DNA of 64,000 bases, taken from assembly GCA_930980855.1 (NCBI GenBank), contig CAKNIZ010000001.1:87198-151197 (forward strand). Reading direction: 5' to 3'. Made by a program: the position numbers and the translations under genes. The notes beneath the pieces are model-generated. The model ran no database searches. It was given only the letters and a program-made list of their open reading frames with translations, and was not told where the DNA came from. How positions within the stretch are numbered: the first letter of the stretch is position 1; the number at the start of each line of letters is the position of its first letter. This document shows, in pieces, positions 1 to 64,000 of this stretch. The stretch is from an uncultured Clostridium sp. GTDB taxonomy: Bacteria > Bacillota > Clostridia > TANB77 > CAG-508.

Positions 1-129
1 ATTAAAGTCACATCTTAATAATACTTTTTTTCCATTTACATCAATATCTTTTATAGTTACTTTATTCATGGTTATTACCTCTTTTCTATTTTAAATTTTA
101 AGGAAAAGTAAAACTCTTCCTTAAATTAA

Positions 130-1155
<1,026 letters not shown>

Positions 1156-1191
1156 TTATAATAAAATGCCTTTTTAGGCAATATTATTTTA

Positions 1192-1221
1192 TAACAAAAA
1201 AGAACACATTGCAAGTGTTCT
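1192..1221 (-). terminator. rho-independent terminator downstream of the 82-aa ORF
   Basis: A GAACAC-loop-GTGTTC hairpin is followed by a T-run on the minus strand. Confidence 0.4.
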
Positions 1222-1277
1222 TCTTAATTTGTATTATTATTTTCAATAATTATTAAGCTTATTCATTTAACTTTTAA

Positions 1278-1526
1278 TTATAAATTAACTTTTACTTCTT
1301 CGCTATCTTCTTTTCTATAGCTATATGGTCTTAAATGAAAACCGTTATCAAAATATATTTCTTGTGTCCAGAAATCACGTACTTCTTTGAATACTTTTTC
1401 TTGCTTTGGAGTTAATTCTACTACTATGTCTTGAAACAAGAAATTCTTAAAACTTGTCCATGGACTTACTTTTGCAGGAACTTTTGTATAAACAGAAGAA
1501 TTTTTCTCATTCTCATTATTTTCCAT
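1278..1526 (-). CDS. hypothetical small protein (82 aa)
   Basis: The ORF is clean and no motif was recognised. Confidence 0.35.
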   Translation of the reverse strand: MENNENEKNSSVYTKVPAKVSPWTSFKNFLFQDIVVELTPKQEKVFKEVRDFWTQEIYFDNGFHLRPYSYRKEDSEEVKVNL

Positions 1527-1634
1527 TTTCTATCTCCTCCTTTGTTACTAATCATAGTATATACTAAATATACTACATCTATACAAATTTATCAAGTAAT
1601 TTTTTTATTTTTTTTATTACATTTTTGTTACAAT

Positions 1635-2555
1635 TTATAATTTTTGTATTTCTTCTTTACTTAGCCCTGTAGCCTTCACTATGTCCTCTATTTTTAATCC
1701 CATTAGTTTTAGACTTTTTGCTATTTTTAGTTTTTCTTCTCTTTTTCCTGATTCTATACCTTCAATAATTCCAGATTTTCTTCCTTCCTTTCTTCCTTCT
1801 ATTATATAGTTCTCTTTCATTTTCAATAATGCATCTGCTAACATACTTTTCCCTCCTTCTTTTTTTCTTAATTTTTCTCTTATTTCTTCTATCTTTAATT
1901 CTGGTAATACTCTTGCTGCCACATTACAAGTATACTCATCTATCAGTTCTTTTTCATATTCTTTTAAGTCTTCATATTTTATTTTTTTATATGTTTTTTC
2001 TACATCTTTTGATTTTTCTAGTAATAGTATTTTTGATAATGCTCCGTCTTCTTCTATTAGTTCTTCTTCTTTATATTTATTTGTATCTACTAATATATAC
2101 CTTCCAAATTCTATGCTTTTAAATCCCGGCACTTTCTGTTGATTTTCTCCTAAGTACGTTTTTACATTCCACTTTTTATTTCCTGTATATAAAACTATTG
2201 GTATTATTGTTGGTATTATGCTAGTCTTGTTTTTTGTCTTTTGGCGTTCTATATTATATTTTCTTAATATTTCAACTAAATATTCTATTATTCTTTCTGG
2301 CATAGCATAATCTACACTTGATTGATGTTCTATTAAAATAAATACTGGTCTATTTTTTATTTTATATAGAATATCTGTTTCTTTATTGTAGTATGCTTTG
2401 GTTATGTACCTGTTATCACACTGTTCTAGCTCTTCTATTTTAGAATCGATATCTTCTTCATCACTTATTTCTTCTTTCAATACTATTTGCTCAAATAACT
2501 GCTTTTCAAATTCATACAATTCTTTTAAATATGCATTTATATCTAGTTCTTCCAC
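1635..2555 (-). CDS. Rpn/YhgA-family recombination-promoting nuclease (PD-(D/E)XK putative transposase, TIGR01784-like)
   Basis: The C-terminus carries the repeated GxxEGxxxG motifs (IIEGRKEGRKSGIIEGIESGKRE) typical of the Rpn/YhgA family. A paralog lies at 32682-33629. Confidence 0.75.
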   Translation of the reverse strand: MEELDINAYLKELYEFEKQLFEQIVLKEEISDEEDIDSKIEELEQCDNRYITKAYYNKETDILYKIKNRPVFILIEHQSSVDYAMPERIIEYLVEILRKYNIERQKTKNKTSIIPTIIPIVLYTGNKKWNVKTYLGENQQKVPGFKSIEFGRYILVDTNKYKEEELIEEDGALSKILLLEKSKDVEKTYKKIKYEDLKEYEKELIDEYTCNVAARVLPELKIEEIREKLRKKEGGKSMLADALLKMKENYIIEGRKEGRKSGIIEGIESGKREEKLKIAKSLKLMGLKIEDIVKATGLSKEEIQKL

Positions 2556-2848
2556 TCTACCTCCATTATATATTGTTTACTATTTTTCGTCAACATTTTA
2601 AATTTATTTTGGGATTATCTTTAGAATTTTTGAAAATTATTGAATCAAAATTTTTTAGATATTATTTTTTATTTTACATCATTTTCTCTTATATCGCAAC
2701 AAAAATCGTACGTCAAATTATCTCATTTTTCGACAATCCATAGATTCTTTAATGTCGAAACAATTAACTATGTCAACGTCCATCATTATACTTGTCTTTC
2801 TTAAATTTTTGTTTTATAATTTTCTTATCTAATGAAAGGAGTGATTGT

Positions 2849-3571
2849 ATGACACCACATAATGAAGCTAAAAAAGAAGATATTTCAGATATTGTTTTAA
2901 TGCCTGGAGATCCACTTAGAGCTAAATATATTGCTGAAAATTTTTTCGAAAAATCTAAATTAATTAATTCAGTAAGAAACATGTTAGGATATACAGGATA
3001 TTATAAAGGAAGGAAAATAACTGTTTTTGCTTCAGGTATGGGAATGCCTAGTATGGGCATTTATGCATATGAACTTTATAAATTTTATGATGTCAAGAGT
3101 ATTATTAGACTTGGTTCTTGTGGAGCTTATTCACCAGATTTAAATATTTTTGATACCATCTTAGTTGATAATAGCTATACAGAAGGTAATTTTGCATATA
3201 GCTTAGAAGGCGTAGATTGCCATATAGCAAAAGCTGATGAGTCTTTAAATTCTATAGTAGCTCAAGCAGCTAAAGTGCAAGGTAATAATTTGATTTTAGG
3301 TAATGTTCTTTGCAGTGAAGTTTTCGATTACTATGTTAAAGATTTAGAAGCTTTAATAAAAAGATTTCCTAAAGATTTAAATATTATTGGTGCTGAAATG
3401 GAGTCCTTTGCTTTATTTTATACTGCAAAATATTTAAACAAAAAAGCTGCTTGTCTTCTTACTGTTGTTGACTCGCATTATAAAAAGCAAGAAATTTCTG
3501 CTGATGAAAGGCAAAATTCTTTAAATACTATGATTCAAATAGCACTTGATGCTAGTTTAAAAATTGATTAA
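2849..3571 (+). CDS. deoD: purine nucleoside phosphorylase DeoD-type
   Basis: MTPHNEAK...MPGDPLRAKYIAE and GMGMPS motifs are present. An AGGAG RBS sits 8 nt upstream of the ATG at 2849. The six-frame ORF starts earlier at 2792. Confidence 0.9.
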   Translation: MTPHNEAKKEDISDIVLMPGDPLRAKYIAENFFEKSKLINSVRNMLGYTGYYKGRKITVFASGMGMPSMGIYAYELYKFYDVKSIIRLGSCGAYSPDLNIFDTILVDNSYTEGNFAYSLEGVDCHIAKADESLNSIVAQAAKVQGNNLILGNVLCSEVFDYYVKDLEALIKRFPKDLNIIGAEMESFALFYTAKYLNKKAACLLTVVDSHYKKQEISADERQNSLNTMIQIALDASLKID

Positions 3572-3575
3572 CAAA

Positions 3576-3605
3576 AACCATGGAGATTTCCATTTCTCCA
3601 TGGTT
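3576..3605. terminator. bidirectional hairpin terminator between deoD and the convergent gene
   Basis: AACCATGGAGA-loop-TCTCCATGGTT is an 11-bp perfect stem. Confidence 0.55.
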
Positions 3606-3621
3606 TCATCTTTTAAACATC

Positions 3622-4380
3622 TTATTCTTGAGCCTCTCCTTCATCAATCTCACTAGATAATTGTTCCATTACTTCTAAGACTTGATTTAATCCTGGATAA
3701 ATTGCATCTATTAAATTTTCGTCTATTATTATTTTCCAGGTAAAGCCTTTTCTTTCAAGATTTAAAGTAGCTACTGTAGTTATAGTTTCAACATTATCTT
3801 GTTTTACACTTTCAGCTAATAATGCAATATTTTCCTCATTAGATATATCTTCTTGTGTTTCTAATTTTACAGATATTTTTTCTATCCAATTTAATAATAC
3901 TTGTCTAAAATTTTTAGTTGTTACTTCTACGTTTACTGTTGCTGTTTGATTTTCTACACTTTCTCCTGTTATAGACCATTCTATGGAATTAAAACAATTT
4001 TGCTCTAATTCTGTCATTTTTCCATTTCCTTGCCTTATTCCAGCATCTAAAACATTAATTAATTCATCATAGTTTATATTCCAGTTTGATACTTTTCCAT
4101 TTTTTAAGTTTGTAAATGTATTATTTACTGCCATTCTTGGAGTAATTGATGTATAAGCTACAAGTAATACTAATGCGATTAGTATTAGCAATAATACTAC
4201 TATTACAATCCATTTTTTACTTCTTTTTTCTTTATATTTTTTCAAATCTTTTTTATCTTCTATTTTATTATTTTTTTCTTTAACTTTTTTGTTTTTTTCA
4301 TTTACTTTCTTTTCTTCTTTTTTCTTATTTTTCTCTTTTATTTTATTTTCTTTTTCTTCTAATTTTTTATTATCTTCCAT
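3622..4380 (-). CDS. hypothetical membrane-anchored protein with a Lys-rich N-terminus
   Basis: A KEKNKK-rich tail is followed by one TM helix and an extracytoplasmic domain. Confidence 0.45.
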   Translation of the reverse strand: MEDNKKLEEKENKIKEKNKKKEEKKVNEKNKKVKEKNNKIEDKKDLKKYKEKRSKKWIVIVVLLLILIALVLLVAYTSITPRMAVNNTFTNLKNGKVSNWNINYDELINVLDAGIRQGNGKMTELEQNCFNSIEWSITGESVENQTATVNVEVTTKNFRQVLLNWIEKISVKLETQEDISNEENIALLAESVKQDNVETITTVATLNLERKGFTWKIIIDENLIDAIYPGLNQVLEVMEQLSSEIDEGEAQE

Positions 4381-4403
4381 ATTACTACCTCTTTTTTACT
4401 TTA

Positions 4404-4958
4404 TTATACCATATAATTTTCCAAAATCATCTTAAAAGCTATAAATATTAAAATTATTCCACCAGTTATTTCAGCTTTTTGTTTATATCTTTCTCCAAAT
4501 ACATTACCTAATTTTACACCTATTAAAGATAAAATAAAAGTTATTATTCCAATGCATATTACAGCTATTGTAATATCCATTTTTAGAAAAGCAAAACTAA
4601 CACCAACCGCTAATGCATCTATACTTGTTGCTATTGCTAGAACAAACATTGTTTTAAAACTAATATCATCATTTTCTTTTTCATCATTTTTGAATGATTG
4701 TATTATCATATTGATTCCTATCACTGACAATAAAATGAAAGCTATCCAATAATTTAAATTTATAAGTTCACTACTTAAATTTTTTGCTAATAGAAATCCT
4801 ACCATTGGCATTAATGCTTGAAATATTCCAAAGTATAATGCTATTATAAGTGCTTTTTTGCAATTTATCTTTTGTATCGATAGACCTTTACATATAGACA
4901 CTGCAAAAGCATCCATTCCCAGCCCTATACTTATTAAAAATATTTCAGTTATACTCAT
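4404..4958 (-). CDS. mntP: manganese efflux pump MntP family
   Basis: The N-terminal GMDAFAVS motif and a duplicated 3-TM architecture match MntP. Confidence 0.8.
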   Translation of the reverse strand: MSITEIFLISIGLGMDAFAVSICKGLSIQKINCKKALIIALYFGIFQALMPMVGFLLAKNLSSELINLNYWIAFILLSVIGINMIIQSFKNDEKENDDISFKTMFVLAIATSIDALAVGVSFAFLKMDITIAVICIGIITFILSLIGVKLGNVFGERYKQKAEITGGIILIFIAFKMILENYMV

Positions 4959-5825
4959 CTAAACAACTCCTAATAATATTAATACGAGTATTCCTAAAGC
5001 AATTCTATACCATCCAAATACTTTGAAGTCGTGCTTTTTTATGTAACTCATTAAGAATTTTATAACCAATATTGAAACCAAGAAAGCAACTGCCATTCCC
5101 ACTAATAATACCATTAATTCTGCTCCTGAAAACGCTAAACCAAATTTTAAAATTTTGAGCAAACTTGCTCCAAACATAACTGGTATTGCTAAGAAAAAAG
5201 TATATTCTGCTGCTACTGTTCTTGATACTCCTATTAGAAGAGCACCTATGATTGTTGCACCTGAACGTGATGTTCCTGGAAAAATTGCTGCTATTAATTG
5301 AAATATACCTATTATTAGTGCATCTCTATATGTTAGCTTATCTATTTCTGTAACTCTAGGCTTCATTCCTTTCTTTTTGTTTTCAATTATAATAAATGCT
5401 ATACCTACTACAATAAGCATTGTTGCTACAACCCATGAATTATATAAATACTTATTTAATATATCATCAAATAATAAACCTACTATTGCAGCTGGCACAC
5501 ATGCAACTAAAATTTTTGCCCATAAAATCAGTATTTTTTTGTCCCATACTATTTTTTTACCTGCTTTACTTTCTTTTGTTCTCAGTGGCCATATTTCTTT
5601 AAAATACAATAATACTACAGCTAATATTGCTCCTAATTGTATTACAACTTCAAACATATCAAAAAATCCTTCTGATAATCCTTGAAATTTCATAAAATTC
5701 TCTGCAAGTATTAAATGTCCTGTACTACTAATAGGTAGCCACTCTGTTATTCCTTCGATTACACCATATATTATTGAATAAACTATATTTAACATATCTG
5801 CCTCCATTTCTTTAAATTTATTCAA
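4959..5825 (-). CDS. uppP: undecaprenyl-diphosphatase
   Basis: The WLPISSTGHL motif and a polytopic membrane profile match UppP. Confidence 0.9.
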   Translation of the reverse strand: MNKFKEMEADMLNIVYSIIYGVIEGITEWLPISSTGHLILAENFMKFQGLSEGFFDMFEVVIQLGAILAVVLLYFKEIWPLRTKESKAGKKIVWDKKILILWAKILVACVPAAIVGLLFDDILNKYLYNSWVVATMLIVVGIAFIIIENKKKGMKPRVTEIDKLTYRDALIIGIFQLIAAIFPGTSRSGATIIGALLIGVSRTVAAEYTFFLAIPVMFGASLLKILKFGLAFSGAELMVLLVGMAVAFLVSILVIKFLMSYIKKHDFKVFGWYRIALGILVLILLGVV

Positions 5826-5931
5826 ATTTTTGTTATTTAGACTTTTTTATTCTAACATTTTTTTATAACTATTGTAAATATTTTTTTCTAATGTTATAAT
5901 CTTTTTAAATTTAATAATCAAGGAGAAATTT

Positions 5932-6687
5932 ATGGATATTTTAAAAAGATATGATTTTGATTTATTTAGTGAACCTCAAAGAAAGCCTCAAGTATATAGA
6001 AAGTCTCCTGGAGATATACCTATGAAAAAACGTGCAGTTAGAGCTAAAAAGAGGTCTATGATGAAACGTATTGCTGCTTTTTTAGCTGCTGGCACCCTTG
6101 TTCTAGGTACAATTCATTTAGTTAACCAATATAACAAAGTTCCTGAAGAAAGTGAAACCGTACATAATTACACAGCTTCATCAGATACTATTGAAAGTCA
6201 ATTAGAAAACCTTGCTGAAGATTTTTCTAATATTTCTAAAGAATCTAGCTCAGAAGATATTAATGCTTTTGCACATGAATTATATGATTTTAATATGACA
6301 TATTTAAAAAATAAGGTTTTAAATATATATAATTCTCAAGCGTATACTAAAGCTAATTCAGTTAAAGTTTTAAGATCTCTCGTAAATTCAAATGACCCAC
6401 ATCATGTATATACAGCTAATTTTTCAAATATATATGGTAATAAAGATAGAGTTATCTTAAGAGGTAATATTTTAGAACAAACTATGGATAATATAATAAA
6501 TCTTCAAGATTTTGATGTTTACCATGATGGTTTTAATTCATTGGAAAGAGCAGCAAACAGTACTTTTGCTACTTTAGGAAAAGATTTTATTATTTCTTAT
6601 GACACTGACAAAAATAGAATGACTTCTTATGAATTAGAAAAAGAGAATGATAAAACTTCTGAAAATAAAGAAGAAATGGACAGATAA
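5932..6687 (+). CDS. hypothetical membrane-anchored protein
   Basis: A basic N-terminus and a single TM are present. No known domain was recognised. Confidence 0.4.
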   Translation: MDILKRYDFDLFSEPQRKPQVYRKSPGDIPMKKRAVRAKKRSMMKRIAAFLAAGTLVLGTIHLVNQYNKVPEESETVHNYTASSDTIESQLENLAEDFSNISKESSSEDINAFAHELYDFNMTYLKNKVLNIYNSQAYTKANSVKVLRSLVNSNDPHHVYTANFSNIYGNKDRVILRGNILEQTMDNIINLQDFDVYHDGFNSLERAANSTFATLGKDFIISYDTDKNRMTSYELEKENDKTSENKEEMDR

Positions 6688-6716
6688 AAGAGCACCTATA
6701 AAAGTGCTCTTTATTT
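6686..6716. terminator. bidirectional terminator (AGAGCAC..GTGCTCT hairpin plus T/A runs)
   Basis: A perfect hairpin lies between the end of the + strand ORF and the 3' end of tRNA-Trp. Confidence 0.6.
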
Positions 6717-6791
6717 TGGCAGGGGTAGAAGGATTTGAACCCTCACGCACGGTTTTGGAGACCGGAATGCTACCATTAACATCATACCCCT
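6717..6791 (-). tRNA. trnW: tRNA-Trp (anticodon CCA)
   Basis: The reverse complement gives an AGGGGTA/TACCCCT acceptor stem, a GGTTCAAATCC T-arm, a CTCCAAA anticodon loop and an encoded CCA end. Confidence 0.85.
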
Positions 6792-6918
6792 ATGTATTTA
6801 ACAACTATTATCATAACATATATTTATTTTTTTATCAAGTAATTTTTTGATTTTTTATTGACTATTTTTTAAGATTATGTTATTTTATTATGTGTAGGCA
6901 CTAAAAGTTGGAGGTAAC

Positions 6919-7522
6919 ATGAAAAAAACTTTTAATAAACTTTTATTGTCTATTTTTGTTTTAATTTTATTTATTTCTTTATTTTTTGTTCCAATTATGT
7001 ATTCTTCAAATTCTTATTATTCCGATGATTACTATGAACAATTAATTTTGTCTGGAGATGGATTTTTCTGGCCTATACCTGGCTATACAAATATTTCCTC
7101 ATATTTTGGCAAAAGAAAATCTCCTACTGCTGGTGCTTCCACTTCACATTCTGGAATTGACATACCAGCAAGTAATAATACTAAACTTTATGCTGTTGAA
7201 GAAGGTATAGTTACATTTGCCAGTTGGGGCGCTGGTGGTGGATATACTATTGTCTTAGAACTTACTAATTTTCCCAATATCTCTGTTTCTTACTGCCATG
7301 TTTCCCCTAACTTTATAGTTACACGTAATCAGCTTGTTAAAAAAGGAGAACTCATACGGTTATGTTGGTCCTAAAAATGTATATGGCATAAATAATAATC
7401 CATATAAAGATTCTAATGGTAATCCAACCAATGGTGCTACTACTGGATGTCATTTACACCTAACAATAAAAAAAGATGGAATACCAGTTAATCCTTTAGA
7501 TTATTTTTCTTCTAAAAGATAA
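6919..7522 (+). pseudogene. M23 family peptidase, frameshifted (ORFs 6919-7374 and 7334-7522)
   Basis: A signal/TM segment, HSGIDI, and HLH of the HxH motif are split across two frames. Removing one base in ATACGG (7354-7359) restores the conserved ...KKGELIGYVGPKN... sequence. Confidence 0.75.
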
Positions 7523-7546
7523 AATAGACCAAGCCTAGGCTATGGT

Positions 7547-8191
7547 CTACATATCATCTTCATTCTCATTATTTTGATTATCCGTTTCGTTTTCCTTTTT
7601 CTTTTCTTCTTTTTTTTCATCTTTACTCTTAGTATATTTATAATCACTGTCATCTTCATTTACTTTTATTTCTTCGTTTTCTTCTTCCTCTGAGTAACAA
7701 TGATTATCGCAATGATTACATTCTCCCGTGCAGTAATCATCCCAATCTAGTTCTATAATATTATGGCAATTTGGACATTCTATTTCATCTTTTAAATTAG
7801 TTTCTTTTCCTATAACAAATTCATGATTACAATATGGACATACAATCTCAAATTCATAATCCATTTCATTATCATGCATTTGATCTCCATGACAATATTC
7901 TTCATCACAATCATCACAATTGCAATCTTCGCATTCGCAATCGTCATCTTCATCATCATTATCGATATATAAATCTTCTTCTATTCTTTTTAATGATTTT
8001 TGAATATGCTTTACTTTCTTTTCTAACTTAATTTGTTTTTCACTGTTTTCTACTAATTTTTCAATAGTATCCATAAACATTACTGTCATTTCTGAAAATT
8101 TGCTTTTTACAAATTCTAATTCTTGAGGATTTTTTATTTTTACCTCTAATTCAGACAATATCTTGTTATAATTTTTATTTAACTCTGCCAT
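7547..8191 (-). CDS. acidic Cys-rich zinc-ribbon protein (hypothetical)
   Basis: A coiled-coil N-terminus is followed by multiple CxxC pairs (CPYCNHEF...CPNCHNII, CECEDCNCDDCDEEYCH) and a D/E-rich tail. Confidence 0.5.
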   Translation of the reverse strand: MAELNKNYNKILSELEVKIKNPQELEFVKSKFSEMTVMFMDTIEKLVENSEKQIKLEKKVKHIQKSLKRIEEDLYIDNDDEDDDCECEDCNCDDCDEEYCHGDQMHDNEMDYEFEIVCPYCNHEFVIGKETNLKDEIECPNCHNIIELDWDDYCTGECNHCDNHCYSEEEENEEIKVNEDDSDYKYTKSKDEKKEEKKKENETDNQNNENEDDM

Positions 8192-8206
8192 AATACTTCC
8201 TTTCTA

Positions 8207-8773
8207 CTAAATTCTTTCCATATATTCACCTGTTCTAGTATCCACTCTAACAACATCCCCTATATTAACGAACATTGGAACTGTTAATTTGTATCCATTT
8301 TCTAATGTTGCAGGTTTTCCAGATGTAGTTGCAGTATTTCCTGCAAATCCTGGTTCTGTGTATGTAACTTCTAATTCAACAAATATTGGTGGTTCTATAG
8401 AAAATACATTTCCTTTATATGAAAGTATTTTTACATTCATATTTTCTTTTAAGAATTTTAAGCTATCTCCTAATTGATTGCTATTAAGTGGAATTTGTTC
8501 ATATGTTTCATTATCCATGAAATAATATAAACCTCCATCTTCGTATAAATATTGCATTTCCTTTTTTTCAATTTCTGCTGCTGGGAATTTTTCTGAAGGA
8601 TTGAATGTTTTTTCAATTACACTTCCTGTTATAACGTTTCTAATTTTTGTTCTAACAAAAGCTGAACCTTTTCCTGGTTTTACATGTTGAAATTCAACTA
8701 CCCTATATACATTTCCATCCATTTCAAAAGTTGTTCCGTTTCTAAAATCACCTGCTGTATATACTGCTGCCAT
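8207..8773 (-). CDS. efp: elongation factor P
   Basis: [36 protein letters not shown] matches the EF-P KOW domain. Confidence 0.9.
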
Positions 8774-8912
8774 TATTATTTCCTCCTTATTTAAAAATTA
8801 TTCATAAACACATATATCTATTTTACACCATTAGAGCTCAAAAATCAAGCATTTTACATAATTAAAAAATAAATATATGGTTATACTTCATAGCAAAATA
8901 ATGTATAACCAA

Positions 8913-9012
8913 TTGTATATTCCAAGATTTTTTGTTTCTTACTGTCGCTGCTAAAATTCTCCGAATTTTACAGCTCCAAACTGCGCGAAACTGCAAAATC
9001 TTGAATATACAA
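8913..9012. repeat. MITE-like palindromic element, family B copy 1
   Basis: 19-bp terminal inverted repeats TTGTATATTC(C/A)AAGATTTT flank a conserved CTCCAAACTGCGCGAAACTGCAAAATCTTG core. A second copy lies at 30222-30306. Confidence 0.7.
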
Positions 9013-9073
9013 AAAATAATTAATGCGCTATGAATTTGAACTCATATATTTAATTTATAAAATTAATAAAAAC

Positions 9074-9490
9074 CTATTTTCTATTAATATAATTTTCTAA
9101 TATATATACTGCTGCAATAGTATCTACGACTGACTTTTTCTTTTTATTATTAATATTTAAATAATTCATTGTTTTATGTGCTTCTACTGTTGTAAGTCTT
9201 TCATCAACTGATACTATTTCAATATTATTAAACCTAGATTTAAGCTTATGTATAAAGCTTTCTGTTTCTTCAGTTCTTTTACTAGGTGTTCCATCCATAT
9301 TTAATGGATTTCCTATTACAAATGTATCAATATTATAAGTATTTAAAAGCTCTTCTAATCTTTTTAGTATAATTTTATCATTGCCATTTGAAGTAATTGT
9401 TTCTAGTCCTTGAGCAGTTATTCCTAGTTCGTCAGTTATTGCTATTCCAGTTCTGGCTATTCCATAATCTATTCCTAATTTTCTACTCAT
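9074..9490 (-). CDS. ruvX: Holliday-junction resolvase-like RuvX/YqgF
   Basis: [16 protein letters not shown] matches the N-terminal YqgF motif, and the gene sits directly downstream of ireB. Confidence 0.8.
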
Positions 9491-9737
9491 TTATATCTAT
9501 ATATTCCTTAACCATTTTTTCTAATAATTCATCTCTTTCAACTTGTCTTATAAGGTTTCTTGCTCCTTTATGGCTTGTTATATATGTTGGGTCTCCAGAT
9601 AGTATATATCCAACTATTTGATTTATAGGATTATATCCTTTTTCTTTTAGTGCATTATATACTTCTTTTAGTATTTCTTTTGCTCTTATGTTTTGTTCTT
9701 TTTCTACATCAAATTTAACTGTTTCGTCAATATTCAT
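9483..9737 (-). CDS. ireB: IreB-family regulatory phosphoprotein (UPF0297)
   Basis: The 84-aa ORF matches the conserved YrzL/IreB family and shows synteny with ruvX. Confidence 0.7.
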
Positions 9738-9747
9738 ACAATCCCTC

Positions 9748-10851
9748 CTATATACTTTTTATTGTATTTTCATTAGATGAATCTATGTATTCTTCTAACT
9801 TTTTAAAAGCTCCATCCAAAGATGTTCCTTTATAATATGTTGAAACTACCACTCTTATTTTAGGACTTACAACTACTTCCTCTTCTTCGTTTTCATGTAT
9901 ATAATCTTCAGCTGCTGTAATATTTAATTGTTCCATTTTCCCCTTCATATCCATCATAAAATTATATACACCATCTTTATCAGCGCCTGAAAAAACTATT
10001 GCAAATTTAGGCCCCATATATCTTACAAAAACATATTCTTTTGCTAAATTACTTTTCATAAAATTTGATAATGCAGTTATTACATGGTCTCCTGTTTTTC
10101 TGCTAATTTTTATATTTATATCTGGTAAATTAGTAATTTTAAATAAACAAATTGCTGAAGTTGTATATTTGTCTATAATCTTTTTTCCTTCTCCATATAA
10201 ATATTCTGCTGATTTTAAACCTGAATATAAGTCATCTCTAACAATATTTTCTATTGTAGCTTGATTTTCTACTGTTTTTAATATTGTCACTATATTGTTT
10301 CTTACTACTTCTAATATAGTTGTATCTATATGGTCAAACTCATGTGGCTTACTTCCCTCTATTATCCAATATCCTATGTAGACATTGTCTACATATAGAG
10401 GGAAGAATATTGCACATTTTGCTCTTCCAAATTCCATCTTTTGATATGGTAATTTTTCATTCTCGTTATCTACTGTTACATATTTAGGTGTTGCTGTTTT
10501 GATACTATCACCAAATACTGGATCATTTTGTAAATTCTTTAAGGTTTCCCAATGTTTTGTATCAACATTTGATGCTTTTACAACATATTGTGCACCGTCA
10601 AAAACTACTATTGTAGAATATTTTATTGAATATTTGCTTATTAATATATCATTAATATTTTCTAGTTTTTCTTTTATACTGGTAGTTTCTCCTAATGTCT
10701 TCATAAAATCTTGCAATACATTTAGGCTAGTTATTCTTTGGTTTAAATTACTATATGTTTCTATTTTTTTATGCACTGAATAATTGTATATTACCAAAGC
10801 TAAAACAATAATTACCAATATTGCTATAACTGATATTATCAAAAGTTTCAC
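9748..10851 (-). CDS. membrane protein with GAF-like region and degenerate GGDEF domain
   Basis: An N-terminal TM and DDLYSGL...GDHVITAL...[11 protein letters not shown] follow the GGDEF domain layout. The GG(D/E)EF motif is replaced by GPKFA. Confidence 0.5.
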
Positions 10852-10860
10852 CTCTTATCT

Positions 10861-13440
10861 CTAATAATTAGACCTCATTTTGTCTAAGGTTCCATTTACT
10901 CCTGCTGAAAATTGTGTTTGTGTCTGCTTTTTGTTTTTTCCTCCAAAAAATCCTCTTTTAGCTTTTTCATAATCTGGAGAATATTTTGAATAGCCAGAAT
11001 AATTTGAACTTGATCCTCCCTGTACTAATGGATATACCATATTAGCAAGTTCTTCTAAACTACTTAAAAATCTTTGTGAATATCCATTTAATGAAATTTG
11101 ACATAGAGCAATTGCCTCTAAATATCTTGCATAAGTTTGCTCTTCAAATGGAATCGTTACATATTTTATTGTATTTGGATTAAATAAGTCTCTTTGTAAG
11201 GTCATAGATGGTTCATTATATTTTGCCATTCCACCTAATATCATTTTGTCTGTTAATATTTTTAATTTCATTTCTTTATTAATAACAACTCTAAGCTTGC
11301 TTTCATCTAATGCATTCTTTAATTTTAATTCACTTAAGAATAATGTTAATGGTTGAATTGTTAATGCATCCATTGATTGGATTAAATAAATTTCTGTTGC
11401 ATTTGTAAAATAGTTAATATTTGTTTCGAAATCGCAATCCATTAAAACTGCTGAGTAATTATTATCTAAAGTTTGTAATATTGTATCAAAATTTTCTAAC
11501 TCAGAATCTTCTCCAGGTAGAGATGTAAACACTGTTAAATTTCTGTTTACTTGAACTCCTTCTGCAATTCCTCTTGATAAGCTTTTAATACTATTTCCCG
11601 CAATTTGCATTAAATTCTGATCATTATTTGTAAACATATAATATGAATTTTTATTCTTTGTTAAATCTAATATTGCAGTATTTATTCCTTTTTTAGATAA
11701 AAATTCAGCTAAATTATTTACTATAAAAGATGTTCCATTTTTACTTGTACCAACAAAAGCTAAAACTTTACTATTTTGAGCTATAAAGTTACTAGCTCTT
11801 ACTGTATTATTTTGATAGTTTTGTTTTACTAATTCTTCAGTTCCAAATGGATTCATATTATAAGGATTTTGATTATATGAATTATCATACACATTTGGTT
11901 GAACTGTATTATATGGACTTTCCATTGGTTGCACTGTACTATATGGTACTTCATTTGCTGGTACAGGATTATATGGCATTTCGCTTGGTTGAGCCATATT
12001 TGGTTGTGAATCATAAGCATATGGAGTAGATTGAATTTCTTGTTTTGGCTCTTCTATAAGTTTATTTACATTTTCTAAGTCATCTGCCATACCAAAAAGA
12101 TTTACCTCTGGCTCTAATGTAGTATTTGCTATTTCTACATTATTATTTTGAGGAGCACTATTTGTATCAACATCGCCCAAATCAAATAAGTTTATTGCTT
12201 CGTCACTTGTTTTTGGTGCTTCTTCTGGTTGTTCTGCTACTACCTTTTTAGGTCTTCCTCTTCCTCTTTTTACAGGTTGCTCTGCTTGGGCATTAGTTTC
12301 AACTTCTTCTGTATTTATTTTTTTAGGTCTTCCTCTTCTTTTTGGTTTTTCTTCAACCCCAGCAACTTCTTGAACTTGTTTTTCTGTTTCTATTGGAGCA
12401 ATTGGCTCAATTGGATTTACTTGACTAACTGTAGTATTTGAACTCATTTGTCTTGGTGGTTCAATTTGTCCAAATTGTTGCATTTGTTCATATGGATTAA
12501 ATTGTTCTATTGGCTCCTGTCTATTTTGCACAACATTTTGAACTGGTGCAGCTTGTCTTGGCATATTCACTGGATTACTTCTTTGTACATTTGCCTTTTC
12601 TATATCCATTGTTGAAGGTATAATAACAGGTTTTGTAAGTTTTGTTTTCTCTAAGTCCTTTGTTAATAAATCCATATCTTTACTTTTTATTGTTCTTTGT
12701 GGTGGTTGATATTGATTGTACTTTCCGTTTGTAAGTACAGTTCCACCGGTCATTAACTTATGATATTTTTCTGATTTTGACTCTAAAATAGCTTTTACAT
12801 TCATAGGTAAGAATTTTACAATAATTCTTAATTGAGTGTCATTATATTGTGAAGCAATGCTATCAAAACTTTCAACACATTTCTTTTCATTATTTCCGAT
12901 TTTTTTATAATGATTTAATATGTTTTGTATCTCTGTTTCGCTTACTTCCATCTCACTTTCTGGGGGTCTATATCCAACATCTTCTGAATCGATTTTATAA
13001 TAGCTTTTTGCTTCTTTCTTACTTCTTGGTTTATTTATTAAATTACATACTGTTTCTACATTTCTGTCATTTCCTAATAAGGCATTATAAATACCTATTC
13101 CAAATAATTTTACTAATAATTCATCTGATTTAGTTCTTCTATCTGAACAAATTAAAATTATTGGAATATCTTCTCCAGTATTTTTATATGCCTCATCACT
13201 AATATTATCTAATTTTTCAAATAAAAATTTATCTACGGTATCGTAGTTATTATTTGATATAGGTTCTAAATCTTCTCCAATAACAACAATATCATAGCTT
13301 TTGTCCTTTTGTAATTCTTTTATTATTGCATTAAAGTAATATACATTTTTACTAGTTATTATTTCTTTATATTTTTGTTGATATTTCTTTATAATTGAAT
13401 TTGAAACATTATCATTACTTACTGCAAATAAAACTTTCAT
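10861..13440 (-). CDS. 859-aa multidomain protein: receiver-like N-terminus, AT-hook-containing low-complexity linker, degenerate ParA/MinD-like C-terminus
   Basis: Two KRRGRPKK / KRGRGRPKK AT-hooks are present. The C-terminal VLAFVGTSKNGTS..AILDLT segment resembles a ParA/CpaE fold with a non-canonical P-loop. Confidence 0.5.
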   Translation of the reverse strand: MKVLFAVSNDNVSNSIIKKYQQKYKEIITSKNVYYFNAIIKELQKDKSYDIVVIGEDLEPISNNNYDTVDKFLFEKLDNISDEAYKNTGEDIPIILICSDRRTKSDELLVKLFGIGIYNALLGNDRNVETVCNLINKPRSKKEAKSYYKIDSEDVGYRPPESEMEVSETEIQNILNHYKKIGNNEKKCVESFDSIASQYNDTQLRIIVKFLPMNVKAILESKSEKYHKLMTGGTVLTNGKYNQYQPPQRTIKSKDMDLLTKDLEKTKLTKPVIIPSTMDIEKANVQRSNPVNMPRQAAPVQNVVQNRQEPIEQFNPYEQMQQFGQIEPPRQMSSNTTVSQVNPIEPIAPIETEKQVQEVAGVEEKPKRRGRPKKINTEEVETNAQAEQPVKRGRGRPKKVVAEQPEEAPKTSDEAINLFDLGDVDTNSAPQNNNVEIANTTLEPEVNLFGMADDLENVNKLIEEPKQEIQSTPYAYDSQPNMAQPSEMPYNPVPANEVPYSTVQPMESPYNTVQPNVYDNSYNQNPYNMNPFGTEELVKQNYQNNTVRASNFIAQNSKVLAFVGTSKNGTSFIVNNLAEFLSKKGINTAILDLTKNKNSYYMFTNNDQNLMQIAGNSIKSLSRGIAEGVQVNRNLTVFTSLPGEDSELENFDTILQTLDNNYSAVLMDCDFETNINYFTNATEIYLIQSMDALTIQPLTLFLSELKLKNALDESKLRVVINKEMKLKILTDKMILGGMAKYNEPSMTLQRDLFNPNTIKYVTIPFEEQTYARYLEAIALCQISLNGYSQRFLSSLEELANMVYPLVQGGSSSNYSGYSKYSPDYEKAKRGFFGGKNKKQTQTQFSAGVNGTLDKMRSNY

Positions 13441-13443
13441 TCG

Positions 13444-13893
13444 TTAACCCCTCCAACCTTTTACTACAACTGCGAAAATAAGTGGTAGCACTTGACAAAT
13501 AATTAGCATTGTCACAATTCCTATCATAGCATTAAAGCCTTTATCTCTAACATCTAATTTTCTTATTCCTATAACATATTGATATATCGCACTAATTGCT
13601 ATTCCTAAAAATCCAACAGGAATACTATAAATTCTAACTTTATCTAATATGTATGCAACTAATCCATATGTATCACTTCCATAAGCTTGTTTATAATCTT
13701 CTAATGAGCTTAATTCTTTTTCTTTTATTTCAACTAATTGACTTTTTGTTTCATTTGATATTATTTCGCCTTCAATATTAGTATTAGTAGCATATACAGA
13801 ACTTATACTTAAAATGCTAATAATGATGAAAAAAACTGCAATTGCTTTTCTCATATTTTTTCTCCCTTCTTTGTTACTTATATTATAATACAC
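13444..13893 (-). CDS. hypothetical membrane protein
   Basis: A signal/TM at the N-terminus and two further TM segments are present. Confidence 0.35.
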   Translation of the reverse strand: MYYNISNKEGRKNMRKAIAVFFIIISILSISSVYATNTNIEGEIISNETKSQLVEIKEKELSSLEDYKQAYGSDTYGLVAYILDKVRIYSIPVGFLGIAISAIYQYVIGIRKLDVRDKGFNAMIGIVTMLIICQVLPLIFAVVVKGWRG

Positions 13894-13920
13894 TAATATC
13901 CGTAAAATATCAAGTAAATA

Positions 13921-15156
13921 TTATAATTTATTATATAAATAAGTCATCCATTTAAATACTCCATTTGCCCAATTTTTGTCTGTTGCATATCTCTTATTAA
14001 CAGCTGTCAATGTTGCTCCTTCATAGTAAGTACCAGATGCTGTTTCTCCTCCATAAATAGGTGTTCCCTTAGGATTTAAATAATATTTTACAAATACACG
14101 AGCAATTAAATCTATTCCTTCTGCATAGCTTTGGAATGTGTATGCACTTCCTGATGGATCACTATCATATGCTCCGTAGCCAAATAAGTTCTTTTTGTTT
14201 TTTGAGATACTTGATGTTCCCCATCCGCTTTCATGTATACCTACTGCAGCAACAAAAATTCCGTTTATATTATATTGTTGCTCTATATAGTAAAAATATT
14301 CAGCATTTTCTGTAAAAACATTATTTTTGTCATTAGAGTCATTTTCTAAAACTTTCTTAAATTGTTCTAAAGACAAACCACTTGGTTTATTTAAAAGCAT
14401 ACTAAATCCAAGATTTTGTGACAATTGTTCTTTTGTGTATTGAATATTATTTTCGTCACCATCACCTGTGCCATTAGGATTTACATACTCTAGGCAATCC
14501 ATTTTTGCCCAACCTAGATAATTCTCGTATGCTACATAATACCAATCGCCTTGTTTAGCTTTTAATGTAACTTTCTGTCCTTTATTGATTGTTACTATTT
14601 TTTCAGAATTTTCGTCTGGATTAACTCTTATTGGTAATGTTATAGATGTAGCTTGCAATTCATCTCCTACAACTGGTACATATGTATTAGAATATGCTCC
14701 TGTTCCGATTTGAACAATTTTATCTATTGATGCTTTTGTTATTTGAGATGAAACTTGTGTTGATGAAATTAACTTGTCCCCTTCATATATGTTTTTTAGT
14801 ACAGAATTTTGTTTTCCATCAACACCTTCTTGCAATACTTGGATTTTTCCTTTTGCAAGTGATGAATTTTCTATGTATTGTGTTGTAAATTCAATGTCTG
14901 TCTCTTGTGTTTCTAATCTTTCTACTTTTTTTATTTTTGTATTATTTTCTACAATTTCATCTATATTAATCTCTTTGCTTTTATCTTTTTTAGTAATTGG
15001 TACTTCCACTGCTAATATTGCTTTTTCTTCTTCTGCTGCATATGATTCATTTCTTGTGTAATATATACCAAAAATAATAGCTATAACTAATGCTACGGCT
15101 ATTAAAGATACTAAAATATACACCCATACCTTCGACTTTCTTACCATATTTTTCAC
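13921..15156 (-). CDS. cell-wall hydrolase with SH3-like and glucosaminidase (GH73) domains
   Basis: VAAVGIHESGWGTS...LFGYGAYD is the glucosaminidase signature. An N-terminal TM and a WYYV SH3b-like segment are also present. Confidence 0.7.
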   Translation of the reverse strand: MKNMVRKSKVWVYILVSLIAVALVIAIIFGIYYTRNESYAAEEEKAILAVEVPITKKDKSKEINIDEIVENNTKIKKVERLETQETDIEFTTQYIENSSLAKGKIQVLQEGVDGKQNSVLKNIYEGDKLISSTQVSSQITKASIDKIVQIGTGAYSNTYVPVVGDELQATSITLPIRVNPDENSEKIVTINKGQKVTLKAKQGDWYYVAYENYLGWAKMDCLEYVNPNGTGDGDENNIQYTKEQLSQNLGFSMLLNKPSGLSLEQFKKVLENDSNDKNNVFTENAEYFYYIEQQYNINGIFVAAVGIHESGWGTSSISKNKKNLFGYGAYDSDPSGSAYTFQSYAEGIDLIARVFVKYYLNPKGTPIYGGETASGTYYEGATLTAVNKRYATDKNWANGVFKWMTYLYNKL

Positions 15157-15269
15157 CTATTAATATTGTAATATTAAAGTCGTTTTTTGTCAATTAATGT
15201 ATTCAAAATGTAACACTAAAAAAATATTATGGGCGTTCCTTATATTTCATATTTTTTACAAAAATAAAA

Positions 15270-15346
15270 ATATGATTTTAAATTCAAGGGGAGCGACGAG
15301 CGAGCCGTACGGAGCGTCCCTGCTCCGGGAATTTAAAACCATATAT
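15270..15346. repeat. GC-rich MITE-like palindromic element, family A copy 1
   Basis: About 17-bp terminal inverted repeats (ATATGATTTTAAATTC / GAATTTAAAACCATATAT) flank the core CAAGGGGAGCGACGAGCGAGCCGTACGGAGCGTCCCTGCTCCGGG. A near-identical copy lies at 20755-20834. Confidence 0.75.
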
Positions 15347-15399
15347 TTATTTTTAGTAATATAATTCAAATTTTAAGGAATGTCTCTAAAATTTATTTT

Positions 15400-16689
15400 T
15401 TAAGTAACATTTTGTGTTCCTTCATTTTCTACTTCTTCTGTTTCTTGTTTTGTATTATCTATTTCTGGTCCTACTATTTCAGTTATTTTCTTAAGTTCTC
15501 TTTTCATTAGATTGTACATTGATTCAGAATATTCACTTGTTCCACTTTCATATTCAGATATTATATTTTCTATATCTAACAATTCATATCTGTCTTTTGC
15601 ATTCGAACCATTATCATAAACATATACTGGTGTATAGGTTGCTTTATCTATCGTAATTTCTCCAGTTTGTCCATTTTTTCTAACTTCAACATTTACTATC
15701 AAAGTATCTCTTGTATACTCTTGAGTTTGTGCAGAAAAGAAATTTCCCATTGAATATATTACAAATCCTTCTCTTTTTGTTCCATCATCTAAAGTAACTT
15801 CTTTCATTTCCATTGGTTCTGGAACGTGTGAATGGTTTCCCAGTATTATATCTGCTCCATTTTTTATCAAGAATTCTGCTAATTCTTCTTGTTCTTCTGT
15901 TGGTTTAATTCTATACTCAGAACCCCAATGCATACTAACAACTATAAGTTCTGCGCCTTCTTCTTTTGCCTTATCTAATTGCTGTTTCATAAAATCTTTA
16001 TCTATTAAGTTTACACTATATTCTCTACCACTTGGAATAGGAATTCCATTTGTTCCATAAGTATAGCATAAGAAAGCTGTTTTAATTCCTTCTAAATCTT
16101 TAAATAATATTGTATTTTGTTCTTCAACACTTCTTGATGTACCTGTATGAGCTATGCCATATTCATCTAATTTATCTAATGTTGAAACTAGACCAGAATA
16201 TCCCTTATCTATGCAATGATTATTTGCTGTAGTTAATATGTCTATTCCCATTTCCTTCATATCATACGCTAATTCAGCTGGTGAATTAAACGTTGGATAT
16301 CCAGAATATCCTCTTTCTTCTCCTGCTAAAGTCGTTTCCAAATTTCCTACTGCCACTGTTGCACTTTCAATATATTTTGTTATATTTTTAAACATTGGTG
16401 AGAAATCATATGTTCCAGTTTCACTATTATATGCATCTTTAAAATTTTGGCTATGACATAATGCGTCTCCAATTCCAACTATATTGATTACTGTATCCTC
16501 TGGTATCACTTCTTCTATTTTATTTTCCCCCTCTTTGCTATTAACAATTTCATTGTTTTGTGCTTGCTTTCCCAATATATCCGGATTGTTTACAAGAATA
16601 TATATTCCAGCTGATAATGCAATTAATAATATAATTACCATTACTCCTAAAAAAACATTTAATTTATTTATTTTCTTTTTTCTAGCCAT
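15400..16689 (-). CDS. CapA/PgsA-family metallophosphatase (poly-gamma-glutamate synthesis-like)
   Basis: An N-terminal TM and the GDALCH...NNHCID...GNHSHV metallophosphatase motifs are present. Confidence 0.75.
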   Translation of the reverse strand: MARKKKINKLNVFLGVMVIILLIALSAGIYILVNNPDILGKQAQNNEIVNSKEGENKIEEVIPEDTVINIVGIGDALCHSQNFKDAYNSETGTYDFSPMFKNITKYIESATVAVGNLETTLAGEERGYSGYPTFNSPAELAYDMKEMGIDILTTANNHCIDKGYSGLVSTLDKLDEYGIAHTGTSRSVEEQNTILFKDLEGIKTAFLCYTYGTNGIPIPSGREYSVNLIDKDFMKQQLDKAKEEGAELIVVSMHWGSEYRIKPTEEQEELAEFLIKNGADIILGNHSHVPEPMEMKEVTLDDGTKREGFVIYSMGNFFSAQTQEYTRDTLIVNVEVRKNGQTGEITIDKATYTPVYVYDNGSNAKDRYELLDIENIISEYESGTSEYSESMYNLMKRELKKITEIVGPEIDNTKQETEEVENEGTQNVT

Positions 16690-16691
16690 TT

Positions 16692-17552
16692 TTATCCCCC
16701 TATTTGTTTATTTGTTTTTTCTAATATCAAATATCTTTTTTCTATTATGTTTTTATAAAATTCTTTCCTAACATTAGACAAGCATTCTATACTATCTATA
16801 AAATTATTTATTTTTTCCATATCTATTTTATCAAATATTCTTTTTATTGCACTATTACATTCTTCATTTTTCATTTCTTTTATAAATGTCATATAATTAA
16901 TTTTCTTACCATTTTCTTTTATGCAAGAATAGCAATTAATTGCTAAATTTTTCAATTCTATTTCCGTTATTCTCTCTAGTTCTTCATCTTCTAGCATTGG
17001 ATTTAAACATGAGCCGCAATCATATATTGGTGAAAATTTAATTTCCTTAGTATTTCTATTTAAAATAAATCCCCAATTTCCATTGTGTCTATCCGTATTT
17101 CCAATCAAACTATCTATAATAAACATATCCCAAAATTTTTCTTTTATTTCTTCTTGATGAATCATCTTGTTTTCATCTAAAACTTCCATAATGTCTTCTA
17201 TATCTGTTTCAATTTTTTTGTCAGGATTTGTACTTAATGCTAAACTTTCAAATTCATATAATATATTTTCATCATCTGTAAAATCTTCACAAGCACATAC
17301 AATTTTTTCTTTTCCGTTATAAAAATATTTTCCAAGCACTGTGTTTTGCGTTTCAAATCCAACTATTTTAAATATATTACTTCCCACATATTCTGAAAAA
17401 GCATTGTTAATATATGAAATGTTTTTATTCTTTTCTCTGACTGGGTCAGGAAATTTTACTAAATATTTTTTGTTATCATATATAAGTGTTTTCTTTTTTT
17501 CAGACCCTTTATAATTATTGAATTCTTCAATTGCGTTTGTAAAATCAATCAT
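16692..17552 (-). CDS. HipA-like (CtkA-family) putative Ser/Thr kinase
   Basis: The IDSLIGNTDRHNGNWGFI catalytic-loop motif matches the HipA C-terminal domain. No HipB partner is adjacent. Confidence 0.55.
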   Translation of the reverse strand: MIDFTNAIEEFNNYKGSEKKKTLIYDNKKYLVKFPDPVREKNKNISYINNAFSEYVGSNIFKIVGFETQNTVLGKYFYNGKEKIVCACEDFTDDENILYEFESLALSTNPDKKIETDIEDIMEVLDENKMIHQEEIKEKFWDMFIIDSLIGNTDRHNGNWGFILNRNTKEIKFSPIYDCGSCLNPMLEDEELERITEIELKNLAINCYSCIKENGKKINYMTFIKEMKNEECNSAIKRIFDKIDMEKINNFIDSIECLSNVRKEFYKNIIEKRYLILEKTNKQIGG

Positions 17553-17696
17553 CTTTTTCCCTTCTTTCTATTATACAAATATAATAGCATAAATAATTTC
17601 ACATATCTAGTTAATTTATAATTTTATTTTAAAATTTTGCATAAATCTTCATGTAATGCACATAATAGCAATATAATGAAAAAATTAGGAGGAAAA

Positions 17697-18245
17697 ATGA
17701 AAGCGACAGGAGTAGTAAGAAGAATAGATGATTTAGGAAGAATCGTTATTCCTAAAGAAATCAGAAAAACTTTGAGAATAAAAGAAGGCGACCCATTGGA
17801 GATTTTCACAGAAAAAGATGGTGATATAATTTTAAAGAAATATTCTCCAATTGGTGAACTTTCTAATTTTGCAACAGAGTATGTTGAAAGTTTGAATAAA
17901 ATCACTGGACATATTAGCATAATAACAGACAGAGATACAGTTATAGCAGTAGCAGGAACTCCAAAAAAAGATATATTGGAACAAAAAATAAGTAGTAGCC
18001 TTGAAAAAGTATTTGAAAATAGGCAAAAATTTATTGGTGACGGCAATAATTCTATTTTAATTACTGAAAAAGGCAATAGAGAAAAAGAAATGAATCCTCA
18101 AGTTATTGCTCCGATTATCTCTGATGGGGATGTTATAGGAAGTGTTGCTTTAATAAGCAAAGATTCCTCTTCAAAAATGAGCAAGACAGAAGAAGAAATT
18201 GTGTCTGTTGCAGCAGCTTTTTTAGGAAGCCAAATGGAAATATAA
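17697..18245 (+). CDS. spoVT: stage V sporulation protein T (AbrB-type DNA-binding plus GAF domain)
   Basis: MKATGVVRRIDDLGRIVIPKEIR is the AbrB/SpoVT swapped-hairpin motif. An AGGAGG RBS precedes the ATG at 17697. Confidence 0.85.
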   Translation: MKATGVVRRIDDLGRIVIPKEIRKTLRIKEGDPLEIFTEKDGDIILKKYSPIGELSNFATEYVESLNKITGHISIITDRDTVIAVAGTPKKDILEQKISSSLEKVFENRQKFIGDGNNSILITEKGNREKEMNPQVIAPIISDGDVIGSVALISKDSSSKMSKTEEEIVSVAAAFLGSQMEI

Positions 18246-18260
18246 TTTTTTCAAATTTTT

Positions 18261-18290
18261 AAGAGCCTCTTTATTGAGGCTCTTTTATTT
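18261..18290. terminator. bidirectional terminator between spoVT and mazF
   Basis: AAGAGCCTC-TTTATT-GAGGCTCTT is a perfect 9-bp stem followed by a T-run. Confidence 0.65.
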
Positions 18291-18294
18291 TCTA

Positions 18295-18627
18295 TTATTT
18301 AATTTGTTCTAACTCAGAATAAATAATATCTATAACATTTTGCAATATGTCATTTGGTAAATTTTCTATTATTTGATATGTCCTACTATTTAAATCAAGT
18401 GCTTTTATATGTTCACATAGTATCACTCCAGTTGTTTTCGTTCTATTATCTAGCGGAACATGCAAAGGAAATTTATTATCTGTATTTGTGATTGGACATA
18501 CAATAGATAATCTGGTTTTTCTGTTAAATATATTATTACTTATAACGACTGCTGGTCTATAGCCTGCTTGCTCATGCCCTGATTGTGGATTAAAATTAAT
18601 TTTTATAATTTGTCCTTGTTCTACCAT
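18295..18627 (-). CDS. mazF: type II toxin MazF/PemK endoribonuclease
   Basis: GQIIKINFNPQSGHEQAGYRPAVVIS matches the PemK/MazF fold signature. Confidence 0.85.
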   Translation of the reverse strand: MVEQGQIIKINFNPQSGHEQAGYRPAVVISNNIFNRKTRLSIVCPITNTDNKFPLHVPLDNRTKTTGVILCEHIKALDLNSRTYQIIENLPNDILQNVIDIIYSELEQIK

Positions 18628-18893
18628 ATTTCCTCTCCTTTAGGCTCTCCCCAATCAATTTCTATTGGTTCATAATCATCTTTATAATCTTGAAATAATT
18701 CTTTTATGTTTTTTCTCTTATGTTGATTTGCTTTTTCTAAAATTAATTTTCCTTTATCAATAACAATTATAATTTGTTCATTTTCTGACCATTCAACACT
18801 GTCTAAAAGTGCTTTGGGTATTCTTATTCCTTGACTATTTCCCCATTTTTGAATAGTTGTTGTCATTTTACCATCTCCTTTTTGTATATACAT
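18621..18893 (-). CDS. mazE: antitoxin MazE/PemI (AbrB-fold)
   Basis: WGNSQGIRIPKALL is a swapped-hairpin motif, and the ORF overlaps the mazF start. Confidence 0.75.
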   Translation of the reverse strand: MYIQKGDGKMTTTIQKWGNSQGIRIPKALLDSVEWSENEQIIIVIDKGKLILEKANQHKRKNIKELFQDYKDDYEPIEIDWGEPKGEEIW

Positions 18894-19070
18894 AGTATAT
18901 ACAATATTTTAAAAATTGTCAATTATATTTGAATTTTTTATAATATTTTTTACATTAAAAATTAATTTTATTCTTTTTTCTTTATTCTTGAAGTAGCTTC
19001 TTTCCCTTGCATTTTGGTAAATTTTGTAGTAGAATAATGTCATAATTTTTTATGTAGAAAGGAGATTTTT

Positions 19071-20639
19071 ATGAGTAAATATTATGTTACTACTCCTATA
19101 TATTACCCAAGTGGTAAGTTTCATATAGGCACTGCTTACACAACAGTTTTAGCAGATTTTTTAAAAAGATATAAAGCGCTTCAGGGATATGATACTTACA
19201 TGCTAACTGGTACTGATGAGCATGGTCAAAAAATCCAAGACAAAGCAAAAGAATGTAACTTATCTCCTAAGGAATATGTTGATATACAAGCAAATATTGC
19301 AAAAGAATTATGGGCTAAAATGAAAATTGATTATAATAAATTTATAAGAACTACTGATGAATATCATGTAAAAGCAGTTCAAGAAATTTTTGAAAGATTT
19401 TTAAATCAAGGCGATATTTATAAAGGAGAATATGAAGGCTGGTATTGTAAGCCTTGTGAATCATACTTTACTGAAACACAATTAGTAGATGGAAAATGTC
19501 CTGATTGTGGCAGAGAAGTTATCAAAATGAAAGAAGAAGCATATTTCTTTAACATGAAAAAATATGCAGATAAATTATTAAAATATTATGATGAACATCC
19601 AGATTTTATTGTTCCAGAATACAGAAAACAAGAAATGATAAACAACTTCATAAAACCTGGTTTGGAAGATTTATGTGTTACAAGAACATCTTTTGATTGG
19701 GGTATTAAAGTTGAAAGTGACCCTAAACATGTTATTTATGTTTGGTTAGATGCTCTTACAAATTATCTAACTGCACTTGGTTACTTATCTCAAGACGATT
19801 CTTTATTTAATAAGTATTGGCCAGCAGATGTACATTTAGTTGGAAAAGATATTGCTAGATTCCATTTAATTTATTGGCCTATATTCTTAATGGCATTAGA
19901 TTTACCATTACCAAAAACTATTTTTGTTCATAACTGGTTTATGATGAAAGATGGTAAAATGTCTAAATCTAAAGGAAATGTAATCTATCCAGATCAATTA
20001 ATTGATAAATACGGATTAGATGCTACTAAATATTTCTTATTAAGAGAATTACCTTTATCTCAAGATGGTCTATTCTCTCCAGAAGGTTTTGTAGAAAGAT
20101 ATAACTACGATTTATGTAATGACTTAAGCAATTTACTTAACAGAACAGTTTCAATGGTTAATAAATATTTTGATGGGCATGTTCCAGAATATGTTGGAAC
20201 ACCTAATGAAGTAGATTCAGAATTAGAAAAAGCTTCTGAAGATGTTATAACTAACTTTACAAATTTAGTCGATAAATTTGATATTGCAAATACTATTCAA
20301 GCTATTTGGAACTATGTTGCTAGAACAAATAAATATATAGATGAGACTTCTCCTTGGGTTTTAGCTAAAAATGAAGAAGATACAGAAAAATTAAAATCTT
20401 GTATGTATCATTTAGTTGCAAATCTTAGAGAAATTGCAATTCTAATCACACCTTTTATGTTTGAAACATCTCAAAATATGTTAAGACAATTAGGTATTTT
20501 AAGTGACATTACTTGGGATAGTTTAAAAGAATACAAAGATATAAAGAATGTAAAAGTTATTGAAAAAGGTGAACCTATTTTCATGAGATTAAACGCTGAA
20601 GAAGAAGTTCAATATATAAAAGATTTAATGAAGAAATAA
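19071..20639 (+). CDS. metG: methionine--tRNA ligase (short form)
   Basis: PIYYPSGKFHIGTAY is the HIGH-like motif, KMSKSKGN is the KMSKS motif, and the CPDCG zinc knuckle is present. Confidence 0.9.
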   Translation: MSKYYVTTPIYYPSGKFHIGTAYTTVLADFLKRYKALQGYDTYMLTGTDEHGQKIQDKAKECNLSPKEYVDIQANIAKELWAKMKIDYNKFIRTTDEYHVKAVQEIFERFLNQGDIYKGEYEGWYCKPCESYFTETQLVDGKCPDCGREVIKMKEEAYFFNMKKYADKLLKYYDEHPDFIVPEYRKQEMINNFIKPGLEDLCVTRTSFDWGIKVESDPKHVIYVWLDALTNYLTALGYLSQDDSLFNKYWPADVHLVGKDIARFHLIYWPIFLMALDLPLPKTIFVHNWFMMKDGKMSKSKGNVIYPDQLIDKYGLDATKYFLLRELPLSQDGLFSPEGFVERYNYDLCNDLSNLLNRTVSMVNKYFDGHVPEYVGTPNEVDSELEKASEDVITNFTNLVDKFDIANTIQAIWNYVARTNKYIDETSPWVLAKNEEDTEKLKSCMYHLVANLREIAILITPFMFETSQNMLRQLGILSDITWDSLKEYKDIKNVKVIEKGEPIFMRLNAEEEVQYIKDLMKK

Positions 20640-20643
20640 ATTA

Positions 20644-20740
20644 GAGTAAAATCATGTTTTCTTATTTCACGCCTCGAGGACGAGGCGCACAACTCACTCC
20701 ACGCTTTCGCTCGTTTGAAATAGAAAACGTGATTTTACTC
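20644..20740. repeat. MITE-like palindromic element, family C
   Basis: 26-bp terminal inverted repeats (GAGTAAAATCATGTTTTCTTATTTCA / TGAAATAGAAAACGTGATTTTACTC) enclose a GC-rich hairpin GCCTCGAGGACGAGGC. The element sits immediately downstream of metG. Confidence 0.65.
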
Positions 20741-20754
20741 TATATACAATAAAA

Positions 20755-20834
20755 ATATATGGTTTAAAATTCAAGGGGAGCGATGAGCGAGCCGTACGGA
20801 GCGTCCCTGCTCCGGGAATTTATAAACCATATAT
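20755..20834. repeat. GC-rich MITE-like palindromic element, family A copy 2
   Basis: The core matches 15270-15346 with one substitution (GAC to GAT), and the terminal inverted repeats are ATATATGGTTTAAAATTC / GAATTTATAAACCATATAT. Confidence 0.75.
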
Positions 20835-20841
20835 TTTTTAG

Positions 20842-23466
20842 CTATATGTTATCTTTTCTAATTGTTTCTATTATATTTTGTTTATTAATTTTATTTAATG
20901 AATATTTCATTATAGCTCCAATTAATGCAAACACTACAATTATTGCTACAATAGTTGGCATAACTGGGAACTTATATGACATTTCTATTCCTTGGCTAAA
21001 AGCCATATATAGTAAATATGAACCTAATACTCCAAGTGGTACTCCTATTAAAATTGCTTTTGTTCCATAGAATATGCTTTCCAACCTAATCATTTTGTTA
21101 AACTCTTTTTTCGTCATTCCTATTGATTTTAGATTTGCAAATTCTTTACTTCTCAAATTCATGTTACTTGTTATTGTATTGAATATATTAGTTATTCCTA
21201 TTAATGAAATTACTATTATAAATCCGTATAAGAATATTGCAATTATTAATATTAATGAGTTTTGAGATTTGACCTCATTTTCTATATTATATAAATCCAC
21301 ATGAGGATAATTCTTTTTTATTTCTTGTTCCAATTTTCCTGCATCTTTTGCATCAACATACATCATACTTATAAGCCAATCATATTGTTCGATAAATTCA
21401 TCGCTAACAATAATTATTCCATTTGTAGCTGATGTCATTTCTTGACCCATAGGAGCTTTATCTGTCAAAGTTGCAACTTCTAAGGTTACCGGTGTTTCCT
21501 CTTCTCCTTTCAATATTTTCGCTTCAAACTTATCTCCTTTTTTGAAATTATAAATATGTCCTACTTCTTTTTTGTACTCTCCATTATCTCCGTAATAAAC
21601 ATATTTCTCATAATTATCCATCCATATTACTTTATCTTTCGCATAATCATAACTTAGTCCTAAATCATCAATATATCTTCTGTACTCATCTTCTCCCAAT
21701 GCATAGATTGTTGTATATGCAATATTAGCATCTTCTAATGAATCGTTTCCATATCCTTCGACATATTCTTTTCCATCTTCTGTATATTTCAAATTTCTCT
21801 TATCTAATTTTAAATTTAGCACTCTTGAAATTGAATATTCTTCTACTCCTTCCATTTCTGCTATTTCTTGATAGAGTTTATATGTTTCTTCTTCAGTCTC
21901 AGTCTGTTCCCCCCTGCTTATACTAATATTGTATTTTACTTCTTTATAAGTAATATTCGATACTTCGAAACCATATTGCACTAATGAAGTAACAGATATA
22001 AATATCATTATACTTACAATCAAGGATACAACTGTTGTTCTATATTTTTTCTTATTTCTTTTCAAATTTTTATATGCTACAGTTCCACCTATTCCAAATA
22101 TTTTCTTAATTATTTTAGGTGATTTTATTTTTTTACTTTTTATTTTTATATCAGTATTACTTCTTATAGCATCAATAGGTGATACTTTTGAAGCTTTTCT
22201 CGCTGATGATATGCAAGAAAAGTAAATAGTAATTCCTGCTAAAACTACCGAGAAAATTATAGCAAGTACTGGTATAGAAAATATAAATGTAAAATCTTCA
22301 GATATATTTCTCATTAAAGTATTTAATACTATTGATAATATAACATTTACTATAATTCCAAGTAAAATTCCAAGTGGTATTGCTATAATTCCTAATATAA
22401 ATCCTTCAAATAGTACATTCTTTTTTATTTGCTTTTTAGTCGCTCCTATTGACGAAAGCATTCCATATTGTCTTGTTCTTTCTGTGATAGATATTGCAAA
22501 ACTATTTCTTATAACAAAAACACTAGATATTATTATTATTACAAGTACGATAATTCCTACTAGATATAGCATTCTCATATATGCATTATTAAGTCCTACG
22601 CCTTCGAAATTTAATAATGATGTATTAAACAATAAACCATATTTACTTCCTAATGTTTCTGGTTCTTCTCCATATACAAGCTCATCTAATCCCATATATA
22701 GGTCTTCTTTTTGCTTTTCTACATTCATTCCTAATACACTGCATGTAACTTCTTTATAATTTCTTAATGCATCTTTTTTATATTTTACAAATATATTTGC
22801 ATCTTCTGCTATATTTGTTGTATCTAAAAATGTTATAACTGTATAACCAGGTGCTGTAAATGGTTCTAAATCATAATTAAGTCTATTCATGATTCCTACT
22901 ATTGTATATTCTTTGCTGTACATTTTTTCTAATTCTTCATCTTCTGTATATATATCTTTTTGATTTAACTCTTTACCCTCTAGAGTTCTTTTTGATACAT
23001 CCAAATTAATTTTTTGCCCTACTTTTAAATTGACTTCTCCATTATAAATTATACTTGAACTAATCACTATCTCATCACTATTTTGAGGAAGTCTTCCTTC
23101 TGTTATAGTAAATGGCATTTTTGTAAGTCCAGCTGAATCATAACCAACTATATTTACATATGGCTTATCTGGATTAGTACTTCCATTTAAAGCAGCATAT
23201 CCTAAATCAGATGATAAAAAATAATCCTCTACATTTCTATTTTCCTCAATATATGAAAGTTCTTCGAGTGGTACTTCTTTAAATTCTGCATGAAAGTCTC
23301 CATATGTGTCTATAGAATATTGCTTAAGTGTACTCTGTCCACTTGTTACCATCCCTGCAACAACTGTTATTAAAGCAGTCGATAAAATTATACCTATTAT
23401 TGTTACCAATGTTCTTTTTTTATTTAATTTTAAACTTTTGATTGTTAGTTTATTAAGGATTTTCAT
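20842..23466 (-). CDS. ABC transporter permease, FtsX-like (two FtsX domains, MacB/VraG-type)
   Basis: The 874-aa protein has an N-terminal TM, large extracytoplasmic domains and two 4-TM FtsX modules. Confidence 0.8.
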   Translation of the reverse strand: MKILNKLTIKSLKLNKKRTLVTIIGIILSTALITVVAGMVTSGQSTLKQYSIDTYGDFHAEFKEVPLEELSYIEENRNVEDYFLSSDLGYAALNGSTNPDKPYVNIVGYDSAGLTKMPFTITEGRLPQNSDEIVISSSIIYNGEVNLKVGQKINLDVSKRTLEGKELNQKDIYTEDEELEKMYSKEYTIVGIMNRLNYDLEPFTAPGYTVITFLDTTNIAEDANIFVKYKKDALRNYKEVTCSVLGMNVEKQKEDLYMGLDELVYGEEPETLGSKYGLLFNTSLLNFEGVGLNNAYMRMLYLVGIIVLVIIIISSVFVIRNSFAISITERTRQYGMLSSIGATKKQIKKNVLFEGFILGIIAIPLGILLGIIVNVILSIVLNTLMRNISEDFTFIFSIPVLAIIFSVVLAGITIYFSCISSARKASKVSPIDAIRSNTDIKIKSKKIKSPKIIKKIFGIGGTVAYKNLKRNKKKYRTTVVSLIVSIMIFISVTSLVQYGFEVSNITYKEVKYNISISRGEQTETEEETYKLYQEIAEMEGVEEYSISRVLNLKLDKRNLKYTEDGKEYVEGYGNDSLEDANIAYTTIYALGEDEYRRYIDDLGLSYDYAKDKVIWMDNYEKYVYYGDNGEYKKEVGHIYNFKKGDKFEAKILKGEEETPVTLEVATLTDKAPMGQEMTSATNGIIIVSDEFIEQYDWLISMMYVDAKDAGKLEQEIKKNYPHVDLYNIENEVKSQNSLILIIAIFLYGFIIVISLIGITNIFNTITSNMNLRSKEFANLKSIGMTKKEFNKMIRLESIFYGTKAILIGVPLGVLGSYLLYMAFSQGIEMSYKFPVMPTIVAIIVVFALIGAIMKYSLNKINKQNIIETIRKDNI

Positions 23467-23468
23467 TT

Positions 23469-24158
23469 CTACACCTCCTTAATAATCTTTCCATCTTCTA
23501 TTGTAAGTACTCTATCCGCTTCGTTTGCAATTTCTTTATTATGAGTAATCATTATTATTGTTTGTTTATATTTTTTATTCGTCATTTTTAATAACTCAAC
23601 AATTTCATCACTTGACTTTGAATCCAAATTTCCTGTTGGCTCATCTGCCAATATTATTGCTGGATTATTAATTAATGCTCTACCAATTGATACTCTTTGT
23701 TGTTGTCCTCCTGATAATTCATTTGGCAAGTGATTTTTTCTATTGTCTAATTTTAAAGTTTTTAATAAATCGTTTAATCTATCTTCATCTACTTTGTTTC
23801 CATCTAAATCACAAGGAAGAGTAATATTTTCTTCAACATTTAATATTGGTATTAAGTTATAGAATTGATATATTATTCCTACTTGTCTTCTTCTAAATAT
23901 TGCTAGATTATCATCATTTAAGGTATATATATCTTTTCCATCAACATACACTTTTCCTGATGTAGGTCTATCAACTCCTCCTAGTAAATGTAATAATGTA
24001 GATTTTCCGCTTCCTGAACTACCTACTATTGCTAAGAATTCTCCTTTTTGAACAGAAAAACTTACATTATCAACAGCTATTACTTCACTTTCTCCTTTTC
24101 CGTATTTTTTAGTCAAATTTTCAACTCTTAATATTTCCATAAATAACATTCCTTTCAT
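23469..24158 (-). CDS. ABC transporter ATP-binding protein
   Basis: Walker [18 protein letters not shown] and Walker B ILADEPTG motifs are present. Confidence 0.9.
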   Translation of the reverse strand: MKGMLFMEILRVENLTKKYGKGESEVIAVDNVSFSVQKGEFLAIVGSSGSGKSTLLHLLGGVDRPTSGKVYVDGKDIYTLNDDNLAIFRRRQVGIIYQFYNLIPILNVEENITLPCDLDGNKVDEDRLNDLLKTLKLDNRKNHLPNELSGGQQQRVSIGRALINNPAIILADEPTGNLDSKSSDEIVELLKMTNKKYKQTIIMITHNKEIANEADRVLTIEDGKIIKEV

Positions 24159-24207
24159 TTAATTTAACTTTATTATACAGAGTTAAAGTGACTTTTAAAT
24201 GACTAAT

Positions 24208-25422
24208 TTATTTAATCCATCTAATTTTAAATGATGTCCCTTCACCTAATTTAGAATAACAATTTATTGTTGCACCTTGATTTTCTAATATAGATTTTGA
24301 AAGTGCTAGTCCTATTCCGAAACTATTTTCCTGAGAGTTTTTTCCCTTATAAAATCTTTCAAAGATATGCTTTATATCTTCTTCATCTATTCCTTCTCCT
24401 TCATCTCTTATTTCTAATTCTGTATACATATTCGTATTTTTTGCATTTATATAAATATTTTTCTCTTCTCCTGTATGCTCAATACAATTTTTTAAAATAT
24501 TAGTTATTGCCTCTAAAGTCCACTTATAATCCCCTTGTACACAGCAATCTTTTTCTATATTCTTTAATATATTTTGTTTTTTAATTTCTATTGGTATTTC
24601 TAAAGTTTCGATTGCATCATTTATTAAGTTTTCTAACCTTATATTCTGATTGTTAAATTTTACTGCTTCTGCATCTAATTTTGATAATTTCAAAAGTGAA
24701 ATTGTTAAAAAACTTATTTGTTCAATTTGCCTACTTATTTCAAATAAAAATTTTTGTTTTGTTAGTTCATCCATCTCACTGTTTTCTTTTATTTCATCCA
24801 ACATTATTGTAATTGATGTTAATGGGGTTTTTATTTGATGAGATATATCTGACAAACTTATTGCTAAATTTTTCTTATCTTTTTCTGAATTTTCAGCCTG
24901 CTCTCTAAGCATTAAAGTTATTTTATATAGTTCATTTCTTAAATTTGTAAGTTCATCTTCTGCATTTTCTTTTATTTTTAGCTCATAATTTTTATCATTA
25001 ATATCTCTAATATATTTTGTTATTTTATTAATTTCTTTTTTCTCTTTATATTTATATATAATATTTACCAAAATAATTAACAATAGCAGCATTAAAATTA
25101 TCAATGAATTTAATATTAAGCTTTGATTATATACACTTTCCATATTTAATATTGCAGATTCACTACTATCTATTCCATATCTTTCAAGAAGATTTTTTCC
25201 TTCATTTATGCTTTCTTGATTTTTTTCTCCATTTAAAATTACTGCAATTTTCTCATCTGATATATTTGGATATTTTTCTTTTATATTACCAATTATTTCG
25301 AATATTACTGTATTATATTCTTCTCTATATCTATCATACTCATACTTTGTAGCTACTATCATTGCTAAAATTCCAATTATACTAATTATACAAATAATAA
25401 TTACACTACTCTTTTTCATCAT
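24208..25422 (-). CDS. sensor histidine kinase
   Basis: Two TMs, a HisKA box (SHQIKTPL) and HATPase_c motifs (G-x-G-L) are present. Confidence 0.85.
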   Translation of the reverse strand: MMKKSSVIIICIISIIGILAMIVATKYEYDRYREEYNTVIFEIIGNIKEKYPNISDEKIAVILNGEKNQESINEGKNLLERYGIDSSESAILNMESVYNQSLILNSLIILMLLLLIILVNIIYKYKEKKEINKITKYIRDINDKNYELKIKENAEDELTNLRNELYKITLMLREQAENSEKDKKNLAISLSDISHQIKTPLTSITIMLDEIKENSEMDELTKQKFLFEISRQIEQISFLTISLLKLSKLDAEAVKFNNQNIRLENLINDAIETLEIPIEIKKQNILKNIEKDCCVQGDYKWTLEAITNILKNCIEHTGEEKNIYINAKNTNMYTELEIRDEGEGIDEEDIKHIFERFYKGKNSQENSFGIGLALSKSILENQGATINCYSKLGEGTSFKIRWIK

Positions 25423-26074
25423 CTACTCTATACCCTATTCCTCTTACTGTTTTTACAATCTTTCCTTCACTATCTCCTATTTTTTCTCTTATACGCTTTA
25501 TATATACTGTTAGAGTGTTATCATTTACAAAATTACCTGCCACATCCCATATTTTATCTAAAAGCATTTCTCTAGTAACCAACTTATTTTTATTAGTAAA
25601 TAGCATTAGTAATATTCTATACTCTAATCCTGTAAGTTCCACAATTTTACCTTGACTTTTGACTTCTCTATTTTCTGTATCAATCGTAATTCCTTTACAC
25701 TCTATTAGATTTTGCACTATCTTGTTATATCTTCTTAAAGCAACTTTTATCCTAGATATTAGTTCCCTTACTTTAAAAGGTTTTACGACATAATCTTCTG
25801 CCCCTAAATCTAGTCCTTTTACTACATTAGTTTCTTCGTCCCTTGCTGTTAAAAATATTACTGGAACATCATTTTTTTGTTTTATTTCTTTGAATAAGTC
25901 AAAGCCATTTCCATCAGGAAGTGTTATATCCAACAGCACTAAATCATATCCCTCTTCTTTTTTTGCATCTATTATATTCTTTGCAATTTTTACATTATAT
26001 TTTTCTTGCTCTAGTGCATATTTTAATCCCATTATTATAGTTTCACTATCTTCAACCAATAAAATTGTAAACAT
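25406..26074 (-). CDS. OmpR-family response regulator
   Basis: A receiver domain (LLVEDSE..LLDITLPDG) and a winged-helix C-terminus (GIGYRV) are present. Confidence 0.9.
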   Translation of the reverse strand: MFTILLVEDSETIIMGLKYALEQEKYNVKIAKNIIDAKKEEGYDLVLLDITLPDGNGFDLFKEIKQKNDVPVIFLTARDEETNVVKGLDLGAEDYVVKPFKVRELISRIKVALRRYNKIVQNLIECKGITIDTENREVKSQGKIVELTGLEYRILLMLFTNKNKLVTREMLLDKIWDVAGNFVNDNTLTVYIKRIREKIGDSEGKIVKTVRGIGYRVDDEKE

Positions 26075-26163
26075 ATTAAATTCCTTTCTTACGTATTATA
26101 TTATATCAGGAATAGACTTTAGTTTCAATAATTGCCTATTAAATAGCAATCTCAAGTGTCCAA

Positions 26164-26192
26164 TTTGCAAATATTTGTTTTCTGTGTTATAA
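26164..26192 (+). promoter_or_regulatory. candidate sigma-A promoter (TTGCAA-17-TATAAT) for the GC-rich orphan gene
   Basis: A consensus-like -35 (26164-26169) and -10 (26187-26192) with a 17-nt spacer lie about 30 nt upstream of the GGAGG RBS. Confidence 0.45.
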
Positions 26193-26224
26193 TTATAAGT
26201 ACTACATTTTTGGAGGTGTGCATA

Positions 26225-26668
26225 ATGCTCATTACGCAAAGTGGCCTTGAATCGGCCGAATCCAGCAAAGAACTTTCCATTGATGATGTCTTCACCACGC
26301 TTATTGCAGCGTTGTATGTCACCAGAATTACTGGTCCTGCAACAGAAACTGATAAGCTGTTGATGATTAGCTTTTATGACCAAGTCAAGCGGCTTGGCGA
26401 AAATCCTGAGGCATTCTATGGAAAAAGGTCTTTTCCTGATTTGGTTATTAAGGACTACCTGAAAGATCACAAACATATCCCTATTGATGATAAAATCAGC
26501 TCTATGGATATAATGTTTGTATCTGAAAGAGTCCGGAACCACAAGAACGTCAAAATGACGCAAGTTACTTTGACATTTGAGAACTCATCTTCGATTGAAA
26601 TCGTAGATTTTTCTCCGACGTTCAGCCGTTTCATGAGACACTACGTGTTTGAGGATAAGAATCCTTAA
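26225..26668 (+). CDS. hypothetical protein encoded in a GC-rich (about 45% GC) foreign islet
   Basis: A GGAGG RBS 8 nt upstream of the ATG, a clean 147-codon frame and a GC-rich terminator support the call. Composition is very different from the roughly 27% GC flanks. The antisense ORF 26096-26563 is judged spurious. Confidence 0.5.
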   Translation: MLITQSGLESAESSKELSIDDVFTTLIAALYVTRITGPATETDKLLMISFYDQVKRLGENPEAFYGKRSFPDLVIKDYLKDHKHIPIDDKISSMDIMFVSERVRNHKNVKMTQVTLTFENSSSIEIVDFSPTFSRFMRHYVFEDKNP

Positions 26669-26686
26669 GCATGTTAGCACAAAAAA

Positions 26687-26718
26687 CCCCAGGCTCGTTA
26701 TCGGGCCAGGGGTTTCTT
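26687..26718 (+). terminator. GC-rich rho-independent terminator
   Basis: CCCCAGGCTCG-TTAT-CGGGCCAGGGG stem-loop followed by TTTCTT. Confidence 0.5.
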
Positions 26719-26721
26719 AAT

Positions 26722-28023
26722 TTATGCAGTTTCTTTCGCTTCTGTTTTTTCTCTTTTTACTTTTTTAGTTTTTTCTTTTTTATTTTCATCTATAATAACT
26801 TCTGGTTTCTCTAAACCTTCTACAGTTGCTTTAGTTATTATACATTTAGCAATCTTTGGATTAGATGGTATTTCATACATTACATCTCTCATAGTTTCTT
26901 CCATGATAGAACGTAATCCTCTTGCTCCGGTTTTTCTTTCTATTGCTTTATCTACAATTGCTTCCAATGCATCTTCTTTAAATTCTAATTCAACTCCATC
27001 TATTTCTAATAACTTTTTATATTGTTTTAATAATGCATTTTTTGGTTTTGTCATTATTTCAATTAATGCATTTCTATCTAATTCTCTTAAAGTTGCTATT
27101 ATTGGAAGTCTTCCTACAAATTCAGGAATTAAACCAAATTTTAATAAATCTTGTGGAAGCATTTGTCCATAGATTTGGTATTTATCTATTTCTTTTTCAC
27201 TTTGAATATTTGCACCAAATCCTATTTCTTTTCTGCCTATTCTTTCTCCAATAATTTTATCTAAACCTTCAAAAGCTCCTCCACAAATAAACAATATGTT
27301 AGATGTATTTATTTGTAAGAATTCCTGATGAGGATGTTTTCTTCCTCCTTGTGGTGGAACTGATGCAACTGTTCCTTCTATTATTTTTAAAAGTGCTTGT
27401 TGAACACCTTCACCACTTACGTCTCTAGTAATTGATGGGTTTTCAGATTTTCTAGAAATTTTATCTATTTCATCTATATATACTATTCCCTTTTCTGCTT
27501 TTGCAATATCATAATCTGCAGCTTGAATAAGCTTTAATAGTATATTTTCAACATCTTCCCCAACATATCCTGCTTCAGTTAATGTTGTTGCATCTGCTAT
27601 AGCAAATGGTACTTTTAATATTCTAGCAAGTGTTTGTGCTAAAAATGTTTTTCCACATCCTGTTGGTCCTAATAAAAGAACATTACTTTTTTGAATTTCA
27701 ACATCATCAGATGTTTCATCTTCATTATTAATTCTTTTATAATGATTATATACAGCAACAGATAATGTTTTTTTAGCTTCTTCTTGACCAATTACATATT
27801 CGTCTAATATTCCTCTTATTTCTTCTGGAGTAGGTAATTTTTCTTCTTCATTAAGAGTATATGTTTCTTCATCTTCTTCATACTCATCAGTTTCTAATAT
27901 GTTATTACAAACTTTTATACATTCATCACAAATATATACTCCTGGTCCAGCTACAATTCTGTGAACACTCTCTTGTGGTTTTCCACAGAATGAACATCTA
28001 ACACTTTGATTTTTCTTTGTCAT
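26722..28023 (-). CDS. clpX: ATP-dependent Clp protease ATP-binding subunit ClpX
   Basis: A CSFCGK...CDEC zinc finger, Walker A GPTGCGKT and the GARGLR motif are present. Confidence 0.95.
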
Positions 28024-28038
28024 ATTATCTACTCTCCT

Positions 28039-28653
28039 TTATTTTCTTTTGTCCATAATTCCATCAATTAAACCATATTTTAAAGCTTCTTCAGCTGTCA
28101 TGTAGTGGTCTCTTTCTGTATCTCTTTCAATAACTTCAAGAGGTTGACCTGTTCTTTCACTTAATAGTTTGTTCAATTTTTCTCTTGTTTTGATCATTTG
28201 GTCTGCATGGATTTTTATTTCTGTTGCTTGACCAGATAATCCTCCGCCTTGACCACCAATTAGAGGCTGATGTATTAATATTTCTGCATTTGGAGTTGCA
28301 AATCTTTTTCCTTTATCTCCTGATGCTAAAAGCACTGCTCCCATACTTGCAGCCATTCCTATACATATTGTTGTTACTGGACATTTGATATAGTTCATTG
28401 TATCTACTATACCTAATCCGTCTGTAACAGAACCTCCTGGTGAATTTATATATAATGAAATTTCTTTATCTGGATCTTCTGACTCTAAGAATAGCATTTG
28501 TGCTATTACTAAACTTGCTGATGTTTGATTAACATCTTCACTTAAAAATATTATTCTATCTTTTAGTAATCTTGAGAAAATATCATATGATCTTTCTCCT
28601 CTAGCTGATTGCTCGATTACATAAGGTACTAAACTATCATTAAATTCTTTCAT
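28039..28653 (-). CDS. clpP: ATP-dependent Clp protease proteolytic subunit ClpP
   Basis: The GMAASMGA active-site Ser region matches ClpP, and the gene is in the tig-clpP-clpX order. Confidence 0.95.
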
Positions 28654-28794
28654 ACTATCAATCCTTTCTTTTTGTACTTAGATATTATATATATTTTTTT
28701 CATATATATCAACCTTTTTTATAAAATTTTTATAGGCAAAAAAGTCAGAGATACTCAAATTATCTCCAACTTTTCTTTGTTTTAAACATATTTC

Positions 28795-30084
28795 TTATTT
28801 TTTTGCTATTTTTGCGTTATCTACTATTAGTTTTATTGCTAAATCTGTTTTTGAAGATTCTTCTAAGTATGATTTTAAATCTTCATTTTTTTCTAGCTCT
28901 TCTACTTTTTTGTTATATTGTTTAGCCATTTCTTCTATTTTTTCTTTTACGTATTTTTCGTCAGCTTCTATTTTTTCATCTTTGATAATTTGTTCAAGAA
29001 CTAATCTTGATTTTACATTCTTTTCAGCTTGCTCTTTATATTCTTTTCTTAGGTCTTGTTCTGTTTTACCCATCATTTTTAAATATTGGTCTAAATTTAA
29101 TCCTTGATATTGTAATCTTTGATCAATATTTTGTTCCATATTGTCTATTTCTAATTCAATCATTCCTTCTGGAATATCTATTTTTGTATTTTCACATACT
29201 GCTTCTATTGCTGCGTCTTCTGTTTCGTGTTTTGCTCTTTCTTCATTTTCTTTTTCTTTCTTTTCTTTTATGCTCTTCTTTAATTCTTCAAGAGTATCAA
29301 ATTCACTAACATCTTTCGCAAACTCATCATCTATTTTTGGTAATTGTTTTTCTTTTATTGTATGTAATTTAATATGGAAAACTGCATCTTTTCCAGCTAA
29401 GTCTTTTGAGAAATAGTCTTCTGGGAATTTTACAGTTATGTCTTTTTCTTCATCTATTTTCATTCCAACTAATTGTTCTTCAAATCCTGGAATGAATGTT
29501 TTGCTTCCTATTGTTAATTCATGCTTTTCTGCTTTTCCACCTTCGAAAGCAACTCCATCAACAAATCCTTCAAAGTCTATTGTTACTATATCGCCATCTT
29601 TAACGGCTCTATCTTCAACTGTTACAATTCTTGAATTATGTTCTGCCATGTGATTTATTTCATGGTTAACATCTTCATCAGTTACTTTATATTCTATTTT
29701 CTTTAAAGGTATTTCTTTATATTTTCCTAATTTTACTTCTGGTTTTGTTGCAACTGTTGCTGTAAATATTAATTCTTTTCCTTTTTCCATTTGAACTATG
29801 TCTATTTGTGGTCTACTTGCAACTTCTATTTTATTTTTCTTTACTTCTTCATCATAAACAGTTGGTGCTAATTCATTAAATGCATCCTCATAAAAAATAT
29901 TATCTCCATAATATCTTTCTACTATTTTGAAAGGTGCTTTTCCTTTTCTAAAACCTGGAATGTTAAAGTATTTTGCACTTTTTTTGAATACATCCATTAT
30001 GGCTTCTTCAAATCTTTCAGCTTCTACTGTGAAAGTTAATTTTAATTCATTTTTATTTTCTGTTTTTTCTTGTTTTAAGCTCAT
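28795..30084 (-). CDS. tig: trigger factor
   Basis: The GFRKGKAP ribosome-binding motif and a PPIase middle domain are present. Confidence 0.9.
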   Translation of the reverse strand: MSLKQEKTENKNELKLTFTVEAERFEEAIMDVFKKSAKYFNIPGFRKGKAPFKIVERYYGDNIFYEDAFNELAPTVYDEEVKKNKIEVASRPQIDIVQMEKGKELIFTATVATKPEVKLGKYKEIPLKKIEYKVTDEDVNHEINHMAEHNSRIVTVEDRAVKDGDIVTIDFEGFVDGVAFEGGKAEKHELTIGSKTFIPGFEEQLVGMKIDEEKDITVKFPEDYFSKDLAGKDAVFHIKLHTIKEKQLPKIDDEFAKDVSEFDTLEELKKSIKEKKEKENEERAKHETEDAAIEAVCENTKIDIPEGMIELEIDNMEQNIDQRLQYQGLNLDQYLKMMGKTEQDLRKEYKEQAEKNVKSRLVLEQIIKDEKIEADEKYVKEKIEEMAKQYNKKVEELEKNEDLKSYLEESSKTDLAIKLIVDNAKIAKK

Positions 30085-30221
30085 TATTAATCCTTCCTTT
30101 TCTCATAAAATGCTATATTATTATATCACAAATTTTACATAAATCAAGGGGTTAACGCTAATTTGTAGAAACTAAATTAAAACTTTGTTACAATTTAGAG
30201 CAAGTATGAAATGCTTTAAAA

Positions 30222-30306
30222 TTGTATATTCAAAGATTTTTTGTTTCTTGCTGTCGGACGTAAAGTCCTCCAAACTGCGCGAAACTGCAAAATCTTGAAT
30301 ATACAA
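30222..30306. repeat. MITE-like palindromic element, family B copy 2
   Basis: Same terminal inverted repeats and conserved arms as 8913-9012. The central hairpin differs (GGACGTAAAGTCC). Confidence 0.7.
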
Positions 30307-30344
30307 TTGTATGAATTTAATAAGAAGCTGTGAATAGTAACTAT

Positions 30345-30917
30345 TTATCCTATTTTATTAGAAAATTTTAATTTTTTTTCATCAAATATTATTGATTTCG
30401 GTATTTTTTTTGACACTATTTTCACATAATTTAATATTAATTTTCTGCAATTATACCTTTTTAGCACACCTATTTGAGAATTTAATCTCTCTAAAATATT
30501 TTCCTGATTATTCTTATTAACTTGTTTAGCCTTAGTTATAACTCTAATAATTGTAGTTTTTTTCGGCTTTTGGTATCCATAAGGATATGAGACTTTTCCT
30601 AGAAAAGGAACTCCATGGCAACATCCTTCAACCAGTTCATTTTCTAGTATTTCCTCTATTTCGTTCATATAAAAGTGCTGAACAACTCTGTCACCAAATT
30701 GTGCAGCATATATTTCTCTTAAAGCTGGGTCTGTAACAACATAACAGTTAGATTGTTTTGGAATATATTTTCTTTGATTTAAGTTGTCCAATATTTCCAT
30801 TAAATTTTTGCATAATTCATCATTTACAAAACTGTATGTTCCTATTTTCCTTTTTTTATTCTTTAAGCAAGAAATATATGCTGCATATAATTCATCAAAT
30901 GTTAAATTATCTTCCAT
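30345..30917 (-). CDS. DGR reverse transcriptase, internally truncated (about 190 aa, lacks catalytic core)
   Basis: The N-terminus (FDELYAAYISCLKNKK..IYAAQFGDRVVQH) matches DGR RT motifs 1-2, and the C-terminus (LNSQIGVLKRYNCRKL) resembles the RT thumb. No YxDD or motifs 3-7 are present. The six-frame ORF 30345-30989 extends upstream through the TR. Confidence 0.65.
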   Translation of the reverse strand: MEDNLTFDELYAAYISCLKNKKRKIGTYSFVNDELCKNLMEILDNLNQRKYIPKQSNCYVVTDPALREIYAAQFGDRVVQHFYMNEIEEILENELVEGCCHGVPFLGKVSYPYGYQKPKKTTIIRVITKAKQVNKNNQENILERLNSQIGVLKRYNCRKLILNYVKIVSKKIPKSIIFDEKKLKFSNKIG

Positions 30918-30955
30918 AGCCAACCACTTCCTTAAAAATTTTAATATAATGAAAC

Positions 30956-31080
30956 TCGCCGCCAGACGCACGTAGTTAGTGTTGTTCACATTGTTGTTGT
31001 TAATGTTGCCGTTGTTAAAGTTCGCGTTATAAGCGTTGTTAGTATTGTTCTGCGAAGACGACCAGCACCACGAACTAAGA
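30956..31080 (-). repeat. DGR template repeat (TR)
   Basis: The 125-bp segment is homologous to 31337-31461. The coding (minus) strand is rich in AAC codons (NNTNNAYNANFNNGNINNNNVNNTNY). Confidence 0.85.
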
Positions 31081-31308
31081 TACTCAACAACCAGCCTGCC
31101 TATTTCTTTTATATATTTCTTGATTTATCTTTTTTGTGGCTTCGTCTATTTTTGTTTGAGTCCAATGATTTTTCTTTACTTTTTCTGTTTGCTCCATTTT
31201 TTTATTCTTTCTATACAATTTTTTAAATACTTGGTCAAACCAAAATCTTCTTACGAAGCTTTTTTCGGTTTGACCTTTCGCCCGTTATTTACATAACGTG
31301 CGATTTTT

Positions 31309-31336
31309 CTTTCTAATTTTTTACAAAATTAGAAAG
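31309..31336 (-). promoter_or_regulatory. hairpin immediately 3' of VR (DGR homing stem-loop candidate)
   Basis: CTTTCTAATTTT-TTAC-AAAATTAGAAAG is a perfect 12-bp stem overlapping the target stop codon. It is absent at the equivalent position next to the TR. Confidence 0.55.
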
Positions 31337-32402
31337 TCGCCGCCAGACGCACGTAGCGAGTGACGTTCACACCGTTGGTGAAAATGTTGCCGTAGGAAAA
31401 GTTCGCGATAAAAGCGGTGTCAGTATAGTCCTGCGAAGACGACCAGCACCACGAACTAAGACCGTAGTCGTCATAATTGCTTGACGTAATATTTAGTGGT
31501 TCTAGTACCTCTCCTCCAAATGCTGCCCATTCTGATCTTGATGGAACGAACCATCCTTTTTCTATTTTGCTTTTTCCATCTTCTTCTTTTGTCTGGATTA
31601 TTCCCCACATATCATTTGCATTTTGATTTCCGTATTCTGGTACATTCCAACTTGCTATCATTCTATTTGTATTTTTTCTTCCTGTTGGTTCCTCTCCAGC
31701 TTTTGCAAAGTCATTTTCTGTATCATCTACATTATACTGACTGTCTAAGTCTCCTTCTTTATACCAATAATGTGTGTTAGCATCAAAATCATCCAATGCC
31801 ATTACATAAAATCTTTCATTTCCTTGGCTTCCTTTTACTGGCGCTACTACTTTTCCAGTTCCAAAGTCATCTGTTACTTCCTCTTCTTTTACATAATATT
31901 CTTTAAATCTTCTCTCTACTGGAATTGTATAATCTCCCCAGTTATCTCCCCAATTTCCATCTCCAGTATTTCCTCTAGCTAGGTCCGCAAATATTATTCC
32001 ATCTACTGTTCCATTATCATCTATATCTGCATAATAGCATGTTCCACTTTCTGTTTCTGGAAATTTCTCTATTTCTACCCTTGTTCCTGTTATTTTTACC
32101 CCATTTACATACGCTGTTTTTCCTAATGCAATATCTTCTGGAGTTGCATTAGCATCAGATGTATCTAGTACTTCTAATGTTCCTGTTATTCCACCTATTG
32201 TTATTCCCTTTTTTATATTATTCGCTATTAAACTTGAATTTGTATTTTCTCCTGCTAAATAGTTTTCTACTTTTGCTTGTTGTTTTACTACTACATTTCT
32301 TATTAGTATACTTCCTATTATTATTACGATTAAAACTATTACTGTAATTAATATTATTAATCTCTTTTTCTTATCATCTTGCATTTTAATTTGTTTTTTC
32401 AT
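31329..32402 (-). CDS. DGR target protein: membrane-anchored, C-terminal C-type-lectin-like/DUF1566-like variable domain
   Basis: An N-terminal TM is present. The C-terminal GWFVPSRSEWAAFGG...SWCWSSSQ is followed by the VR (last 41 aa, ...RYVRLAATF). Confidence 0.8.
   Translation of the reverse strand: MKKQIKMQDDKKKRLIILITVIVLIVIIIGSILIRNVVVKQQAKVENYLAGENTNSSLIANNIKKGITIGGITGTLEVLDTSDANATPEDIALGKTAYVNGVKITGTRVEIEKFPETESGTCYYADIDDNGTVDGIIFADLARGNTGDGNWGDNWGDYTIPVERRFKEYYVKEEEVTDDFGTGKVVAPVKGSQGNERFYVMALDDFDANTHYWYKEGDLDSQYNVDDTENDFAKAGEEPTGRKNTNRMIASWNVPEYGNQNANDMWGIIQTKEEDGKSKIEKGWFVPSRSEWAAFGGEVLEPLNITSSNYDDYGLSSWCWSSSQDYTDTAFIANFSYGNIFTNGVNVTRYVRLAATF
31337..31461 (-). repeat. DGR variable repeat (VR)
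   Basis: Across the 79 variable positions, the TR and VR differ at 20 sites, and every one is a TR adenine on the coding strand. The flanking 46 bp are identical, and a GC-rich GTCTGGCGGCGA IMH-like box lies at the 3' end. Confidence 0.85.
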
Positions 32403-32531
32403 TTTTTTCCTCCATTGTAATTTTATTTGTTTTCCATAACAAAAAAGCCATATACTTTAAACAAATTTTAGGTTTGCTTAAAATACATAGCTTTTTTTCT
32501 ATGTTTGTTTTTTATTTTATTAAATCTTACG

Positions 32532-32550
32532 ATATATATATATATATATA
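32532..32550. repeat. (AT)9 dinucleotide microsatellite
   Basis: GATATATATATATATATATAC lies in the leader region upstream of the DGR target gene. Confidence 0.8.
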
Positions 32551-32615
32551 CAGCCCCAAGGCTTTCAGCAATTTTCATATTCGTTTTTGCCTTTCTTTTT
32601 TTAATATTCAACACT

Positions 32616-32644
32616 ATTTTACATTTTTAAAAGAAGTTTGTCAA
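32616..32644 (-). promoter_or_regulatory. candidate promoter for DGR target (TTGACA-17-TAAAAT on minus strand)
   Basis: On the minus strand, -35 TTGACA (32644..32639) and -10 TAAAAT (32621..32616) are separated by a 17-nt spacer. Confidence 0.4.
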
Positions 32645-32681
32645 CTATTTTTTTATAAATATAAAATTTGCGTATAGTTTG

Positions 32682-33629
32682 TTATAAGCCTTTTATCTCT
32701 TCTTCACTCAATCCTGTTATTTCCTCTATATCTTCCTCTTTCATTCCTTTTTCTTTCATTTTTTTTGCAATTTGCATTTGTTTTGATTTTTCTCCTTCTG
32801 CAATTCCAACCTTTTTGCCCTTTATAATTCCTTCTTCTATTCCAGCTTCTCTTGCTCCAGCCATTCCACTATCATAATTGTATTTTGCCATTAATCTTGC
32901 TTCATATAGTTCTCTTTCTTTTGGGTCCATACTCATTTCATCTACTAATATTCCTGCTTTTTTTACTTCTTCATTCTTATCCTCTGCCATTTTGATTTTT
33001 TCCTCCCTTCCACTTATTAGCCATAGCCACTGTTCTAGCTTTCCTTCTACTCCTGGATTCTTTTTTATAAATTTCGGCATTTCTATAAAGTGCATTTCTA
33101 ATTCTTCTGTTGCATTTTCATCTTCTACTTTGTATCCCATATCTACATATTCATTTGGTTTTATTTTTTCAAATTTCATATGTGCTACATGATGGTAACT
33201 TCCTCTTTTATATAATATGTAGTTTAGTATTATTATAACTATTGATTTTTTTAATGCTCTATAATCTTCTGTTTTTTGGATTTGCGTTGCGATGTTTTTG
33301 CACATATATACTGTTGACCTTTGTTTCATATTGTATTCATCACTTACTTGCATTTCAATATCTACTACTGTATTCCCATTGATTTCTGCTTTTATATCCA
33401 GTATACTTGCTTTTTCTTCTATTAGCTCCTTTGGTATTTCGCTATTCCTTACCTCTAAATTTGTTATTTTTACTTCTAGTATTGCTTCTAATAGGTCTTT
33501 TAAAATTCCTGTTGTTCCTTCTTTAGTAAATGTACGTTTGAATATGTAATCATTTAATAAAGGTAATTTCTCTGGCTTTGCCATTTTTCCTCCTTCTATT
33601 CTAACAAATTGTTTACGTTTTTTCAACAA
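32682..33629 (-). CDS. Rpn/YhgA-family recombination-promoting nuclease (paralog of 1635-2555)
   Basis: LLNDYIFKRTF at the N-terminus and C-terminal EAGIEEGIIKGKKVGIAEGEKS repeats match the family. The final ...ITGLSEEEIKGL motif is shared with the paralog. Confidence 0.75.
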   Translation of the reverse strand: MLKKRKQFVRIEGGKMAKPEKLPLLNDYIFKRTFTKEGTTGILKDLLEAILEVKITNLEVRNSEIPKELIEEKASILDIKAEINGNTVVDIEMQVSDEYNMKQRSTVYMCKNIATQIQKTEDYRALKKSIVIIILNYILYKRGSYHHVAHMKFEKIKPNEYVDMGYKVEDENATEELEMHFIEMPKFIKKNPGVEGKLEQWLWLISGREEKIKMAEDKNEEVKKAGILVDEMSMDPKERELYEARLMAKYNYDSGMAGAREAGIEEGIIKGKKVGIAEGEKSKQMQIAKKMKEKGMKEEDIEEITGLSEEEIKGL

Positions 33630-33727
33630 CTTATTGAAATTATTTTTTATTTATGAATTTAGCTTTTTATTTAATTACCTTTACTTTTTATATTGAATTA
33701 AGATTTTTGACATATTTTTCAGTTGTG

Positions 33728-34429
33728 TTATTTTACTTTATATAACTTGAAATCTAAGTAATCTGCACTTACTAATTTAAAATCTATTCCTTCATAGTCT
33801 CCTTCAAACGCTTCTTCATGTGCTTTTCCGTGCAAATGTCCATATATGCAAGTCTTAACTTTATTTTCTTTTAGAATTTCTACATAATTTGATGATACTA
33901 CTTCATCAGTATTCTTTTTTATAGGAGGATAATGCATAATACATATCATTTCTTTATTTTCACCATTTTTCAGTCCATCTTGTATAGATAGTTTCAATCT
34001 TTCTTCTTCTCTATGATTCATCCTATTTCCGTTTTCTGTATCATTTAATGCCCATCCTCTGGTTCCAACAATTATTTTATCTTCATATCCATAACTATTA
34101 TTATATAAAAATTCTATATTATTAAATTCATTTTCTTTTACAAATTCTCTCATTTTTGCAAGAGTAGTCCACCAATAATCATGATTTCCTTTTAATAAAA
34201 GCTTTTTTCCTGGCAAATTATTTAAATATTCAAAATCATTATACATATCTTTTAAATGCATTTCCCATGAAAAATCCCCTGGCATAAGCACTAAGTCTTC
34301 ATCTTTTACTGTCTCAATCCAGTTTTCTTTTATTTTTTCTTCATGCTTTTCCCAATTATCCCCAAATATATTCATTGGCTTTTCTTTATTTAGAGATAAA
34401 TGCAAATCTCCTATTGCATAAATTGCCAT
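33728..34429 (-). CDS. metallophosphoesterase family protein
   Basis: AIGDLHL...GDF..GNHD...HYPP motifs are present. Confidence 0.65.
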   Translation of the reverse strand: MAIYAIGDLHLSLNKEKPMNIFGDNWEKHEEKIKENWIETVKDEDLVLMPGDFSWEMHLKDMYNDFEYLNNLPGKKLLLKGNHDYWWTTLAKMREFVKENEFNNIEFLYNNSYGYEDKIIVGTRGWALNDTENGNRMNHREEERLKLSIQDGLKNGENKEMICIMHYPPIKKNTDEVVSSNYVEILKENKVKTCIYGHLHGKAHEEAFEGDYEGIDFKLVSADYLDFKLYKVK

Positions 34430-34438
34430 TTTTTCCTC

Positions 34439-35428
34439 CTAATCTAGTTTTAAATTTGGTACTGCATTTAATGCTAAATCATCTACTTTACCAGCCATAT
34501 AGTCATAATATCCCGCTGATGCTATCATTGCTGCATTATCTGTGCATAATTTCATATCTGGCATATATACATCTATTCCTTGTTTTTGTAGTTCTTCAAA
34601 TTCTTTTCTTATATAACTATTTGCTGATACACCACCTGCTAACACTATTTTTTTCATATTTGTTTTTTCTATTGCCGCCTTCACTTTTTCCATTAACATT
34701 TCGGTAATTGCTTTTTGAAAACTTGCACACAAATTTTCCTTATTTATATCAGGCTCTTTATGATGTAAATTTATTACTGCTGTTTTAATACCGCTAAAAC
34801 TAAAATCTAGACCTTCTACATGTGTTTTAGGTAATTCTATATTACTTACACCTTTTTCCGCTAATTTGTCTATTTTAGGTCCTCCTGGATACCCTAATCC
34901 TATTACTCTTGCTACTTTATCAAAAGCCTCTCCTATTGCATCATCTTTTGTTCTTCCTAAAACTTCAAAATCTGTATAATCTTTTACATGTACTATTTGT
35001 GTATTTCCTCCAGACATCATAATACATAGAAAAGGTGGTTTTAGATCTGGGTATGTAATATAGTTTGCGGCAATATGTCCCTCTATATGATTTACTCCTA
35101 CAAGTGGCTTATTTAATGCAAAACTTAATGCTTTTCCATAAGATAAACCTACAAGTAATGCTCCAACTAGACCAGGTCCATAAGTACATGCCACTATATC
35201 TATATTTTCAAAATGAATATTTGCATTTTGTATAGCCATTTTTGTAACTAAGGAAATATTATTTATATGATTCCTTGATGCTATTTCTGGAACAACTCCT
35301 CCATACAAAGTATGTATTGGAATTTGTGTATTTACTACATTTGACAAAACTTCTCTACCATTTTTAACTACTGATACTGCAGTTTCATCACAGCTTGATT
35401 CAATTCCTAGTGTATATATATCTTTCAT
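34439..35428 (-). CDS. tsaD: tRNA N6-adenosine threonylcarbamoyltransferase TsaD
   Basis: LGIESSCDETAVSVV and the Kae1/TsaD signature are present. Confidence 0.9.
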   Translation of the reverse strand: MKDIYTLGIESSCDETAVSVVKNGREVLSNVVNTQIPIHTLYGGVVPEIASRNHINNISLVTKMAIQNANIHFENIDIVACTYGPGLVGALLVGLSYGKALSFALNKPLVGVNHIEGHIAANYITYPDLKPPFLCIMMSGGNTQIVHVKDYTDFEVLGRTKDDAIGEAFDKVARVIGLGYPGGPKIDKLAEKGVSNIELPKTHVEGLDFSFSGIKTAVINLHHKEPDINKENLCASFQKAITEMLMEKVKAAIEKTNMKKIVLAGGVSANSYIRKEFEELQKQGIDVYMPDMKLCTDNAAMIASAGYYDYMAGKVDDLALNAVPNLKLD

Positions 35429-35480
35429 TTTATATCCCTTCTTTTACTTTAAAAGAGGATGAAATTTTATTTCATCCTTC

Positions 35481-36227
35481 CTATATTGCTAAACTAACAA
35501 TCCATCGTATTAGATTCAATAATCCTAGATTTATAAAATTGATTGCTGGTCTTATTATTAAACTTGCAATTGGTGTTATCCATAAAATTATAAAAACTAA
35601 ATATAATATTTTTTCATGTGATTCCACCCAATTTCTTGCATTTGTAGGTAAAAATGCTACTAATATTTTAGAACCATCTAATGGTGGTAGAGGAATCAAA
35701 TTAAATACTCCTAAACCTACATTCATTGTTATTATTGACAATATTATACTATTAACAACGAATCCACTTTCTGTAAATAAATAGACTCCTGTAAATGCTA
35801 ATAATAAACCATATATTATACTGAAAATTATTGCTATAATAAAATTCATTGCTGGTCCTGCAAAAGCTACTAATGCATTTCCTTTTCTTATTGAGATTGT
35901 TCTATTAAAATTGTTTGGATTTATTTGTACAGGTCTTCCCCAGCCAAATCCTGCAATAAGTAACATTGCAATTCCTACTGGATCCATATGCTTTAGTGGA
36001 TTTAAACTTAGTCTACCTTCTCTTCTTGGTGTATCATCTCCAAGTCTATCCGCCATCCACGCATGTGCGTATTCATGGAATGTTATTGCTATTAATACCC
36101 CTGGAACTGACAATACTAATGCAAGTAGTGCTCCTGGTGTATATAAATAATAACTTAAATTTTCTGCTACTAGAATGATAACTAATATTATCATCCATGA
36201 ATTCATTCCAAATCCTCCAAAAAACAT
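35481..36227 (-). CDS. site-2 protease family zinc metalloprotease (M50)
   Basis: HEYAHAW is the HExxH motif, and the protein is polytopic with the LDG motif (NLIPLPPLDGSK). Confidence 0.7.
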   Translation of the reverse strand: MFFGGFGMNSWMIILVIILVAENLSYYLYTPGALLALVLSVPGVLIAITFHEYAHAWMADRLGDDTPRREGRLSLNPLKHMDPVGIAMLLIAGFGWGRPVQINPNNFNRTISIRKGNALVAFAGPAMNFIIAIIFSIIYGLLLAFTGVYLFTESGFVVNSIILSIITMNVGLGVFNLIPLPPLDGSKILVAFLPTNARNWVESHEKILYLVFIILWITPIASLIIRPAINFINLGLLNLIRWIVSLAI

Positions 36228-36475
36228 TAAATCTCTCCTTTAAATATAAATTAATTTAGTGGCTTCATTGAGCAATTTTATAAAATGCTTGAAATCCTAT
36301 TTTTCTAATAAATTTCTTCAATATTTTTGCCTTGAAATATTGCTAATTTACAGCTACGGGAATAAATTCATTAAGATTAATTAGACTTTATTAAAATAAT
36401 AATTTTGCAATATTTCGCATTTATTATACCACATTTTTTTATTTTTTCAATTACTTAATCATCTTTTTTTTAATA

Positions 36476-37684
36476 TCATTTATTAAAAAAATCATCTATT
36501 TTCTCTATTTCTTTCTCTTTAAATTCATTAAACACATCTGTATATGTATTTAATGTTACTTGTATGTCTTTATGCCCTAATATTTTTTGAAGAACTACTG
36601 GACTAACTCCATTTTCTATACATCTAGTTGCAAATGTATGTCTTAGCATATGTGTATTTACTCTACTTTTTGTCATATCAAATTCATATACTTTTTTTAT
36701 TTTTCTTCCACTTTTTATGCTTGATCTTTTTTTATATACTCTAATATCTGCATTTTTACATAGTTTTTGAAATCTAGCATTAAAATTAGTAGCATGTATA
36801 AAACTTCCATTTTTCAAAAATAGAAATCCCTTTTTCTTATCTATTTTATATTCAATTAATTTATCGTACAGTACATTTAATATTGGCACATCTCTCATCC
36901 CTGCATAAGTTTTTGTTGTTTTTTCTAATAAAATTCTTCCTTTATCTACATGACTAAGTGTCTTTCTTACATATATTTTTTTATTTTCAAAATCTAGATC
37001 TTCCCTTTTTAGTGCCAAAATTTCACTTATTCTCATTCCTGTATAAATAGCTATATAAAATACAATAGTATAATCATCATATCCTTTATCTAACTCATTA
37101 ATAAATCTTTCTTGTTCTTTTATAGTCAATGCATCTACTTTTTTAGTTGCTTTATTAGACTTTGGTTTCATTAAATATCCTTTTAGTTCAAACGGATTTT
37201 TTTCTACAATATTCCTAATCCTCGCTTCATTGAATGCTCCTTGTAATTGTTGCCATACTTTGGTTATTACAGATTGTGAATATGAAACTAATACTTGGCT
37301 TTGAGAATTTATTATACTTCTTGTAACATTTTGAATTGGAATATTAGCATAGGGTAAAAGCTTTCTCATTATATCGATGCTTTCTCCTATTCTTATGTAT
37401 GATGCTCTTTTTATAGAATTAGTTTTATATTTTAGTTCTCTTATTTCTTCAGCTATATCTACTATTGATAAAGTATTGCCAACATCTTTCCCTGTTTGTT
37501 TTTCTCTTTGTAATAAATCTAATTTTTCTTTTACTTCTTTTCTTGTATCTCCATAAAATGTTTTTCTTATTTGTTTTCCATCTGAATTAACTCCTAAAGT
37601 AATTTGTCCTACCCATTTTTTCAATTTTTCTCTATAAAATATTGTTCCTTCTCCATTTCCTCTTTTACTTAAATTTCTTCCCAT
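36476..37684 (-). CDS. int: tyrosine recombinase/integrase, Tn916 Int-like
   Basis: The N-terminal KRGNGEGTI matches the Int-Tn DNA-binding domain. The C-terminal HMLRHTFAT...LGH...Y catalytic motifs are present. Confidence 0.9.
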   Translation of the reverse strand: MGRNLSKRGNGEGTIFYREKLKKWVGQITLGVNSDGKQIRKTFYGDTRKEVKEKLDLLQREKQTGKDVGNTLSIVDIAEEIRELKYKTNSIKRASYIRIGESIDIMRKLLPYANIPIQNVTRSIINSQSQVLVSYSQSVITKVWQQLQGAFNEARIRNIVEKNPFELKGYLMKPKSNKATKKVDALTIKEQERFINELDKGYDDYTIVFYIAIYTGMRISEILALKREDLDFENKKIYVRKTLSHVDKGRILLEKTTKTYAGMRDVPILNVLYDKLIEYKIDKKKGFLFLKNGSFIHATNFNARFQKLCKNADIRVYKKRSSIKSGRKIKKVYEFDMTKSRVNTHMLRHTFATRCIENGVSPVVLQKILGHKDIQVTLNTYTDVFNEFKEKEIEKIDDFFNK

Positions 37685-37711
37685 ATTTTCTCCTTTTCCT
37701 TAAATTGAAGA

Positions 37712-37969
37712 TCAGACAAATAATTGCTTTGCTATTTTTTCAAGTAGTACTTTTTTAGTTTCATCATCTGTGCAAAACTCATGAATAAATACTGCTCTTT
37801 TATCTGCAATAAGATTAGCTCCACAATTTTTAATTAAAGGAAAATTTAAACTATGAAATCTCTCCCTTGCCTTTACTATTCCTATTCCTCTCCAGTCCGA
37901 ATATATTTCTGGAGTAATTGTATCTGGCAAATCTTCAAATTTAATATTTGATTTTTTTACTTTCATCAA
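37712..37969 (-). CDS. small protein immediately upstream of int (positional excisionase candidate)
   Basis: Only position supports this. No recognisable Xis motif was found. Confidence 0.3.
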   Translation of the reverse strand: MMKVKKSNIKFEDLPDTITPEIYSDWRGIGIVKARERFHSLNFPLIKNCGANLIADKRAVFIHEFCTDDETKKVLLEKIAKQLFV

Positions 37970-38110
37970 ACCCTCCTATCTAAAATAGCTAGTCTTTGAT
38001 ATAATCAAAGACTAGCTGATTTTTTATTATTTTTGAAATGTATAAATCTTACTTTTCCACACTTGACACTATAATAATATTTTTATTTAAACATTATCTT
38101 CTACAAATCA

Positions 38111-38480
38111 TTACTTCTTATTTAATAAAATCTCTGCATATTGTTCTGCCTCTTTTTTAGAATGTAATTCTTGTAAAGGCTCATAAAACATTTGCATATT
38201 TTTTATATTTACTTCATTTGCAGAATTTAATAAATTATGTAATGCAATTAAACCGTATGAAACAACTTGTTTCCAATTATATGTTTTTCTTTCCATCATA
38301 ACCTCCAAAATTTTTTCTATTTATTTTCTTTTCTTGATATTCGTTCAAATATTTAATTTGTTCTTCATCCTCTAATTCTTGTTCTTCTGGTGTCTTTCTA
38401 CTTCCACCTATAATAATTAGAATTAAAGGTAGTCCTATTAATATAAAAATTAATGTAGCTATTGAAATAATATCTAACAT
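38111..38480 (-). CDS. two overlapping small ORFs (65 and 67 aa), one with a TM helix
   Basis: ORFs 38111-38308 and 38277-38480 occupy the position of Tn916 orf5. Confidence 0.25.
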
Positions 38481-38908
38481 TTCTTTTGCCTCCAGTTTTC
38501 TAATTAGGGCTATTGGGGGAATAACCCTAATTAAGATATTATTATTTTCTTACTTTTCCCATTTGTCAGACTGCTATTGTTTCTAGCAACATTGGAATTT
38601 CACCAACCAGAACTCTGGCTTGTACTCATTGCGTGTGACGCACCATTATAAAAGTATTATGGACTACCTTTATAACTTTACGCTCGTGCTGTGACTATAC
38701 AAAAGTTTCTTAAGCTGCATTCACAATAAGATAACATTCCTATTGTTAATTTAGATGGTCGCTACCCCACCTAAAACGCAACTCTTGTATGATCCAACAA
38801 ATACATTATTCAATTTTCAATGTGCAATCCATACCAGAAGTTTTTTACACTTCTACTATGAACAGCACTTGAAAACGAAAAAGGTTACGATTTTTTTTAT
38901 AAATTTTT

Positions 38909-39121
38909 TTATTTAGCCAATTTTTCTGCAAAATTTCCTTCTTTTACTACACTAATTGCGTATTCAATTAAAATACTTTTTAAATCTTGATCTATAACAT
39001 TTCTTTCATTTAATGAATATTTATCAATGAGAGGCATTATTTTTCCTATTACTAAAATCATTGATACTTCATCTGTTCTAGCTTTTACTAATATCTCATA
39101 AAACCTTGTTCTATTTTTCAT
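38909..39121 (-). CDS. small regulatory protein, Tn916 Orf8-position
   Basis: The 70-aa ORF overlaps the end of the sigma-like gene. Confidence 0.35.
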   Translation of the reverse strand: MKNRTRFYEILVKARTDEVSMILVIGKIMPLIDKYSLNERNVIDQDLKSILIEYAISVVKEGNFAEKLAK

Positions 39122-39530
39122 GATCGTCCTCCATATATTTTTTTAAATTATTTATTGCTCTTAATTTCAATTGTTTTACTGCATTTTCGTTTATATTCAT
39201 TTCTTCAGCAATAACTTTTATTTTTTTATTTTCATAATAGTATTTAACTATCACTTTCCTTTGATTTTCATTTAATTTACTTAAAGCAAACTTTAAATCG
39301 TTTTTACTAAAAAAAGAATGGTCAGAATTCCCCCTATTAGATAACTCTTTCCATTCTTCATTTGACATAGATATTTCCTTTTCTAATAAATATTTTTTAT
39401 GTCTTAAATAGTTTAGTCGCCTGTTTAATAAAGCCTTTCTCATATAATTTATGTATCTTGCAAATACAATATCATTTGAAAACTCTTTTTCTTGATATAT
39501 ACATTTTTCGTCAATATCCTTTCTTTTCAT
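39111..39530 (-). CDS. sigma-70 region-4-containing small sigma-like factor (Tn916 Orf7-like)
   Basis: The C-terminal LSKLNENQRKVIVKYYYENKKIKVIAEEMNINENAVKQLKLRA is a sigma region 4 HTH. Confidence 0.6.
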   Translation of the reverse strand: MKRKDIDEKCIYQEKEFSNDIVFARYINYMRKALLNRRLNYLRHKKYLLEKEISMSNEEWKELSNRGNSDHSFFSKNDLKFALSKLNENQRKVIVKYYYENKKIKVIAEEMNINENAVKQLKLRAINNLKKYMEDDHEK

Positions 39531-39919
39531 TTTCTATCTCCAATCTTTTAGATTGGACAAATGCCTGAAAAATCAAAGAAAGTTATTAACTTATCTTTTT
39601 ATTTTCTATTTAATTATTACCCCATATTTAATACCTCCCCATAACAAAAATCTGTAAAATACTACAGCATATTTTTTAGCATCTTTTGAATCTTATTTTT
39701 TATCTACTGTGCTTTAATATACTTCCTTCAATTTTACAGACTTCTGTCCTAGAAAAAAGCATATACTCTTTTTTCTAGTTTGTCATAGAATCAGCAAAAA
39801 TACGCACAAATACGCAAAAATCAGCTTTTTTTGTCGAACAATTAGGAGGTTATATAACCAATGGTTATTTGTTCTTTCTTATGGTAAAATCTGTATATCA
39901 TTATTAGGAGGGTTTTATT

Positions 39920-40651
39920 ATGTTTAAAATCATAATTGCCAATAATAATGATATTTTTTACAACAGCTTATCTAATATTCTTTTGCAAAATGAACTAAAT
40001 ATTGAACTAATGAAAGTACCACCAAACAAGTTAGGAAAACTAATTTGTAAAATCAAGCCAAAAGATAATGTAATAATATTGGACTCAAACACTTCACTTA
40101 CATTTTGTAGAAATGTATTGAAGAATGCAATGGAAAATGTAGATACTAAAAAAGTGAATATCATTATTTTGGTAGTCGACTCTAATAGCATATCCAATAT
40201 TAAATACGAATACCATTATCACTTTTTCAAAACTTCTAATCATACAAGCTTACTTGATATTGTAAAACTGGTGTCTGATTCATTAAAAGATTGTTTAGAA
40301 ATAGAAAAATCAATTAATGATTTATTAAATAGTCTTGGATTTACTTATTATTTTAAAGGAACTATTTATTTGAAAGATGCAATTCAATTTGCATATATTG
40401 AACGAAATTTATTATATGATACAAAAACACTTGTGAAAAAGGTTGCAAAAAGACATAAAATAAAAAACGATAGAATTGTTCGTTCTGATATGGATAGAGC
40501 CTTAAATAGTATGCTAACTTATATTGAAAAAGATAAGATTTACAATATTTTTGGAAAACATTATGATGGAAGAATAATTAGTTTAAAATATTTTATTGAC
40601 CTGTGTATTCGATATTTAGAAGAACAACGATATTGCTGTTTAGAAAATTAA
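39920..40651 (+). CDS. pseudo-receiver protein with Spo0A C-terminal-like DNA-binding domain
   Basis: The C-terminal half (GFTYYFKGTIYLKDAIQFAYIE...VAKRH..NDRIVRSDMDRAL...IFG) follows the Spo0A_C effector domain pattern. The N-terminal half is receiver-like but has IIIANNND in place of the acidic pocket. Confidence 0.55.
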   Translation: MFKIIIANNNDIFYNSLSNILLQNELNIELMKVPPNKLGKLICKIKPKDNVIILDSNTSLTFCRNVLKNAMENVDTKKVNIIILVVDSNSISNIKYEYHYHFFKTSNHTSLLDIVKLVSDSLKDCLEIEKSINDLLNSLGFTYYFKGTIYLKDAIQFAYIERNLLYDTKTLVKKVAKRHKIKNDRIVRSDMDRALNSMLTYIEKDKIYNIFGKHYDGRIISLKYFIDLCIRYLEEQRYCCLEN

Positions 40652-40801
40652 AATAAGGAACTCCCCTCTTAAAAGTAGTTCCTTAAAAATAAAGTGTTAG
40701 TGCTAAATGTTTGAACTACATTTAGCACACTTTTATGGGTATTCAATGCAAACCATTTTATCAAAATTATAATTTCTTTCAAACCACTTATGTGCTTTTT
40801 G

Positions 40802-42731
40802 TTAGTATAATGTATCATCCTTTAACATATCCACAATATTTTTGTTCAAAATCTTTTTTCCACCAATATAATAAGCTATACTTACTGCTAATAAAATAAA
40901 TATTATATAGCAAAGTATTGGTATTATAGGCATATTATTTATATAATCAGACAATAATATTTGACTAGCGTTTAAAAATAATAAAACAATCGGAACATTT
41001 ATTATTAGGCTTATTATAATAGGTTTTAAACTTATTATTAATGCCTCATAAGTTAAAATCTTTTTTATACCTTTGCGTGATAATCCAATAGACATATATC
41101 TAGCAAATTCTCTTTTTCTTAAAGAAATTTGTGATATACAGTTTGAAAATACATTTACAATTCCAATCAATGCAAGAATTCCTGCTAAAGTCCAAATTAT
41201 AATTCTTAATCCGCTTCTTATATTCTTGTCAGAAGTCTCTTCTTGTATTCTATTTTGTATTTGATATTCAATTCCAGTAATTTTCTGTTCAATTTTATTT
41301 TGTATATCATATATTTCTGATATATTATTAATTTTTACATTAAAATATGTAGGATTATTCATCATATTACTATTAATTTTATTAGCATAACTTTCACTAA
41401 TTATTAAAACTAATTCGCATTCATATCTATTATATTCTTCTTTTAGATTAGGTAATTCTTGTGCATAATTTGTTATATATATAGTATATTTCTGTGATTC
41501 ATTATTTTTCTCAAATATTTCTAATTTTAAATTGTCTATTTCTTGTAAATATGGGATGTATTCTCCTTTTAAATTGTGATTCTTACTTTTCCATATCTTA
41601 TTTATTGCAACGCATTTTTCTTGTGCAGATAAATTACTACCGTTATTATTTTGCAAAGAATTATAATATCCATCAAAACTTACGTCGTCTAATATTATAA
41701 TTGGAATACCTATTTGATATTTTCCATTTTCATTCTCAGTAATATTCTCACTAATTACATCTAACCCACCTGCTACATTTAGTTCATTACTAAAGTATGT
41801 AGAATCTATTTCAGCATAAAAAGTACATTTTTTATAATTAATACATTCTTTAATTCCAGCCATATCTCTTATTTCTTGGGTAAGTTCATTTCTATTATTC
41901 ATATCTGGCATTTGGAACATTATATCCCATTTATCCCTATATCTTTCAAAGAATGTTTTATTAGTTGATAAATCTGATACTGTTTCAAAATTTAGAAATG
42001 TAATTAAAGCTAATGATGAACAAATAAATGCTCTTGTTGCTGTACGAAAACTTTTTTTTCGTGAATATATTGACTTCCTTGCTATTTCTCCTTCTATTCC
42101 AAAAATTTTAGAAAAAATCATAAATTTTTTCATTTTTTTAACTTTTGTATCATCTCTATAGAATATTGCATCCATAACTGAAACTTTAGCAATTTTTCTT
42201 GCAGGAATAGTCGCTGATATCCAAACTGTTATAAAAGAAATAGCAGCAGAAATAATAGCAACTAAAATATTATATCTAAAATATAGTTCAGAATCTCTTG
42301 CAAGCTCTGTTGCTTTAATTATAAATTGCATAAGAATATATGTTGCTACTATACCCAACAAGGTTCCGAATTACGATTGGAACTAAACTTAAAATTATAA
42401 CTTCATACCTTAATATTTGCTTAATTTGTTTTGGCGTTGCCCCTACACTTTTTAAAATTCCTAATTGATGTAATCTTGAATTCATTGACATAGCAAAAAT
42501 ATTATATATCATTAAGATTAACGAAAACATTGCCATAAATAATATAAATAGAAATGCAAAGATTTCCACTGTTGTTTGGGTTTGTCCTCTAGCAATATTA
42601 TCGGCATATAGATTGTAAAATATTCCTGTCAATAATGAAAGGAGCAATGAAGCAAGAAATGAAGTTATTGCTATTGAAACACTTGTTGTTTTATTATTTC
42701 TTATATGATTTATAACATATTCTTTTATCAT
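40802..42731 (-). pseudogene. BceB-type ABC permease (FtsX), frameshifted (ORFs 42315-42731 and 40802-42361)
   Basis: Ten TMs and a large extracellular loop are typical of bacitracin/lantibiotic-type permeases. Removing one base in ATTCGG (plus 42366-42373) joins ...VPIVIGTLLGIVATY... Confidence 0.7.
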
Positions 42732-42743
42732 TACATTACCTCC

Positions 42744-43423
42744 TTATCTTATATACTCATCTGATATAATTTTTCCATCTTCTATTCTAATGATTCTGTC
42801 TGCTTGTAAAGCTATGTTTTCATCATGTGTTATTAAAATTAAAGTCTGATTATATTTTTTATTGGAATACTTTAAAATTTCAATAATTTCTTGTCCATTT
42901 TTCTTATCAAGATTTCCAGTAGGTTCATCAGCCAAAATAATAGATGGTGCATTTATAAGAGCCCTACCGAATCGCAACTCTTTGTTGTTGACCACCAGAT
43001 AATTGATTTGGAAAATGTTTTTTTCTATTACTTAATCCTAACATATCTAGAAGTTCATTAACTCTATCTTCATTTATTTTTTGTTTATCTAATTTAAGTG
43101 GTAAAACCATATTTTCATAAACATTTAATATTGGTATTAGATTATAAAATTGATAAATAAGTCCAACATTGCGACGTCTAAAAATAGCAAGTTCTTCTTC
43201 ACTTTTTGTATATATTTCTTTTTTATCTACATAAATTTTACCGTGAAGTAGGAATGTCTACACCTCCCAACAAATGTAAAAGTGTTGATTTTCCAGAGCC
43301 AGATTGCCCTACTATTGCCACAAATTCTCCTTTTTTAACAGAAAAAGAAACATTGTTTAAAGCCACAACTTCATTTTCTCCTTTATAAATTTTAGTTAAG
43401 TTTTCAACTTTTAATATTTCCAT
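42744..43423 (-). pseudogene. BceA-type ABC ATPase with two frameshifts
   Basis: An N-terminal fragment with Walker [10 protein letters not shown] and a C-terminal fragment with ILADEPTG are in different frames. The middle translates to LSGGQQQRVAI in a third frame. Each break is resolved by removing one base in NNCGG. Confidence 0.7.
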
Positions 43424-43538
43424 ATAGATTACCTCCTAAATTTAATATAACACAAGTTTAGTGACACATCCGTGACTTTATTATTACAAATATGTCACTT
43501 TTAAATAAATATAAAAAACGAAACATTATGACTTCACA

Positions 43539-44555
43539 TTATGCTTCGTTAAAAAATTTAATATTAAATTCTGCACCTTTGTTTTCTCTATTTTTGGCAG
43601 TAATAACTCCATTTTGTTTTGAAACAATCATTTTAGTAAGGTACAGTCCAATTCCTATACCTTCACTACCACTATTGTTTCCTCTATAAAATCGCTCAAA
43701 CAAATGTGGTAAATCCTCTTTACAAATTCCTTTTCCCTCATCAGTTATAATTATTTCTGTATATATCGGATTGGTTTCTGATATAATTTCTATAATACCT
43801 CCATTTTCCGAATGTTCTATACAATTCTTTATTATATTTGAAATAGCTTCAACTGACCAATAATAATCTCCTTTATAATTCGTATTTTTTTCTATTTTTA
43901 ATTTCATTTTGATATTTTTGATTTCAGCTTGAATTTTTAACGGTTCTAATGATTTATTTACAACTTCTTCAACATTTGTTTTTTCTTTTTTTAACTTTAC
44001 AGTATCAGATTCCAATTGAGCTACTTTTAATAATGCTGTAATAAGCCACTCAATTCTTGTTAATAACTTACTTATTTCTTTTATCATTTTTAATCGATCT
44101 TCAAAAGTTAACTCCTGTCTTGATAATCTCGATATCATTATATTTATGGAAGTCATTGGAGTTCTAATTTGATGTGATATATCTGCTAAATAATCTTTCA
44201 AATAATTTTTTTCGTTTTCTAACCTTTCTGTTTGTTCCCTTAATCTAACTGTCATTTTATAAATTTCACTATTCAGAACTGCAAGTTCTCCCTCTTTATT
44301 CACATCAAAATTTGTATAATCATTATTATGTAATATTTTATCTATTTTATAAGTTAATTCACTAATATCATTATATCTTTTTTTCGTAAAGAATAACGAA
44401 ATAAATTCAATGACTAAACAAACTAATATAATATATATTGAGCAAATAATATTAATAAATAATGCTCCCAAAAATACAATAGTATTAAATATAACATATA
44501 TAATTATCTGTTTTTTTATTTCTTCATTTCTAAAAAGACTCATAACATTCTCCAA
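43539..44555 (-). CDS. intramembrane-sensing histidine kinase (BceS-like)
   Basis: Two closely spaced TMs with a minimal loop, a HisKA box (SHQIRTPM) and HATPase_c are present. Confidence 0.85.
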   Translation of the reverse strand: MENVMSLFRNEEIKKQIIIYVIFNTIVFLGALFINIICSIYIILVCLVIEFISLFFTKKRYNDISELTYKIDKILHNNDYTNFDVNKEGELAVLNSEIYKMTVRLREQTERLENEKNYLKDYLADISHQIRTPMTSINIMISRLSRQELTFEDRLKMIKEISKLLTRIEWLITALLKVAQLESDTVKLKKEKTNVEEVVNKSLEPLKIQAEIKNIKMKLKIEKNTNYKGDYYWSVEAISNIIKNCIEHSENGGIIEIISETNPIYTEIIITDEGKGICKEDLPHLFERFYRGNNSGSEGIGIGLYLTKMIVSKQNGVITAKNRENKGAEFNIKFFNEA

Positions 44556-45216
44556 TTTTATAACCTATTCCTCTAACTGTTTTTATTATAATAGGATTTG
44601 TAGGATTATCTTCTATTTTTTCTCGTAATCTTTTTATATAAACAGTTAAAGTATTATCATTAACAAATTCTCCTGCAATATCCCAAATTTCTTCTAGTAA
44701 TCTACTTCTAGACATAATTTCTCCCTGATGATTTATAAATAGTAAAAGTAATTTATATTCTAAAGCTGTCAATACAACTTCTTTGTCATTCTTTGATACA
44801 CTACCTTTTATAGTATCTACCTTTAAATTTGTAATTTTAAAAACTGATGGAGATTTTTTATATCTTCTTAATTGATTTTTTATTCTTGATATGAGTTCTA
44901 AAGGCTTAAATGGTTTTGAAATATAATCATCAGCACCAACATCGAAACCTGTTACAATGCTATACTCATCTTTCATTGCTGTAAGTATAATAATCGGAAT
45001 ATCAATTTTCTTTTTTATTGAATTACAAATGGAAAATCCATTTCCATCTGGCAATATTAAGTCTAATAAGATTAAATCAAATTTATTTTTTTCCAACATT
45101 TTTTCTAGTTCTGATTGTTTAGATATCGATTCTATAGAAAATCCATTCTCTTTAAGTAAAAGAGTTAAATTTTCAGTTATTTCTTTGTTATCTTCCACTA
45201 TTAAAATATGATTCAT
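44530..45216 (-). CDS. OmpR-family response regulator (BceR-like)
   Basis: A receiver domain (ILIVEDNKE...LLDLILPDGNG) and a winged helix (GIGYKI) are present. Confidence 0.9.
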   Translation of the reverse strand: MNHILIVEDNKEITENLTLLLKENGFSIESISKQSELEKMLEKNKFDLILLDLILPDGNGFSICNSIKKKIDIPIIILTAMKDEYSIVTGFDVGADDYISKPFKPLELISRIKNQLRRYKKSPSVFKITNLKVDTIKGSVSKNDKEVVLTALEYKLLLLFINHQGEIMSRSRLLEEIWDIAGEFVNDNTLTVYIKRLREKIEDNPTNPIIIKTVRGIGYKIGECYESF

Positions 45217-45254
45217 ATCATTTTTTCCACCTTTATTTATTACTTCTTATTTTT

Positions 45255-45818
45255 TTACTTTTTTAAGCATATTTCTAATATCTTTCTCATAGTATTAGCT
45301 GTTCTTATTGTTATTGAATTACTAATTTCTGTACTTGCTGTTTTACTCCACCAATTTGATTTCCTATAATTTTTTAAATCAAAAGACCAAAAAATATTAT
45401 TTTTATATTCTTGTATTTTTTCATATTCATTTGGAGAACCTATTGCAGCAAATACTTCTTTATAAGTAGTCGGTGGAATAATAAATATTATATTATCATA
45501 TATCTCTTTATTATCTTTTCCCCACCATTCTGGACTATTACTCATCAATTCTTCTAATTCCTGTGAAGTTGTAACATAAGTTGGTATATCAAATTCAAAT
45601 TTATCTTTTATCATTATTTGTATATTATTTATAATTTCATTTTTATTATTTATATTACTTTCAAAAATTATATTGCCACTATTTAGATAAGTTGTTACTT
45701 CTTTAAATCCTAAATTGGTAAATTCTTTTTTTAATTTGCTCATTGCAATTTTGTTTTTTCCACTAATATTTATTCCTCTCAATAATGCTATATATTTCAT
45801 AATACTTCTCGCTTTCAA
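45255..45818 (-). CDS. DUF1697 family protein
   Basis: MKYIALLRGINISGKNKIAMSKLKKEF...SGNIIF matches the DUF1697 N-terminal signature. Confidence 0.65.
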   Translation of the reverse strand: MKARSIMKYIALLRGINISGKNKIAMSKLKKEFTNLGFKEVTTYLNSGNIIFESNINNKNEIINNIQIMIKDKFEFDIPTYVTTSQELEELMSNSPEWWGKDNKEIYDNIIFIIPPTTYKEVFAAIGSPNEYEKIQEYKNNIFWSFDLKNYRKSNWWSKTASTEISNSITIRTANTMRKILEICLKK

Positions 45819-45895
45819 ATTACTATTTTTATTATCATATCATAAAAAAAAAAATTACTCTATACTTTCATATAAAGTAATTTTAAAATCGTAAT

Positions 45896-46417
45896 TTATA
45901 TTGTTGATAGTATAAAAGCAATAAAATTTGCAACGAATGGGATAATCATACACAAAGCCCACAATAATAAGTTTTTATCATTAGTTTGTTTATATTTATA
46001 AAAATATACAACTGCTGAAAATCCAAATAATAAAGTTGTGTAGCCAGAACATTCTAAATCTTTAATAAGAGAATATACAATAATAATTGTAATTGTTAAT
46101 AATATAAATACAGTTCCAATAGTAACACTTTTATAGTGATTGAACTCTGATAATTTTATAAGATTTTCTTCTGACTTTTCTTTTATTTTATCTTCTGGTA
46201 TTTTTTCACCTGATAAAATATCATTTACACTAACATTTAATATTTCACTTAATGGTTTTAAAAGCGACATATCCATTAAGCAAATTCCTCTTTCCCACTT
46301 GCTAACTGCATTTTTGCTTATATTTAATCTTTCTGCTAATTGCTCTTGAGTTAGTTTTTTATCTTTACGACAACTTGCAATAAATTGACCTATTTTTACT
46401 TTATCCATACTTACCAC
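45896..46417 (-). CDS. XRE-family HTH regulator with C-terminal TM segments
   Basis: LTQEQLAERLNISKNAVSKWERG is an HTH motif, followed by three hydrophobic helices. Confidence 0.7.
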   Translation of the reverse strand: MVSMDKVKIGQFIASCRKDKKLTQEQLAERLNISKNAVSKWERGICLMDMSLLKPLSEILNVSVNDILSGEKIPEDKIKEKSEENLIKLSEFNHYKSVTIGTVFILLTITIIIVYSLIKDLECSGYTTLLFGFSAVVYFYKYKQTNDKNLLLWALCMIIPFVANFIAFILSTI

Positions 46418-46515
46418 CTCTTTATTAACAATTTAGCATAAAAATTATTTATTTTCCACACACTATAGGTTTATTTTAAAAAAACATACCTACAGTTTAC
46501 TTATTAAATTGTAAT

Positions 46516-46737
46516 TTATGTAAAACTTTTTTTCAAACCTTTTTTAAATACTAAAATTGCTTTTGCTGTTCCTGTAATTGACATTGTAACTAATTCATAG
46601 CCATTTTCTAACATTTCATTTGCTTTTTCTTCTACTTTTTGTGCCATATCATCTGCCTTTGGAGAATACTCTATAACAACAGTTTTATACATTTTTTTGC
46701 CTCCTTTCTTTTCTATATAATCATTTATTTTTTTCAT
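46516..46737 (-). CDS. small hypothetical protein (DUF4177-like)
   Basis: The 73-aa ORF carries a YKTVVIEY...GYELVTMS pattern. Confidence 0.35.
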   Translation of the reverse strand: MKKINDYIEKKGGKKMYKTVVIEYSPKADDMAQKVEEKANEMLENGYELVTMSITGTAKAILVFKKGLKKSFT

Positions 46738-47027
46738 TTTTTGAAATATATAGTACCAATAATATTATTCCTGTTAGATTAATTCCTATTGATAAACCTA
46801 ATAGCAGACCTGAACTAAATTCACTAAATGGTGTGGCTTCATTACTACAAAAGAAAGTATAAGCCAAGTACAATATATTTCCTAATATTATTAATAATAT
46901 TCCAGTTTTTCCTTTATTCATAAGTAATCCTCACTTTCAAATTACTATCTTTTGTTAGTATTATATAATAAAGAGTATATAATTTCCACCTTATTACCTA
47001 CTTTACTTATTGTAATTTATTACTAAG

Positions 47028-47612
47028 TTATGAATTGATTTTTCTATAAATATCACCCCAAGTATTCACTTCACTAATATACTCTGTTTCTTCTAGTTTT
47101 TTTAATTTTGTATCTCTAAAGTATAAGGTTTTAATACTATTATCTGATAATTTTTTAATTATTCTCCAATCATCATCAATCATAATATCAATATTTTCTT
47201 TTAGACAAGCTTCTAGTTTATCTTTTTGTCCCCAATAATATTTATCAAATAATATACCATTTTCGTTTAAAACTCTTTTGGCATCATCTTCCATTTCTTT
47301 CATAAAACTTCCATCCGGCATAAGTCCTCTAGCGGTTATAACAACAAAATCATGACCTTGTTTTTTTAATCTATTATAAGTGGCTATAAATCCAGACATA
47401 AGATTACTTTCTCTAGATACTTGTAAAAAATATCTTTTACAAAAATCTTTTTGCTGTTCTTCATTCCAATTATATCTTGATTGAAATTTTGGCTCTGTCC
47501 TATCAACTAAATTATTTTGTTTCAAAACATCTATATCATATATTTCTTCATAAGTCCTAAATGTTGTTTCGCTATCAATTACAACTCCGTCTAAATCTAT
47601 TCCTATTTTCAT
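47028..47612 (-). CDS. HAD-superfamily 5'(3')-deoxyribonucleotidase-like hydrolase
   Basis: The N-terminal IGIDLDGVV matches HAD motif I (DxDG), and the overall layout matches the NT5C-like family. Confidence 0.45.
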   Translation of the reverse strand: MKIGIDLDGVVIDSETTFRTYEEIYDIDVLKQNNLVDRTEPKFQSRYNWNEEQQKDFCKRYFLQVSRESNLMSGFIATYNRLKKQGHDFVVITARGLMPDGSFMKEMEDDAKRVLNENGILFDKYYWGQKDKLEACLKENIDIMIDDDWRIIKKLSDNSIKTLYFRDTKLKKLEETEYISEVNTWGDIYRKINS

Positions 47613-47636
47613 TTTATTTATCTCCTCTATAAATTA

Positions 47637-48113
47637 CTATAATTCTACTAAATCTTTTTCAAAGTCTTTAACATAGTATTTTATATTCTTTGTTCCTTTT
47701 GTGATTATAGTATGCCCTTCTTCTTCAAGTAATCTTTTTTGCAATTCAATCGCCTCTGGATATTTAATATTCAATTCTCCATCTGATTTTAAAGTTCTCC
47801 AATATGGTGTAATATCTGTATTTCTTTGATAACTTGCCCAAGCAACAATATTAACAAATATTCCTGCTGTCATAGGATCAGTAAAATCTGCATTATTTTG
47901 TTTTGCAAAATAATCTCTCATTTGTCCTACTGTAATAAGTTTTCCTTTTGGTACTTTTTTCATCAATTCATCATAATAAATTGGTGGTGCAAAAAACATT
48001 TTAGTTCCACCATACTTCTTAATTGTTTTTTCATCTTCAACTATTTGTATTTTAGGCATATCCTTATTATTTTTCATCATAGCATTGAAATCTTTTTTAT
48101 TTTCATTAGCCAT
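47637..48113 (-). CDS. MGMT-fold DNA-binding protein lacking the catalytic Cys (alkyltransferase-like candidate)
   Basis: PKGKLITVGQM...TPYWRTLKSDGELN...LLEEEG parallels the PCHRV...DGSLGGY...LL.EG pattern of MGMT, but Cys is replaced by Tyr. Confidence 0.4.
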   Translation of the reverse strand: MANENKKDFNAMMKNNKDMPKIQIVEDEKTIKKYGGTKMFFAPPIYYDELMKKVPKGKLITVGQMRDYFAKQNNADFTDPMTAGIFVNIVAWASYQRNTDITPYWRTLKSDGELNIKYPEAIELQKRLLEEEGHTIITKGTKNIKYYVKDFEKDLVEL

Positions 48114-48732
48114 ATTGCTACATCTCCTATCTCAACAAAAAATTACTATTTATTATTCAATTCAAATTAAACATTTTATGATATAAACTAGTATTAGTTT
48201 CTTATTCTTTCTAATTTTTCTATTATATTACTATATTGCTCATTAGCTTTTTGAATATCTCCATTTTTACTACTTCTACGAAAAATATCCTCTATAATAT
48301 TATTTTCAATTAATTTTGCTTCATCTTGATTATAATTTCTATTTTCTATCTTTATTCCTATATTTTTTAATAAATTTGTTTCATTTTCTGATAATTCATT
48401 TAATAAATTCATTTTTCTGCATCCTTTCTACTATTCTTTTATTGCTATCATTAGTTCGTTATCTTGTACTGTTCTTTTTGCATTGTTATACTCAAATTTA
48501 GCACCAGTAAAATACACACTATAGTCTTTATTTTCAAAATAATCCTTATTTATTCTTAAAAATTCATCTACTTCGTCTTCTGATAAATTATTTTTTACTC
48601 TTAACTCATAAAAGGTATATCTTATATAGTTTGGATTTTCTTTTAATTTTTTATCTATGTAATCAGTTACAAATTGCATAGTCATCTTTTCATTTCCTCC
48701 AGGTTGCATTATATCATAATTTTTTCAAAAAA

Positions 48733-49182
48733 TCATTTTTCTCTACAAAATAATTTTTCGATAACATCTGCCTGCTCTCTTGTTATTCTTCCATTTATTA
48801 TTGCCAGTCCAAGTAGTGCTCGTATATTTTCCCACTTCATGCATCTACATCTTCCTTGTGCTGTTTGTTCTATATATTCTAATATTTCTTCTGCTATATA
48901 GTTTGGCACTATAAAGTTTTTAGTAATTTTTTCCATTATTTTACACCTCTGATATATTTTACTGGTTATACAGCCAATAGTCAAGTAACATACTAAACTT
49001 ATATAATTATTTATATTAAGAGCACTAAAGATTCTTTCAACAGCGATTTCGCTACTAGGTAAGTCGTTAGTTATAGAAAAATCTAAAATATGTTTACCTT
49101 CAAAATTAATGGCACAAAAATAGTTACTGGCAGAGCTAACATCAATGCCTACAAACAAAGTAGATAAAACATCTTTATTCAT
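48733..49182 (-). pseudogene. IS110-family transposase N-terminal fragment fused to unrelated sequence
   Basis: LFVGIDVSSASNYFCAI is the IS110 DEDD-domain start. Similarity is lost after about 70 aa, and there is no C-terminal domain. Confidence 0.45.
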
Positions 49183-49546
49183 AGAATCACCACCTTTCTT
49201 GATGGAATAAAGATAAAATAAGGACTATTCCTTAGCAATTAAAAATAAAATCAACCTCGCATATAAGCATTCATTCAAATATTGTTAACGTCATTGCTAC
49301 TTTGATCAATATTTGAAGATGCAGCAGATGGTAAGAAAATAATTTTTAATGCAAGGCTTCACTCTTTATAAGCAATACCAAAAGGTTTGCAGGAGAAAAT
49401 AAAGTTTGCCTTATGTAATATCTAAAAAATATTATACTAAAAAATAGTCCAATTAGAAAGGTTATTTAAAATATAAAAGAAAGAATATGTTTATAAAATT
49501 CAAATTAAATAAACCTTATAAACATATTATACGAGGAGATTTTAGT

Positions 49547-49783
49547 ATGTATAAGTTAAAAATAGAAAATGGCTGTTATATCTTTAAACTTGATGATATG
49601 CTAAAACAAAAAGATATTAGCATAAATCAGTTAATGAAAGATACAAATACAGATTTTAAAGTTATAAAAAGAATAATGACAGGTAATCTAGTAAAGTTAG
49701 ATATTTTCGTTTTAGCACGATTTTGTGATTATCTAAACTGTCCTTTAAATGATCTTGTTCAATATATTCCAAATAAAAAATAA
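49547..49783 (+). CDS. XRE-family (Cro/CI-type) HTH regulator
   Basis: ISINQLMKDTNTDFKVIKRIMTG is an HTH motif. A GGAGA RBS precedes the internal ATG at 49547. The six-frame ORF starts at 49487. Confidence 0.6.
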   Translation: MYKLKIENGCYIFKLDDMLKQKDISINQLMKDTNTDFKVIKRIMTGNLVKLDIFVLARFCDYLNCPLNDLVQYIPNKK

Positions 49784-49825
49784 ACAGTACCAAGCAAAGT
49801 TTTATAACTCTACTCGGTACTGTTT

Positions 49826-51007
49826 TTATTCATATTTAGGACTACCATAGCCCATTACTTGTTCGTTATCTAAAGAGTACATTCTTTCTGCACACTTATC
49901 ACTTGTATTCCCTTCTATAGTATAAATATTTCTATTCGTTATATCTGTTCTTGTTACTATTCCTACATGATCACTAACTCCGTCTTGATTTCCATTTTCA
50001 TCATACCAGTCAAAAAAGATAATATCTCCTACAATAGGGTAATAAGTATCTCCTCTATCATGCCATTGATTTTTTTCTTTAAACCAGTTTATACCATCTC
50101 CACAACCAGAGAACTTAGGAATAATGCCTTTATCTATATAATTACATTCATTTGCACACCAACTAACAAAACAAGCACACCATTCTACTCTACTATCAAA
50201 TCCATACCAACTCCAAAATTTATCTCCTCCCTCATTGCCTATTTGAGCTTTTGCCACCATTACTATTTGCATATTAGGCATTTGAGATTCATCAAATTCA
50301 GATTCTTCATCTCCATTAAATAATAGAGCTACAAAACCTGCAATAAGAACAATGACCAATATAATGACTACTGCTACCCAACCTCCTGCTGCTATTGCAG
50401 CTATGAGTGCTTTTGTTGCAGCTATTATGGCTTTTACTGTTGCAATTACTGCCTTAATTGCTAATTTTGTAGCGTGTATTGTAGCTTGAATTGCTTTTCT
50501 AGTGGCTCTTGCTAATCTTTGAGTCATTTTTACACTTTCTTTGGCAGCTCTTTTTGTATTCTTTACCACTCTTTCAGTAGTTTTTATTCCCTTTTTAGCA
50601 AGTAATTTAGTGTTCTTTGCTGTTTTTATACTTTTTTTAGAAACACCTTTTATAGTCTTTTTAGAATTATCTATTACATTTTTTAATTGTTTCGTATTTT
50701 TGCTTTTTATTCTAGTTTTTAATGTTTCTATTTTTTGCTTGCCTTTTATAAAATTTTGCTTTGTTTCTTGTAAGGATTTTTTTCCTATTTCATTGCCTTT
50801 TTCTAGTCCTTTTCTTGATAAATAACTTATATCATTTTGTACTTTCATACTTGCATAATTTTCAGCCGTATCATTTTGTTCATTTTTTGTAAATTCGTTT
50901 ATTTTTTCTTTTGTTGTTACTATATTATTTTTTAGTTTTTGAAGTTGCACTATATTTTTGTCTAATTGTTTTATAGTTCCTTTAGATTTTTCTTTTATTT
51001 CTGGCAT
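49826..51007 (-). CDS. CHAP-domain peptidoglycan hydrolase with N-terminal coiled coil and TM (conjugation-associated)
   Basis: WCACFVSWCANE...GDIIFFDW...HVGIV match the CHAP Cys/His motifs. The position matches a Tn916 Orf14-like function. Confidence 0.75.
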   Translation of the reverse strand: MPEIKEKSKGTIKQLDKNIVQLQKLKNNIVTTKEKINEFTKNEQNDTAENYASMKVQNDISYLSRKGLEKGNEIGKKSLQETKQNFIKGKQKIETLKTRIKSKNTKQLKNVIDNSKKTIKGVSKKSIKTAKNTKLLAKKGIKTTERVVKNTKRAAKESVKMTQRLARATRKAIQATIHATKLAIKAVIATVKAIIAATKALIAAIAAGGWVAVVIILVIVLIAGFVALLFNGDEESEFDESQMPNMQIVMVAKAQIGNEGGDKFWSWYGFDSRVEWCACFVSWCANECNYIDKGIIPKFSGCGDGINWFKEKNQWHDRGDTYYPIVGDIIFFDWYDENGNQDGVSDHVGIVTRTDITNRNIYTIEGNTSDKCAERMYSLDNEQVMGYGSPKYE

Positions 51008-51024
51008 TTTACCACCTCCAGATT

Positions 51025-51795
51025 TTATATTTTCTTAGCTACAACCACCATTCTTCCGTTCTTTTGTGAGTATTCACAAGTAGATAATGTGATTAATTTA
51101 TCTCCATAGTTTATATCTGTTCCAGTATCATAAAACTGCAAGTTTTTGGATTTATTTATAAATTCATCAAATTCTTGTTTATCTGTAAAATTTGTATAAT
51201 TATAGTATTTAAAACCATTATCTGTATAAACTACTGTTTTAAAAGCTATAACAACTTCATAAGTGTTTTTTATTGTTTTTCCATTATAAAAAGTATAAAA
51301 ATCTATATATTTGTGCTCTTCATAAAATTTTTTCTTTTTATAATCTTCTAATTGAGCAAACATACTATTATCGTTCATGTGATGACCATAAATTATTAGA
51401 TTATCACTATATTGGACATTGCAATATTCTGCTAAATATGGTGTTCCATGACTCGAATATTTCTTATAAATATTCCTGTGAAGGTAATAATCTCCATTTT
51501 GCATGATGGGGTAATCTATCTTTGTGTTATCTATTTTTATCCAGCCAATTACATCAGAATTGATTTTTGCAATGTTTTCTAAATTATAATTGTTTCTGGA
51601 GTCTTTTATATTGCTTTTTTGTTTATTTTCATTAATGTTAGTATCTTCATCATTTTGTTCTACAACTATTTCCTGTAAATCTTCATATATATCTGTTTCT
51701 TTCTTATTTTCTGCAAATTCTTTAATAATAAAATAGCTACTAATAGCAACTATAACTATTAGTAGCACTAAAACGATTTTATATTTCTTATTCAT
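51025..51795 (-). CDS. class B sortase
   Basis: An N-terminal TM, NLIIYGHH and the LITLSTCEY active-site Cys motif (TLxTC) are present. Confidence 0.7.
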   Translation of the reverse strand: MNKKYKIVLVLLIVIVAISSYFIIKEFAENKKETDIYEDLQEIVVEQNDEDTNINENKQKSNIKDSRNNYNLENIAKINSDVIGWIKIDNTKIDYPIMQNGDYYLHRNIYKKYSSHGTPYLAEYCNVQYSDNLIIYGHHMNDNSMFAQLEDYKKKKFYEEHKYIDFYTFYNGKTIKNTYEVVIAFKTVVYTDNGFKYYNYTNFTDKQEFDEFINKSKNLQFYDTGTDINYGDKLITLSTCEYSQKNGRMVVVAKKI

Positions 51796-54130
51796 TTAAT
51801 CCCTCTCCTGGTCTTGTTGTCATTAGCTTATATAGTTCTGTGTTCTTTGGAAATCTATTAGAAAATGGAACTAATGCAGATCCTACCTTTATTAGACCTT
51901 CTCCTGCTCCTACATTTGTTATATAACTCATTTGTAAATCTGATATATTAAGAAGTTTTGCAAGTTCTACTCTGTCTGTACTTGCTTGATTAAGCATTAT
52001 AATAAATTCAGAGTTTGCAAGCATTGTTCTAGCAGTATGACTTTGCAATAAATCTTCTACATTTTGAGTTATACCAGTTGCAAATGCCCCATATTTTCTG
52101 ACTCTTTTCCAAAGTGTAAATAAGAAATTTGCAGAATATTCATATTGAAATAGTAAGTATATTTCATCTATAAAAATATATGTATTTTTTCCTTTTGTTC
52201 TATTAGCTGTAATTCTATTCAAAATTGAATCAAGCACAACTAACATTCCTAAAGGTAGTAGTTGTTTACCTAAGTCCAAAATATCATAACTAATTAAGCT
52301 ACTTGAAGTATTTACATTGGTATTCATTGCAAAAGTATTTAATGAGCCATTCGTAAATAATTCAATAGCAAGTGCTATTTCTTTTGCTTCTTCTTCTGGT
52401 TGATTTAATAATTGCTCTCTAAAATCTTGCAATGTAGGTGGTATGCCTTGATAATTACCTTGTTGAAATACCCTATAAACATTTGCTGTGCATCTATCAA
52501 TAATAGACTTTTGTTTCGGTCCGAGATTTCCACTACCTATTAACTGCTCACACAGAGACAGGATGAATTCAGATTTTAAGATGACAGGATTTGCTCCATC
52601 TCCATATTCTGAGTTCATGTCCATTGCATTTATATGATTATCGCTTGTAGCAGATATTTTAATTACTTCTCCATTAAAAGATTTAACTAATGGTGCATAT
52701 TCTCTTTCTGGATCTATTATAATTATGTCTGCATTTGGATCTCTTAATCTAATAGATAAAATTTCTTGTTTTGCCGTAAAGCTTTTTCCACTTCCACTAA
52801 CTCCAAGAATAAAAGAATTTCCATTTAATAATTGTCTTCTATCTGCAATAATCATATTTTTACTGATAGCATTTTGACCATAAAAAATACCATCCTTGTG
52901 CCTTATCTCTTGCACTTTGAATGGCATAAATACAGCTAATGACTCAGTTGTCAAAGTTCTTAAAGCATCTATTTTTCTTACTCCAAAAGGTAATACCGTT
53001 TGAAGTCCGTCTAACTGTTGATATTTTAAAACACCTAATTGGCATAAGTTTTTACTAGCAATTTGTTTAATAGCCTCTGTATCACTTTCTAATTTTTCTT
53101 TGGTATCATCAGTAATTATAACTGTTATAACTACTAAAAACATTCTTTGATCTCGCAGAGTTAAATCATCTAAAAATTCTTTAGAGTCATTTCGTTGTTG
53201 TTCCATATCATAAGGTATTATGCTACTCCAATTATTATTAGCATTCTGTTTTCTTTGCCAATTAGTAATATTTGTTTCTACTCCTAGCCTTCTATTTTCT
53301 GCCTCTTTAACTGCCTCATCAGTAGGAATTGGAATTATATCTACTGATAACATCATGTTTCTATTTAAGTCTGTTAGTTCAGAAACCATACTGTCATTTA
53401 TGTAGCTTGCATATTCCTTTAAGAAAAAGGCTCTACCATACCTATTTCCGATCATAAAATAATCTTTTTCAAATTCAGCAGTATCTGGACAAATAAAATC
53501 TTTGAAATCATGACCTTTTTTCATTGTTTCGTGTATGTCAAAATGAAAAGATGTTTCTTCTCCTGTTCTATAAAAGTCATGTGCTATTCTTAGTCTTTCT
53601 TTTGCATTTAATTCTATACATTTTGAGCCTAAAGTATTAAAACGATTCATTAGCTCTGTACTTGCTCTTGTAAAGTAATTTCTAGCTTCTTCTACACTAT
53701 CTTTATATACAGATATCGTAATAATTTTTTCTTGTACTATTTCATTTGCATCTTTTGCCTGATTTATCAGCATTTGATTATATTCGTGCCTATACTCATC
53801 TAATTCATCATTAGCATCTTTTAATAGTATTGTTTTTTCAAAATCTAATTTATTTATTCTTCTATTATTTATAGTTATTTTAGTTGTTGCTCCTGTATCT
53901 AAAGAATTAAGCAGAGAAGAATAGTCTAAAAACATTGCCTCTTTATCTTCTCTGCTTGCAACTTCATAATTTATATCTAAAAACTTATATGATTTCGAAT
54001 ACTTATTTTTTCCTACTAAAAAAATACCATCTTCCCATATAGCTTTCACGGGAATTATATCTTGCACACATTTTGGTACTTTAAATTTTTCTTTATCTAA
54101 TTTAAATATTCTTTTTAGTGTCTTCAGCAT
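51788..54130 (-). CDS. VirB4-family conjugative ATPase (Tn916 Orf16-like)
   Basis: Walker A GVSGSGKSF and Walker B IFIDE motifs are present in a 780-aa protein. Confidence 0.9.
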   Translation of the reverse strand: MLKTLKRIFKLDKEKFKVPKCVQDIIPVKAIWEDGIFLVGKNKYSKSYKFLDINYEVASREDKEAMFLDYSSLLNSLDTGATTKITINNRRINKLDFEKTILLKDANDELDEYRHEYNQMLINQAKDANEIVQEKIITISVYKDSVEEARNYFTRASTELMNRFNTLGSKCIELNAKERLRIAHDFYRTGEETSFHFDIHETMKKGHDFKDFICPDTAEFEKDYFMIGNRYGRAFFLKEYASYINDSMVSELTDLNRNMMLSVDIIPIPTDEAVKEAENRRLGVETNITNWQRKQNANNNWSSIIPYDMEQQRNDSKEFLDDLTLRDQRMFLVVITVIITDDTKEKLESDTEAIKQIASKNLCQLGVLKYQQLDGLQTVLPFGVRKIDALRTLTTESLAVFMPFKVQEIRHKDGIFYGQNAISKNMIIADRRQLLNGNSFILGVSGSGKSFTAKQEILSIRLRDPNADIIIIDPEREYAPLVKSFNGEVIKISATSDNHINAMDMNSEYGDGANPVILKSEFILSLCEQLIGSGNLGPKQKSIIDRCTANVYRVFQQGNYQGIPPTLQDFREQLLNQPEEEAKEIALAIELFTNGSLNTFAMNTNVNTSSSLISYDILDLGKQLLPLGMLVVLDSILNRITANRTKGKNTYIFIDEIYLLFQYEYSANFLFTLWKRVRKYGAFATGITQNVEDLLQSHTARTMLANSEFIIMLNQASTDRVELAKLLNISDLQMSYITNVGAGEGLIKVGSALVPFSNRFPKNTELYKLMTTRPGEGLNE

Positions 54131-54554
54131 TGTTATCTACCTCCTTTTTTAACTTTTTAGGCTTCTTATTTTTCTTTTCTTTATGCTTATGTTGTGGTTT
54201 TACTAATCCATTTTTCAAATTTCTTTCTATTGTAGGTTTAAAAACTTCTGCATAAATATTTTTGGATTTAAAAGTTAATCTCTTTGGTGTAATAAATTCG
54301 GATTTAATAAATGCTACAATAAATTTTTCAGCAGTCATTCCGTTATATTTAACAAAACCTAAAACAGCAAAAGGTGCTGCTCCTAAAATACATATCCAAG
54401 ATAATGTTTCTATTCCAAAAAAAGGTTTTAATGTAAAGTATAGAATTACTGCTATCACACAAGCCAATAAGGAAAAAATGAACTGACGCATAGTCAGTCC
54501 AAAAAATATACTTTCACTAAATTCTCTAATATCTTTGTTTATTTTAACTTCCAT
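54102..54554 (-). CDS. VirB3/PrgI-like small conjugal membrane protein
   Basis: Two TMs, overlap with the virB4 start and a Lys-rich tail are present. Confidence 0.5.
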   Translation of the reverse strand: MEVKINKDIREFSESIFFGLTMRQFIFSLLACVIAVILYFTLKPFFGIETLSWICILGAAPFAVLGFVKYNGMTAEKFIVAFIKSEFITPKRLTFKSKNIYAEVFKPTIERNLKNGLVKPQHKHKEKKNKKPKKLKKEVDNNAEDTKKNI

Positions 54555-54555
54555 C

Positions 54556-54885
54556 TACCTTGCCTCCTTACTTCTATTTTTGATTTTCTCTTTTAAATCT
54601 ATACTTTTGGGCATTGTTGTTTTTAAAATACTTATTTTATCTTCCATAAGTTCATACAAATCATATTTTGGCATTTCAGCCATTCTTTTAGCTATATCTA
54701 CCATATCAGTATAAAACTCTGGTTCATAGAAATGGTCTTTTTCGCTTATATCTTTTTTTTAATTTTTTACAAAAATTATCATCTTGTAAATTTAATCTTC
54801 CATATTCTATCAATAATTTTAAAGCTCCCATATTTTGAACACTATAATTTTCACCTAATAATTTTCTATAATTTTTTTCCTCCAT
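54556..54885 (-). pseudogene. unannotated small conjugation-module gene split at an A8 homopolymer
   Basis: MEEKNYRKLLGENYSVQNMGALKLLIEYGRLNLQDDNFCKKLKK shifts into ...DISEKDHFYEPEFYTDMVDIAKRMAEMPKYDLYEL... at a T8 run on the plus strand (54753-54760). Both ends carry a GGAGGCAAGGTAGATGGA junction. Confidence 0.4.
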
Positions 54886-55194
54886 CTACCTTGCCTCCCT
54901 CTTTTTTGATTTTTCCTGTTTTGTCTTAACTTTGTTTTCGTCATACCATTTTTCAAATTTTTTCCATTCTTTTTCATTCATAACAACATCTTCAATAAAA
55001 ATTGGTTTACACTTTCTATGCAAATCAAACATTTTATCTTCCCACTCTTTAATGTTTTCAATACTTCTAATATCTTTAATGCCTTGATGCCATTCATGTA
55101 CTTTTCCAAAAGTTCTTATATATTCATCTAATGCTTCATATTTCTTATTTCCTAATTGCATTCTTAACTTTTCATAATCTTGTGATATACTCAT
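54886..55194 (-). CDS. hypothetical protein (102 aa)
   Basis: The ORF lies within the conjugation operon, and its stop overlaps the next start. Confidence 0.35.
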   Translation of the reverse strand: MSISQDYEKLRMQLGNKKYEALDEYIRTFGKVHEWHQGIKDIRSIENIKEWEDKMFDLHRKCKPIFIEDVVMNEKEWKKFEKWYDENKVKTKQEKSKKREAR

Positions 55195-55208
55195 TTTTAT
55201 ACCTCCAC

Positions 55209-55484
55209 TTATCTTTCTTTTTGTATTTTATTCTTTATTTTTTCTATTACTCCAAACTGTGGATAAGATCTATAACACCTGCTAAAATAATGTTTAAAGT
55301 AATCTTTGCCGTTTTCGGAGTACATATACATCCAGTCTTCTGGATTTTTCATTCCTCGTTTTATAGCATTATCAAATGCATCATCTAGATTCTCTCTTAT
55401 TTTCATACCTTCAAATATACTTCCTTTTGGGTGTACTAAATATTTAATTCCTTTTTCCTCTATATGTATAAAATCCTTACTCAT
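55209..55484 (-). CDS. hypothetical protein (91 aa)
   Basis: The ORF lies within the conjugation operon. Confidence 0.35.
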   Translation of the reverse strand: MSKDFIHIEEKGIKYLVHPKGSIFEGMKIRENLDDAFDNAIKRGMKNPEDWMYMYSENGKDYFKHYFSRCYRSYPQFGVIEKIKNKIQKER

Positions 55485-55505
55485 ATTTTGTTGCTCCTTT
55501 CATCT

Positions 55506-56342
55506 CTATATTCCCATCATTTCTCTTACAATTCTGTCTGATAGTCTAATAGTACCAACTAAGACTAACATATTGAAAATAAGTTCTCCTATATATTTCC
55601 ATACCATATTTACTGGCTCTGCTCCTGTTGCTACTACTGGTGGCGATGTTGCAAATGCAGAAAAAATAATACAAGCAAGTACAATTATTGCACCCTCAAG
55701 ACATACTGCTATATAACTTTTTAAAAAGCTTTTCCCTATATTTTGCGTTGTTTTTCCTGCGAATGATGCCAACGGTACAGGTGCTATTGCTGTATACATA
55801 TATAGTTTAAAAAATCTTCCATAAACAGTAAGAATCAATATGAAAGATAATACTGTAACGAACAGTCCTCCCAAAATTGTTACTGCCCATAGAGGAATGC
55901 TCTCAAAAAATCCACAGTTATTTACTGCATCTATAATTTCTTGTGGTAAAGTCATACTACTTGCTTGAAATGAGGTTTTTGACATTATTGTTGTAACTAT
56001 TCCTTGTATAATTCTAAAAACAGCTAACATTAAATCTAGTCCATAAGTTACTATTCCTTTTGCAATGGCAAATCTTAAAAAAAGTTTTAAAGCTTGCTCT
56101 GGTCTTTTAATTTCAGAAAAATTAGTACAAGTTCTAACTACTCCAATTACAAAAAATAAAACAAGCAATGCTAGTCCAACCGCTTGCAATGCTCCATTTA
56201 TATTGACTATTATTTCCCATATAGTTCCACCTTTAAAACTCGAAGGACTTTGTGTAACCAAAGTATAAATTTCAGATAGTTTTCCATTCCATGTATCTAA
56301 CGCATTTTGCAAATTTCCTACAATCCAATTCAAACTAAGCAC
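55506..56342 (-). CDS. VirB6/TrbL-like polytopic conjugal membrane protein
   Basis: About six TM helices and the position in the T4SS cluster support the call. Confidence 0.5.
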   Translation of the reverse strand: MLSLNWIVGNLQNALDTWNGKLSEIYTLVTQSPSSFKGGTIWEIIVNINGALQAVGLALLVLFFVIGVVRTCTNFSEIKRPEQALKLFLRFAIAKGIVTYGLDLMLAVFRIIQGIVTTIMSKTSFQASSMTLPQEIIDAVNNCGFFESIPLWAVTILGGLFVTVLSFILILTVYGRFFKLYMYTAIAPVPLASFAGKTTQNIGKSFLKSYIAVCLEGAIIVLACIIFSAFATSPPVVATGAEPVNMVWKYIGELIFNMLVLVGTIRLSDRIVREMMGI

Positions 56343-56910
56343 CTCCTATCTTGTAATCTTCCATTCTAATATCACTTTCTATTTCATTTCCCCACGCATC
56401 CCATCCTGGCACTTTTTCTCGTGCAAAAAGTTCAATTTTTGATAAATCTCCAACTAGTTCTATAATTTTATCTCTTACTATTGCTGGCTTACGGCTATGT
56501 TGTTCTATTGGAGTATCAATTATTTGATGTACTTTCTTACTAATTCTTTTAACTTTTCCTTTTGTAGCAATCAAACATAATTCCGAATTAGCTCTTGTCC
56601 AATATCCCATACCCCAAAACCATGAATCACTTTTTTTATTTTTCTTTACCCAAGTAAATCCACAGGTCTTATACTTAAATCCCCATGCATCTATAACTTT
56701 TAAAGCTTCTTTCAAACATGGATAAGTAACCCATATAAATAAAATACAATTTTTGTCAGAAATTTTATTTATAAATTCTTTTAGATTAATAATATCTTCT
56801 ATATTCATAGTTCTATAATGACTTTCAGCACTTCTTCCATTTCCTTTTTTTGACCATACTTTATATTGCCATGGAGGATCAGCATATATTATTTGATATT
56901 TTTTCTCCAA
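56335..56910 (-). CDS. MT-A70-like N6-adenine DNA methyltransferase (orphan)
   Basis: IIYADPPWQY is the DPPW catalytic motif. No adjacent restriction gene is present. Confidence 0.75.
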   Translation of the reverse strand: MEKKYQIIYADPPWQYKVWSKKGNGRSAESHYRTMNIEDIINLKEFINKISDKNCILFIWVTYPCLKEALKVIDAWGFKYKTCGFTWVKKNKKSDSWFWGMGYWTRANSELCLIATKGKVKRISKKVHQIIDTPIEQHSRKPAIVRDKIIELVGDLSKIELFAREKVPGWDAWGNEIESDIRMEDYKIGGA

Positions 56911-56962
56911 CTTAATTTCCTCCTTAAATGAATTTTAGGCAGATATTATATCTGCCTATGTT

Positions 56963-57310
56963 TTAACCACCTGTTATTAAACTTAAAATCTCTTTAGAGA
57001 ATGTAATTACTATACCTCCTGCTAAAGTCATTATTCCGTTTGCTCTTTGTGTAGGATCATGAGATTTCAAACTCATACCAACTTGTACTACTCCAAAGCC
57101 TAGAATAATCATACCCACAGCTCTAATTAAACCAAATATAAAATCTGACAAATTATTTATTACTGTAAGAGGATCATCATTTGCTCCGAAAACATTTAAT
57201 TGTTGTGCAACATTTAATGCAATTATATAACCTATAATTATTGCACCTCTTTTACAAATCTTTTTTAAAATTTTCTTTCCTTTTTCTTTTCTTTCCATCA
57301 TATTTTTCAT
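56963..57310 (-). CDS. VirB2/TrbC-like pilin-like membrane protein
   Basis: The 115-aa ORF has a basic N-terminus and two hydrophobic helices. Confidence 0.4.
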   Translation of the reverse strand: MKNMMERKEKGKKILKKICKRGAIIIGYIIALNVAQQLNVFGANDDPLTVINNLSDFIFGLIRAVGMIILGFGVVQVGMSLKSHDPTQRANGIMTLAGGIVITFSKEILSLITGG

Positions 57311-57397
57311 TGATTTTACCTCACTTTCTGTTTACATAACATTTATTTTTAGGCATAAAAAAAGCCCAGAGTATATTTTAAAATTTTATACTCTGGA

Positions 57398-59227
57398 TTA
57401 ATTGATAACTTTATTATCAATATCTTCTTTATACATATTTTCTATTTCTTCATTTGATAGTATTTCTACCTCAATTTCATCAATTTGTAAATTATTTAAT
57501 TCTTTAGTATTAAATGATATATCATCTATATCAAATGTAATTGAAGCTATTGCATTTTCTGTTCCACCGTGTATATATGGTTTTACATTTTTATTGCCAA
57601 TAGGCGTATGTGAACTATTAAAATGTTCCTTTAAATTAAATTTAAAATCTTTTATTGGTCTTTCTCCTCTTATAAATAACAAAGCATAATTATTATCAAG
57701 TAATCTTACCTCATCAGGTGTCAATAACTCTCTACCTGCAATTTGGTCATTTTCTGAAAAATTACCATGAGAGCCAAAACTTCTACCATAAGAATTAGTA
57801 TCTATAGTTTCTTTTCCTAGTAATTCGCTAATATATTTATGTGTTGATTGTTCATTACCACCTAAATATAAAAACTCATCACAATTTCCAACTATACTTT
57901 CCCATTGTTTTTCAAAAAGTGCTTTTAATTGTGCTAAATTTTGCAATATTATTGAAACAGAAACTTCTCTTGATCTCATTACTGATAATATTTTGTCAAA
58001 ATCATCTGGCAGGCTTACATTTGCAAATTCATCCATTACAAAATGCACATGTGTTGGTAAACTTCCTCCGTATTTATAATCAGCAATGTAGAATAATTGT
58101 TGAAATAATTGTGTATATAGTATGCTAACTAGAAAATTAAATGATGTATCATTATCTGGTATTATTGCAAATAATGCTGTTTTCCTTTCTCCTAATGATG
58201 GTAAATCCAATTCATCTGTTTGTGTTAATTGTGCCATACTTTCTAAATTAAATTTTTCTAATCTTGAAGCTAATGTTACTTGTATGGATTTTAATGTTTT
58301 TGCTGATCCACTATGGTAACTTCTATAATATTTTAGTGCTATATGTTCTGGATTTTTTGTTTCTAGTCTATTAAAGAGCATATCTAGTGGACTAACATAA
58401 TCGTCATCATCTTCTTTTACATCTCCTGCTCGTAGTAATTCCATAACCATAGTAAAATTTTGTTCTTCTGGTGGAGCTTCATATTTAAGATAAAATATTA
58501 AAGCTAATAATAACATACTTGCAGCAGTATCCCAAAATGGATCATTTGTTGTACTACCTTTTGGTGTTGTTGATTTAAACAAGTTAGTTGATAACTTTTG
58601 AACATCATTATCGTCTTTTAAATATACAAATGGATTATAGCAATGTGATTTTTCCATATTTATTAAATCCAATACTTTGACCTCATATCCATTTTTCTCT
58701 AATAGATAGCCTGTATCACGAAGAATCTCTCCTTTAGGATCTAATACTACATAGGAAGTTGCACATTGCATTACATTTGGCTTACAATAGCTAAATGTTT
58801 TACCTGCTCCAGATCCACCTATCACTAATACATTTACATTTCTTCTGTGCTTTTTTCCATTTAATCCAATAGAAACATTTTTAGTTAATATTTTATTATA
58901 ATTATTAGGCTGTTTATATTTTTTATTTAATTCTTTAGCATCGCCCCATTTTGCTGATCCATTTTCTTCTCTCCTTCTATAATTTTTTCTTGTAGATTCA
59001 TATACTAAAATTGCTAATATATAAATAAGCAAAAAAATAAGAACAGTTTTTATACTATTCTCTGTTATTGATATATTAAAAGGTTTACTAAAAATATTGC
59101 CACTATTTTTTAGAACTCCTATTATTCCATTATTTATATAAGGTGCTACAAGGAGAGCTGTCCATATAATTGGTACTATTCCTATTATATAAAACACTTT
59201 TGCAATTTTTTTATCATCTTGCCTCAA
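57398..59227 (-). CDS. type IV coupling protein (VirD4/TraG family)
   Basis: N-terminal TMs, Walker A GGSGAGKT and Walker B VMDEF motifs are present. Confidence 0.9.
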   Translation of the reverse strand: MRQDDKKIAKVFYIIGIVPIIWTALLVAPYINNGIIGVLKNSGNIFSKPFNISITENSIKTVLIFLLIYILAILVYESTRKNYRRREENGSAKWGDAKELNKKYKQPNNYNKILTKNVSIGLNGKKHRRNVNVLVIGGSGAGKTFSYCKPNVMQCATSYVVLDPKGEILRDTGYLLEKNGYEVKVLDLINMEKSHCYNPFVYLKDDNDVQKLSTNLFKSTTPKGSTTNDPFWDTAASMLLLALIFYLKYEAPPEEQNFTMVMELLRAGDVKEDDDDYVSPLDMLFNRLETKNPEHIALKYYRSYHSGSAKTLKSIQVTLASRLEKFNLESMAQLTQTDELDLPSLGERKTALFAIIPDNDTSFNFLVSILYTQLFQQLFYIADYKYGGSLPTHVHFVMDEFANVSLPDDFDKILSVMRSREVSVSIILQNLAQLKALFEKQWESIVGNCDEFLYLGGNEQSTHKYISELLGKETIDTNSYGRSFGSHGNFSENDQIAGRELLTPDEVRLLDNNYALLFIRGERPIKDFKFNLKEHFNSSHTPIGNKNVKPYIHGGTENAIASITFDIDDISFNTKELNNLQIDEIEVEILSNEEIENMYKEDIDNKVIN

Positions 59228-59437
59228 CTGTAAATTTTCCTCTCGTATTTTTATTTAATGATAAAAACTTCTTATTTTTAGGGGCATTTAATAAGTTTAT
59301 AATCAATTTATCAATTATTTCTGTATCAATATTTTGCTCTAATTTATTATTTCTAAATTCATTTAAAGCATTTAACATTAATTTATAATCATACTTATCT
59401 AAAGTAATAGTTCTAGTTTCTTCCATTAGCACTCCTC

Positions 59438-60211
59438 CTATCTATTAGATTTTATTTTTGTTTTACTTTTCTTTTGTTTATTGATTTTAGTTTTAGTATT
59501 TGTCTTTTCTTTGTTCTTTTGATTATCTAATTTTTCTGCCTCTACTTTTAATTCTGCAAGTTCTTTCTTTACAGAAGGTTTTGTTGCTTCTTTAGAAACC
59601 CCTTCTTGCATCTTTGAAGTCATTAAGGAAGGCTTTGACAGAGGGCTTTTTTCTGTCTTTGCCACATTGAAATTTTCATTTGTATTTTGTTCTTTTTGTA
59701 ATGGCTTGTCAGATAATACTTCTTCTAATTGTTGTTCTTTAGTTTTTTCTTGTACTCCCATTTCTTTTTTCTGTACTTCTCTATTTTCAATAGATTTTGT
59801 AACTTCTGTTTCCATTTTTCCCATATCTACAGTTGTAAGTTTGAATTTTTCTACTATTCTGTTTATTCTTGAAGCATCTTCATCTTTTACAATAACATCT
59901 ATCATAGTATTTTCTTCTTTACTATTTTTATCTCTTAACGCACAATATGTAATTCCATAAGTTTTAGCTTCTTTTGAAAAAGTTTTCAAATCTTCTTTAC
60001 TTATAGAAAATATTTTTAAAGGTTTTCCTGTTCGTAACATTTTAGTCAATTTCATTTTTCCTCTAGTTTGATTTTGACTTTTATCTTTTTGCATTGCATA
60101 TAGCATGGCTAAAAGATTTTTAGCACCACTACCTATTAATTTTACAGTTACTTCAAATCCCTCTAATCCTAATCTTACAACTTGTTCTGATGCATCTCCA
60201 TTTACACTCAT
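59438..60211 (-). CDS. PcfB/DUF3801-like conjugal transfer protein
   Basis: The N-terminal region conserved in Gram-positive conjugative elements is followed by a KE-rich tail. Confidence 0.45.
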   Translation of the reverse strand: MSVNGDASEQVVRLGLEGFEVTVKLIGSGAKNLLAMLYAMQKDKSQNQTRGKMKLTKMLRTGKPLKIFSISKEDLKTFSKEAKTYGITYCALRDKNSKEENTMIDVIVKDEDASRINRIVEKFKLTTVDMGKMETEVTKSIENREVQKKEMGVQEKTKEQQLEEVLSDKPLQKEQNTNENFNVAKTEKSPLSKPSLMTSKMQEGVSKEATKPSVKKELAELKVEAEKLDNQKNKEKTNTKTKINKQKKSKTKIKSNR

Positions 60212-60217
60212 ATATTT

Positions 60218-61615
60218 TTACTCCTTTCTGCCTTTAGCTCTCTCTTTTTTCTTGTCTTTAGTTTCTTTTTCTAATTCTTCTTGTTTATCTAGTTCGTCTA
60301 AATTATTATTTATCTTTGGTACTCTTGACTTAATATCTTCACACATTTCCACCTTCTTTCTGAATTTAATTATTTTATCATTTAAAGATGAAATTTCTTC
60401 AGCTATTTTATGCCTATCATTTTCATCCTTTGATAATCTTCTTTTTGCCCAAAGTCTTTCTCTTTGGTCAAGTAATTGATTTATTTTAAATGTTATATCA
60501 TCTTTGTAATTTATCAATTCATCTAATGTTTTGATTTTGTTTTGATATAAAAATCTAGCTTCATTAGATAATTCTTCCATTCTTGAAACATCTGCTCTAA
60601 TACTTGCAGGTAACTTTTGCTGTGGTACTTTTGTTGGAAAAACTTTTAATAAATAACAATAATGATGGTATAAAGCAATAAATCCTTTTGCTTTGGCTTT
60701 TTTATGCCTTTTTGCAAAAGGAAAATTTACTTTTCTATAATTGTATACATTTTCTATAAAAGGTACTCTTACTGCTTGTTCTTCTATTATTCTTCGTTTA
60801 ATATTTTCTATTGAATAATTTTCTCCATACCTGCGTTCAATCCTAATATTTCTTTTATATGGCTCTTTTCTTATACTTATTTTATTTGCCCTAAATATAA
60901 TTTCATAGTCTAATTTTTTCATTAAATATATAAAATCTTCAAATGAATATGCTTGTCTTATTGCTAAATCTAAATCTCTTTTAGCATTTTTTGTATAGTT
61001 ATCATTATAAAAAGATTTCTTATAATAATTTTCAAAATTAATTTTACTTTTTTTACAAGGCTTTTCTTCTAAAACACTTAATCCATATTCTCTACAAATT
61101 TCATCAGAAGTATGTCTTAATCTTCCTGTATTAGCTCTGTTACTATAATATTTTTTTCCATCAGTATATGAAACTGAATTTAATACAAAATGATTATGTA
61201 TGTGATTAGTATTCAAATGAGTAGTAACTATTACTTGAAATCTATCTCCCCACATTTCATTAGCAAGTTGTACTCCAATTTTATGAGCAATCTCTGGAGT
61301 AACCTCTCCCTCTTTAAATGATTGATATGCATGGAATGCTAAAATCTTGTCTTCTTTATTATAATACTTCTTTGTATCTTGCATTTCTTCATAAGCTGAA
61401 TCTGGCTCACAATTTATTCCTGTAACAAAATATTCTTTTTCAGTTTTATTAGCATTTTTAGCATAATCAATTACATCTTTTAAATCATCAACTATTATTT
61501 CATAATTACTTTTGAATTCAATGTTTTTTGTTTTATTTTTTTCCTTTGCATAATTTATAACATGATCCATTCTTTTTACTACTTTCCACAAACTGGTTGT
61601 TGCCAAACTTACCAC
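60218..61615 (-). CDS. MOBP-family relaxase/mobilisation nuclease
   Basis: The histidine triad HLNTNHIHNHFV is relaxase motif III. The 465-aa protein has a KE-rich C-terminus. Confidence 0.85.
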   Translation of the reverse strand: MVSLATTSLWKVVKRMDHVINYAKEKNKTKNIEFKSNYEIIVDDLKDVIDYAKNANKTEKEYFVTGINCEPDSAYEEMQDTKKYYNKEDKILAFHAYQSFKEGEVTPEIAHKIGVQLANEMWGDRFQVIVTTHLNTNHIHNHFVLNSVSYTDGKKYYSNRANTGRLRHTSDEICREYGLSVLEEKPCKKSKINFENYYKKSFYNDNYTKNAKRDLDLAIRQAYSFEDFIYLMKKLDYEIIFRANKISIRKEPYKRNIRIERRYGENYSIENIKRRIIEEQAVRVPFIENVYNYRKVNFPFAKRHKKAKAKGFIALYHHYCYLLKVFPTKVPQQKLPASIRADVSRMEELSNEARFLYQNKIKTLDELINYKDDITFKINQLLDQRERLWAKRRLSKDENDRHKIAEEISSLNDKIIKFRKKVEMCEDIKSRVPKINNNLDELDKQEELEKETKDKKKERAKGRKE

Positions 61616-61618
61616 CTC

Positions 61619-61930
61619 CTACAAAAATTTTTGTTTAACTTCTTTTGCAAATTTATGCCATTCTTCTGCTTCTATTTTGTAATAATCTTTATCTATCTTG
61701 TTTGTACTATTGGCTTTATAAGCTATTTGATTTAGATTAACACCTATTTTAGAAAGTTGTTTCATCACTTCATAAAATTCCTTTCCTGGTTTTTCTTTTA
61801 TTTGTTTTTCCATTAGTAATTTTCTAAAATATTCTCCGTAAGAAATATTAGCTTTCTTACAGTCAGAAATAAGTTTTTCATTTTCTGTTTCATTTAACAT
61901 TATATCTTTTCTTATATTTCTTTTTCTCAA
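61619..61930 (-). CDS. MobC-like relaxosome accessory protein
   Basis: A small basic protein lies immediately upstream of the relaxase. Confidence 0.55.
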   Translation of the reverse strand: MRKRNIRKDIMLNETENEKLISDCKKANISYGEYFRKLLMEKQIKEKPGKEFYEVMKQLSKIGVNLNQIAYKANSTNKIDKDYYKIEAEEWHKFAKEVKQKFL

Positions 61931-62067
61931 ATCTCTCCCTCCTGTTATTCAAACTAAATAATGGGGATTGGGGCTAGCCCCATTGAATAGAATTTTGAAA
62001 CACGATATTTCCGTGTGAACAAATTCATTGCTTGCTAGGACAAGAAATCTAATTTTTGTATATAAAA
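61931..62067. promoter_or_regulatory. candidate oriT / promoter region upstream of mobC-relaxase
   Basis: Inverted repeats AATGGGG-ATTGGGGCTAG-CCCCATT and CACG-ATATTTC-CGTG lie in an otherwise AT-rich gap. Confidence 0.4.
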
Positions 62068-63069
62068 CTATACTTGTATATGTTCCTTATTTTGTGTTTT
62101 ATTTACTTTATATTGTTCTATTTCTTGTCTTCTCTTTAATCCTAACTTGTAACATAAATAATCATTTATGTCTTTTCCATAAGGTGCAGGAATATCATAT
62201 ATATTGTACTTATTTAAAGCTATTATAAGTGCTTTGGTTGCATTTCTTCCTGTTCTATCATTATCAAAATGAAGTACAATATTTTCAATATTTGTATTTT
62301 TTTCTAAAAAATTTTTTACTGCTATTGGTACTTTACTTTGTTCTATATTATTCCCTGGTTGATATACACCTGCAAGTGCTAATAGGTTTTGATTTTGATA
62401 ATCATAGCCTTTTAGTTTTAATAATGTTGCATAAGATAATAAATCTATGCTGCTTTCAAAAATATGTAATGTATTATTCTTTATTTTGCTTAACAGTCTA
62501 AAAGAAAACTCTTTTGAACTACCTTTTGCATCTCGCATTATTCTTTTTTCATTTGTACTTCTACACCCTGCATATTTAATATTATGATCATAATCATAAC
62601 CCACAAAAACTACATTATTTGTCTTATTTTCCTGGTATATTAGTTTTTGATTTATGCAATCTAAAATAATATCTTCATCAATTCCTCTACTTTTTAAATA
62701 GTCTACAACCTCTTTATTGGTACTTGCTTTTTCTGGAATAATTATCTTTCTAGGTACATTATTTATTTCTGTTTTGTGTACTTTATAGGTACTAATATCT
62801 TTATTTAATACATTTTTAACAGCTTCTTGTAGTGTCATCTTTTCAACTTTCATTAAATAATCTACTGCTGTTTTTCCTGCCTCATTAGTAGAAAATCTAT
62901 GCCATAATCCATTACTTATAATGACACTATCGTGAGATTTTAAGGAATAAGTACTAGCACCTTTTTTTACAAGTTCTGATGGATTATTATTCATAAAATA
63001 AGTTAGCAAATCTATCTGTTTTGCTTGTTTTACAATCTCTTTTGGTATAAATGCTGACATTAACTGCAC
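62068..63069 (-). CDS. DUF3991/Toprim-domain primase-like protein
   Basis: The N-terminal DUF3991-like region and the C-terminal Toprim acidic motif (VLHFDNDRTGR) are typical of Gram-positive ICEs. Confidence 0.65.
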   Translation of the reverse strand: MQLMSAFIPKEIVKQAKQIDLLTYFMNNNPSELVKKGASTYSLKSHDSVIISNGLWHRFSTNEAGKTAVDYLMKVEKMTLQEAVKNVLNKDISTYKVHKTEINNVPRKIIIPEKASTNKEVVDYLKSRGIDEDIILDCINQKLIYQENKTNNVVFVGYDYDHNIKYAGCRSTNEKRIMRDAKGSSKEFSFRLLSKIKNNTLHIFESSIDLLSYATLLKLKGYDYQNQNLLALAGVYQPGNNIEQSKVPIAVKNFLEKNTNIENIVLHFDNDRTGRNATKALIIALNKYNIYDIPAPYGKDINDYLCYKLGLKRRQEIEQYKVNKTQNKEHIQV

Positions 63070-63115
63070 CTCCTTTTTGTATTTTTAGGCATAAAAATAA
63101 GGTACTAGATTTTTT

Positions 63116-63319
63116 CTAATACCTTTCTATATAATACAGATCATTGATATTAACTTTTAATGCTTTTGCAATTTTAATAGCAAATATTAAACTTGGCATT
63201 TTGTAATTACTTTCTATATCATTTAAGTGTGTGGTAGATATTCCTGTCTTATATGATAATTGTTTTAGAGTAAGTCTTTGTTCTTTTCTAATGTCTTTTA
63301 CAATAAATTTAATTACCAT
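63116..63319 (-). CDS. XRE-family HTH regulator
   Basis: LTLKQLSYKTGISTTHLNDIESN is an HTH motif. Confidence 0.6.
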   Translation of the reverse strand: MVIKFIVKDIRKEQRLTLKQLSYKTGISTTHLNDIESNYKMPSLIFAIKIAKALKVNINDLYYIERY

Positions 63320-63971
63320 TATAAAAACTCATTGCCTCTTTTATTCCCAATTTAAAACACAAATCTTTTTCCATATCTCCCATTTCTACATCTATTTTTC
63401 TAAGTTCAATAAGTGCTTTTTGTTCTTCTTTATTAAGCTCTATAAATTCTAAATCTTCAAACACTTCTGTTGCATTAGGGTACTTTTCACTAATTTTTCT
63501 GTACCTGTCTTGCAATTCTTTATACTCTGGTGTATCAAAGCAATATTTTCTTTTTTGTTCTTCTAACCACTCTGAAAAATTATTATTGCCATAGTTTAGA
63601 AATGAATCATCATCTTTTTTAATAGATTTTTTAGGTGTAATTTCATGTGCCAATTTATTGCCTTCTACAATACCTAACTTAAAATAAATTAGTCCCCAAA
63701 AGTCTGTTTCTTCACTAGCTTTTAATTCATAATTTCTAAATAATTTTAATACATTTTTAAGTTCGTTTTCATCTGTTATAATATTTTTTAAATGATTCAC
63801 AAATCCTTCAGATAAATCAGTTATCTCTAATTCTAATTTCTTTATTTGTTCATCTTCATTATATAAATTTTGTTCAAATTCTTCTTTTCTAAAAGAATAT
63901 AACTGATCTAAAACAGGTTTATTAAATATTTCTTTCATTTCAACTTTCCTCCTTGCCTGGAAGTATAACAC
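63309..63971 (-). CDS. hypothetical protein (220 aa)
   Basis: The ORF is clean and overlaps the XRE gene start. No motif was recognised. Confidence 0.35.
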   Translation of the reverse strand: MLYFQARRKVEMKEIFNKPVLDQLYSFRKEEFEQNLYNEDEQIKKLELEITDLSEGFVNHLKNIITDENELKNVLKLFRNYELKASEETDFWGLIYFKLGIVEGNKLAHEITPKKSIKKDDDSFLNYGNNNFSEWLEEQKRKYCFDTPEYKELQDRYRKISEKYPNATEVFEDLEFIELNKEEQKALIELRKIDVEMGDMEKDLCFKLGIKEAMSFYNGN

Positions 63972-64000
63972 TATATTTTACTTTATAGAAATGTGCAAAA

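Follow-up and report, generated by a model that had tools for sequence, protein, structure and literature searches.

Family A, a small interspersed palindromic repeat of an uncultured gut Clostridia species, and evidence of sister families

Introduction

The stretch of DNA analysed here (the window, 64,000 nucleotides from an uncultured Clostridium sp.) has a GC content of 27.4%, and two short palindromic sequences with GC-rich cores stand out in its intergenic gaps. The question raised by this locus is what such sequences are, an earlier note on the same DNA having proposed either a non-autonomous mobile element or a REP-like module acting as structured RNA or terminator. We explore below the sequence, gene context, distribution and folding of the two copies, together with the related hairpin families that occur beside them. 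The two GC-cored hairpin sequences are true copies of a dispersed non-coding palindromic repeat, here termed family A. The explanation that we favour, and hold to be probable, is that family A is a MITE/REPIN-type non-autonomous repeat, specific to its species, spread in trans and likely to form a hairpin at transcript ends. It is a new family of the familiar small interspersed palindromic repeat and not a new kind of system.

The two copies in the window

The two copies and their parts are as follows.

15260-15354, plus strand: family A copy 1, with arms at 15260-15285 and 15329-15354 and a GC-rich core at 15286-15328
20746-20845, plus strand: family A copy 2, with arms within 20742-20769 and 20820-20847 and a core at 20773-20815
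15310-15327, plus strand: inner hairpin CGGAGC-GTCCCT-GCTCCG of copy 1, from the RNAalifold consensus; in copy 2 at about 20797-20814

A repeat search within the window paired 15261-15338 with 20748-20825 at 91% identity, and the 43-nt cores of the two copies differ at a single position (C15297 / T20784), which bears out the earlier description of two near-identical copies with one core substitution. The core 29-mer GAGCGAGCCGTACGGAGCGTCCCTGCTCC has exactly two occurrences in the window and none in 100 shuffles, even with up to 3 mismatches tolerated; CCGTACGG is likewise common to both copies. Neither copy is expected by chance.

Several of the dimensions first given for the element need revision. 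The terminal inverted repeats, put at 17-19 bp, are in fact arms of 26 nt in copy 1 (92% complementary) and 28 nt in copy 2 (82% complementary); the TATAT taken for their tips sits within the arms instead, and the core, estimated at about 60% GC, measures 70-72%. Across all full copies of family A the arms are 26-28 nt long and 82-100% complementary, with the AT-rich 26-nt consensus AAAAATAAATATATGATTTTAAATTC, and they run from an A-run at the start to a T-run at the end on both strands. The unit as a whole is 95-110 nt long and there is no ORF conserved among the copies. Arm-like matches at 57572-57656 were rejected as a further copy, since they have three mismatches each and lie inside a gene without a core.

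The window holds other compositional and repetitive features. The GC fraction is lower, at 0.23-0.26, over approximately 40-50 kb, and there are locally GC-richer patches at 26180-26722, including an ORF without Pfam match (26156-26668) that is followed by a canonical GC-rich terminator (26675-26722). A direct repeat of 130 nt, 85% identical, lies at 30951-31080 and 31332-31461 inside ORFs, again without Pfam match, and 23469-26074 and 42315-45216 are paralogous ABC-transporter / two-component modules with about 73-80% DNA identity.

Gene context of the two copies

The surroundings of both copies are set out below.

13921-15156, minus strand: G5/SH3/glucosaminidase gene, its start about 100 nt beyond copy 1
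15165-15193, minus strand: TTGACA-17-TACAAT, a promoter-like site situated between the start of 13921-15156 and copy 1
15400-16689, minus strand: PGA_cap-family gene (ORF and Pfam calls), its 3' end 45 nt from copy 1
19071-20639, plus strand: metG, converging on the B and A elements
20640-20745, plus strand: family B palindromic element (fold z = -9.3), beginning within two bases after the metG stop
20842-23466, minus strand: MacB/FtsX-type permease gene, converging on copy 2, with its stop codon at 20842-20844

The gap of 202 nt between the convergent metG and permease genes is wholly occupied by two elements, B and then A, such that family B separates copy 2 from metG and copy 2 adjoins the permease stop codon within one base. 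The gene-end context originally suggested for both copies therefore stands for copy 2, which lies in the gap 3' of metG, but not in the form given for copy 1: because 13921-15156 is a minus-strand gene, copy 1 is not downstream of it, and is found instead 45 nt 3' of the PGA_cap stop and about 100 nt 5' of the 13921-15156 start.

Further copies and distribution

An exact 21-mer from the core, scanned against 185,579 species representatives (GTDB), matched one record, the MAG 'uncultured Clostridia bacterium BRZ_ES__bin90', which is the GTDB representative of the species itself, with a contig that matches the window at 98.5% identity and includes the copy 1 orthologue. Since this exact scan matched only the species' own MAG, no cross-species distribution follows from it, and since the representative MAG has a single exact match, the genome-wide copy number may be low.

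The same 21-mer matched four contigs of metagenome ERZ1643247, with coverage of 4.3-5.1x. One of them, L009, corresponds to window 13001-25897 at 98% identity and has both orthologous copies, while the other three (L010, L011 and L012) are similar to the window at the elements only, with unrelated flanks, and add five copies. These are L010a; L010b, which is diverged and lies in opposite orientation 67 bp from L010a; L011a, which is truncated and in tandem with L011b; and a copy on L012. From their coverage, composition and common repeat families we infer that L010-L012 come from the same genome as L009. The total is at least seven distinct copies at at least five loci, together with one joined to a truncated gene, which upholds the proposal of a dispersed multi-copy family and disposes of the case in which only the two window copies exist. 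In the approximately 110 kb of conspecific DNA examined the density of elements is about 1 per 10 kb, a spacing that might, by extrapolation, hold for the whole genome.

Between strains, the orthologues of copy 1 are identical in contigs L001 and L009, and those of copy 2 are found with a 19-nt core deletion in L009 and with a full core in L022. Several independent assemblies hold contigs 100% identical to the window, and three Logan contigs end at window 15319, within copy 1, as expected of a repeated k-mer. Other differences between strains were noted. In contig L024 (1-6760, the GLEN20 scaffold_82 strain) an integrase-containing island replaces the window sequence beyond gene 3622-4380, a strain-level polymorphism near tRNA-Trp (6717-6791), and window ~11895-11912 and L001 1983-2085 show an in-frame-looking length difference of about 87 bp inside the large gene 10861-13440, a repetitive coding sequence without Pfam match.

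In three related species, whose metG genes are 86, 85 and 82% identical, nhmmer found family A absent from the metG loci. The metG-permease gap of the first species is 46 bp long and holds a plain bidirectional hairpin only, and that of the second holds a different repeat. Synteny is kept at these metG loci with intergenic DNA that is unalignable, and a nucleotide-precise empty site was not found among them; the region upstream of tig, the site of a family C element, is likewise unalignable in the relatives and gave no empty site. Because the relatives' flanks are too diverged to align, these comparisons establish the absence of the element and not its insertion point. Strain variants at the EF-P/RuvX site were rejected as a comparison, all places having collapsed to one. 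The best explanation of the distribution is that family A is restricted to one uncultured gut Clostridia species.

The element was translated in six frames, and the concatenated products, used to query a protein database, yielded two contigs, L022, which represents a third allele of the metG site, and L021, a single low-coverage contig of 890 bp. The right flank of the family A copy on L021 is orthologous to the flank of L010a (95.8% identical), and its left flank is a GGDEF-domain ORF continuing into the element with no stop codon, the GGDEF match breaking off at position 123 of the 161 in the model. L021 and L010 are homologous from the very tip of the left arm onward; left-flank homology between the two was rejected, the similarity being at chance level. 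Two explanations are possible, namely an element-bounded rearrangement or insertion truncating the gene, or a chimeric join at the repeat, and a follow-up search for an intact orthologue of the L021 GGDEF gene found none. Either way, the coding sequence that a family A copy directly adjoins is interrupted, and the unit includes the 26-nt arm in its entirety.

Folding and covariation

On either strand, each of the two copies folds into a single long hairpin, with z = -4.7 to -6.3 relative to shuffles. The RNAalifold consensus of eight distinct copies consists of a 26-bp outer stem together with the inner hairpin, and 95% of the cells of this alignment that should pair do so. Changes on both sides are found in 10 of the 36 pairs, compared with 4.5 +/- 1.3 in shuffles (0/500 reaching the observed number), and sliding the partners by 1-3 columns leaves 0-3 such pairs. 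The inner hairpin of L010b, for example, has a compensatory change from G-C to A-U. The strand favoured by the G-U / A-C asymmetries reverses between copies, so there is no sign of a strand-specific RNA constraint.

The arms also change in concert between strains. Copy 2 has the arms ATATATGG / CCATATAT in the window, whereas L009 and L022 both have ATAAATGG / CCATTTAT, and in the arms of family B, compared between strains ~98% identical, a G-to-A change and a one-base deletion are each mirrored in the opposite arm. There are thus three concerted double changes between orthologous copies of the two elements at 98% ANI, whereas, by our estimate, a divergence of 2% would yield about 0.01 such complementary changes by chance, which implies that some process keeps the arms complementary. 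Candidates for this process are hairpin selection, conversion from another copy, and template switching in the quasi-palindrome, the last being a known mutational mechanism. REPINs display an equal compensatory pattern across their hairpin (PMC3116915).

Sister families and nesting

Apart from family B, listed above, the window and the additional contigs contain the following elements.

8862-9060, unstranded: outer palindrome with arms like those of family A, enclosing family C copy 1
8911-9012, unstranded: family C copy 1, nested at the apex of that palindrome
30217-30311, unstranded: family C copy 2, with AT-rich arms and a GC-richer core
L012 7330-7413: third copy of family C, of the same build
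L011 ~3845-3967: family D, longer, its core ends common with C
L012 ~11770-11900: family E, its core end CGCTCG-TGAAAT common with B
L010 6575-6660: B', with the B core and inner arms and different outer arms

Family A is collinear with family B in reverse orientation (a weak nhmmer match, E = 0.029), and the two have a common layout, consisting of an arm, a GC-rich hairpin of 6-7 bp, CTC(A/G)CTC, CGCTC, TTGAA and a second arm. The loop of the hairpin, AGG(G)AC, is kept, while its stem varies with compensation (CGGAGC/GCTCCG in A, CGAAGC/GCTTCG in L010b and CGCCTCG/CGAGGCG in B). Similarly, C and D have the core ends GTTTCGCG ... GCAAGAAAC in common. The outer arms of B', which lies between convergent genes, are self-complementary and unlike those of B, and with the sequence AAAATTCACC...GGTGAATTTT they look like a native bidirectional terminator. 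Family E and B' have the arm motif ACCAATAT in common and look like mosaic or nested constructions; the position of C copy 1 within A-like arms and the arms of B' likewise suggest nesting or mosaicism. Family A is one of at least five modular hairpin-repeat families, some of them apparently nested in other hairpins.

Beside copy 2 the strains differ by a 45-bp indel, present at L009 7838-7882 and L022 ~236-285 and falling at window 20840-20841, which holds a B-like left arm, TAGAGTAAAACATGATTTT, with TACTCT before it; the indel could be what remains of a family B element, as either a solo arm or an end-to-end junction. The related species have palindromic families of their own, at L019 4224-4307 and 9844-9913, L013 3760-3810, L016 (1230-1345, 2999-3117 and 6491-6540) and L023 (16721-16753). 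They include a family F, GGGGACACC...AAAACAGC, of which even the 'plain' hairpin that follows metG in L013 is a relative, and a family G, GGAACGTCCC / GGGACGTTCC, a G-like hairpin being found also in the species of the window. A 'GGGACG' motif common with the relatives' repeats is not relied on, as so short a GC-rich word can recur by chance.

Searches for known RNAs, transposases and insertion marks

Rfam gave no match on either copy at the gathering threshold, and none at the elements at E<=10 over 15000-21000; ARAGORN found the tRNA-Trp at 6717-6791 only and no tRNA at the elements. These searches agree with the initial impression that the element matches no well-known named family, and they argue against a tRNA or riboswitch fragment. 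A likeness to group II intron domain V (GAGCCGTA...TACGG) was rejected, there being no Intron_gpII match at E<=10, and BLASTN against phages and plasmids, together with a pattern scan of viral contigs, gave chance AT-rich matches at most.

No direct repeat is common to both flanks of any copy, the flanks being AT-rich and unrelated, and no target-site duplication (TSD) was recognised, although a TA duplication of 2 nt might be concealed by the palindromic, AT-rich ends. The 64-kb window and approximately 60 kb of further conspecific DNA contain neither an autonomous element nor a transposase whose ends match those of family A, and a Pfam scan of the genes in the window and at the other loci gave no RAYT (Y1 transposase). 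The window does contain the following genes, all of them distant from the elements.

1635-2555 and 32682-33629, minus strand: two PD-(D/E)XK 'transposase'-family genes (Transposase_31/YhgA-like, PDDEXK_2; Pfam)
36476-37684, minus strand: tyrosine integrase gene (Pfam)

A consensus scan for canonical intrinsic terminators called none at either copy; approximately 20 nt separate the GC-rich stems from the T-run, which lies outermost in the AT-rich arm. In the proposal of a mobile element or a REP-like or terminator module, the multi-copy, non-coding and hairpin-forming character of the element has thus stood, but the REP definition and the canonical terminator pattern have not.

Origin and function

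According to the explanation that we favour, the whole unit, arms included, would be copied, and would have reached a number of intergenic sites and, in one case or more, the end of a truncated gene. An enzyme supplied in trans would recognise the arms or the hairpin, by either a MITE-like DDE or a REPIN-like single-strand route, and the arms would evolve in concert by hairpin selection or template switching. Most copies lie 1-60 nt from a stop codon, and their transcription would give the mRNA a 3' end with a hairpin of great stability, a structure that, judging from position, is probably terminator-like or RNA-protecting.

The positions of the elements could, in principle, also be explained by selection on the host, family A being a bidirectional terminator or a stabiliser of mRNA ends that is copied by recombination and not by selfish transposition. 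The distance to a stop codon is 1-60 nt for both window copies, L010a, L011b, B and B', and the copies fill convergent or tandem gaps without other terminator, with arms that run from A-run to T-run on both strands; in a related species an ordinary bidirectional hairpin terminator takes their place at the metG site. Copy 1 is, moreover, identical between strains that show about 10 differences in the adjacent 45-nt spacer. In the same six independent cases the nearest upstream gene reads the A or B element in one orientation, 'inner hairpin first' (6/6), which is suggestive of a transcription-related bias and too insignificant to build on. Against such a role, the GC-rich stem lies far from the T-run, the L012 copy is situated upstream of ftsZ in a gap between divergent genes, copies that are truncated or have internal deletions persist, and one copy is fused to the truncated GGDEF ORF. 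Recombination alone, furthermore, leaves unexplained how a sharp-ended unit of 95 nt comes to be at unrelated loci, and we regard a purely host-selected origin as unlikely.

A second alternative concerns the route of movement, family A being on this account a REPIN-like element that is moved as single-stranded DNA by a tyrosine (Y1, RAYT/IS200-type) transposase, which would recognise the GC-rich inner hairpin and leave no TSD, with the long foldback as the unit of replication. Such movement is consistent with the long hairpin of approximately 100 nt, with compensatory changes in both the arms and the inner hairpin, as in REPINs (PMC3116915), with a TSD not being seen, with the head-to-head and tandem pairs L010a/b and L011a/b, and with the conserved loop and varying stem of the A and B hairpins; the inner hairpin also contains CGTC, the tag of one REP superfamily (PMC3733652). 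Here, however, CGTC spans the boundary of stem and loop, and where REPs have GC-rich stem-loops the conserved ends are formed by AT-rich arms. A Y1 transposase gene is absent from the window and from the neighbours of the copies, and Firmicutes are neither listed among the phyla with such repeats nor named in that survey (PMC3733652). We consider this route improbable.

It can also be envisaged that A, B, B', C, D and E constitute one modular hairpin system, the units inserting at hairpin apexes and having their arms homogenised by hairpin-based copying. The nested palindromes could in that case be built on native terminators or on other elements, and propagation without target duplication would be accomplished by an enzyme that would take the inner hairpin, in which the AGG(G)AC loop is kept and the stem varies, as its recognition site. 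The differing outer arms of B and B', the nesting of C copy 1 and the three concerted double changes would all fit such a system, which we nevertheless regard as decidedly unlikely.

That family A comprises small structured RNA genes or cis-regulatory RNAs, with a function in the transcript and not in the DNA, is very unlikely, for although the predicted folds are strong, covariation exceeds that of controls and a GC-rich core is conserved in an AT-rich genome, both strands fold equally well with asymmetries on opposite strands in different copies, orientation and context vary, no promoter is conserved with the element, Rfam has no match at E<=10, and covariation of inverted arms is equally expected of DNA hairpins.

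Family A does not overturn current understanding. It adds an undescribed repeat family, and evidence of sister families, in a little-known uncultured and very AT-rich lineage of gut Clostridia. Such elements break short-read assemblies, Logan contigs ending within them, can flag strain-level rearrangements such as the GGDEF junction, and probably shape transcript 3' ends. With arms that evolve in concert and hairpins that are apparently nested, these families offer natural material for studying the upkeep of palindromic repeats, and if targeting of hairpin apexes with homogenisation of arms were true, it would be a distinct mechanism of propagation and raise the interest of these families further.

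Comparison with known systems

REPs are GC-rich stem-loops of 20-40 nt with GTAG or CGTC at one stem end (PMC3733652); in family A there is no GTAG, and the lone CGTC is at the stem-loop junction of the inner hairpin. REPINs, known from Pseudomonas and other Proteobacteria, are more closely comparable, in that they too are units of approximately 100 nt with inverted conserved ends that form one long hairpin, are extragenic, occur in tandem or inverted clusters, show compensatory changes (PMC3116915) and have no obvious TSD. They are unlike family A in their GC-rich REP stem-loop ends, GTAG tag and linked RAYT gene, where family A has AT-rich 26-mer ends, a central asymmetric GC-rich part and a Clostridia host, RAYT not being found.

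The likeness to MITEs is one of general build. MITEs are shorter than 500 bp, with TIRs of 4-30 bp, AT-rich and intergenic, and give structured transcripts (PMC10969869), and family A agrees with them in size, TIRs, non-coding character and dispersed copies at non-homologous sites. The classical examples (Correia/NEMIS, ERIC, bcr1 of the Bacillus cereus group and the Rickettsia RPEs) are alike in size and in TIRs of approximately 26 nt, and differ in that the defining TSD and parent IS are not found for family A and in that its arms co-vary, which is not required for double-stranded TIRs bound by a transposase. Like family A, classical MITEs are multi-copy, mostly intergenic and lineage-restricted, and can fold as RNA and be situated at transcript ends. 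Part of this description is found in PMC3184786 and PMC10969869.

The pneumococcal repeats RUP, BOX and SPRITE, compared here by description, resemble family A in having Firmicute hosts, a length of approximately 100-150 nt, no coding capacity and stable predicted hairpins, SPRITE being in addition terminator-like. They are not expected to be related to family A in sequence. The ends of RUP are of the IS630 type and it has a TA duplication, which is not seen here, and the GC-rich core in a genome of 27% GC is distinctive of family A. BOX, RUP and SPRITE are reported to cluster together and to insert into one another (PMC10969869), a behaviour comparable to the B+A tandem, the L010a/b pair and the C element within A-like arms.

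Intrinsic bidirectional terminators, finally, have in common with family A a hairpin between an A-run and a T-run, placed directly after stop codons and between convergent genes. Compared with them, family A has a far longer stem, a structured apex of 43 nt and a GC-rich stem set apart from the T-run, and it is repeated in near-identical form at unrelated loci.

Follow-up and report, generated by a model that had tools for sequence, protein, structure and literature searches.

The 64,000-nucleotide stretch of DNA analyzed here (the window), from an uncultured Clostridium sp., carries between a response regulator gene and clpX a GC-rich islet that is one monocistronic gene for a 147-amino acid soluble alpha+beta protein. 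This protein, referred to below as the orphan, belongs to a family that had not been described before and that is confined to a single clade of uncultured AT-rich (∼27–30% GC) Clostridia. We consider it probable (at roughly 0.72) that the orphan is a vertically inherited, clade-restricted gene, whose GC-rich synonymous sites are under active maintenance, perhaps for the folding or stability of the mRNA. A preliminary description had read the islet as a recently acquired expression cassette. The codon usage of the orphan is indeed atypical, yet the atypicality is old and maintained and therefore is no mark of recent transfer.

Layout and product of the orphan gene

The GC content of the islet (26156–26718) is 39.8%, compared with a window mean of 27.4% (standard deviation 3.1% for 563-bp windows), and a value as high is reached in only 0.11% of 563-bp windows. 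The compositional anomaly claimed in the preliminary description, against flanks of ∼27% GC, therefore stands; the figure of ∼45% given for the islet does not (∼40%), and 44% GC is attained only in a 200-bp peak at 26200–26399. The described position between a response regulator and clpX was confirmed on both flanks, and the features of the locus are as follows.

20842–26074, minus strand: operon of response regulator (RR), HK, ABC ATPase and MacB/FtsX permease, with RR as its first gene
25406–26074, minus strand: OmpR-family RR, the left neighbor at all loci inspected
26100–26128, minus strand: candidate divergent promoter of the RR-HK-ABC operon, TTGAAA, 17 nt, TATAAT, with TG (promoter scan)
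26156–26170, plus strand: candidate −35 region TTGCAA (26165–26170) plus conserved upstream stretch, GTGTCCAATTTGC (promoter scan)
26185–26193, plus strand: candidate extended −10 element TGtTATAAT, with TG at 26185–26186 and TATAAT at 26188–26193 (promoter scan)
26212–26216, plus strand: ribosome-binding site GGAGG, 8 nt 5′ of the ATG
26225–26668, plus strand: orphan coding sequence, 147 aa, GC 40%, GC3 0.45 (open reading frame list, dN/dS, indels, AlphaFold)
26681–26718, both strands: GC-rich hairpin, a putative bidirectional intrinsic terminator common to the orphan (plus) and clpX (minus)
26722–28023, minus strand: clpX, the right neighbor, convergent with the orphan and last gene of tig-clpP-clpX

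The plus strand carries few genes in the window, the orphan among them, and no paralog of the orphan was found within the window.

The near-consensus promoter of the preliminary description was recovered: TTGCAA, 17 nt and TATAAT match the consensus at 10 of 12 positions, with the extended −10 element in addition. Promoter-like sites are not rare here (5 seen in 1 kb, 4.3 expected). The TG-n-TATAAT element is invariant across all seven aligned lineages, and lineages A and B keep TTGC and, before it, TGTC-N-AATT, the remaining intergenic sequence having diverged. The divergent RR promoter scores 11 of 12, above that of the orphan, and both of its hexamers are also kept across lineages. The GGAGG ribosome-binding site and the 147-codon frame were likewise found as described, the former being kept as GGAGGTG in lineages A and B and as GAGGAG in lineage C. 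A GC-rich hairpin lies directly 3′ of the orphan stop codon in every lineage; in the window it folds with −25.1 kcal/mol (z = −4.0 compared with shuffles). The claim of a GC-rich terminator thus holds, but not as one private to the orphan: because the hairpin ends 3 nt away from the clpX stop codon and folds equally well on the minus strand (−24.2 kcal/mol), with UUUUUU following it there, it appears to be a bidirectional terminator common to both genes. To judge from these signals, transcription would start near 26200 at a strong sigma-A-type promoter and would stop at the hairpin common with clpX. With that qualification, the islet is a self-contained unit, as had been proposed, and its promoter, ribosome-binding site and terminator are conserved across lineages.

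The reading frame is under purifying selection, with dN/dS values of 0.12–0.19 among lineage A members and 0.15 in lineage B, and orthologs differ in length by 1 to 18 codons, always in frame. AlphaFold, supplied with a 30-sequence family alignment, returned a confident model (pLDDT 92.3, pTM 0.87; with near-identical sequences only, pLDDT was 41), and no transmembrane segment was found in the protein. In protein sequence, the orphan changes ∼10-fold faster than ClpX while still under purifying selection, and from this rate of change and its position we would guess that it has a binding or regulatory role rather than an enzymatic one. Two other readings of the frame were rejected: an upstream GTG at 26156 precedes the −10 element of the promoter and was not accepted as the start codon, and an antisense open reading frame (26096–26563) is not conserved even within the species.

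The preliminary description could assign the protein to no family, and we found no match in any library searched. Searches with phmmer against 1.84 billion representative proteins gave 3 real matches, all clade members. Profile searches gave ∼31 orphan-family clusters, all of 129–191 aa and without a Pfam domain, and a reduced family profile run on metagenomes gave 3 further loci, all in the RR/orphan/clpX context. Nothing above cut-off was found for the orphan protein in Pfam, NCBIfam, PHROG or PADLOC, nor for all 30 family members in Pfam. A sequence profile search of the PDB gave chance antibody matches only (E > 0.7), the best Foldseek match of the orphan model in the PDB had an E of 0.064 and a TM score of 0.23, and a viral-structure match was not found. 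A 391-aa GC-rich open reading frame 3′ of clpX in L009 was considered as a family member and rejected (hhalign probability 1.9%). The orphan thus represents a new small protein family, with a confidently predicted fold and without a sequence or structural relative in the libraries searched.

Conservation at one locus

The collection lists the identical orphan protein in 218 of its index blocks, and the 23 contigs with it that were read collapse to 6 distinct places, all of them this locus. Conspecific variant alleles are located at the same locus, and distant homologs, at 19–35% identity, share the position between RR and clpX in lineage B (loci L087, L093, L095, L101, L104 and L105) and lineage C (L097–L099). 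The finding of a single site therefore covers the contigs examined that carry the orphan or a homolog, whether identical, a conspecific variant or a distant relative. At least three deep lineages carry the orphan, and between them ClpX is 86–89% identical, compared with 19–35% for the orphan. In identity matrices, the order of relatedness of the orphan is that of ClpX, ClpP, Tig, RR and HK. Because the position between the RR-HK-ABC operon and clpX is the same in every case examined, the orphan must already have been present in the common ancestor of the clade, with vertical inheritance thereafter. The preliminary description had itself named conservation at this position among relatives as a result that would speak against recent acquisition.

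Among the matches listed, relatives at 76–79% ClpX identity are without a positional counterpart of the orphan, and the adjoining TCS-ABC block is also absent downstream of their clpX. As for its origin, the gene may have come from an ancient transfer, from de novo birth or from divergence beyond recognition. Within the species, comparison of the window with L005 revealed a 3.3-kb block (24260–27560) at 4–12% divergence, peaking on the orphan, between flanks at <1%, a pattern that points to recombination at the locus. An apparent truncation of the response regulator in L002 is a scaffold gap of Ns and has no biological meaning.

Third-position GC, mRNA folding and their possible causes

Codon usage matching that of the host, the second result named in the preliminary description as refuting, was not seen: the orphan has a GC3 of 0.446, compared with 0.153 ± 0.031 in the 59 other open reading frames of the window (maximum 0.233), and thus lies ∼9 standard deviations above them. 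The GC excess is almost wholly at codon position 3 (GC1 0.43 and GC2 0.32, which are host-like); third-position A is 0.20 compared with 0.51, and TTA serves for 0 of 11 Leu, ATA for 1 of 12 Ile and CCA for 0 of 6 codons. The excess is not peculiar to the copy in the window, as ortholog GC3 is 0.33–0.55 in every lineage compared with 0.07–0.19 in the orthologs' own neighbors. Between lineages, the synonymous sites of the orphan are saturated (pS 0.76–0.88; neighbor dS 0.5–2). Third-position changes polarized by parsimony (L095, L101/L087) comprise 16 W>S and 13 S>W, with no decay toward AT, a count to be read with the bias of such polarization toward W>S in AT-rich genomes when the outgroup is saturated. 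Per W site, W>S changes occur at a rate of 0.28 in the orphan and of 0.05–0.08 in the neighbors, and the implied equilibrium GC3 is ∼0.59 compared with 0.14–0.31. From these results we infer that the high GC3 is actively kept rather than left over from a donor genome.

The transcript folds strongly (z = −6.3 for 26200–26720). When the coding sequence was compared with synonymous-codon permutations of unchanged protein and codon counts, the z-scores in seven lineages were −3.5, −5.8, −5.1, −5.4, −6.5, −1.4 and −4.2, and the natural codon arrangement folded 20–40 kcal/mol better than the permutations. In the control, 14 neighbor segments gave z-scores of +0.5 to −3.2 (mean about −1.8), and the orphan differed from them with p = 0.001 (Mann-Whitney), a significance that is overstated because the seven orphan sequences are phylogenetically related. 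The excess is moderate: the window's own copy (z = −3.5) lies near the lowest control value (−3.2), and no folding excess is seen in lineage C (−1.4). A structure shared between lineages received no support from RNAalifold, with an unfavorable covariation term (+3.59), any compensatory change in only 10 of 117 pairs, and many pairs broken by the most divergent lineage B member.

The cause of the high GC3 that we prefer would be selection that acts on synonymous sites and favors an mRNA with strong folding and, probably, greater stability. The orphan dS, at 2–3-fold that of the neighbors in every comparison, fits poorly with simple strong constraint on individual synonymous sites. A further step, which we put forward only tentatively, is that the transcript is dual-purpose, encoding a protein of new fold and being itself under selection as RNA, so that its body stays rich in GC and tightly folded within a genome of 27% GC. 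On this dual-purpose reading, the folded RNA might confer nuclease resistance or a long life, might gate translation according to temperature or stress, or might form a barrier that separates the convergent clpX transcription unit from the divergent TCS one. If the dual-purpose reading is true, the locus documents synonymous-site selection holding a ∼30-point GC3 excess over species-level divergence. More generally, if mRNA folding or slow translation is the reason that the excess is kept, this extremely AT-rich genome offers at the locus a natural experiment in selection on synonymous sites.

Slow translation is at the center of another explanation, namely that GC-ending codons are selected as rare, non-optimal ones that throttle or condition translation despite strong transcription and initiation signals. 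The orphan does avoid the commonest codons of the host and uses rare ones such as GTC, ACG, CGG and AGC, its usage is opposite to translational optimization (highly expressed neighbors are the lowest in GC3, with clpX at 0.074), and its strong promoter and ribosome-binding site are conserved. Against this, third-position A and T range over 0.18–0.35 and 0.23–0.38 across lineages, so that no fixed set of rare codons is kept, and folding better than that of permutations with the same codon counts is left unexplained. We regard selection for rare codons as possible but unlikely as the explanation; it and the mRNA-structure hypothesis are not mutually exclusive.

Doubtful, in our view, is an explanation without selection, in which a local mutation or repair bias, either a hotspot of GC-biased gene conversion or, for a gene in head-on orientation, transcription-associated mutagenesis, lifts both the rate of change and GC3. 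The 2–3-fold higher dS, the within-species divergent block with its peak on the orphan and the place of the orphan among the few plus-strand genes are all consistent with such a bias. However, the shift in GC ends at the borders of the coding sequence, and the flanking genes and 150 bp of intergenic sequence upstream, which lie in the same recombination block, remain AT-rich. Strand and head-on orientation were rejected as the cause, as the other plus-strand genes of the window have a normal GC3 (0.13–0.18), and the coding strand is without the G-over-C or T-over-A skew expected from transcription-associated deamination. Published effects of GC-biased gene conversion in bacteria also change GC3 by a few percent rather than by 30 points.

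Slightly less probable still is an ancient gain of the gene, at the base of the clade, from a donor richer in GC, with the high GC3 as a relic that is still unameliorated. The absence of the gene and of the adjoining TCS-ABC block from relatives at 76–79% ClpX identity speaks for it, as does the codon usage of the orphan, which we take to resemble that of a 40–45% GC Firmicute. Nevertheless, with proteins at 19–35% identity and saturated synonymous sites, the ancestral third positions have been overwritten. By our own calculation, at a host equilibrium GC3 of ∼0.13, a deviation decays ∼4-fold faster than the neutral substitution rate, so that a neighbor dS of 0.5–1 leaves a GC3 of at most ∼0.3 even from a donor at 0.9, compared with the 0.33–0.55 observed, and W>S changes are about as many as S>W. 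An ancient transfer as the origin of the gene, as distinct from the source of its present GC3, may have taken place and is compatible with the maintained, vertically inherited gene that we favor.

Recent horizontal transfer of an expression cassette, perhaps one carrying a small gene for resistance or immunity, is suggested by composition and codon usage far from those of the host, by the unit's own promoter, ribosome-binding site and terminator, and by a protein without an assignable family, but we judge it highly improbable: all species contigs read and at least three deep lineages carry the orphan at one site with a congruent order of divergence, the only matches among the 1.84 billion representative proteins are clade members, and the proposed search for a donor found no relative, either by blastn of the islet against plasmids and phages or by scanning IMG/VR viral contigs with a profile. 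No mobility gene lies in the interval from the response regulator to clpX, the direct repeats flanking the orphan are weak, AT-rich chance ones inside neighboring coding regions, and no model of a defense, toxin or immunity family matched (PADLOC 0 families, NCBIfam 0, Pfam none above cut-off); nothing points to a role in resistance, virulence or mobility. The sole tRNA found in the window is at 6720–6791. Equally hard to credit is a structured non-coding RNA gene with an incidental reading frame: GC-rich islands in AT-rich genomes often are structured RNAs, and this one has its own promoter and terminator and strongly negative folding z-scores, but its frame is conserved together with the start codon and the ribosome-binding site, dN/dS, in-frame indels and the confident AlphaFold model argue for a protein product, the antisense strand folds well too (z −2.9 to −4.1), covariation support is lacking, and Rfam 15 gave no match at the gathering threshold or at E ≤ 1.

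Comparison with known systems

Structured non-coding RNA genes in AT-rich genomes are discoverable as GC-rich intergenic regions. Like them, the orphan has its own promoter and an intrinsic terminator, and its transcript folds far better than shuffles; unlike them, it has a conserved, selected reading frame and no conserved structure, covariation or Rfam family.

Acquired islets are reportedly recognized by atypical composition, within an amelioration framework that is said to go back to Lawrence and Ochman in 1997. The orphan resembles such islets, and "moron" cassettes, in its atypical GC content and codons and in being a self-contained promoter-gene-terminator unit between core genes. It differs from them in that it is without patchy distribution, mobility genes, repeats or a mobile-element donor, its divergence is congruent with that of the host and its composition is not decaying toward that of the host. 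The locus is thus a clean counter-example to the equation of atypical GC content and codon usage with recent horizontal transfer, as the anomaly is of long standing, is syntenic and seems to be maintained.

With ClpX adaptors such as SspB, compared here for position alone, the orphan shares that it is a small soluble protein encoded beside clpX. Unlike SspB, it has no Pfam or NCBIfam sequence match and no PDB structural match, and its C termini vary by lineage (..FEDKNP, ..FGDQQ, ..YMFR), with no conserved tail of the ClpX-binding type. It is, moreover, convergent with clpX, and the two therefore do not form one operon.

A further comparison is with the taxonomically restricted orphan genes of gut microbes, which usually match the GC content and GC3 of their host almost one-to-one (rho 0.96) or are AT-richer (PMC11293555). 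Like these genes, the orphan described here is short, confined to a narrow clade, under purifying selection and without a viral match, and it uses optimal codons less than conserved genes do (PMC11293555). Unlike them, it exceeds its host by ∼30 GC3 points in all lineages, is fixed and syntenic over several species-level lineages rather than being a rare "cloud" gene, and is predicted to be well folded, not disordered (PMC11293555).

Layout of the orphan unit and evidence for its protein

Consistent with the preliminary description, the GC-rich islet at 26156-26718 lies between a response regulator (RR) and clpX, and its near-consensus promoter, GGAGG ribosome-binding site and 147-aa gene (the orphan) were all recovered, as listed here.

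Features of the orphan unit and its neighbours (window positions)
25406-26074, minus strand: OmpR-family RR, left neighbour and first gene of an operon of RR, histidine kinase (HK), ABC ATPase and MacB/FtsX permease
26128-26100, minus strand: divergent RR promoter, nearer the consensus than the orphan promoter
26165-26170 and 26188-26193, plus strand: orphan promoter, TTGCAA and TATAAT 17 nt apart, consensus match 10/12, with TG ahead (extended -10)
26212-26216, plus strand: ribosome-binding site GGAGG, 8 nt before the ATG at 26225
26225-26668, plus strand: orphan open reading frame (ORF), 147 codons, ATG start
26681-26718, both strands: hairpin, -25.1 kcal/mol, z = -4.0 against dinucleotide shuffles
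26722-28023, minus strand: clpX, right neighbour and last gene of tig-clpP-clpX

Promoter-like sites are not locally rare (5 nearby versus 4.3 expected). A longer GTG-initiated ORF from 26156 was rejected as the gene because its start precedes the -10 element. The hairpin, taken previously for the orphan's own terminator, is real; because the clpX stop codon is only 3 nt from its end, and because its minus-strand form is just as stable and is followed by a U6 run, it is a bidirectional terminator common to the orphan and clpX rather than a private cassette part.

Among alleles from conspecific metagenomic contigs (L001-L006, 96-99% nucleotide identity), the orphan protein is 88-99% identical, dN/dS is 0.12-0.19 and every length difference is in frame. 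A 155-codon antisense ORF lacks conservation even inside the species, and the RNA-family and covariation results, together with the coding evidence, rule out a gene for a non-coding RNA alone. One allele seen in two samples (P0005; L001 10001-10390) carries an in-frame 54-nt deletion, equivalent to window 26291-26344; apart from the loss of residues 23-40, which make up most of predicted helix 1, the gene is identical, so that some strains may not need the orphan or may be losing it. An apparent RR truncation in L002 (a 53-aa gene call) proved to be a 100-N scaffold gap at 4631-4730, not a deletion.

As in the preliminary description, the protein could not be assigned to any family, here in Pfam, NCBIfam, PHROG or PADLOC; it has no sequence relative in the PDB, and a Foldseek search for structural analogues was negative in both the PDB (best E 0.064, TM 0.23) and BFVD. 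A phmmer search of 1.84 billion representative proteins returned two distant full-length relatives (P0006, 148 aa, 30% identity; P0008, 134 aa, 26%), and a profile search enlarged the family to ∼31 clusters, mostly 134-148 aa with aberrant entries of 129 and 191 aa, none of which bears a Pfam domain or source-given name. No paralogue was found within the window. AlphaFold2 with the family alignment gave a confident model (pLDDT 92.3, pTM 0.87, versus pLDDT 41 with a shallow alignment), in which a β-hairpin, four helices, a long three-stranded antiparallel sheet and a C-terminal helix follow in order. The protein is soluble, without a transmembrane segment, has a pI of 5.4 to 9.4 depending on lineage, and Y31, G37, L46, Y51, K80, S93, K107, E125, S130, S134, R135, Y140 and F142 are invariant or nearly so. 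Its small size, variable pI and very fast yet constrained evolution point to a role in binding or regulation rather than to an enzyme.

Age of the locus

In the public assembly collection, 218 index blocks list the identical protein, and the 23 contigs read, which collapsed to 6 distinct places, all carry it at the same locus. Homologues of 19-35% identity occupy this locus, divergent from the RR and convergent with clpX, in two lineages deeply diverged from the window's own lineage A, namely B (L087-L096, L100-L102, L104 and L105) and C (L097-L099). Identity between lineages is 86-89% for ClpX, 90-96% for ClpP, 81-88% for Tig, 73-76% for the RR and 57-61% for the HK. All lineages keep the -35 region, TGnTATAAT, the first part of the 5' UTR and the ribosome-binding site, and in each the stop codon is followed at once by a GC-rich hairpin. 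Although adjacency to both the two-component system (TCS)-ABC operon and clpX is conserved, synteny alone would not, at this depth, demonstrate a functional link with either.

Among the matches listed, the nearest GTDB representatives are uncultured Clostridium/Clostridia MAGs (ClpX 76-79% identical), in which the genes 3' of clpX are unrelated. Together with the locus shared by A, B and C, this indicates that the orphan, and perhaps the adjoining TCS-ABC block, arose or arrived before the three lineages split and was inherited vertically afterwards. Recent acquisition, as first proposed, is contradicted by the same locus in all lineages, the very conservation of position named beforehand as evidence against it, and by a relatedness order in lineage B that is the same for the orphan and core genes. 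The donor search found no orphan relative among PLSDB plasmids, INPHARED phages or IMG/VR contigs, and the unit borders carry no repeats or mobility genes. On present evidence, the orphan is not a resistance gene, an immunity gene or a mobile element.

A second GC-rich islet (42-49% GC versus flanks of 21-30%) lies directly 3' of clpX in an uncultured Clostridia MAG (L009 7650-9150, CALXPV010000023.1; ClpX 76% identical). It encodes an unassignable 391-aa ORF, co-directional with clpX, whose similarity to the 147-aa family is not significant, a short GALYAS motif alone being common to both. Within the window, the spot just past tig (30345-33629) varies in gene content by lineage (HepT/nucleotidyltransferase, PDDEXK_2 or unannotated ORFs), and a region 5' of metG (16692-18627) carries a HipA_C-domain gene, a SpoVT-like regulator, which suggests a spore-forming host, and a toxin-antitoxin pair.

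Other window features
17637-18245: SpoVT-like regulator
about 18295-18870: MazE/PemK(MazF) toxin-antitoxin pair
30345-30989: ORF without Pfam match
31329-32402: ORF without Pfam match
32682-33629: PD-(D/E)XK (PDDEXK_2) transposase-family gene

Apparent upkeep of the GC3 excess

The compositional anomaly is real but was overstated at about 45% GC: the islet span has 39.8% and the ORF 40.1%, against a window mean of 27.4% (sd 3.1%, same-size windows), with a 200-bp maximum of 44%. Only 0.11% of islet-sized windows reach this value, and 31320-31893 is the only other span to match it. GC1 (0.43) and GC2 (0.32) are genome-typical. Codon usage, in which a host-like pattern had been named beforehand as a second sign against recent acquisition, is atypical: GC at the third position (GC3) is 0.446, ∼9 sd above the mean of the other 59 ORFs that encode 100 aa or more (0.153 ± 0.031, maximum 0.233). 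A-ending codons are depleted (A3 0.20 versus 0.51), with TTA used for 0/11 Leu, ATA for 1/12 Ile and CCA for 0/6 Pro, and C- or G-ending codons used instead.

Every orthologue has a GC3 of 0.33-0.55, versus 0.07-0.19 for its own neighbours. Between lineages, orphan synonymous sites are saturated (pS 0.76-0.88; dN ∼0.8), whereas neighbour genes have dS of 0.5-2 and dN of 0.03-0.34. Third positions have thus been overwritten many times, and present GC3 should mirror the current local equilibrium, not donor composition. On a back-of-envelope estimate with equilibrium GC3 near 0.13, the deviation would decay at ∼4x the neutral rate, and GC3 at or below ∼0.3 would be expected even from a donor at 0.9. 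Polarized third-position changes in lineage B (L095, L101 | L087) are balanced (16 A/T to G/C, 13 the reverse); the former amount to 0.28 per A/T site in the orphan versus 0.05-0.08 in five neighbours, implying equilibrium GC3 of ∼0.59 versus 0.14-0.31. Parsimony polarization is biased when the outgroup is distant, and these values are therefore supportive, not decisive. Overall, the GC3 excess is old and, it appears, maintained.

Possible causes of the high GC3

We tentatively prefer mRNA folding alone as the cause (probability about 0.35). The folding energy of the predicted transcript is -159.7 kcal/mol versus -124.3 ± 5.6 for shuffles (z = -6.3). When synonymous codons were permuted with protein and codon counts held fixed, the coding sequences of seven lineages gave z of -3.5, -5.8, -5.1, -5.4, -6.5, -1.4 and -4.2, against +0.5 to -3.2 for 14 equal-length clpX, clpP, tig, RR and HK segments (Mann-Whitney p = 0.001, the seven lineages not being independent); dinucleotide shuffling gave the same picture. 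The controls are also shifted negative, the window's own copy barely exceeds the most extreme of them (-3.5 versus -3.2), lineage C has no folding excess, and RNAalifold detected no covariation for a common structure (term +3.59). We therefore take the excess to reflect selection that favours compactness of the mRNA as a whole, and probably a long mRNA life, rather than any specific RNA motif. Separately, better folding than in codon permutations was also seen for clpX and clpP segments (window 26722-28653; orthologues in L087 and L101; z -1.1 to -3.2), though not for HK segments (z about 0 to +0.5); how well an mRNA folds may in general go with its expression level in this genome.

Selection for rare codons that slow translation is a possible alternative; it would fit the strong initiation signals, yet it leaves the effect of codon order on folding unexplained. 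Mutation or conversion with a local GC bias is another possible cause: orphan dS is 2-3x that of its neighbours, and the conspecific L005 differs from the window by 4-12% across a 3.3-kb block (24260-27560) that takes in HK, RR, the orphan and two-thirds of clpX (its 3' part), with the peak on the orphan and the flanks (ABC ATPase, clpP, tig) at <1%. This block has the appearance of a stretch imported by recombination or of alternative alleles of long standing; the GC shift, however, ends at the borders of the coding sequence. Strand is not the cause, because the remaining plus-strand genes have normal GC3.

In conclusion, the preliminary observation was mostly right, its GC figure and private terminator aside, but its interpretation as a recently acquired cassette was wrong: the orphan, which encodes a member of a new small protein family, is a fast-evolving resident gene restricted to one clade, and its synonymous sites have stayed GC-rich within a very AT-rich genome. 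It is a counter-example to inferring horizontal transfer from composition and may exemplify selection acting on mRNA folding. Across 4,644 surveyed gut species, orphan genes followed host GC and GC3 almost one-to-one, and phage-derived ones were AT-richer (PMC11293555); unlike those genes with their host-like GC3, the orphan described here is atypical of its class.

Follow-up and report, generated by a model that had tools for sequence, protein, structure and literature searches.

The locus described here is very probably a chromosomal DGR of an uncultured gut Clostridia species that has been inactivated by two deletions. An in-frame deletion of 564 nt has cut residues 101–288 out of the reverse transcriptase (RT), from motif 2 to motif 7 and including the YVDD aspartates, and, judging from the missing motifs, the remaining 190-residue product should be unable to polymerize DNA. 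A deletion of 474 nt between CAGGCT repeats has left 35 codons of the accessory gene and taken with it the RNA segment upstream of the TR. The VR was probably written earlier, through adenine-specific mutagenic retrohoming from the TR, which is still intact. It could no longer be rewritten in cis and would be inherited like an ordinary fixed allele.

Organization of the locus

The locus lies within a stretch of 64,000 nucleotides (64 kb), hereafter called the window, which has a GC content of 27%. In the order of transcription, the minus strand carries the target gene, the VR, three stem-loops, a short ORF stump, the TR, the 190-aa ORF, a palindrome, and the genes tig, clpP, and clpX. The individual features are arranged as follows:

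31329–32402, minus strand: target gene, an ORF of 357 aa with an N-terminal membrane anchor
31337–31460, minus strand: VR, the final approximately 40 codons of the target, 85% identical to the TR
31335–31310, 31302–31279, and 31275–31233, minus strand: three stem-loops immediately 3′ of the VR, with 4-nt G-T-N-A loops
31084–31218, minus strand: accessory-gene stump, which aligns to accessory residues 1–35
31093–31098, minus strand: junction of the 474-nt deletion (relative to L039), CAGGCT, the kept copy of a 6-nt direct repeat
30956–31079, minus strand: TR, 124 nt with 40 adenines, intact
30345–30917, minus strand: RT remnant, 190 aa from the ATG at 30917, with motifs 1–2, motif 7 (GVPFLG), and the thumb
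30618/30617, minus strand: junction of the 564-nt deletion (relative to L015 and L039), GTTGC / CATGG, without microhomology
30217–30311, unstranded: palindromic element between the RT stop codon and tig, outside the DGR

The palindromic element, which had been noticed as a MITE-like sequence at 30222–30306, is real and extends over 30217–30311. It is approximately 95 nt long, has 38-nt arms and a predicted folding energy of about −34 kcal/mol, and a second copy is located at 8911–9012 of the window. Several contigs from metagenome assemblies (L028, L035, L038, L044, and L046–L048) terminate within the element, which points to a MITE- or REP-like repeat present in multiple copies in the genome. 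Upstream, the target gene is adjoined by a PD-(D/E)XK_2 / Rpn-type gene (recombination-promoting nuclease-like; 32682–33629, minus strand), which is present in the window, L026, and L039–L041, and missing from L029 and L033–L035. A (TA)9 tract at 32533–32550, about 130 nt ahead of the start codon of the target, has between 7 and 10 units depending on the strain; its length could affect promoter spacing and the expression of the target. A scan of the whole window at Rfam gathering thresholds identified a tRNA at 6720–6791 and nothing else.

The reverse transcriptase remnant

The original prediction of an RT-like ORF of about 190 aa, starting from the ATG at position 30917 and keeping N-terminal motifs and a thumb, is confirmed, and both motifs 1–2 and the thumb are found. 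Residues 5–95 of the ORF align with residues 13–102 of the Bordetella DGR RT (PDB: 8ub7), and residues 97–145 give a weak, below-threshold HMMER domain against residues 252–299 of the same structure, near the ‘FLG’ motif. The ORF has no match to Pfam RVT_1 and contains no YVDD. In an alignment with full-length relatives, columns 123–310 are absent from it, and the comparison with L015 and L039, two loci from the same species, directly reveals the loss of exactly 564 nt, or 188 codons, in frame. The lost segment, residues 101–288, comprises R-x-GKG, the catalytic Asp motif, IGNLTAQ (motif 4), and YVDD. Motifs 3–7 had all been thought missing; motifs 3–6 are indeed gone, YVDD included, but motif 7 (GVPFLG) is kept. 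The full catalytic motif set (1–7) of a DGR-clade RT is present in the intact alleles of the species and missing from the window ORF, and the 190 residues do not hold all seven motifs, since 564 nt are absent relative to the intact allele. A hidden or frameshifted RT core was considered and rejected, as a search of all six frames of the 64-kb window with the RT-family profile matched the known frame only.

A fully intact cassette, composed of the target, a 153-aa accessory gene, the TR, and a 378-aa RT, is seen directly at the same tig–clpP–clpX site in the conspecific loci L039 and L043. The 378-aa RT matches RVT_1 over residues 64–295 (E = 8e-17) and contains both YVDD and IGNLTAQ. Motif 4 of DGR RTs usually reads (I/L/V)GxxxSQ, whereas it is IGNLTAQ here. 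L015, which is 97–99.7% identical to the window over 5 kb, occupies the same site and also encodes a 378-aa RT, so that a full-length RT, sought among related strains as a check, is found in L039, L043, and L015. Because the remaining RT sequence of the window has no SNPs relative to the intact RT allele of L015 and L041, the RT deletion appears to be recent, a reading that is well supported.

A scan of one genome per species identified 25 related loci (L001–L025), all from uncultured gut Clostridia or Bacillota MAGs. In fourteen of the species representatives both the RT and the accessory gene are complete, and in about eight of the 25 the RT or the accessory gene is deleted or interrupted. 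In several of the metagenomic proteins P0002–P0012, the in-frame deletions inside the RT differ from one protein to the next. Their left breakpoints tend to follow residues ~90–125, a clustering towards which the search method is biased. A naturally short form of the RT was considered and rejected, as P0012, P0004, P0002, P0003, and P0010 have different internal deletions. The short RT is read as the product of decay and not as a conserved architecture because the internal deletions of the relatives differ and 14 of 25 representatives are full, and the intact allele at the same site in the same species shows that the window RT has become short through deletion. In the related species that contains L017 (MAG BRZ_HP bin8), the RT gene is interrupted at codon 214 by an insertion of 3.4 kb (6642–10087 of L017), which encodes three adjacent tyrosine recombinases resembling a ‘recombinase in trio’. 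A further locus of the family in this MAG, L023, is intact. L018 also breaks at codon 214, at the end of its contig.

The 190-aa product might have acquired a new function, RNA-binding, regulatory, or dominant-negative, and be kept by selection. The deletion is in frame, the ORF is open on about 100 contigs, and both the thumb and the fingers segment at the N-terminus are still present. However, any deletion has a one-in-three chance of being in frame, and most of the copies are clonal (73 are identical), which makes the open frame little informative. Moreover, the stump gathers deletions and amino-acid changes (P0129, P0138, P0133, and P0137): in P0129, found on eight contigs, a deletion extends from inside the TR to RT codon 70, and in P0138 a deletion has occurred between LYAA and IYAA repeats. 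The usual partner of the RT, the accessory protein, is lost as well, and the different internal deletions in other family members point to decay and not to a conserved short form. We consider a selected function of the stump highly improbable.

It is scarcely credible that the deletions arose from mis-assembly of a repeat-containing region. The TR and VR repeats can mislead assemblers, and many of the related contigs are short, but the same junctions occur in dozens of assemblies that were made independently, in different studies and with different assemblers, and they are positioned outside the TR/VR repeat.

The accessory gene and its stump

The spacer between the TR and the target contains the ORF at 31084–31218, which has 44 codons when counted from a TTG and 37 from an ATG, the latter being the number originally predicted. 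The ORF had been read as free of any trace of an accessory gene, yet it is not random sequence: it is the N-terminal stump of that gene, formed by the first 35 accessory codons followed by two foreign codons and a stop. The expectation that no Avd would be present is borne out to the extent that there is no full accessory gene, but a 35-codon Avd-like stump remains, and it is the sole match of the accessory-family profile in the window. Comparison with the intact conspecific locus L039 directly identifies the loss of 474 nt between two copies of CAGGCT, which takes accessory codons 36–153 plus roughly 110 nt upstream of the TR.

A 153-aa ORF is conserved between the target and the TR in 14 of the 25 species representatives. 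The protein has no match in Pfam (PF05635 included), in NCBIfam, or in a profile search of the PDB; none of the 120 listed of its 594 homologues carries a Pfam domain. The AlphaFold model of the protein (pLDDT 77, pTM 0.65) is a helical bundle preceded by a helix at the N-terminus, and it superposes on Avd. The isoelectric point of the protein is 9.4, and that of Avd is typically 9.5 ± 0.7 (PMC5758913). On the grounds of predicted fold, charge, and gene position we call the protein Avd-like and expect a corresponding role; since a helical bundle is a generic fold, the label does not claim sequence membership in the Avd family.

The loci L040, L041/L015, and L044 of the same species combine a 378-aa RT and an intact TR with the 474-nt accessory deletion, and their VRs are mutually different. 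L028 has the same RT junction as the window together with a different accessory deletion, of 38 codons, and an unrelated VR. The accessory and RT states thus occur in all four combinations (the window, L015/L040, L028, and L039), from which the order of the two deletions is not derivable. Because the RT junction lacks microhomology, the four combinations are attributed to recombination and not to a recurrent identical deletion. Among catalogued DGRs, an Avd or another accessory gene is present in about 74%, and about a quarter lack avd (Wu et al. 2018, PMC5758913), so the loss of the accessory gene alone is no proof of inactivation.

Template and variable repeats

The TR and the VR are 85% identical, and all 18 differences within their 124-nt core fall on TR adenines, which occupy 40 of the 124 positions. 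The same adenine-limited pattern is repeated in 14 related loci, with 15–24 differences each. Adenine-only differences between TR and VR are the DGR signature, in keeping with the past diversification of the VR that the original prediction held. The TR is unchanged across loci of the same species except for one allele with T14/T71 (L042 and L047).

Family profiles for the RT and the accessory gene, together with the search for a further TR, identified no second TR, RT, or accessory gene in the 64-kb window. Copies of the TR were sought as exact matches to a 31-nt stretch that was taken from the TR 3′ end and reaches just past the TR. The scan gave no matches in viral contigs and, in metagenomes, one further dead cassette at the same locus, and therefore no TR copy in another genomic context within these collections.

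The target gene and downstream hairpins

The VR forms the 3′ end of the target gene, that is, its last ~40 codons. The C-terminus of the target has a weak Lcl_C/DUF1566 match, whose E-value of 0.13 does not reach the Pfam cut-off. The body of the gene without the VR (31469–32199) has a polymorphism of ~4%, mostly amino-acid changes, as well as a 6-nt indel at 31755, in contrast to less than 0.5% between strains in the RT–tig region. The polymorphism of the target body is consistent with diversifying selection or recombination acting on a surface protein.

RNAalifold analysis of the stem-loops from nine species yielded 31 base pairs, 11 of which have compensatory changes. Stem-loop 1 includes the stop codon of the target and is invariant across species, and compensatory changes are found in stem-loops 2 and 3. 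In phage BPP-1, a hairpin/cruciform downstream of the VR is required (PMC3240598), and the stem-loops are similar to it in where they lie and in the size of their loops. The stem-loops of the window may act as target-recognition hairpins, as a terminator, or as both.

Population pattern of the variable repeat

The exact 190-aa stump is found on 73 public contigs, and the exact target protein, including the VR, on 56. Among the 56 contigs with the window haplotype there is no VR polymorphism, whereas across the species there is (45 target variants). L026 and L027, from two other samples, are identical to the window from 32130 to 27345, which covers the VR, the spacer, the TR, the RT stump, and tig, whereas 13–26 differences are present in the flanks outside this interval. 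A sister cluster of the same species, with targets of 359 aa, has 45 members, which include both intact and damaged cassettes; among those listed, the VRs of the 14 full-length members are all different, and each occurs on one to three contigs. The check for VR polymorphism in related strains that had been proposed thus gives a constant VR in the window haplotype and differing VRs in the sister cluster. It is well supported that the VR of the window haplotype is, in all likelihood, frozen. The original reading of the locus as a relic, inactivated recently and with its VR frozen, gains support from the two deletions, the SNP-free RT remnant, and the invariance of the VR on 56 contigs.

An appearance of continued diversification comes from cassettes with the same deletions and differing VRs (L029–L032, L049, and L033–L035), which alone could speak against inactivation. 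L029–L032 have the same two deletions as the window, and their VRs differ from that of the window at three to six positions, all on TR adenines. L049 has the same two deletions and a VR unrelated to that of the window, and the triple-deleted cassettes L033–L035 carry three unrelated VRs. The small VR differences are not a sign of activity after the deletions, because a comparable difference, at about three adenine sites, separates the VRs of L039 and L043, whose cassettes are intact. The reassortment of VRs and dead cassettes is explained by homologous recombination, because the SNPs of the spacer are mosaic among haplotypes, the VR of L040 has the T14/T71 markers of the TR allele in L042 and L047 and not those of its own TR, and L049 contains a 2.85-kb tract identical to the window (31357–28501) within flanks with dozens of SNPs. 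At the level of sequence, it is demonstrated that homologous recombination reshuffles VR alleles and dead cassettes. The VR differences between the window and L015 had been considered as proof of activity after the loss of the accessory gene, and this argument was dropped once recombination had been shown.

The original prediction offered trans-dependence as an alternative, in which an RT and an Avd encoded elsewhere, in another DGR or a prophage, rewrite the VR using this TR or an identical one. Identical dead cassettes linked to different VRs (L049, L033–L035, and L028) would fit such activity, as would the restriction of the small differences among double-deleted loci to TR-adenine positions (6/6) and the retention of the TR and of the hairpins on the target side. 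It is known that components of DGRs can work in trans and on remote targets (PMC5758913), and one related MAG has two loci of the family (L017 and L023). Nevertheless, the VR of the window is invariant on 56 contigs, a few adenine-site differences also separate the VRs of the intact loci L039 and L043, and the L049 tract, the mosaic spacer SNPs, and the L040 VR markers are signatures of recombination, which accounts for unrelated VRs on dead cassettes and makes trans activity unnecessary. The 474-nt deletion has also removed the segment upstream of the TR; for the Bordetella template, flanking upstream and downstream RNA is described as needed for cDNA synthesis in a preprint (bioRxiv 10.1101/2023.10.23.563531). 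In addition, the window contains no second RT, accessory gene, or TR, a conspecific MAG yielded a single locus with an RT of this family, and the 31-nt TR scans of viral and metagenome collections gave no copy in another context. As the visible genome amounts to 64 kb, a trans-acting RT retains a small probability, and we regard it as quite unlikely.

Inactivation by deletion, the preferred explanation, leaves room for selection on the dead cassette. The cassette may be a favoured allele that has spread by homologous recombination in a gene-specific sweep, either because it locks successful VR states or because the RT is costly to keep. In public assemblies, about 100 contigs carry dead alleles and about 20 carry intact ones, a ratio of roughly 5:1. 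The same 564-nt junction is found on the diverged backgrounds of L028, L049, and L033–L035, a window-identical tract of 2.85 kb is embedded in the diverged flanks of L049, and four or more loss-of-function deletions of independent origin are segregating at the locus. However, sampling bias and clonal expansion could yield the same counts, and for this reason we consider a sweep possible but rather unlikely.

Comparison with known systems

The window locus is best filed as an inactivated DGR, the result of ordinary gene decay of a kind that is already known, as it falls short of a working DGR in its RT, its accessory gene, and its activity. Large surveys class many DGRs as inactive (PMC8144416). 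Our literature searches found such surveys of ‘inactive’ DGRs and strain-level loss in Treponema, and no description of this DGR family. In annotation, we recommend the label inactivated DGR for the locus, RT pseudogene for the 190-aa ORF, avd-like stump for the spacer ORF, and fixed allele for the target. The species provides a natural series of intact, accessory-less, RT-less, and TR-truncated cassettes at one site with abundant metagenomic sampling, which could be used to ask when gut bacteria keep or discard hypermutation. Because accessory-deleted strains with a full RT exist, they constitute a natural test of whether the Avd-like protein is needed in retrohoming. Neither use of the series changes what is known of the DGR mechanism.

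The intact form is a B1-type DGR with a divergent accessory protein. It shares its gene order with the BPP-1 DGR (mtd-avd-TR-brt; architecture B1, Wu et al. 2018, PMC5758913), which it also resembles in the adenine-only differences between TR and VR, the C-terminal VR, the small basic helical-bundle accessory protein, the GC-rich 3′ ends at which VR and TR match, with one differing base after them, and the stem-loops with 4-nt loops just 3′ of the VR. Furthermore, Brt can be aligned with the RT of the intact conspecific loci, and the model of the accessory protein superposes on Avd. The element of the window differs from that of BPP-1 in being chromosomal and adjoining tig–clpP–clpX, with no phage genes seen, and in having had both the RT core and the accessory gene deleted. 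The accessory protein of 153 aa has an extra N-terminal helix and no sequence match to Avd in Pfam or the PDB. The hairpins have G-T-N-A loops and AT-rich stems, whereas those of phage DGRs have GRNA loops and GC-rich stems (PMC3240598).

The loci L040 and L041/L015, with a TR and a full RT and no functional accessory gene, are similar to DGRs of architecture A, which make up about 29% of those catalogued (Wu et al. 2018, PMC5758913). However, the absence of the accessory gene is secondary here, caused by a 474-nt deletion that left a 35-codon stump, and is not the ancestral design. In Treponema denticola, 8 of 17 isolates have VR-bearing targets and neither a TR nor an RT (PMC4891356, Table 1). 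The two systems are alike in that the DGR machinery is present or absent at the level of strains within one species, with diversified targets left behind. In contrast to T. denticola, the machinery of the locus described here was broken in place by defined deletions while the TR stayed intact, and the alleles found side by side at this single locus, which recombine with one another, range from intact through half-broken to fully broken.

Follow-up and report, generated by a model that had tools for sequence, protein, structure and literature searches.

The window analysed here, a stretch of 64,000 nucleotides from an uncultured Clostridium sp., ends within what is very probably a ~47-kb integrative conjugative element (ICE), which a site-specific tyrosine recombinase has placed in the host's lysS at its 3' end. 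Only the int-proximal ~27.7 kb of its ~47.3 kb lies within the window. The far end of the window's own copy is outside it and was rebuilt from near-identical copies elsewhere. A preliminary description of this DNA had proposed an ICE with a large cargo block, a junction between int and the M50 peptidase gene and a continuation past the window end, all of which stand; its assignment to the Tn916 type and its insertion target do not. The ICE itself is borne out by a base-precise boundary and by contigs with and without it in one species, and the continuation is seen in other contigs (L011-L017, L041, L094-L103). As this is a well-known gut Firmicute type at a known lysS hotspot, the finding is solid but ordinary.

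Insertion in the 3' end of lysS

The element has entered lysS within its last codons (..F-P-T-M-K). The M50 peptidase gene, upstream of which the element had been thought to be inserted, is simply the next gene. At the empty site, lysS (TIGR00499, 680 bits) stops 20 nt ahead of the M50 ATG. Such a site had been proposed as a check in related genomes and is found in the same species: with flanks 99% identical, the site is unoccupied in L018 and L019 but filled in L020 and L021, which favours an ICE. In the window, the M50 ATG at 36227 comes after its ribosome-binding site and the lysS remnant, and the core common to the element end and lysS (Table 1) lies 37-43 nt upstream of that ATG, within the 248-bp gap in which the junction was expected. 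The crossover is inside this core or at the next base.

On the int side, the P arm is kept up to ...GCTCAATGAA in all copies, with host-specific sequence beyond. This end is followed by a host-specific lysS tail in 11 sequences, and the same junction recurs both in MAG loci and in elements with a 78-84% identical integrase; the int-side junctions at lysS number about 20, from different hosts. Far-end junctions at lysS were recovered in eight of ten loci fetched together and also in L041 and L093. All far-end junctions run from host ...ATGAA into a constant ACCATTGGCATAGAACATT, and at lysS the order is ...ATGAA, a replacement lysS tail, then AACATTAGC. The replacement tail is ACCATTGGCATAG in the main set of far-end loci; that of L041 has one base changed, and that of L093 reads ACCATTGAACTAG. 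In the other two of the ten (L097, L101) the far end does not join an intact lysS, and secondary or tandem sites therefore occur. Both ends are present on one contig in L095 and L003, 47,292 bp apart and flanked by an 11-bp direct repeat, ATGAAACCATT.

Rebuilt from these junctions, attP would read ...AAAATTGCTCAATGAA joined to ACCATTGGCATAGAACATTAGC..., and attB ...TTCCCAACAATGAA followed by RCCnnTnnnnTAR, the last lysS codons (..F-P-T-M-K-P-L-x-stop), with recombination within, or just past, (C)AATGAA. The far end gives lysS a new tail (ACCATTGGCATAG, ...MKPLA*) while the host's original 13-nt tail stays beside int; because a replacement tail is brought in, the essential synthetase is kept intact. 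Integration is site-specific, unlike that of Tn916 and Tn1549.

The 52-bp repeat inside the int end has a direct-orientation copy in the far-end arm and is conserved in integrase relatives, making it a candidate arm-type region for binding of Int and Xis. Further in is a candidate outward promoter, the best match in 35400-40800 (11/12 consensus with an extended -10), whose hexamers are invariant in relatives with integrases only 78-84% identical and which points across the element end towards M50-tsaD. With a spacing of only 20 nt between lysS and M50-tsaD in this host, insertion would cut an operon, and expression of M50-tsaD is probably maintained by this conserved promoter, which lies 150 nt inside the int end. 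The first gene at the far end is immediately preceded by a hairpin with a 13-bp stem and a U-run, and no obvious promoter lies between these and the gene, so the outward promoter might instead serve the circular form.

Copies in other hosts

The identical integrase protein occurs in 1308 blocks of the collection, beside lysS-tail/M50 loci of different hosts, and is accompanied by near-identical ICE DNA in several uncultured gut Clostridia. Over 11.4 kb of the ICE, L003 and the window share 99.97% identity, against only about 70% in the host flanks. Such identity, together with presence/absence polymorphism inside one species, speaks against a genomic island that has become fixed and is decaying, the remnant of an ICE that can no longer move. 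That reading is unlikely, although it would fit the IS110 fragment, the three or more frameshifts in the cargo ABC transporter and the failure to recover a circular attP joint, the attP pattern being absent from viral contigs, the sole collection scanned for it. The same frameshifted cargo rides with the element in L003, L004 and L007, and the recombination and conjugation ORFs are all full length, with the same lengths in many other copies. The ICE is genuine, of self-transmissible type and apparently intact, and we infer that it excises and is transferred.

Gene content and type of element

Every gene class named in the preliminary description was recovered on the minus strand where it had been placed (Pfam, NCBIfam; Table 1). 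By its gene families the conjugation module is of the CTn4/Tn1549 type, not the Tn916 type (CD1110-family VirB4, CD1115-family VirD4, MOBP relaxase). The transfer machinery would comprise the relaxase with NikA/MobC, VirD4, VirB4, VirB3, VirB6-like and pilin-like proteins and the CHAP hydrolase, and a single strand should be transferred from an oriT probably near mobC, where the imperfect inverted repeat is a weak candidate. Matches to PF18895 and PF19478 in the core of this T4SS (51788-57310) are both weak. Two small ORFs lie between the PrgI/VirB3 and VirB6-like genes, and another between the VirD4 and DUF3801/PcfB-like genes. The far end, outside the window, encodes ParA, ParB, a SpaA-repeat adhesin that finishes with VPKTG and a membrane anchor, and an SNF2 helicase/methylase-like protein of 1759 aa. 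The class B sortase probably anchors this adhesin for mating contact, and ParA/ParB suggest a maintained extrachromosomal phase.

Table 1. Features of the ICE and its host flank in the window
Feature	Position	Strand	Evidence or remark
M50 peptidase, host flank	35481-36227	-	Pfam
Last 13 nt of host lysS, GCCACTAAATTAA, encoding ..(K)PLN*; B' arm of attR	36251-36263	-	Equal to empty site in L018, L019
Core CAATGAA, common to element end and lysS (..T-M-K); int-proximal ICE end	36264-36270	-	Junction comparison
52-bp arm repeat, TAATAAAGTCTAATTAATCTTAATGAATTTATTCCCGTAGCTGTAAATTAGC	36342-36393	-	Local alignment, right end vs L041 left end
Candidate outward sigma-A-type promoter, TTGAAA, 16 nt, TGnTATAAT	36423-36450	-	Consensus match
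Site-specific tyrosine integrase, 402 aa	36476-37684	-	PF00589, E=3e-26
Candidate excisionase (recombination directionality factor), 84 aa	37712-37969	-	Position alone
Palindrome, 15-bp stem, T-runs both sides, upstream of xis candidate	37986-38018	.	Bidirectional terminator-like
Small conserved ORF	38111-38308	-	Called in all copies
Small conserved ORF, membrane-like peptide	38277-38480	-	Called in all copies
Small conserved ORF	38909-39121	-	Called in all copies
Small sigma-70 region-4/ECF-like protein	39111-39530	-	PF04545, PF08281; TIGR02937 superfamily, 49.7 bits
Divergent regulator, Spo0A_C-type DNA-binding domain	39920-40651	+	PF08769, E=2e-8
Right-hand cargo region	40802-49182	-	Pfam; contents differ between copies
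BceAB-like permease, frameshift-split	40802-42361 + 42315-42731	-	Pfam
ABC ATPase in three pieces	about 42765-43420	-	tblastn, three different frames
Histidine kinase	43539-44555	-	Pfam
Response regulator	44530-45216	-	Pfam
DUF1697	45255-45818	-	Pfam
HTH/DUF6442	45896-46417	-	Pfam
IS110 N-terminal fragment	48733-49182	-	Pfam
Cro/C1-type HTH protein, cargo/conjugation boundary	49487-49783	+	PF13443, E=5e-12
CHAP-domain cell-wall hydrolase with transmembrane segment	49826-51007	-	PF05257
Class B sortase	51025-51795	-	PF04203; TIGR03064 srtB, 153.4 bits vs cutoff 153.75
VirB4 ATPase	51788-54130	-	NF045971 conju_CD1110, 1020 bits vs cutoff 325
PrgI/VirB3	54102-54554	-	PF12666
VirB6-like membrane protein	55506-56342	-	Weak match, E=0.005
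MT-A70 methyltransferase	56335-56910	-	PF05063
VirB2/pilin-like protein	56963-57310	-	Weak Pfam match
VirD4-type coupling protein	57398-59227	-	NF045973 conju_CD1115, 533 bits vs cutoff 250; PF02534
DUF3801/PcfB-like protein	59438-60211	-	PF12687
MOBP-type relaxase	60218-61615	-	PF03432, E=7e-41
NikA/MobC relaxosome accessory protein	61619-61930	-	PF21983
Imperfect 15-nt inverted repeat upstream of mobC	61990-62026	.	Only 73% complementary
DUF3991/Toprim primase-like protein	62068-63069	-	Pfam
HTH_3 regulator	63116-63319	-	Pfam
DUF6664 protein	63309-63971	-	Pfam

The segment 36243-40775 is common to the copies, and the cargo, which varies among them, sits between the regulator and CHAP hydrolase genes, as a cargo block had been described. 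Here it holds a two-component system with an ABC/FtsX block, and unknown ORFs are also present. At the int end, the xis candidate precedes int in all relatives, where it is 77-99% conserved; its single-sequence structure model (pLDDT 47) is unusable. Neither this protein nor that of 38909-39121 matches a family in Pfam, NCBIfam, PHROGs or PDB sequences, leaving the earlier labels 'xis' and 'orf8-like' unconfirmed, and family searches, Pfam and NCBIfam among them, gave no match for the other two small ORFs. Control of excision and transfer would probably fall to the sigma-like protein, the presumed activator of the element, and to the divergent Spo0A_C-type regulator, found in every copy.

The resemblance of this end to that of Tn916 (sigma-like protein, small ORFs, xis-sized ORF and int, with a divergent regulator) underlay the earlier reading of a Tn916-type conjugative transposon with an Int-Tn/Xis-Tn module, inserted with low specificity in the M50 promoter region. 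The nearest solved structure to the integrase, that of Tn1549 Int (E=4e-20, catalytic domain only), would agree with such a reading, which is nonetheless very improbable, being largely refuted by the transfer gene types and the single lysS position across hosts. Tn916 has a relaxase of the Rep_trans type and a coupling protein of the FtsK type, and low insertion specificity is typical of Tn916 and Tn1549. The ICE instead pairs a MOBP relaxase (PF03432) with a VirD4-type coupling protein, and junctions from different hosts, about 20 on the int side and 10 on the far side, fall at the same position in lysS. The 'Tn916 right-end module' and 'Int-Tn type' had been named from gene order alone: the Tn916 Int N-terminal domain and Xis family (PF02920, PF09035) have no Pfam match, and comparison of the sigma-like protein with plasmids gave no Tn916 orf7-like match.

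The partition genes (ParA/ParB) and the primase-like Toprim gene would also suit a conjugative plasmid that has integrated, or an element resembling a plasmid and living mainly as an episome, but this is the least credible reading, as the suggested comparison with plasmid backbones favours an ICE (no nucleotide match by megablast against 72,556 plasmids, and relaxase amino-acid identity of at most 38% to any plasmid), the element is chromosomal at lysS, with integrase at its end, in every long contig examined, and ParA is said to be typical of Tn1549-family ICEs (PMC4701971).

Comparison with known elements

The ICE shares its type of conjugation module with CTn4 of Clostridioides difficile 630 (CD1091-CD1118) and the Tn1549 family (ConjTn5252 superfamily sensu PMC4701971). 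Its VirB4 and VirD4 score above the cutoffs of the NCBIfam equivalog models named for CD1110 and CD1115, and the likeness extends to the MOBP relaxase with MobC, PrgI, the CHAP hydrolase, the DUF3801 protein, ParA at the far end and modular cargo regions. It differs in G+C content (about 26% versus 46.6% in CTn4), in having its own sortase B and VPKTG adhesin, in an integrase only distantly matching Tn1549 Int, and in its lysS-specific site, whereas CTn4 is in a surface-protein gene and Tn1549 has low specificity. In module-based classification, Tn1549/CTn4-type transfer genes are unrelated to the Tn916 conjugation module (PMC4701971). The likeness to Tn916 lies in the int-end order and the outward promoter near the end; the families of its relaxase, coupling protein, Int arm-binding domain and Xis either differ in the ICE or were not detected there, and Tn916 is promiscuous where the ICE is site-specific.

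Targeting of the lysS 3' end, with a direct repeat containing CAATGA, is already published (PMC8301612, PMC8725431, PMC4701971). The vanD islands Tn6711-Tn6713 and AA620-type islands of enterococci and gut Eubacteriales are also in the lysS 3' end, with the direct repeat TTCCCAACAATGA 17 bp from the end of the gene (PMC8301612, PMC8725431); only CAATGA(A) is common to this repeat and the ICE arm. They likewise occur in gut anaerobes, with a tyrosine integrase at one end and a T4SS at the other in some, but unlike the ICE they measure 112-200 kb, have about 44% G+C and carry vanD. Streptococcal lysS ICEs, whose direct repeats are 13-17 bp, share the site-specific tyrosine integrase, the site and a preserved target gene, but have ICESt3-type (Tn916-superfamily) conjugation modules in place of the Tn1549/CTn4-type module found here (PMC4701971). 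The element adds one member to a known class.

Integration into the final codons of lysS

The element's 402-aa integrase recurs without a single difference in 1308 blocks of the assembly collection, and at nine of the ten of these loci that were fetched it is followed downstream by an M50-TsaD-metallophosphatase cluster. That the hosts differ is clear from the genes past this cluster, which are not the same, and from the flanks, which are only ~70% identical. On alignment of the copies outward from the integrase, conservation ends abruptly after ...ATTTTATAAAATTGCTCAATGAA, and beyond this lies a 13-nt stretch that varies in the manner of a coding tail and terminates in TAA or TAG. The M50 protein of the window led to conspecific contigs whose flanks are 99% identical; L020 and L021 have the element and L018 and L019 lack it. 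In the two empty contigs, the M50 ATG lies 20 nt beyond the end of a 495-aa gene, which is lysS (TIGR00499; 680 bits, cutoff 428). The empty site reads ...TTATTCCCAACAATGAAGCCACTAAATTAATTTATATTTAAAGGAGAGATTTAATG and the occupied site, on the reverse strand of the window, reads ...AAAATTGCTCAATGAAGCCACTAAATTAATTTATATTT..., and identity therefore starts at CAATGAA. The true target is the final codons of lysS (..F-P-T-M-K-P-L-N-stop). The preliminary description had the element inserted upstream of the protease gene, with a junction in the gap between integrase and M50; the junction does lie in that gap, but the M50 gene is a mere downstream neighbour of the target. Relatives with integrases of 78-84% identity all also end in TTC[A/T/G]ATGAARCC.

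The element had been expected to run past the end of the window, and its continuation was traced in near-identical copies. First comes a VapD-like gene, then a second slot of variable cargo, then a 96-aa gene, and last the genes for a 521-aa helicase-C protein and a 1759-aa ‘polyvalent’ protein that is SNF2/methylase-like. Scanning metagenomes with the last of these yielded the contig L041, in which the far end of the element comes directly after lysS, and ten more far-end junctions were fetched through the family of the 205-aa protein. Eight of these ten are in lysS. In all ten, sequence that is host-specific upstream runs into ...ATGAA followed by the invariant ACCATTGGCATAG AACATTAGCAAATT..., so the element brings its own replacement tail for lysS, converting ..MKPLN-stop to ..MKPLA-stop in terms of the window's host. 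These junctions therefore place the crossover within or right after (C)AATGAA. The far end in L041 differs solely in the first base after ATGAA, which fits a location of this base inside the strand-exchange overlap.

Both ends of the element are present on one contig (L095 and L003), 47,292 bp apart and flanked by the 11-bp direct repeat ATGAAACCATT. Over the comparable 11.4 kb this copy is 99.97% identical to the element in the window, against only ~70% for the host flanks. The element is well delimited, apparently intact and evidently of recent mobility between species. Excision would be predicted to restore attB as ...TTCCCAACAATGAAGCCACTAAATTAATTTATATTT and to give a circular form with the attP joint AAAATTGCTCAATGAAACCATTGGCATAGAACATTAGC; a scan of viral contigs for the attP pattern gave no match.

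Departures from this simple arrangement occur elsewhere. At L101 (1587-2166), a far-end junction lies outside lysS, with ...GTAACAGAA joined to ACCATTGGCATAG beside a Y1 transposase fragment; it reflects either insertion at a secondary site or a rearrangement. Right after the int-side junction, the terminus of the far end (TAG AACATTAGC...) recurs, or its hairpin does, in L002 (11415-11486), L024 (2100-2215) and L035 (4430-4470), and in L097 (2120-2166) the far end is preceded by a lysS-like 3′ fragment only. These arrangements suggest that elements have accreted in tandem, or that others using this att site have left remnants. In L092 (1270-2580), the far-end backbone, with the 205-aa gene, ParA, ParB and the hairpin conserved, is preceded by a 436-aa tyrosine integrase (Phage_int_SAM_3 and Phage_integrase) that stands in place of lysS and differs from the 402-aa enzyme. 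Many human-gut contigs (L047-L082) carry the ParA-ParB backbone at 75-79% nucleotide identity with no lysS nearby. L092 and these contigs point to an exchange of integration modules.

Features of the element and its flanks (window coordinates; cells are blank where no value applies)
Feature	Position	Content or remark
tRNA-Trp	6720-6791	Rfam match in host DNA
Host paralogous module	20842-26074	874-aa FtsX permease, ABC ATPase, kinase, response regulator; intact
Host 130-bp segments	30951-31080 and 31332-31461	85% identical
M50 ATG	36225-36227	
Residual host lysS tail	36251-36263	
Crossover core	36264-36270	CAATGAA
AT-rich arm module, int end	36342-36393	second copy 115-180 bp inside far end
Candidate outward promoter	36450-36423 (-)	TTGAAA-16-TGnTATAAT
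ORF labelled ‘xis’	37712-37969	
Palindrome	37986-38018	15-bp stem, T-runs on both strands
ORF labelled ‘orf8-like’	38909-39121	
BceAB-like transporter	40802-43420	pseudogene state
Permease pieces	40802-42361 and 42315-42731	split once
ATPase remnant	~42765-43420	in three reading frames
149-aa ORF	48733-49182	N-terminal 40 residues only of IS110-type transposase
Int-end genes (Pfam)		M50 peptidase, tyrosine integrase, sigma70-region-4 protein, divergent Spo0A_C regulator
Cargo block (Pfam)		histidine kinase, response regulator, FtsX-type permease pieces, ABC-ATPase remnant
Transfer module I (Pfam)		CHAP hydrolase, sortase, VirB4, PrgI, VirB6-like (weak), MT-A70, pilin-like (weak)
Transfer module II (Pfam)		VirD4, DUF3801, MOBP relaxase, NikA/MobC, DUF3991/Toprim
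Far-end genes (L041)		205-aa ORF, ParA, ParB, 230-aa protein, 1411-aa SpaA-repeat protein

Gene content, family and cargo

The element was rightly called an integrative and conjugative element (ICE). Integrase, relaxase, coupling protein and the VirB4-type ATPase of type IV secretion are all encoded (PF00589, PF03432, PF02534/NF045973 and NF045971), the site is empty in L018 and L019 and occupied in L020, L021 and the window, and the 47,292-bp copy is bounded by direct repeats of 11 bp. The ORFs of the preliminary description are present on the minus strand at the positions and with the domains it listed. The DUF6664 gene as called in the collection has 209 aa, with a later start than the 220-aa ORF. 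All copies have full-length genes for recombination and transfer. G+C content is ~27% across the window and the element shows no compositional step. A prophage is not indicated: phage structural genes are absent and PHROG matches are limited to the integrase and the sigma/regulator families. The other alternative considered, a plasmid backbone, was rejected, as no plasmid gives a nucleotide match and relaxase matches do not exceed 38%.

Its assignment to the Tn916 family has to be changed. VirB4 scores 1020 bits with the NCBIfam equivalog model conju_CD1110 (cutoff 325) and VirD4 533 bits with conju_CD1115 (cutoff 250); both models take their names from genes of CTn4 from C. difficile. The relaxase is MOBP (PF03432), with a NikA/MobC accessory protein (PF21983/PF05713), and the coupling protein is VirD4 (PF02534), rather than the Rep_trans (MOBT) relaxase and FtsK-type protein of Tn916. 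ParA (PF13614) and ParB are encoded at the far end, outside the window, in L041 and L094-L103. Such a module has been placed by Ambroset et al. in the Tn1549 family of the Tn5252 superfamily, of which ParA is typical and which is unrelated in its conjugation module to Tn916 (PMC4701971). The conjugation module is of the CTn4/Tn1549 type, a membership resting on the NCBIfam equivalog models. No match at E<=0.01 was found to PF02920, the N-terminal domain of Tn916 Int, or to PF09035, the Tn916-type Xis, and among integrases of solved structure the closest is Tn1549 Int (catalytic domain only, E=4e-20). The low-specificity insertion of Tn916, with coupling sequences and into DNA that is bent or rich in AT, is not seen either: nearly all junctions are in the same lysS codons. 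The sole match of the sigma-like protein among 72,556 plasmids was a sigma factor of a Clostridium tetani plasmid with 31% identity; this collection presumably includes plasmids bearing Tn916.

The labels ‘xis’ and ‘orf8-like’ could not be upheld, neither ORF matching a family in Pfam, NCBIfam or PHROGs. A profile built from homologues of the xis candidate found nothing credible among PDB sequences, and a single-sequence AlphaFold model of it (pLDDT 47) was too poor for use. Between the small ORFs and this candidate lies a near-perfect palindrome that looks like a bidirectional terminator and could gate read-through into xis-int. A search for oriT gave only a weak imperfect inverted repeat. 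The sortase encoded by the ICE scores 153.4 bits against the class B cutoff of 153.75. The 1411-aa SpaA-repeat protein at the far end terminates in VPKTG, a hydrophobic segment and KKNK, the signature of a sortase substrate. Their sequences suggest that sortase and adhesin may form a self-contained mating-adhesion system.

A large cargo block is carried, as had been described, but its BceAB-like ABC transporter, beside a two-component system, is dead: permease and ATPase are both broken. The same broken calls (61, 83, 138 and 509 aa) are found in copies in other hosts (L003, L004 and L007). This shows the lesions to be genuine and carried along with the element, so that dead cargo is being spread among hosts. 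The 149-aa ORF looks like an insertion sequence remnant at the edge of the cargo. The host chromosome has its own intact paralogous module, with 36-42% identity to the cargo proteins of the ICE at L001 used as queries. Also in the host flank, the two 130-bp segments lie near ORFs of 214 and 357 aa, and the kilobase around them is of raised G+C (0.37). Outside the window, the second cargo slot, which has the 96-aa and VapD-like genes on its two sides, holds an erm-like rRNA adenine methylase (PF00398) and an ANT(6)-like aminoglycoside nucleotidyltransferase (PF04439) in L013 (6282-8446) and L014 (7050-7907), and a MerR regulator, an ABC transporter and an intact IS110 in L012.

Non-coding sequences and the host operon

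An AT-rich module of ~52-60 bp is present as a direct copy in each arm of the element and is conserved in relatives; it is a candidate arm-type binding region for Int/Xis. The best promoter-like match in 35400-40800 agrees with the consensus at 11 of 12 positions, has an extended -10 and points outward from the element. The two hexamers do not vary among eight sequences, in a region with a mean column identity of 69%. At the far end, a hairpin with a 13-bp stem followed by UUUUUAUUU (-13.7 kcal/mol, z = -3.5) directly precedes the ribosome-binding site of the first gene, and no convincing promoter was found between the two. Folding of the 146-nt leader from outward promoter to core gave a stability no greater than that of shuffled sequences (z = -0.5), which speaks for no structured RNA there, and Rfam gave no match within the element, the tRNA-Trp gene being the only one in the window.

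The conserved outward promoter may act for the host operon or for the circular form, and this is the main point of interest. In hosts like that of the window, lysS and M50-tsaD are ~20 nt apart and presumably were co-transcribed before insertion; the ICE sets 47 kb between them. Three features might compensate: the rewritten lysS tail; the far-end hairpin, which would act as a terminator stopping read-through out of lysS; and the near-consensus outward promoter, which would restore transcription of M50-tsaD. Alternatively, as in Tn916, it is solely when the element is circular that this promoter would be active, reading across the joint. That the ICE is built for sitting within an essential operon, with tsaD dependent upon it or else with a promoter switch coupled to excision, is put forward tentatively, as something possible rather than probable. 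Were tsaD indeed dependent, expression of an essential operon would hang on ICE sequence.

The lysS 3′ end as a hotspot for mobile elements

For this very widespread ICE, attB, attL and attR are now described to the base and attP is predicted, and the annotation is corrected as to both family (CTn4/Tn1549-type) and target gene (lysS). Its hosts are uncultured low-G+C gut Clostridia of humans and animals. The genome matches are all metagenome-assembled genomes (MAGs), of Ca. Scatovivens faecipullorum and of uncultured Clostridia, Clostridium or Bacilli, from human and chicken samples; the relatives with 78-84% identical integrases are in MAGs named MGBC and Lapin, apparently from mouse and rabbit gut. 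CTn4 itself has 46.6% G+C and is located in a surface-protein gene (PMC3158075), so the element of the window is a relative of CTn4 and not CTn4.

The lysS site is not new. Three streptococcal ICEs with modules of the ICESt3 type lie in the 3′ end of lysS, their direct repeats being 13-17 bp long (PMC4701971), and it is at this same hotspot that the vanD resistance islands of enterococci and gut Eubacteriales integrate, with the repeat TTCCCAACAATGA, 17 bp from the gene end (PMC8301612; PMC8725431). The position within lysS is the same for the vanD islands and the element of the window, which likewise lies in the last codons, has a short direct repeat and preserves the lysS frame. Given this shared hotspot and the erm-like and ANT(6)-like genes in relatives, the ICE family could plausibly carry resistance genes from one gut anaerobe to another. 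What is new is the combination, in uncultured Clostridia, of a 47-kb CTn4/Tn1549-type element of 26% G+C with a lysS-specific integrase.
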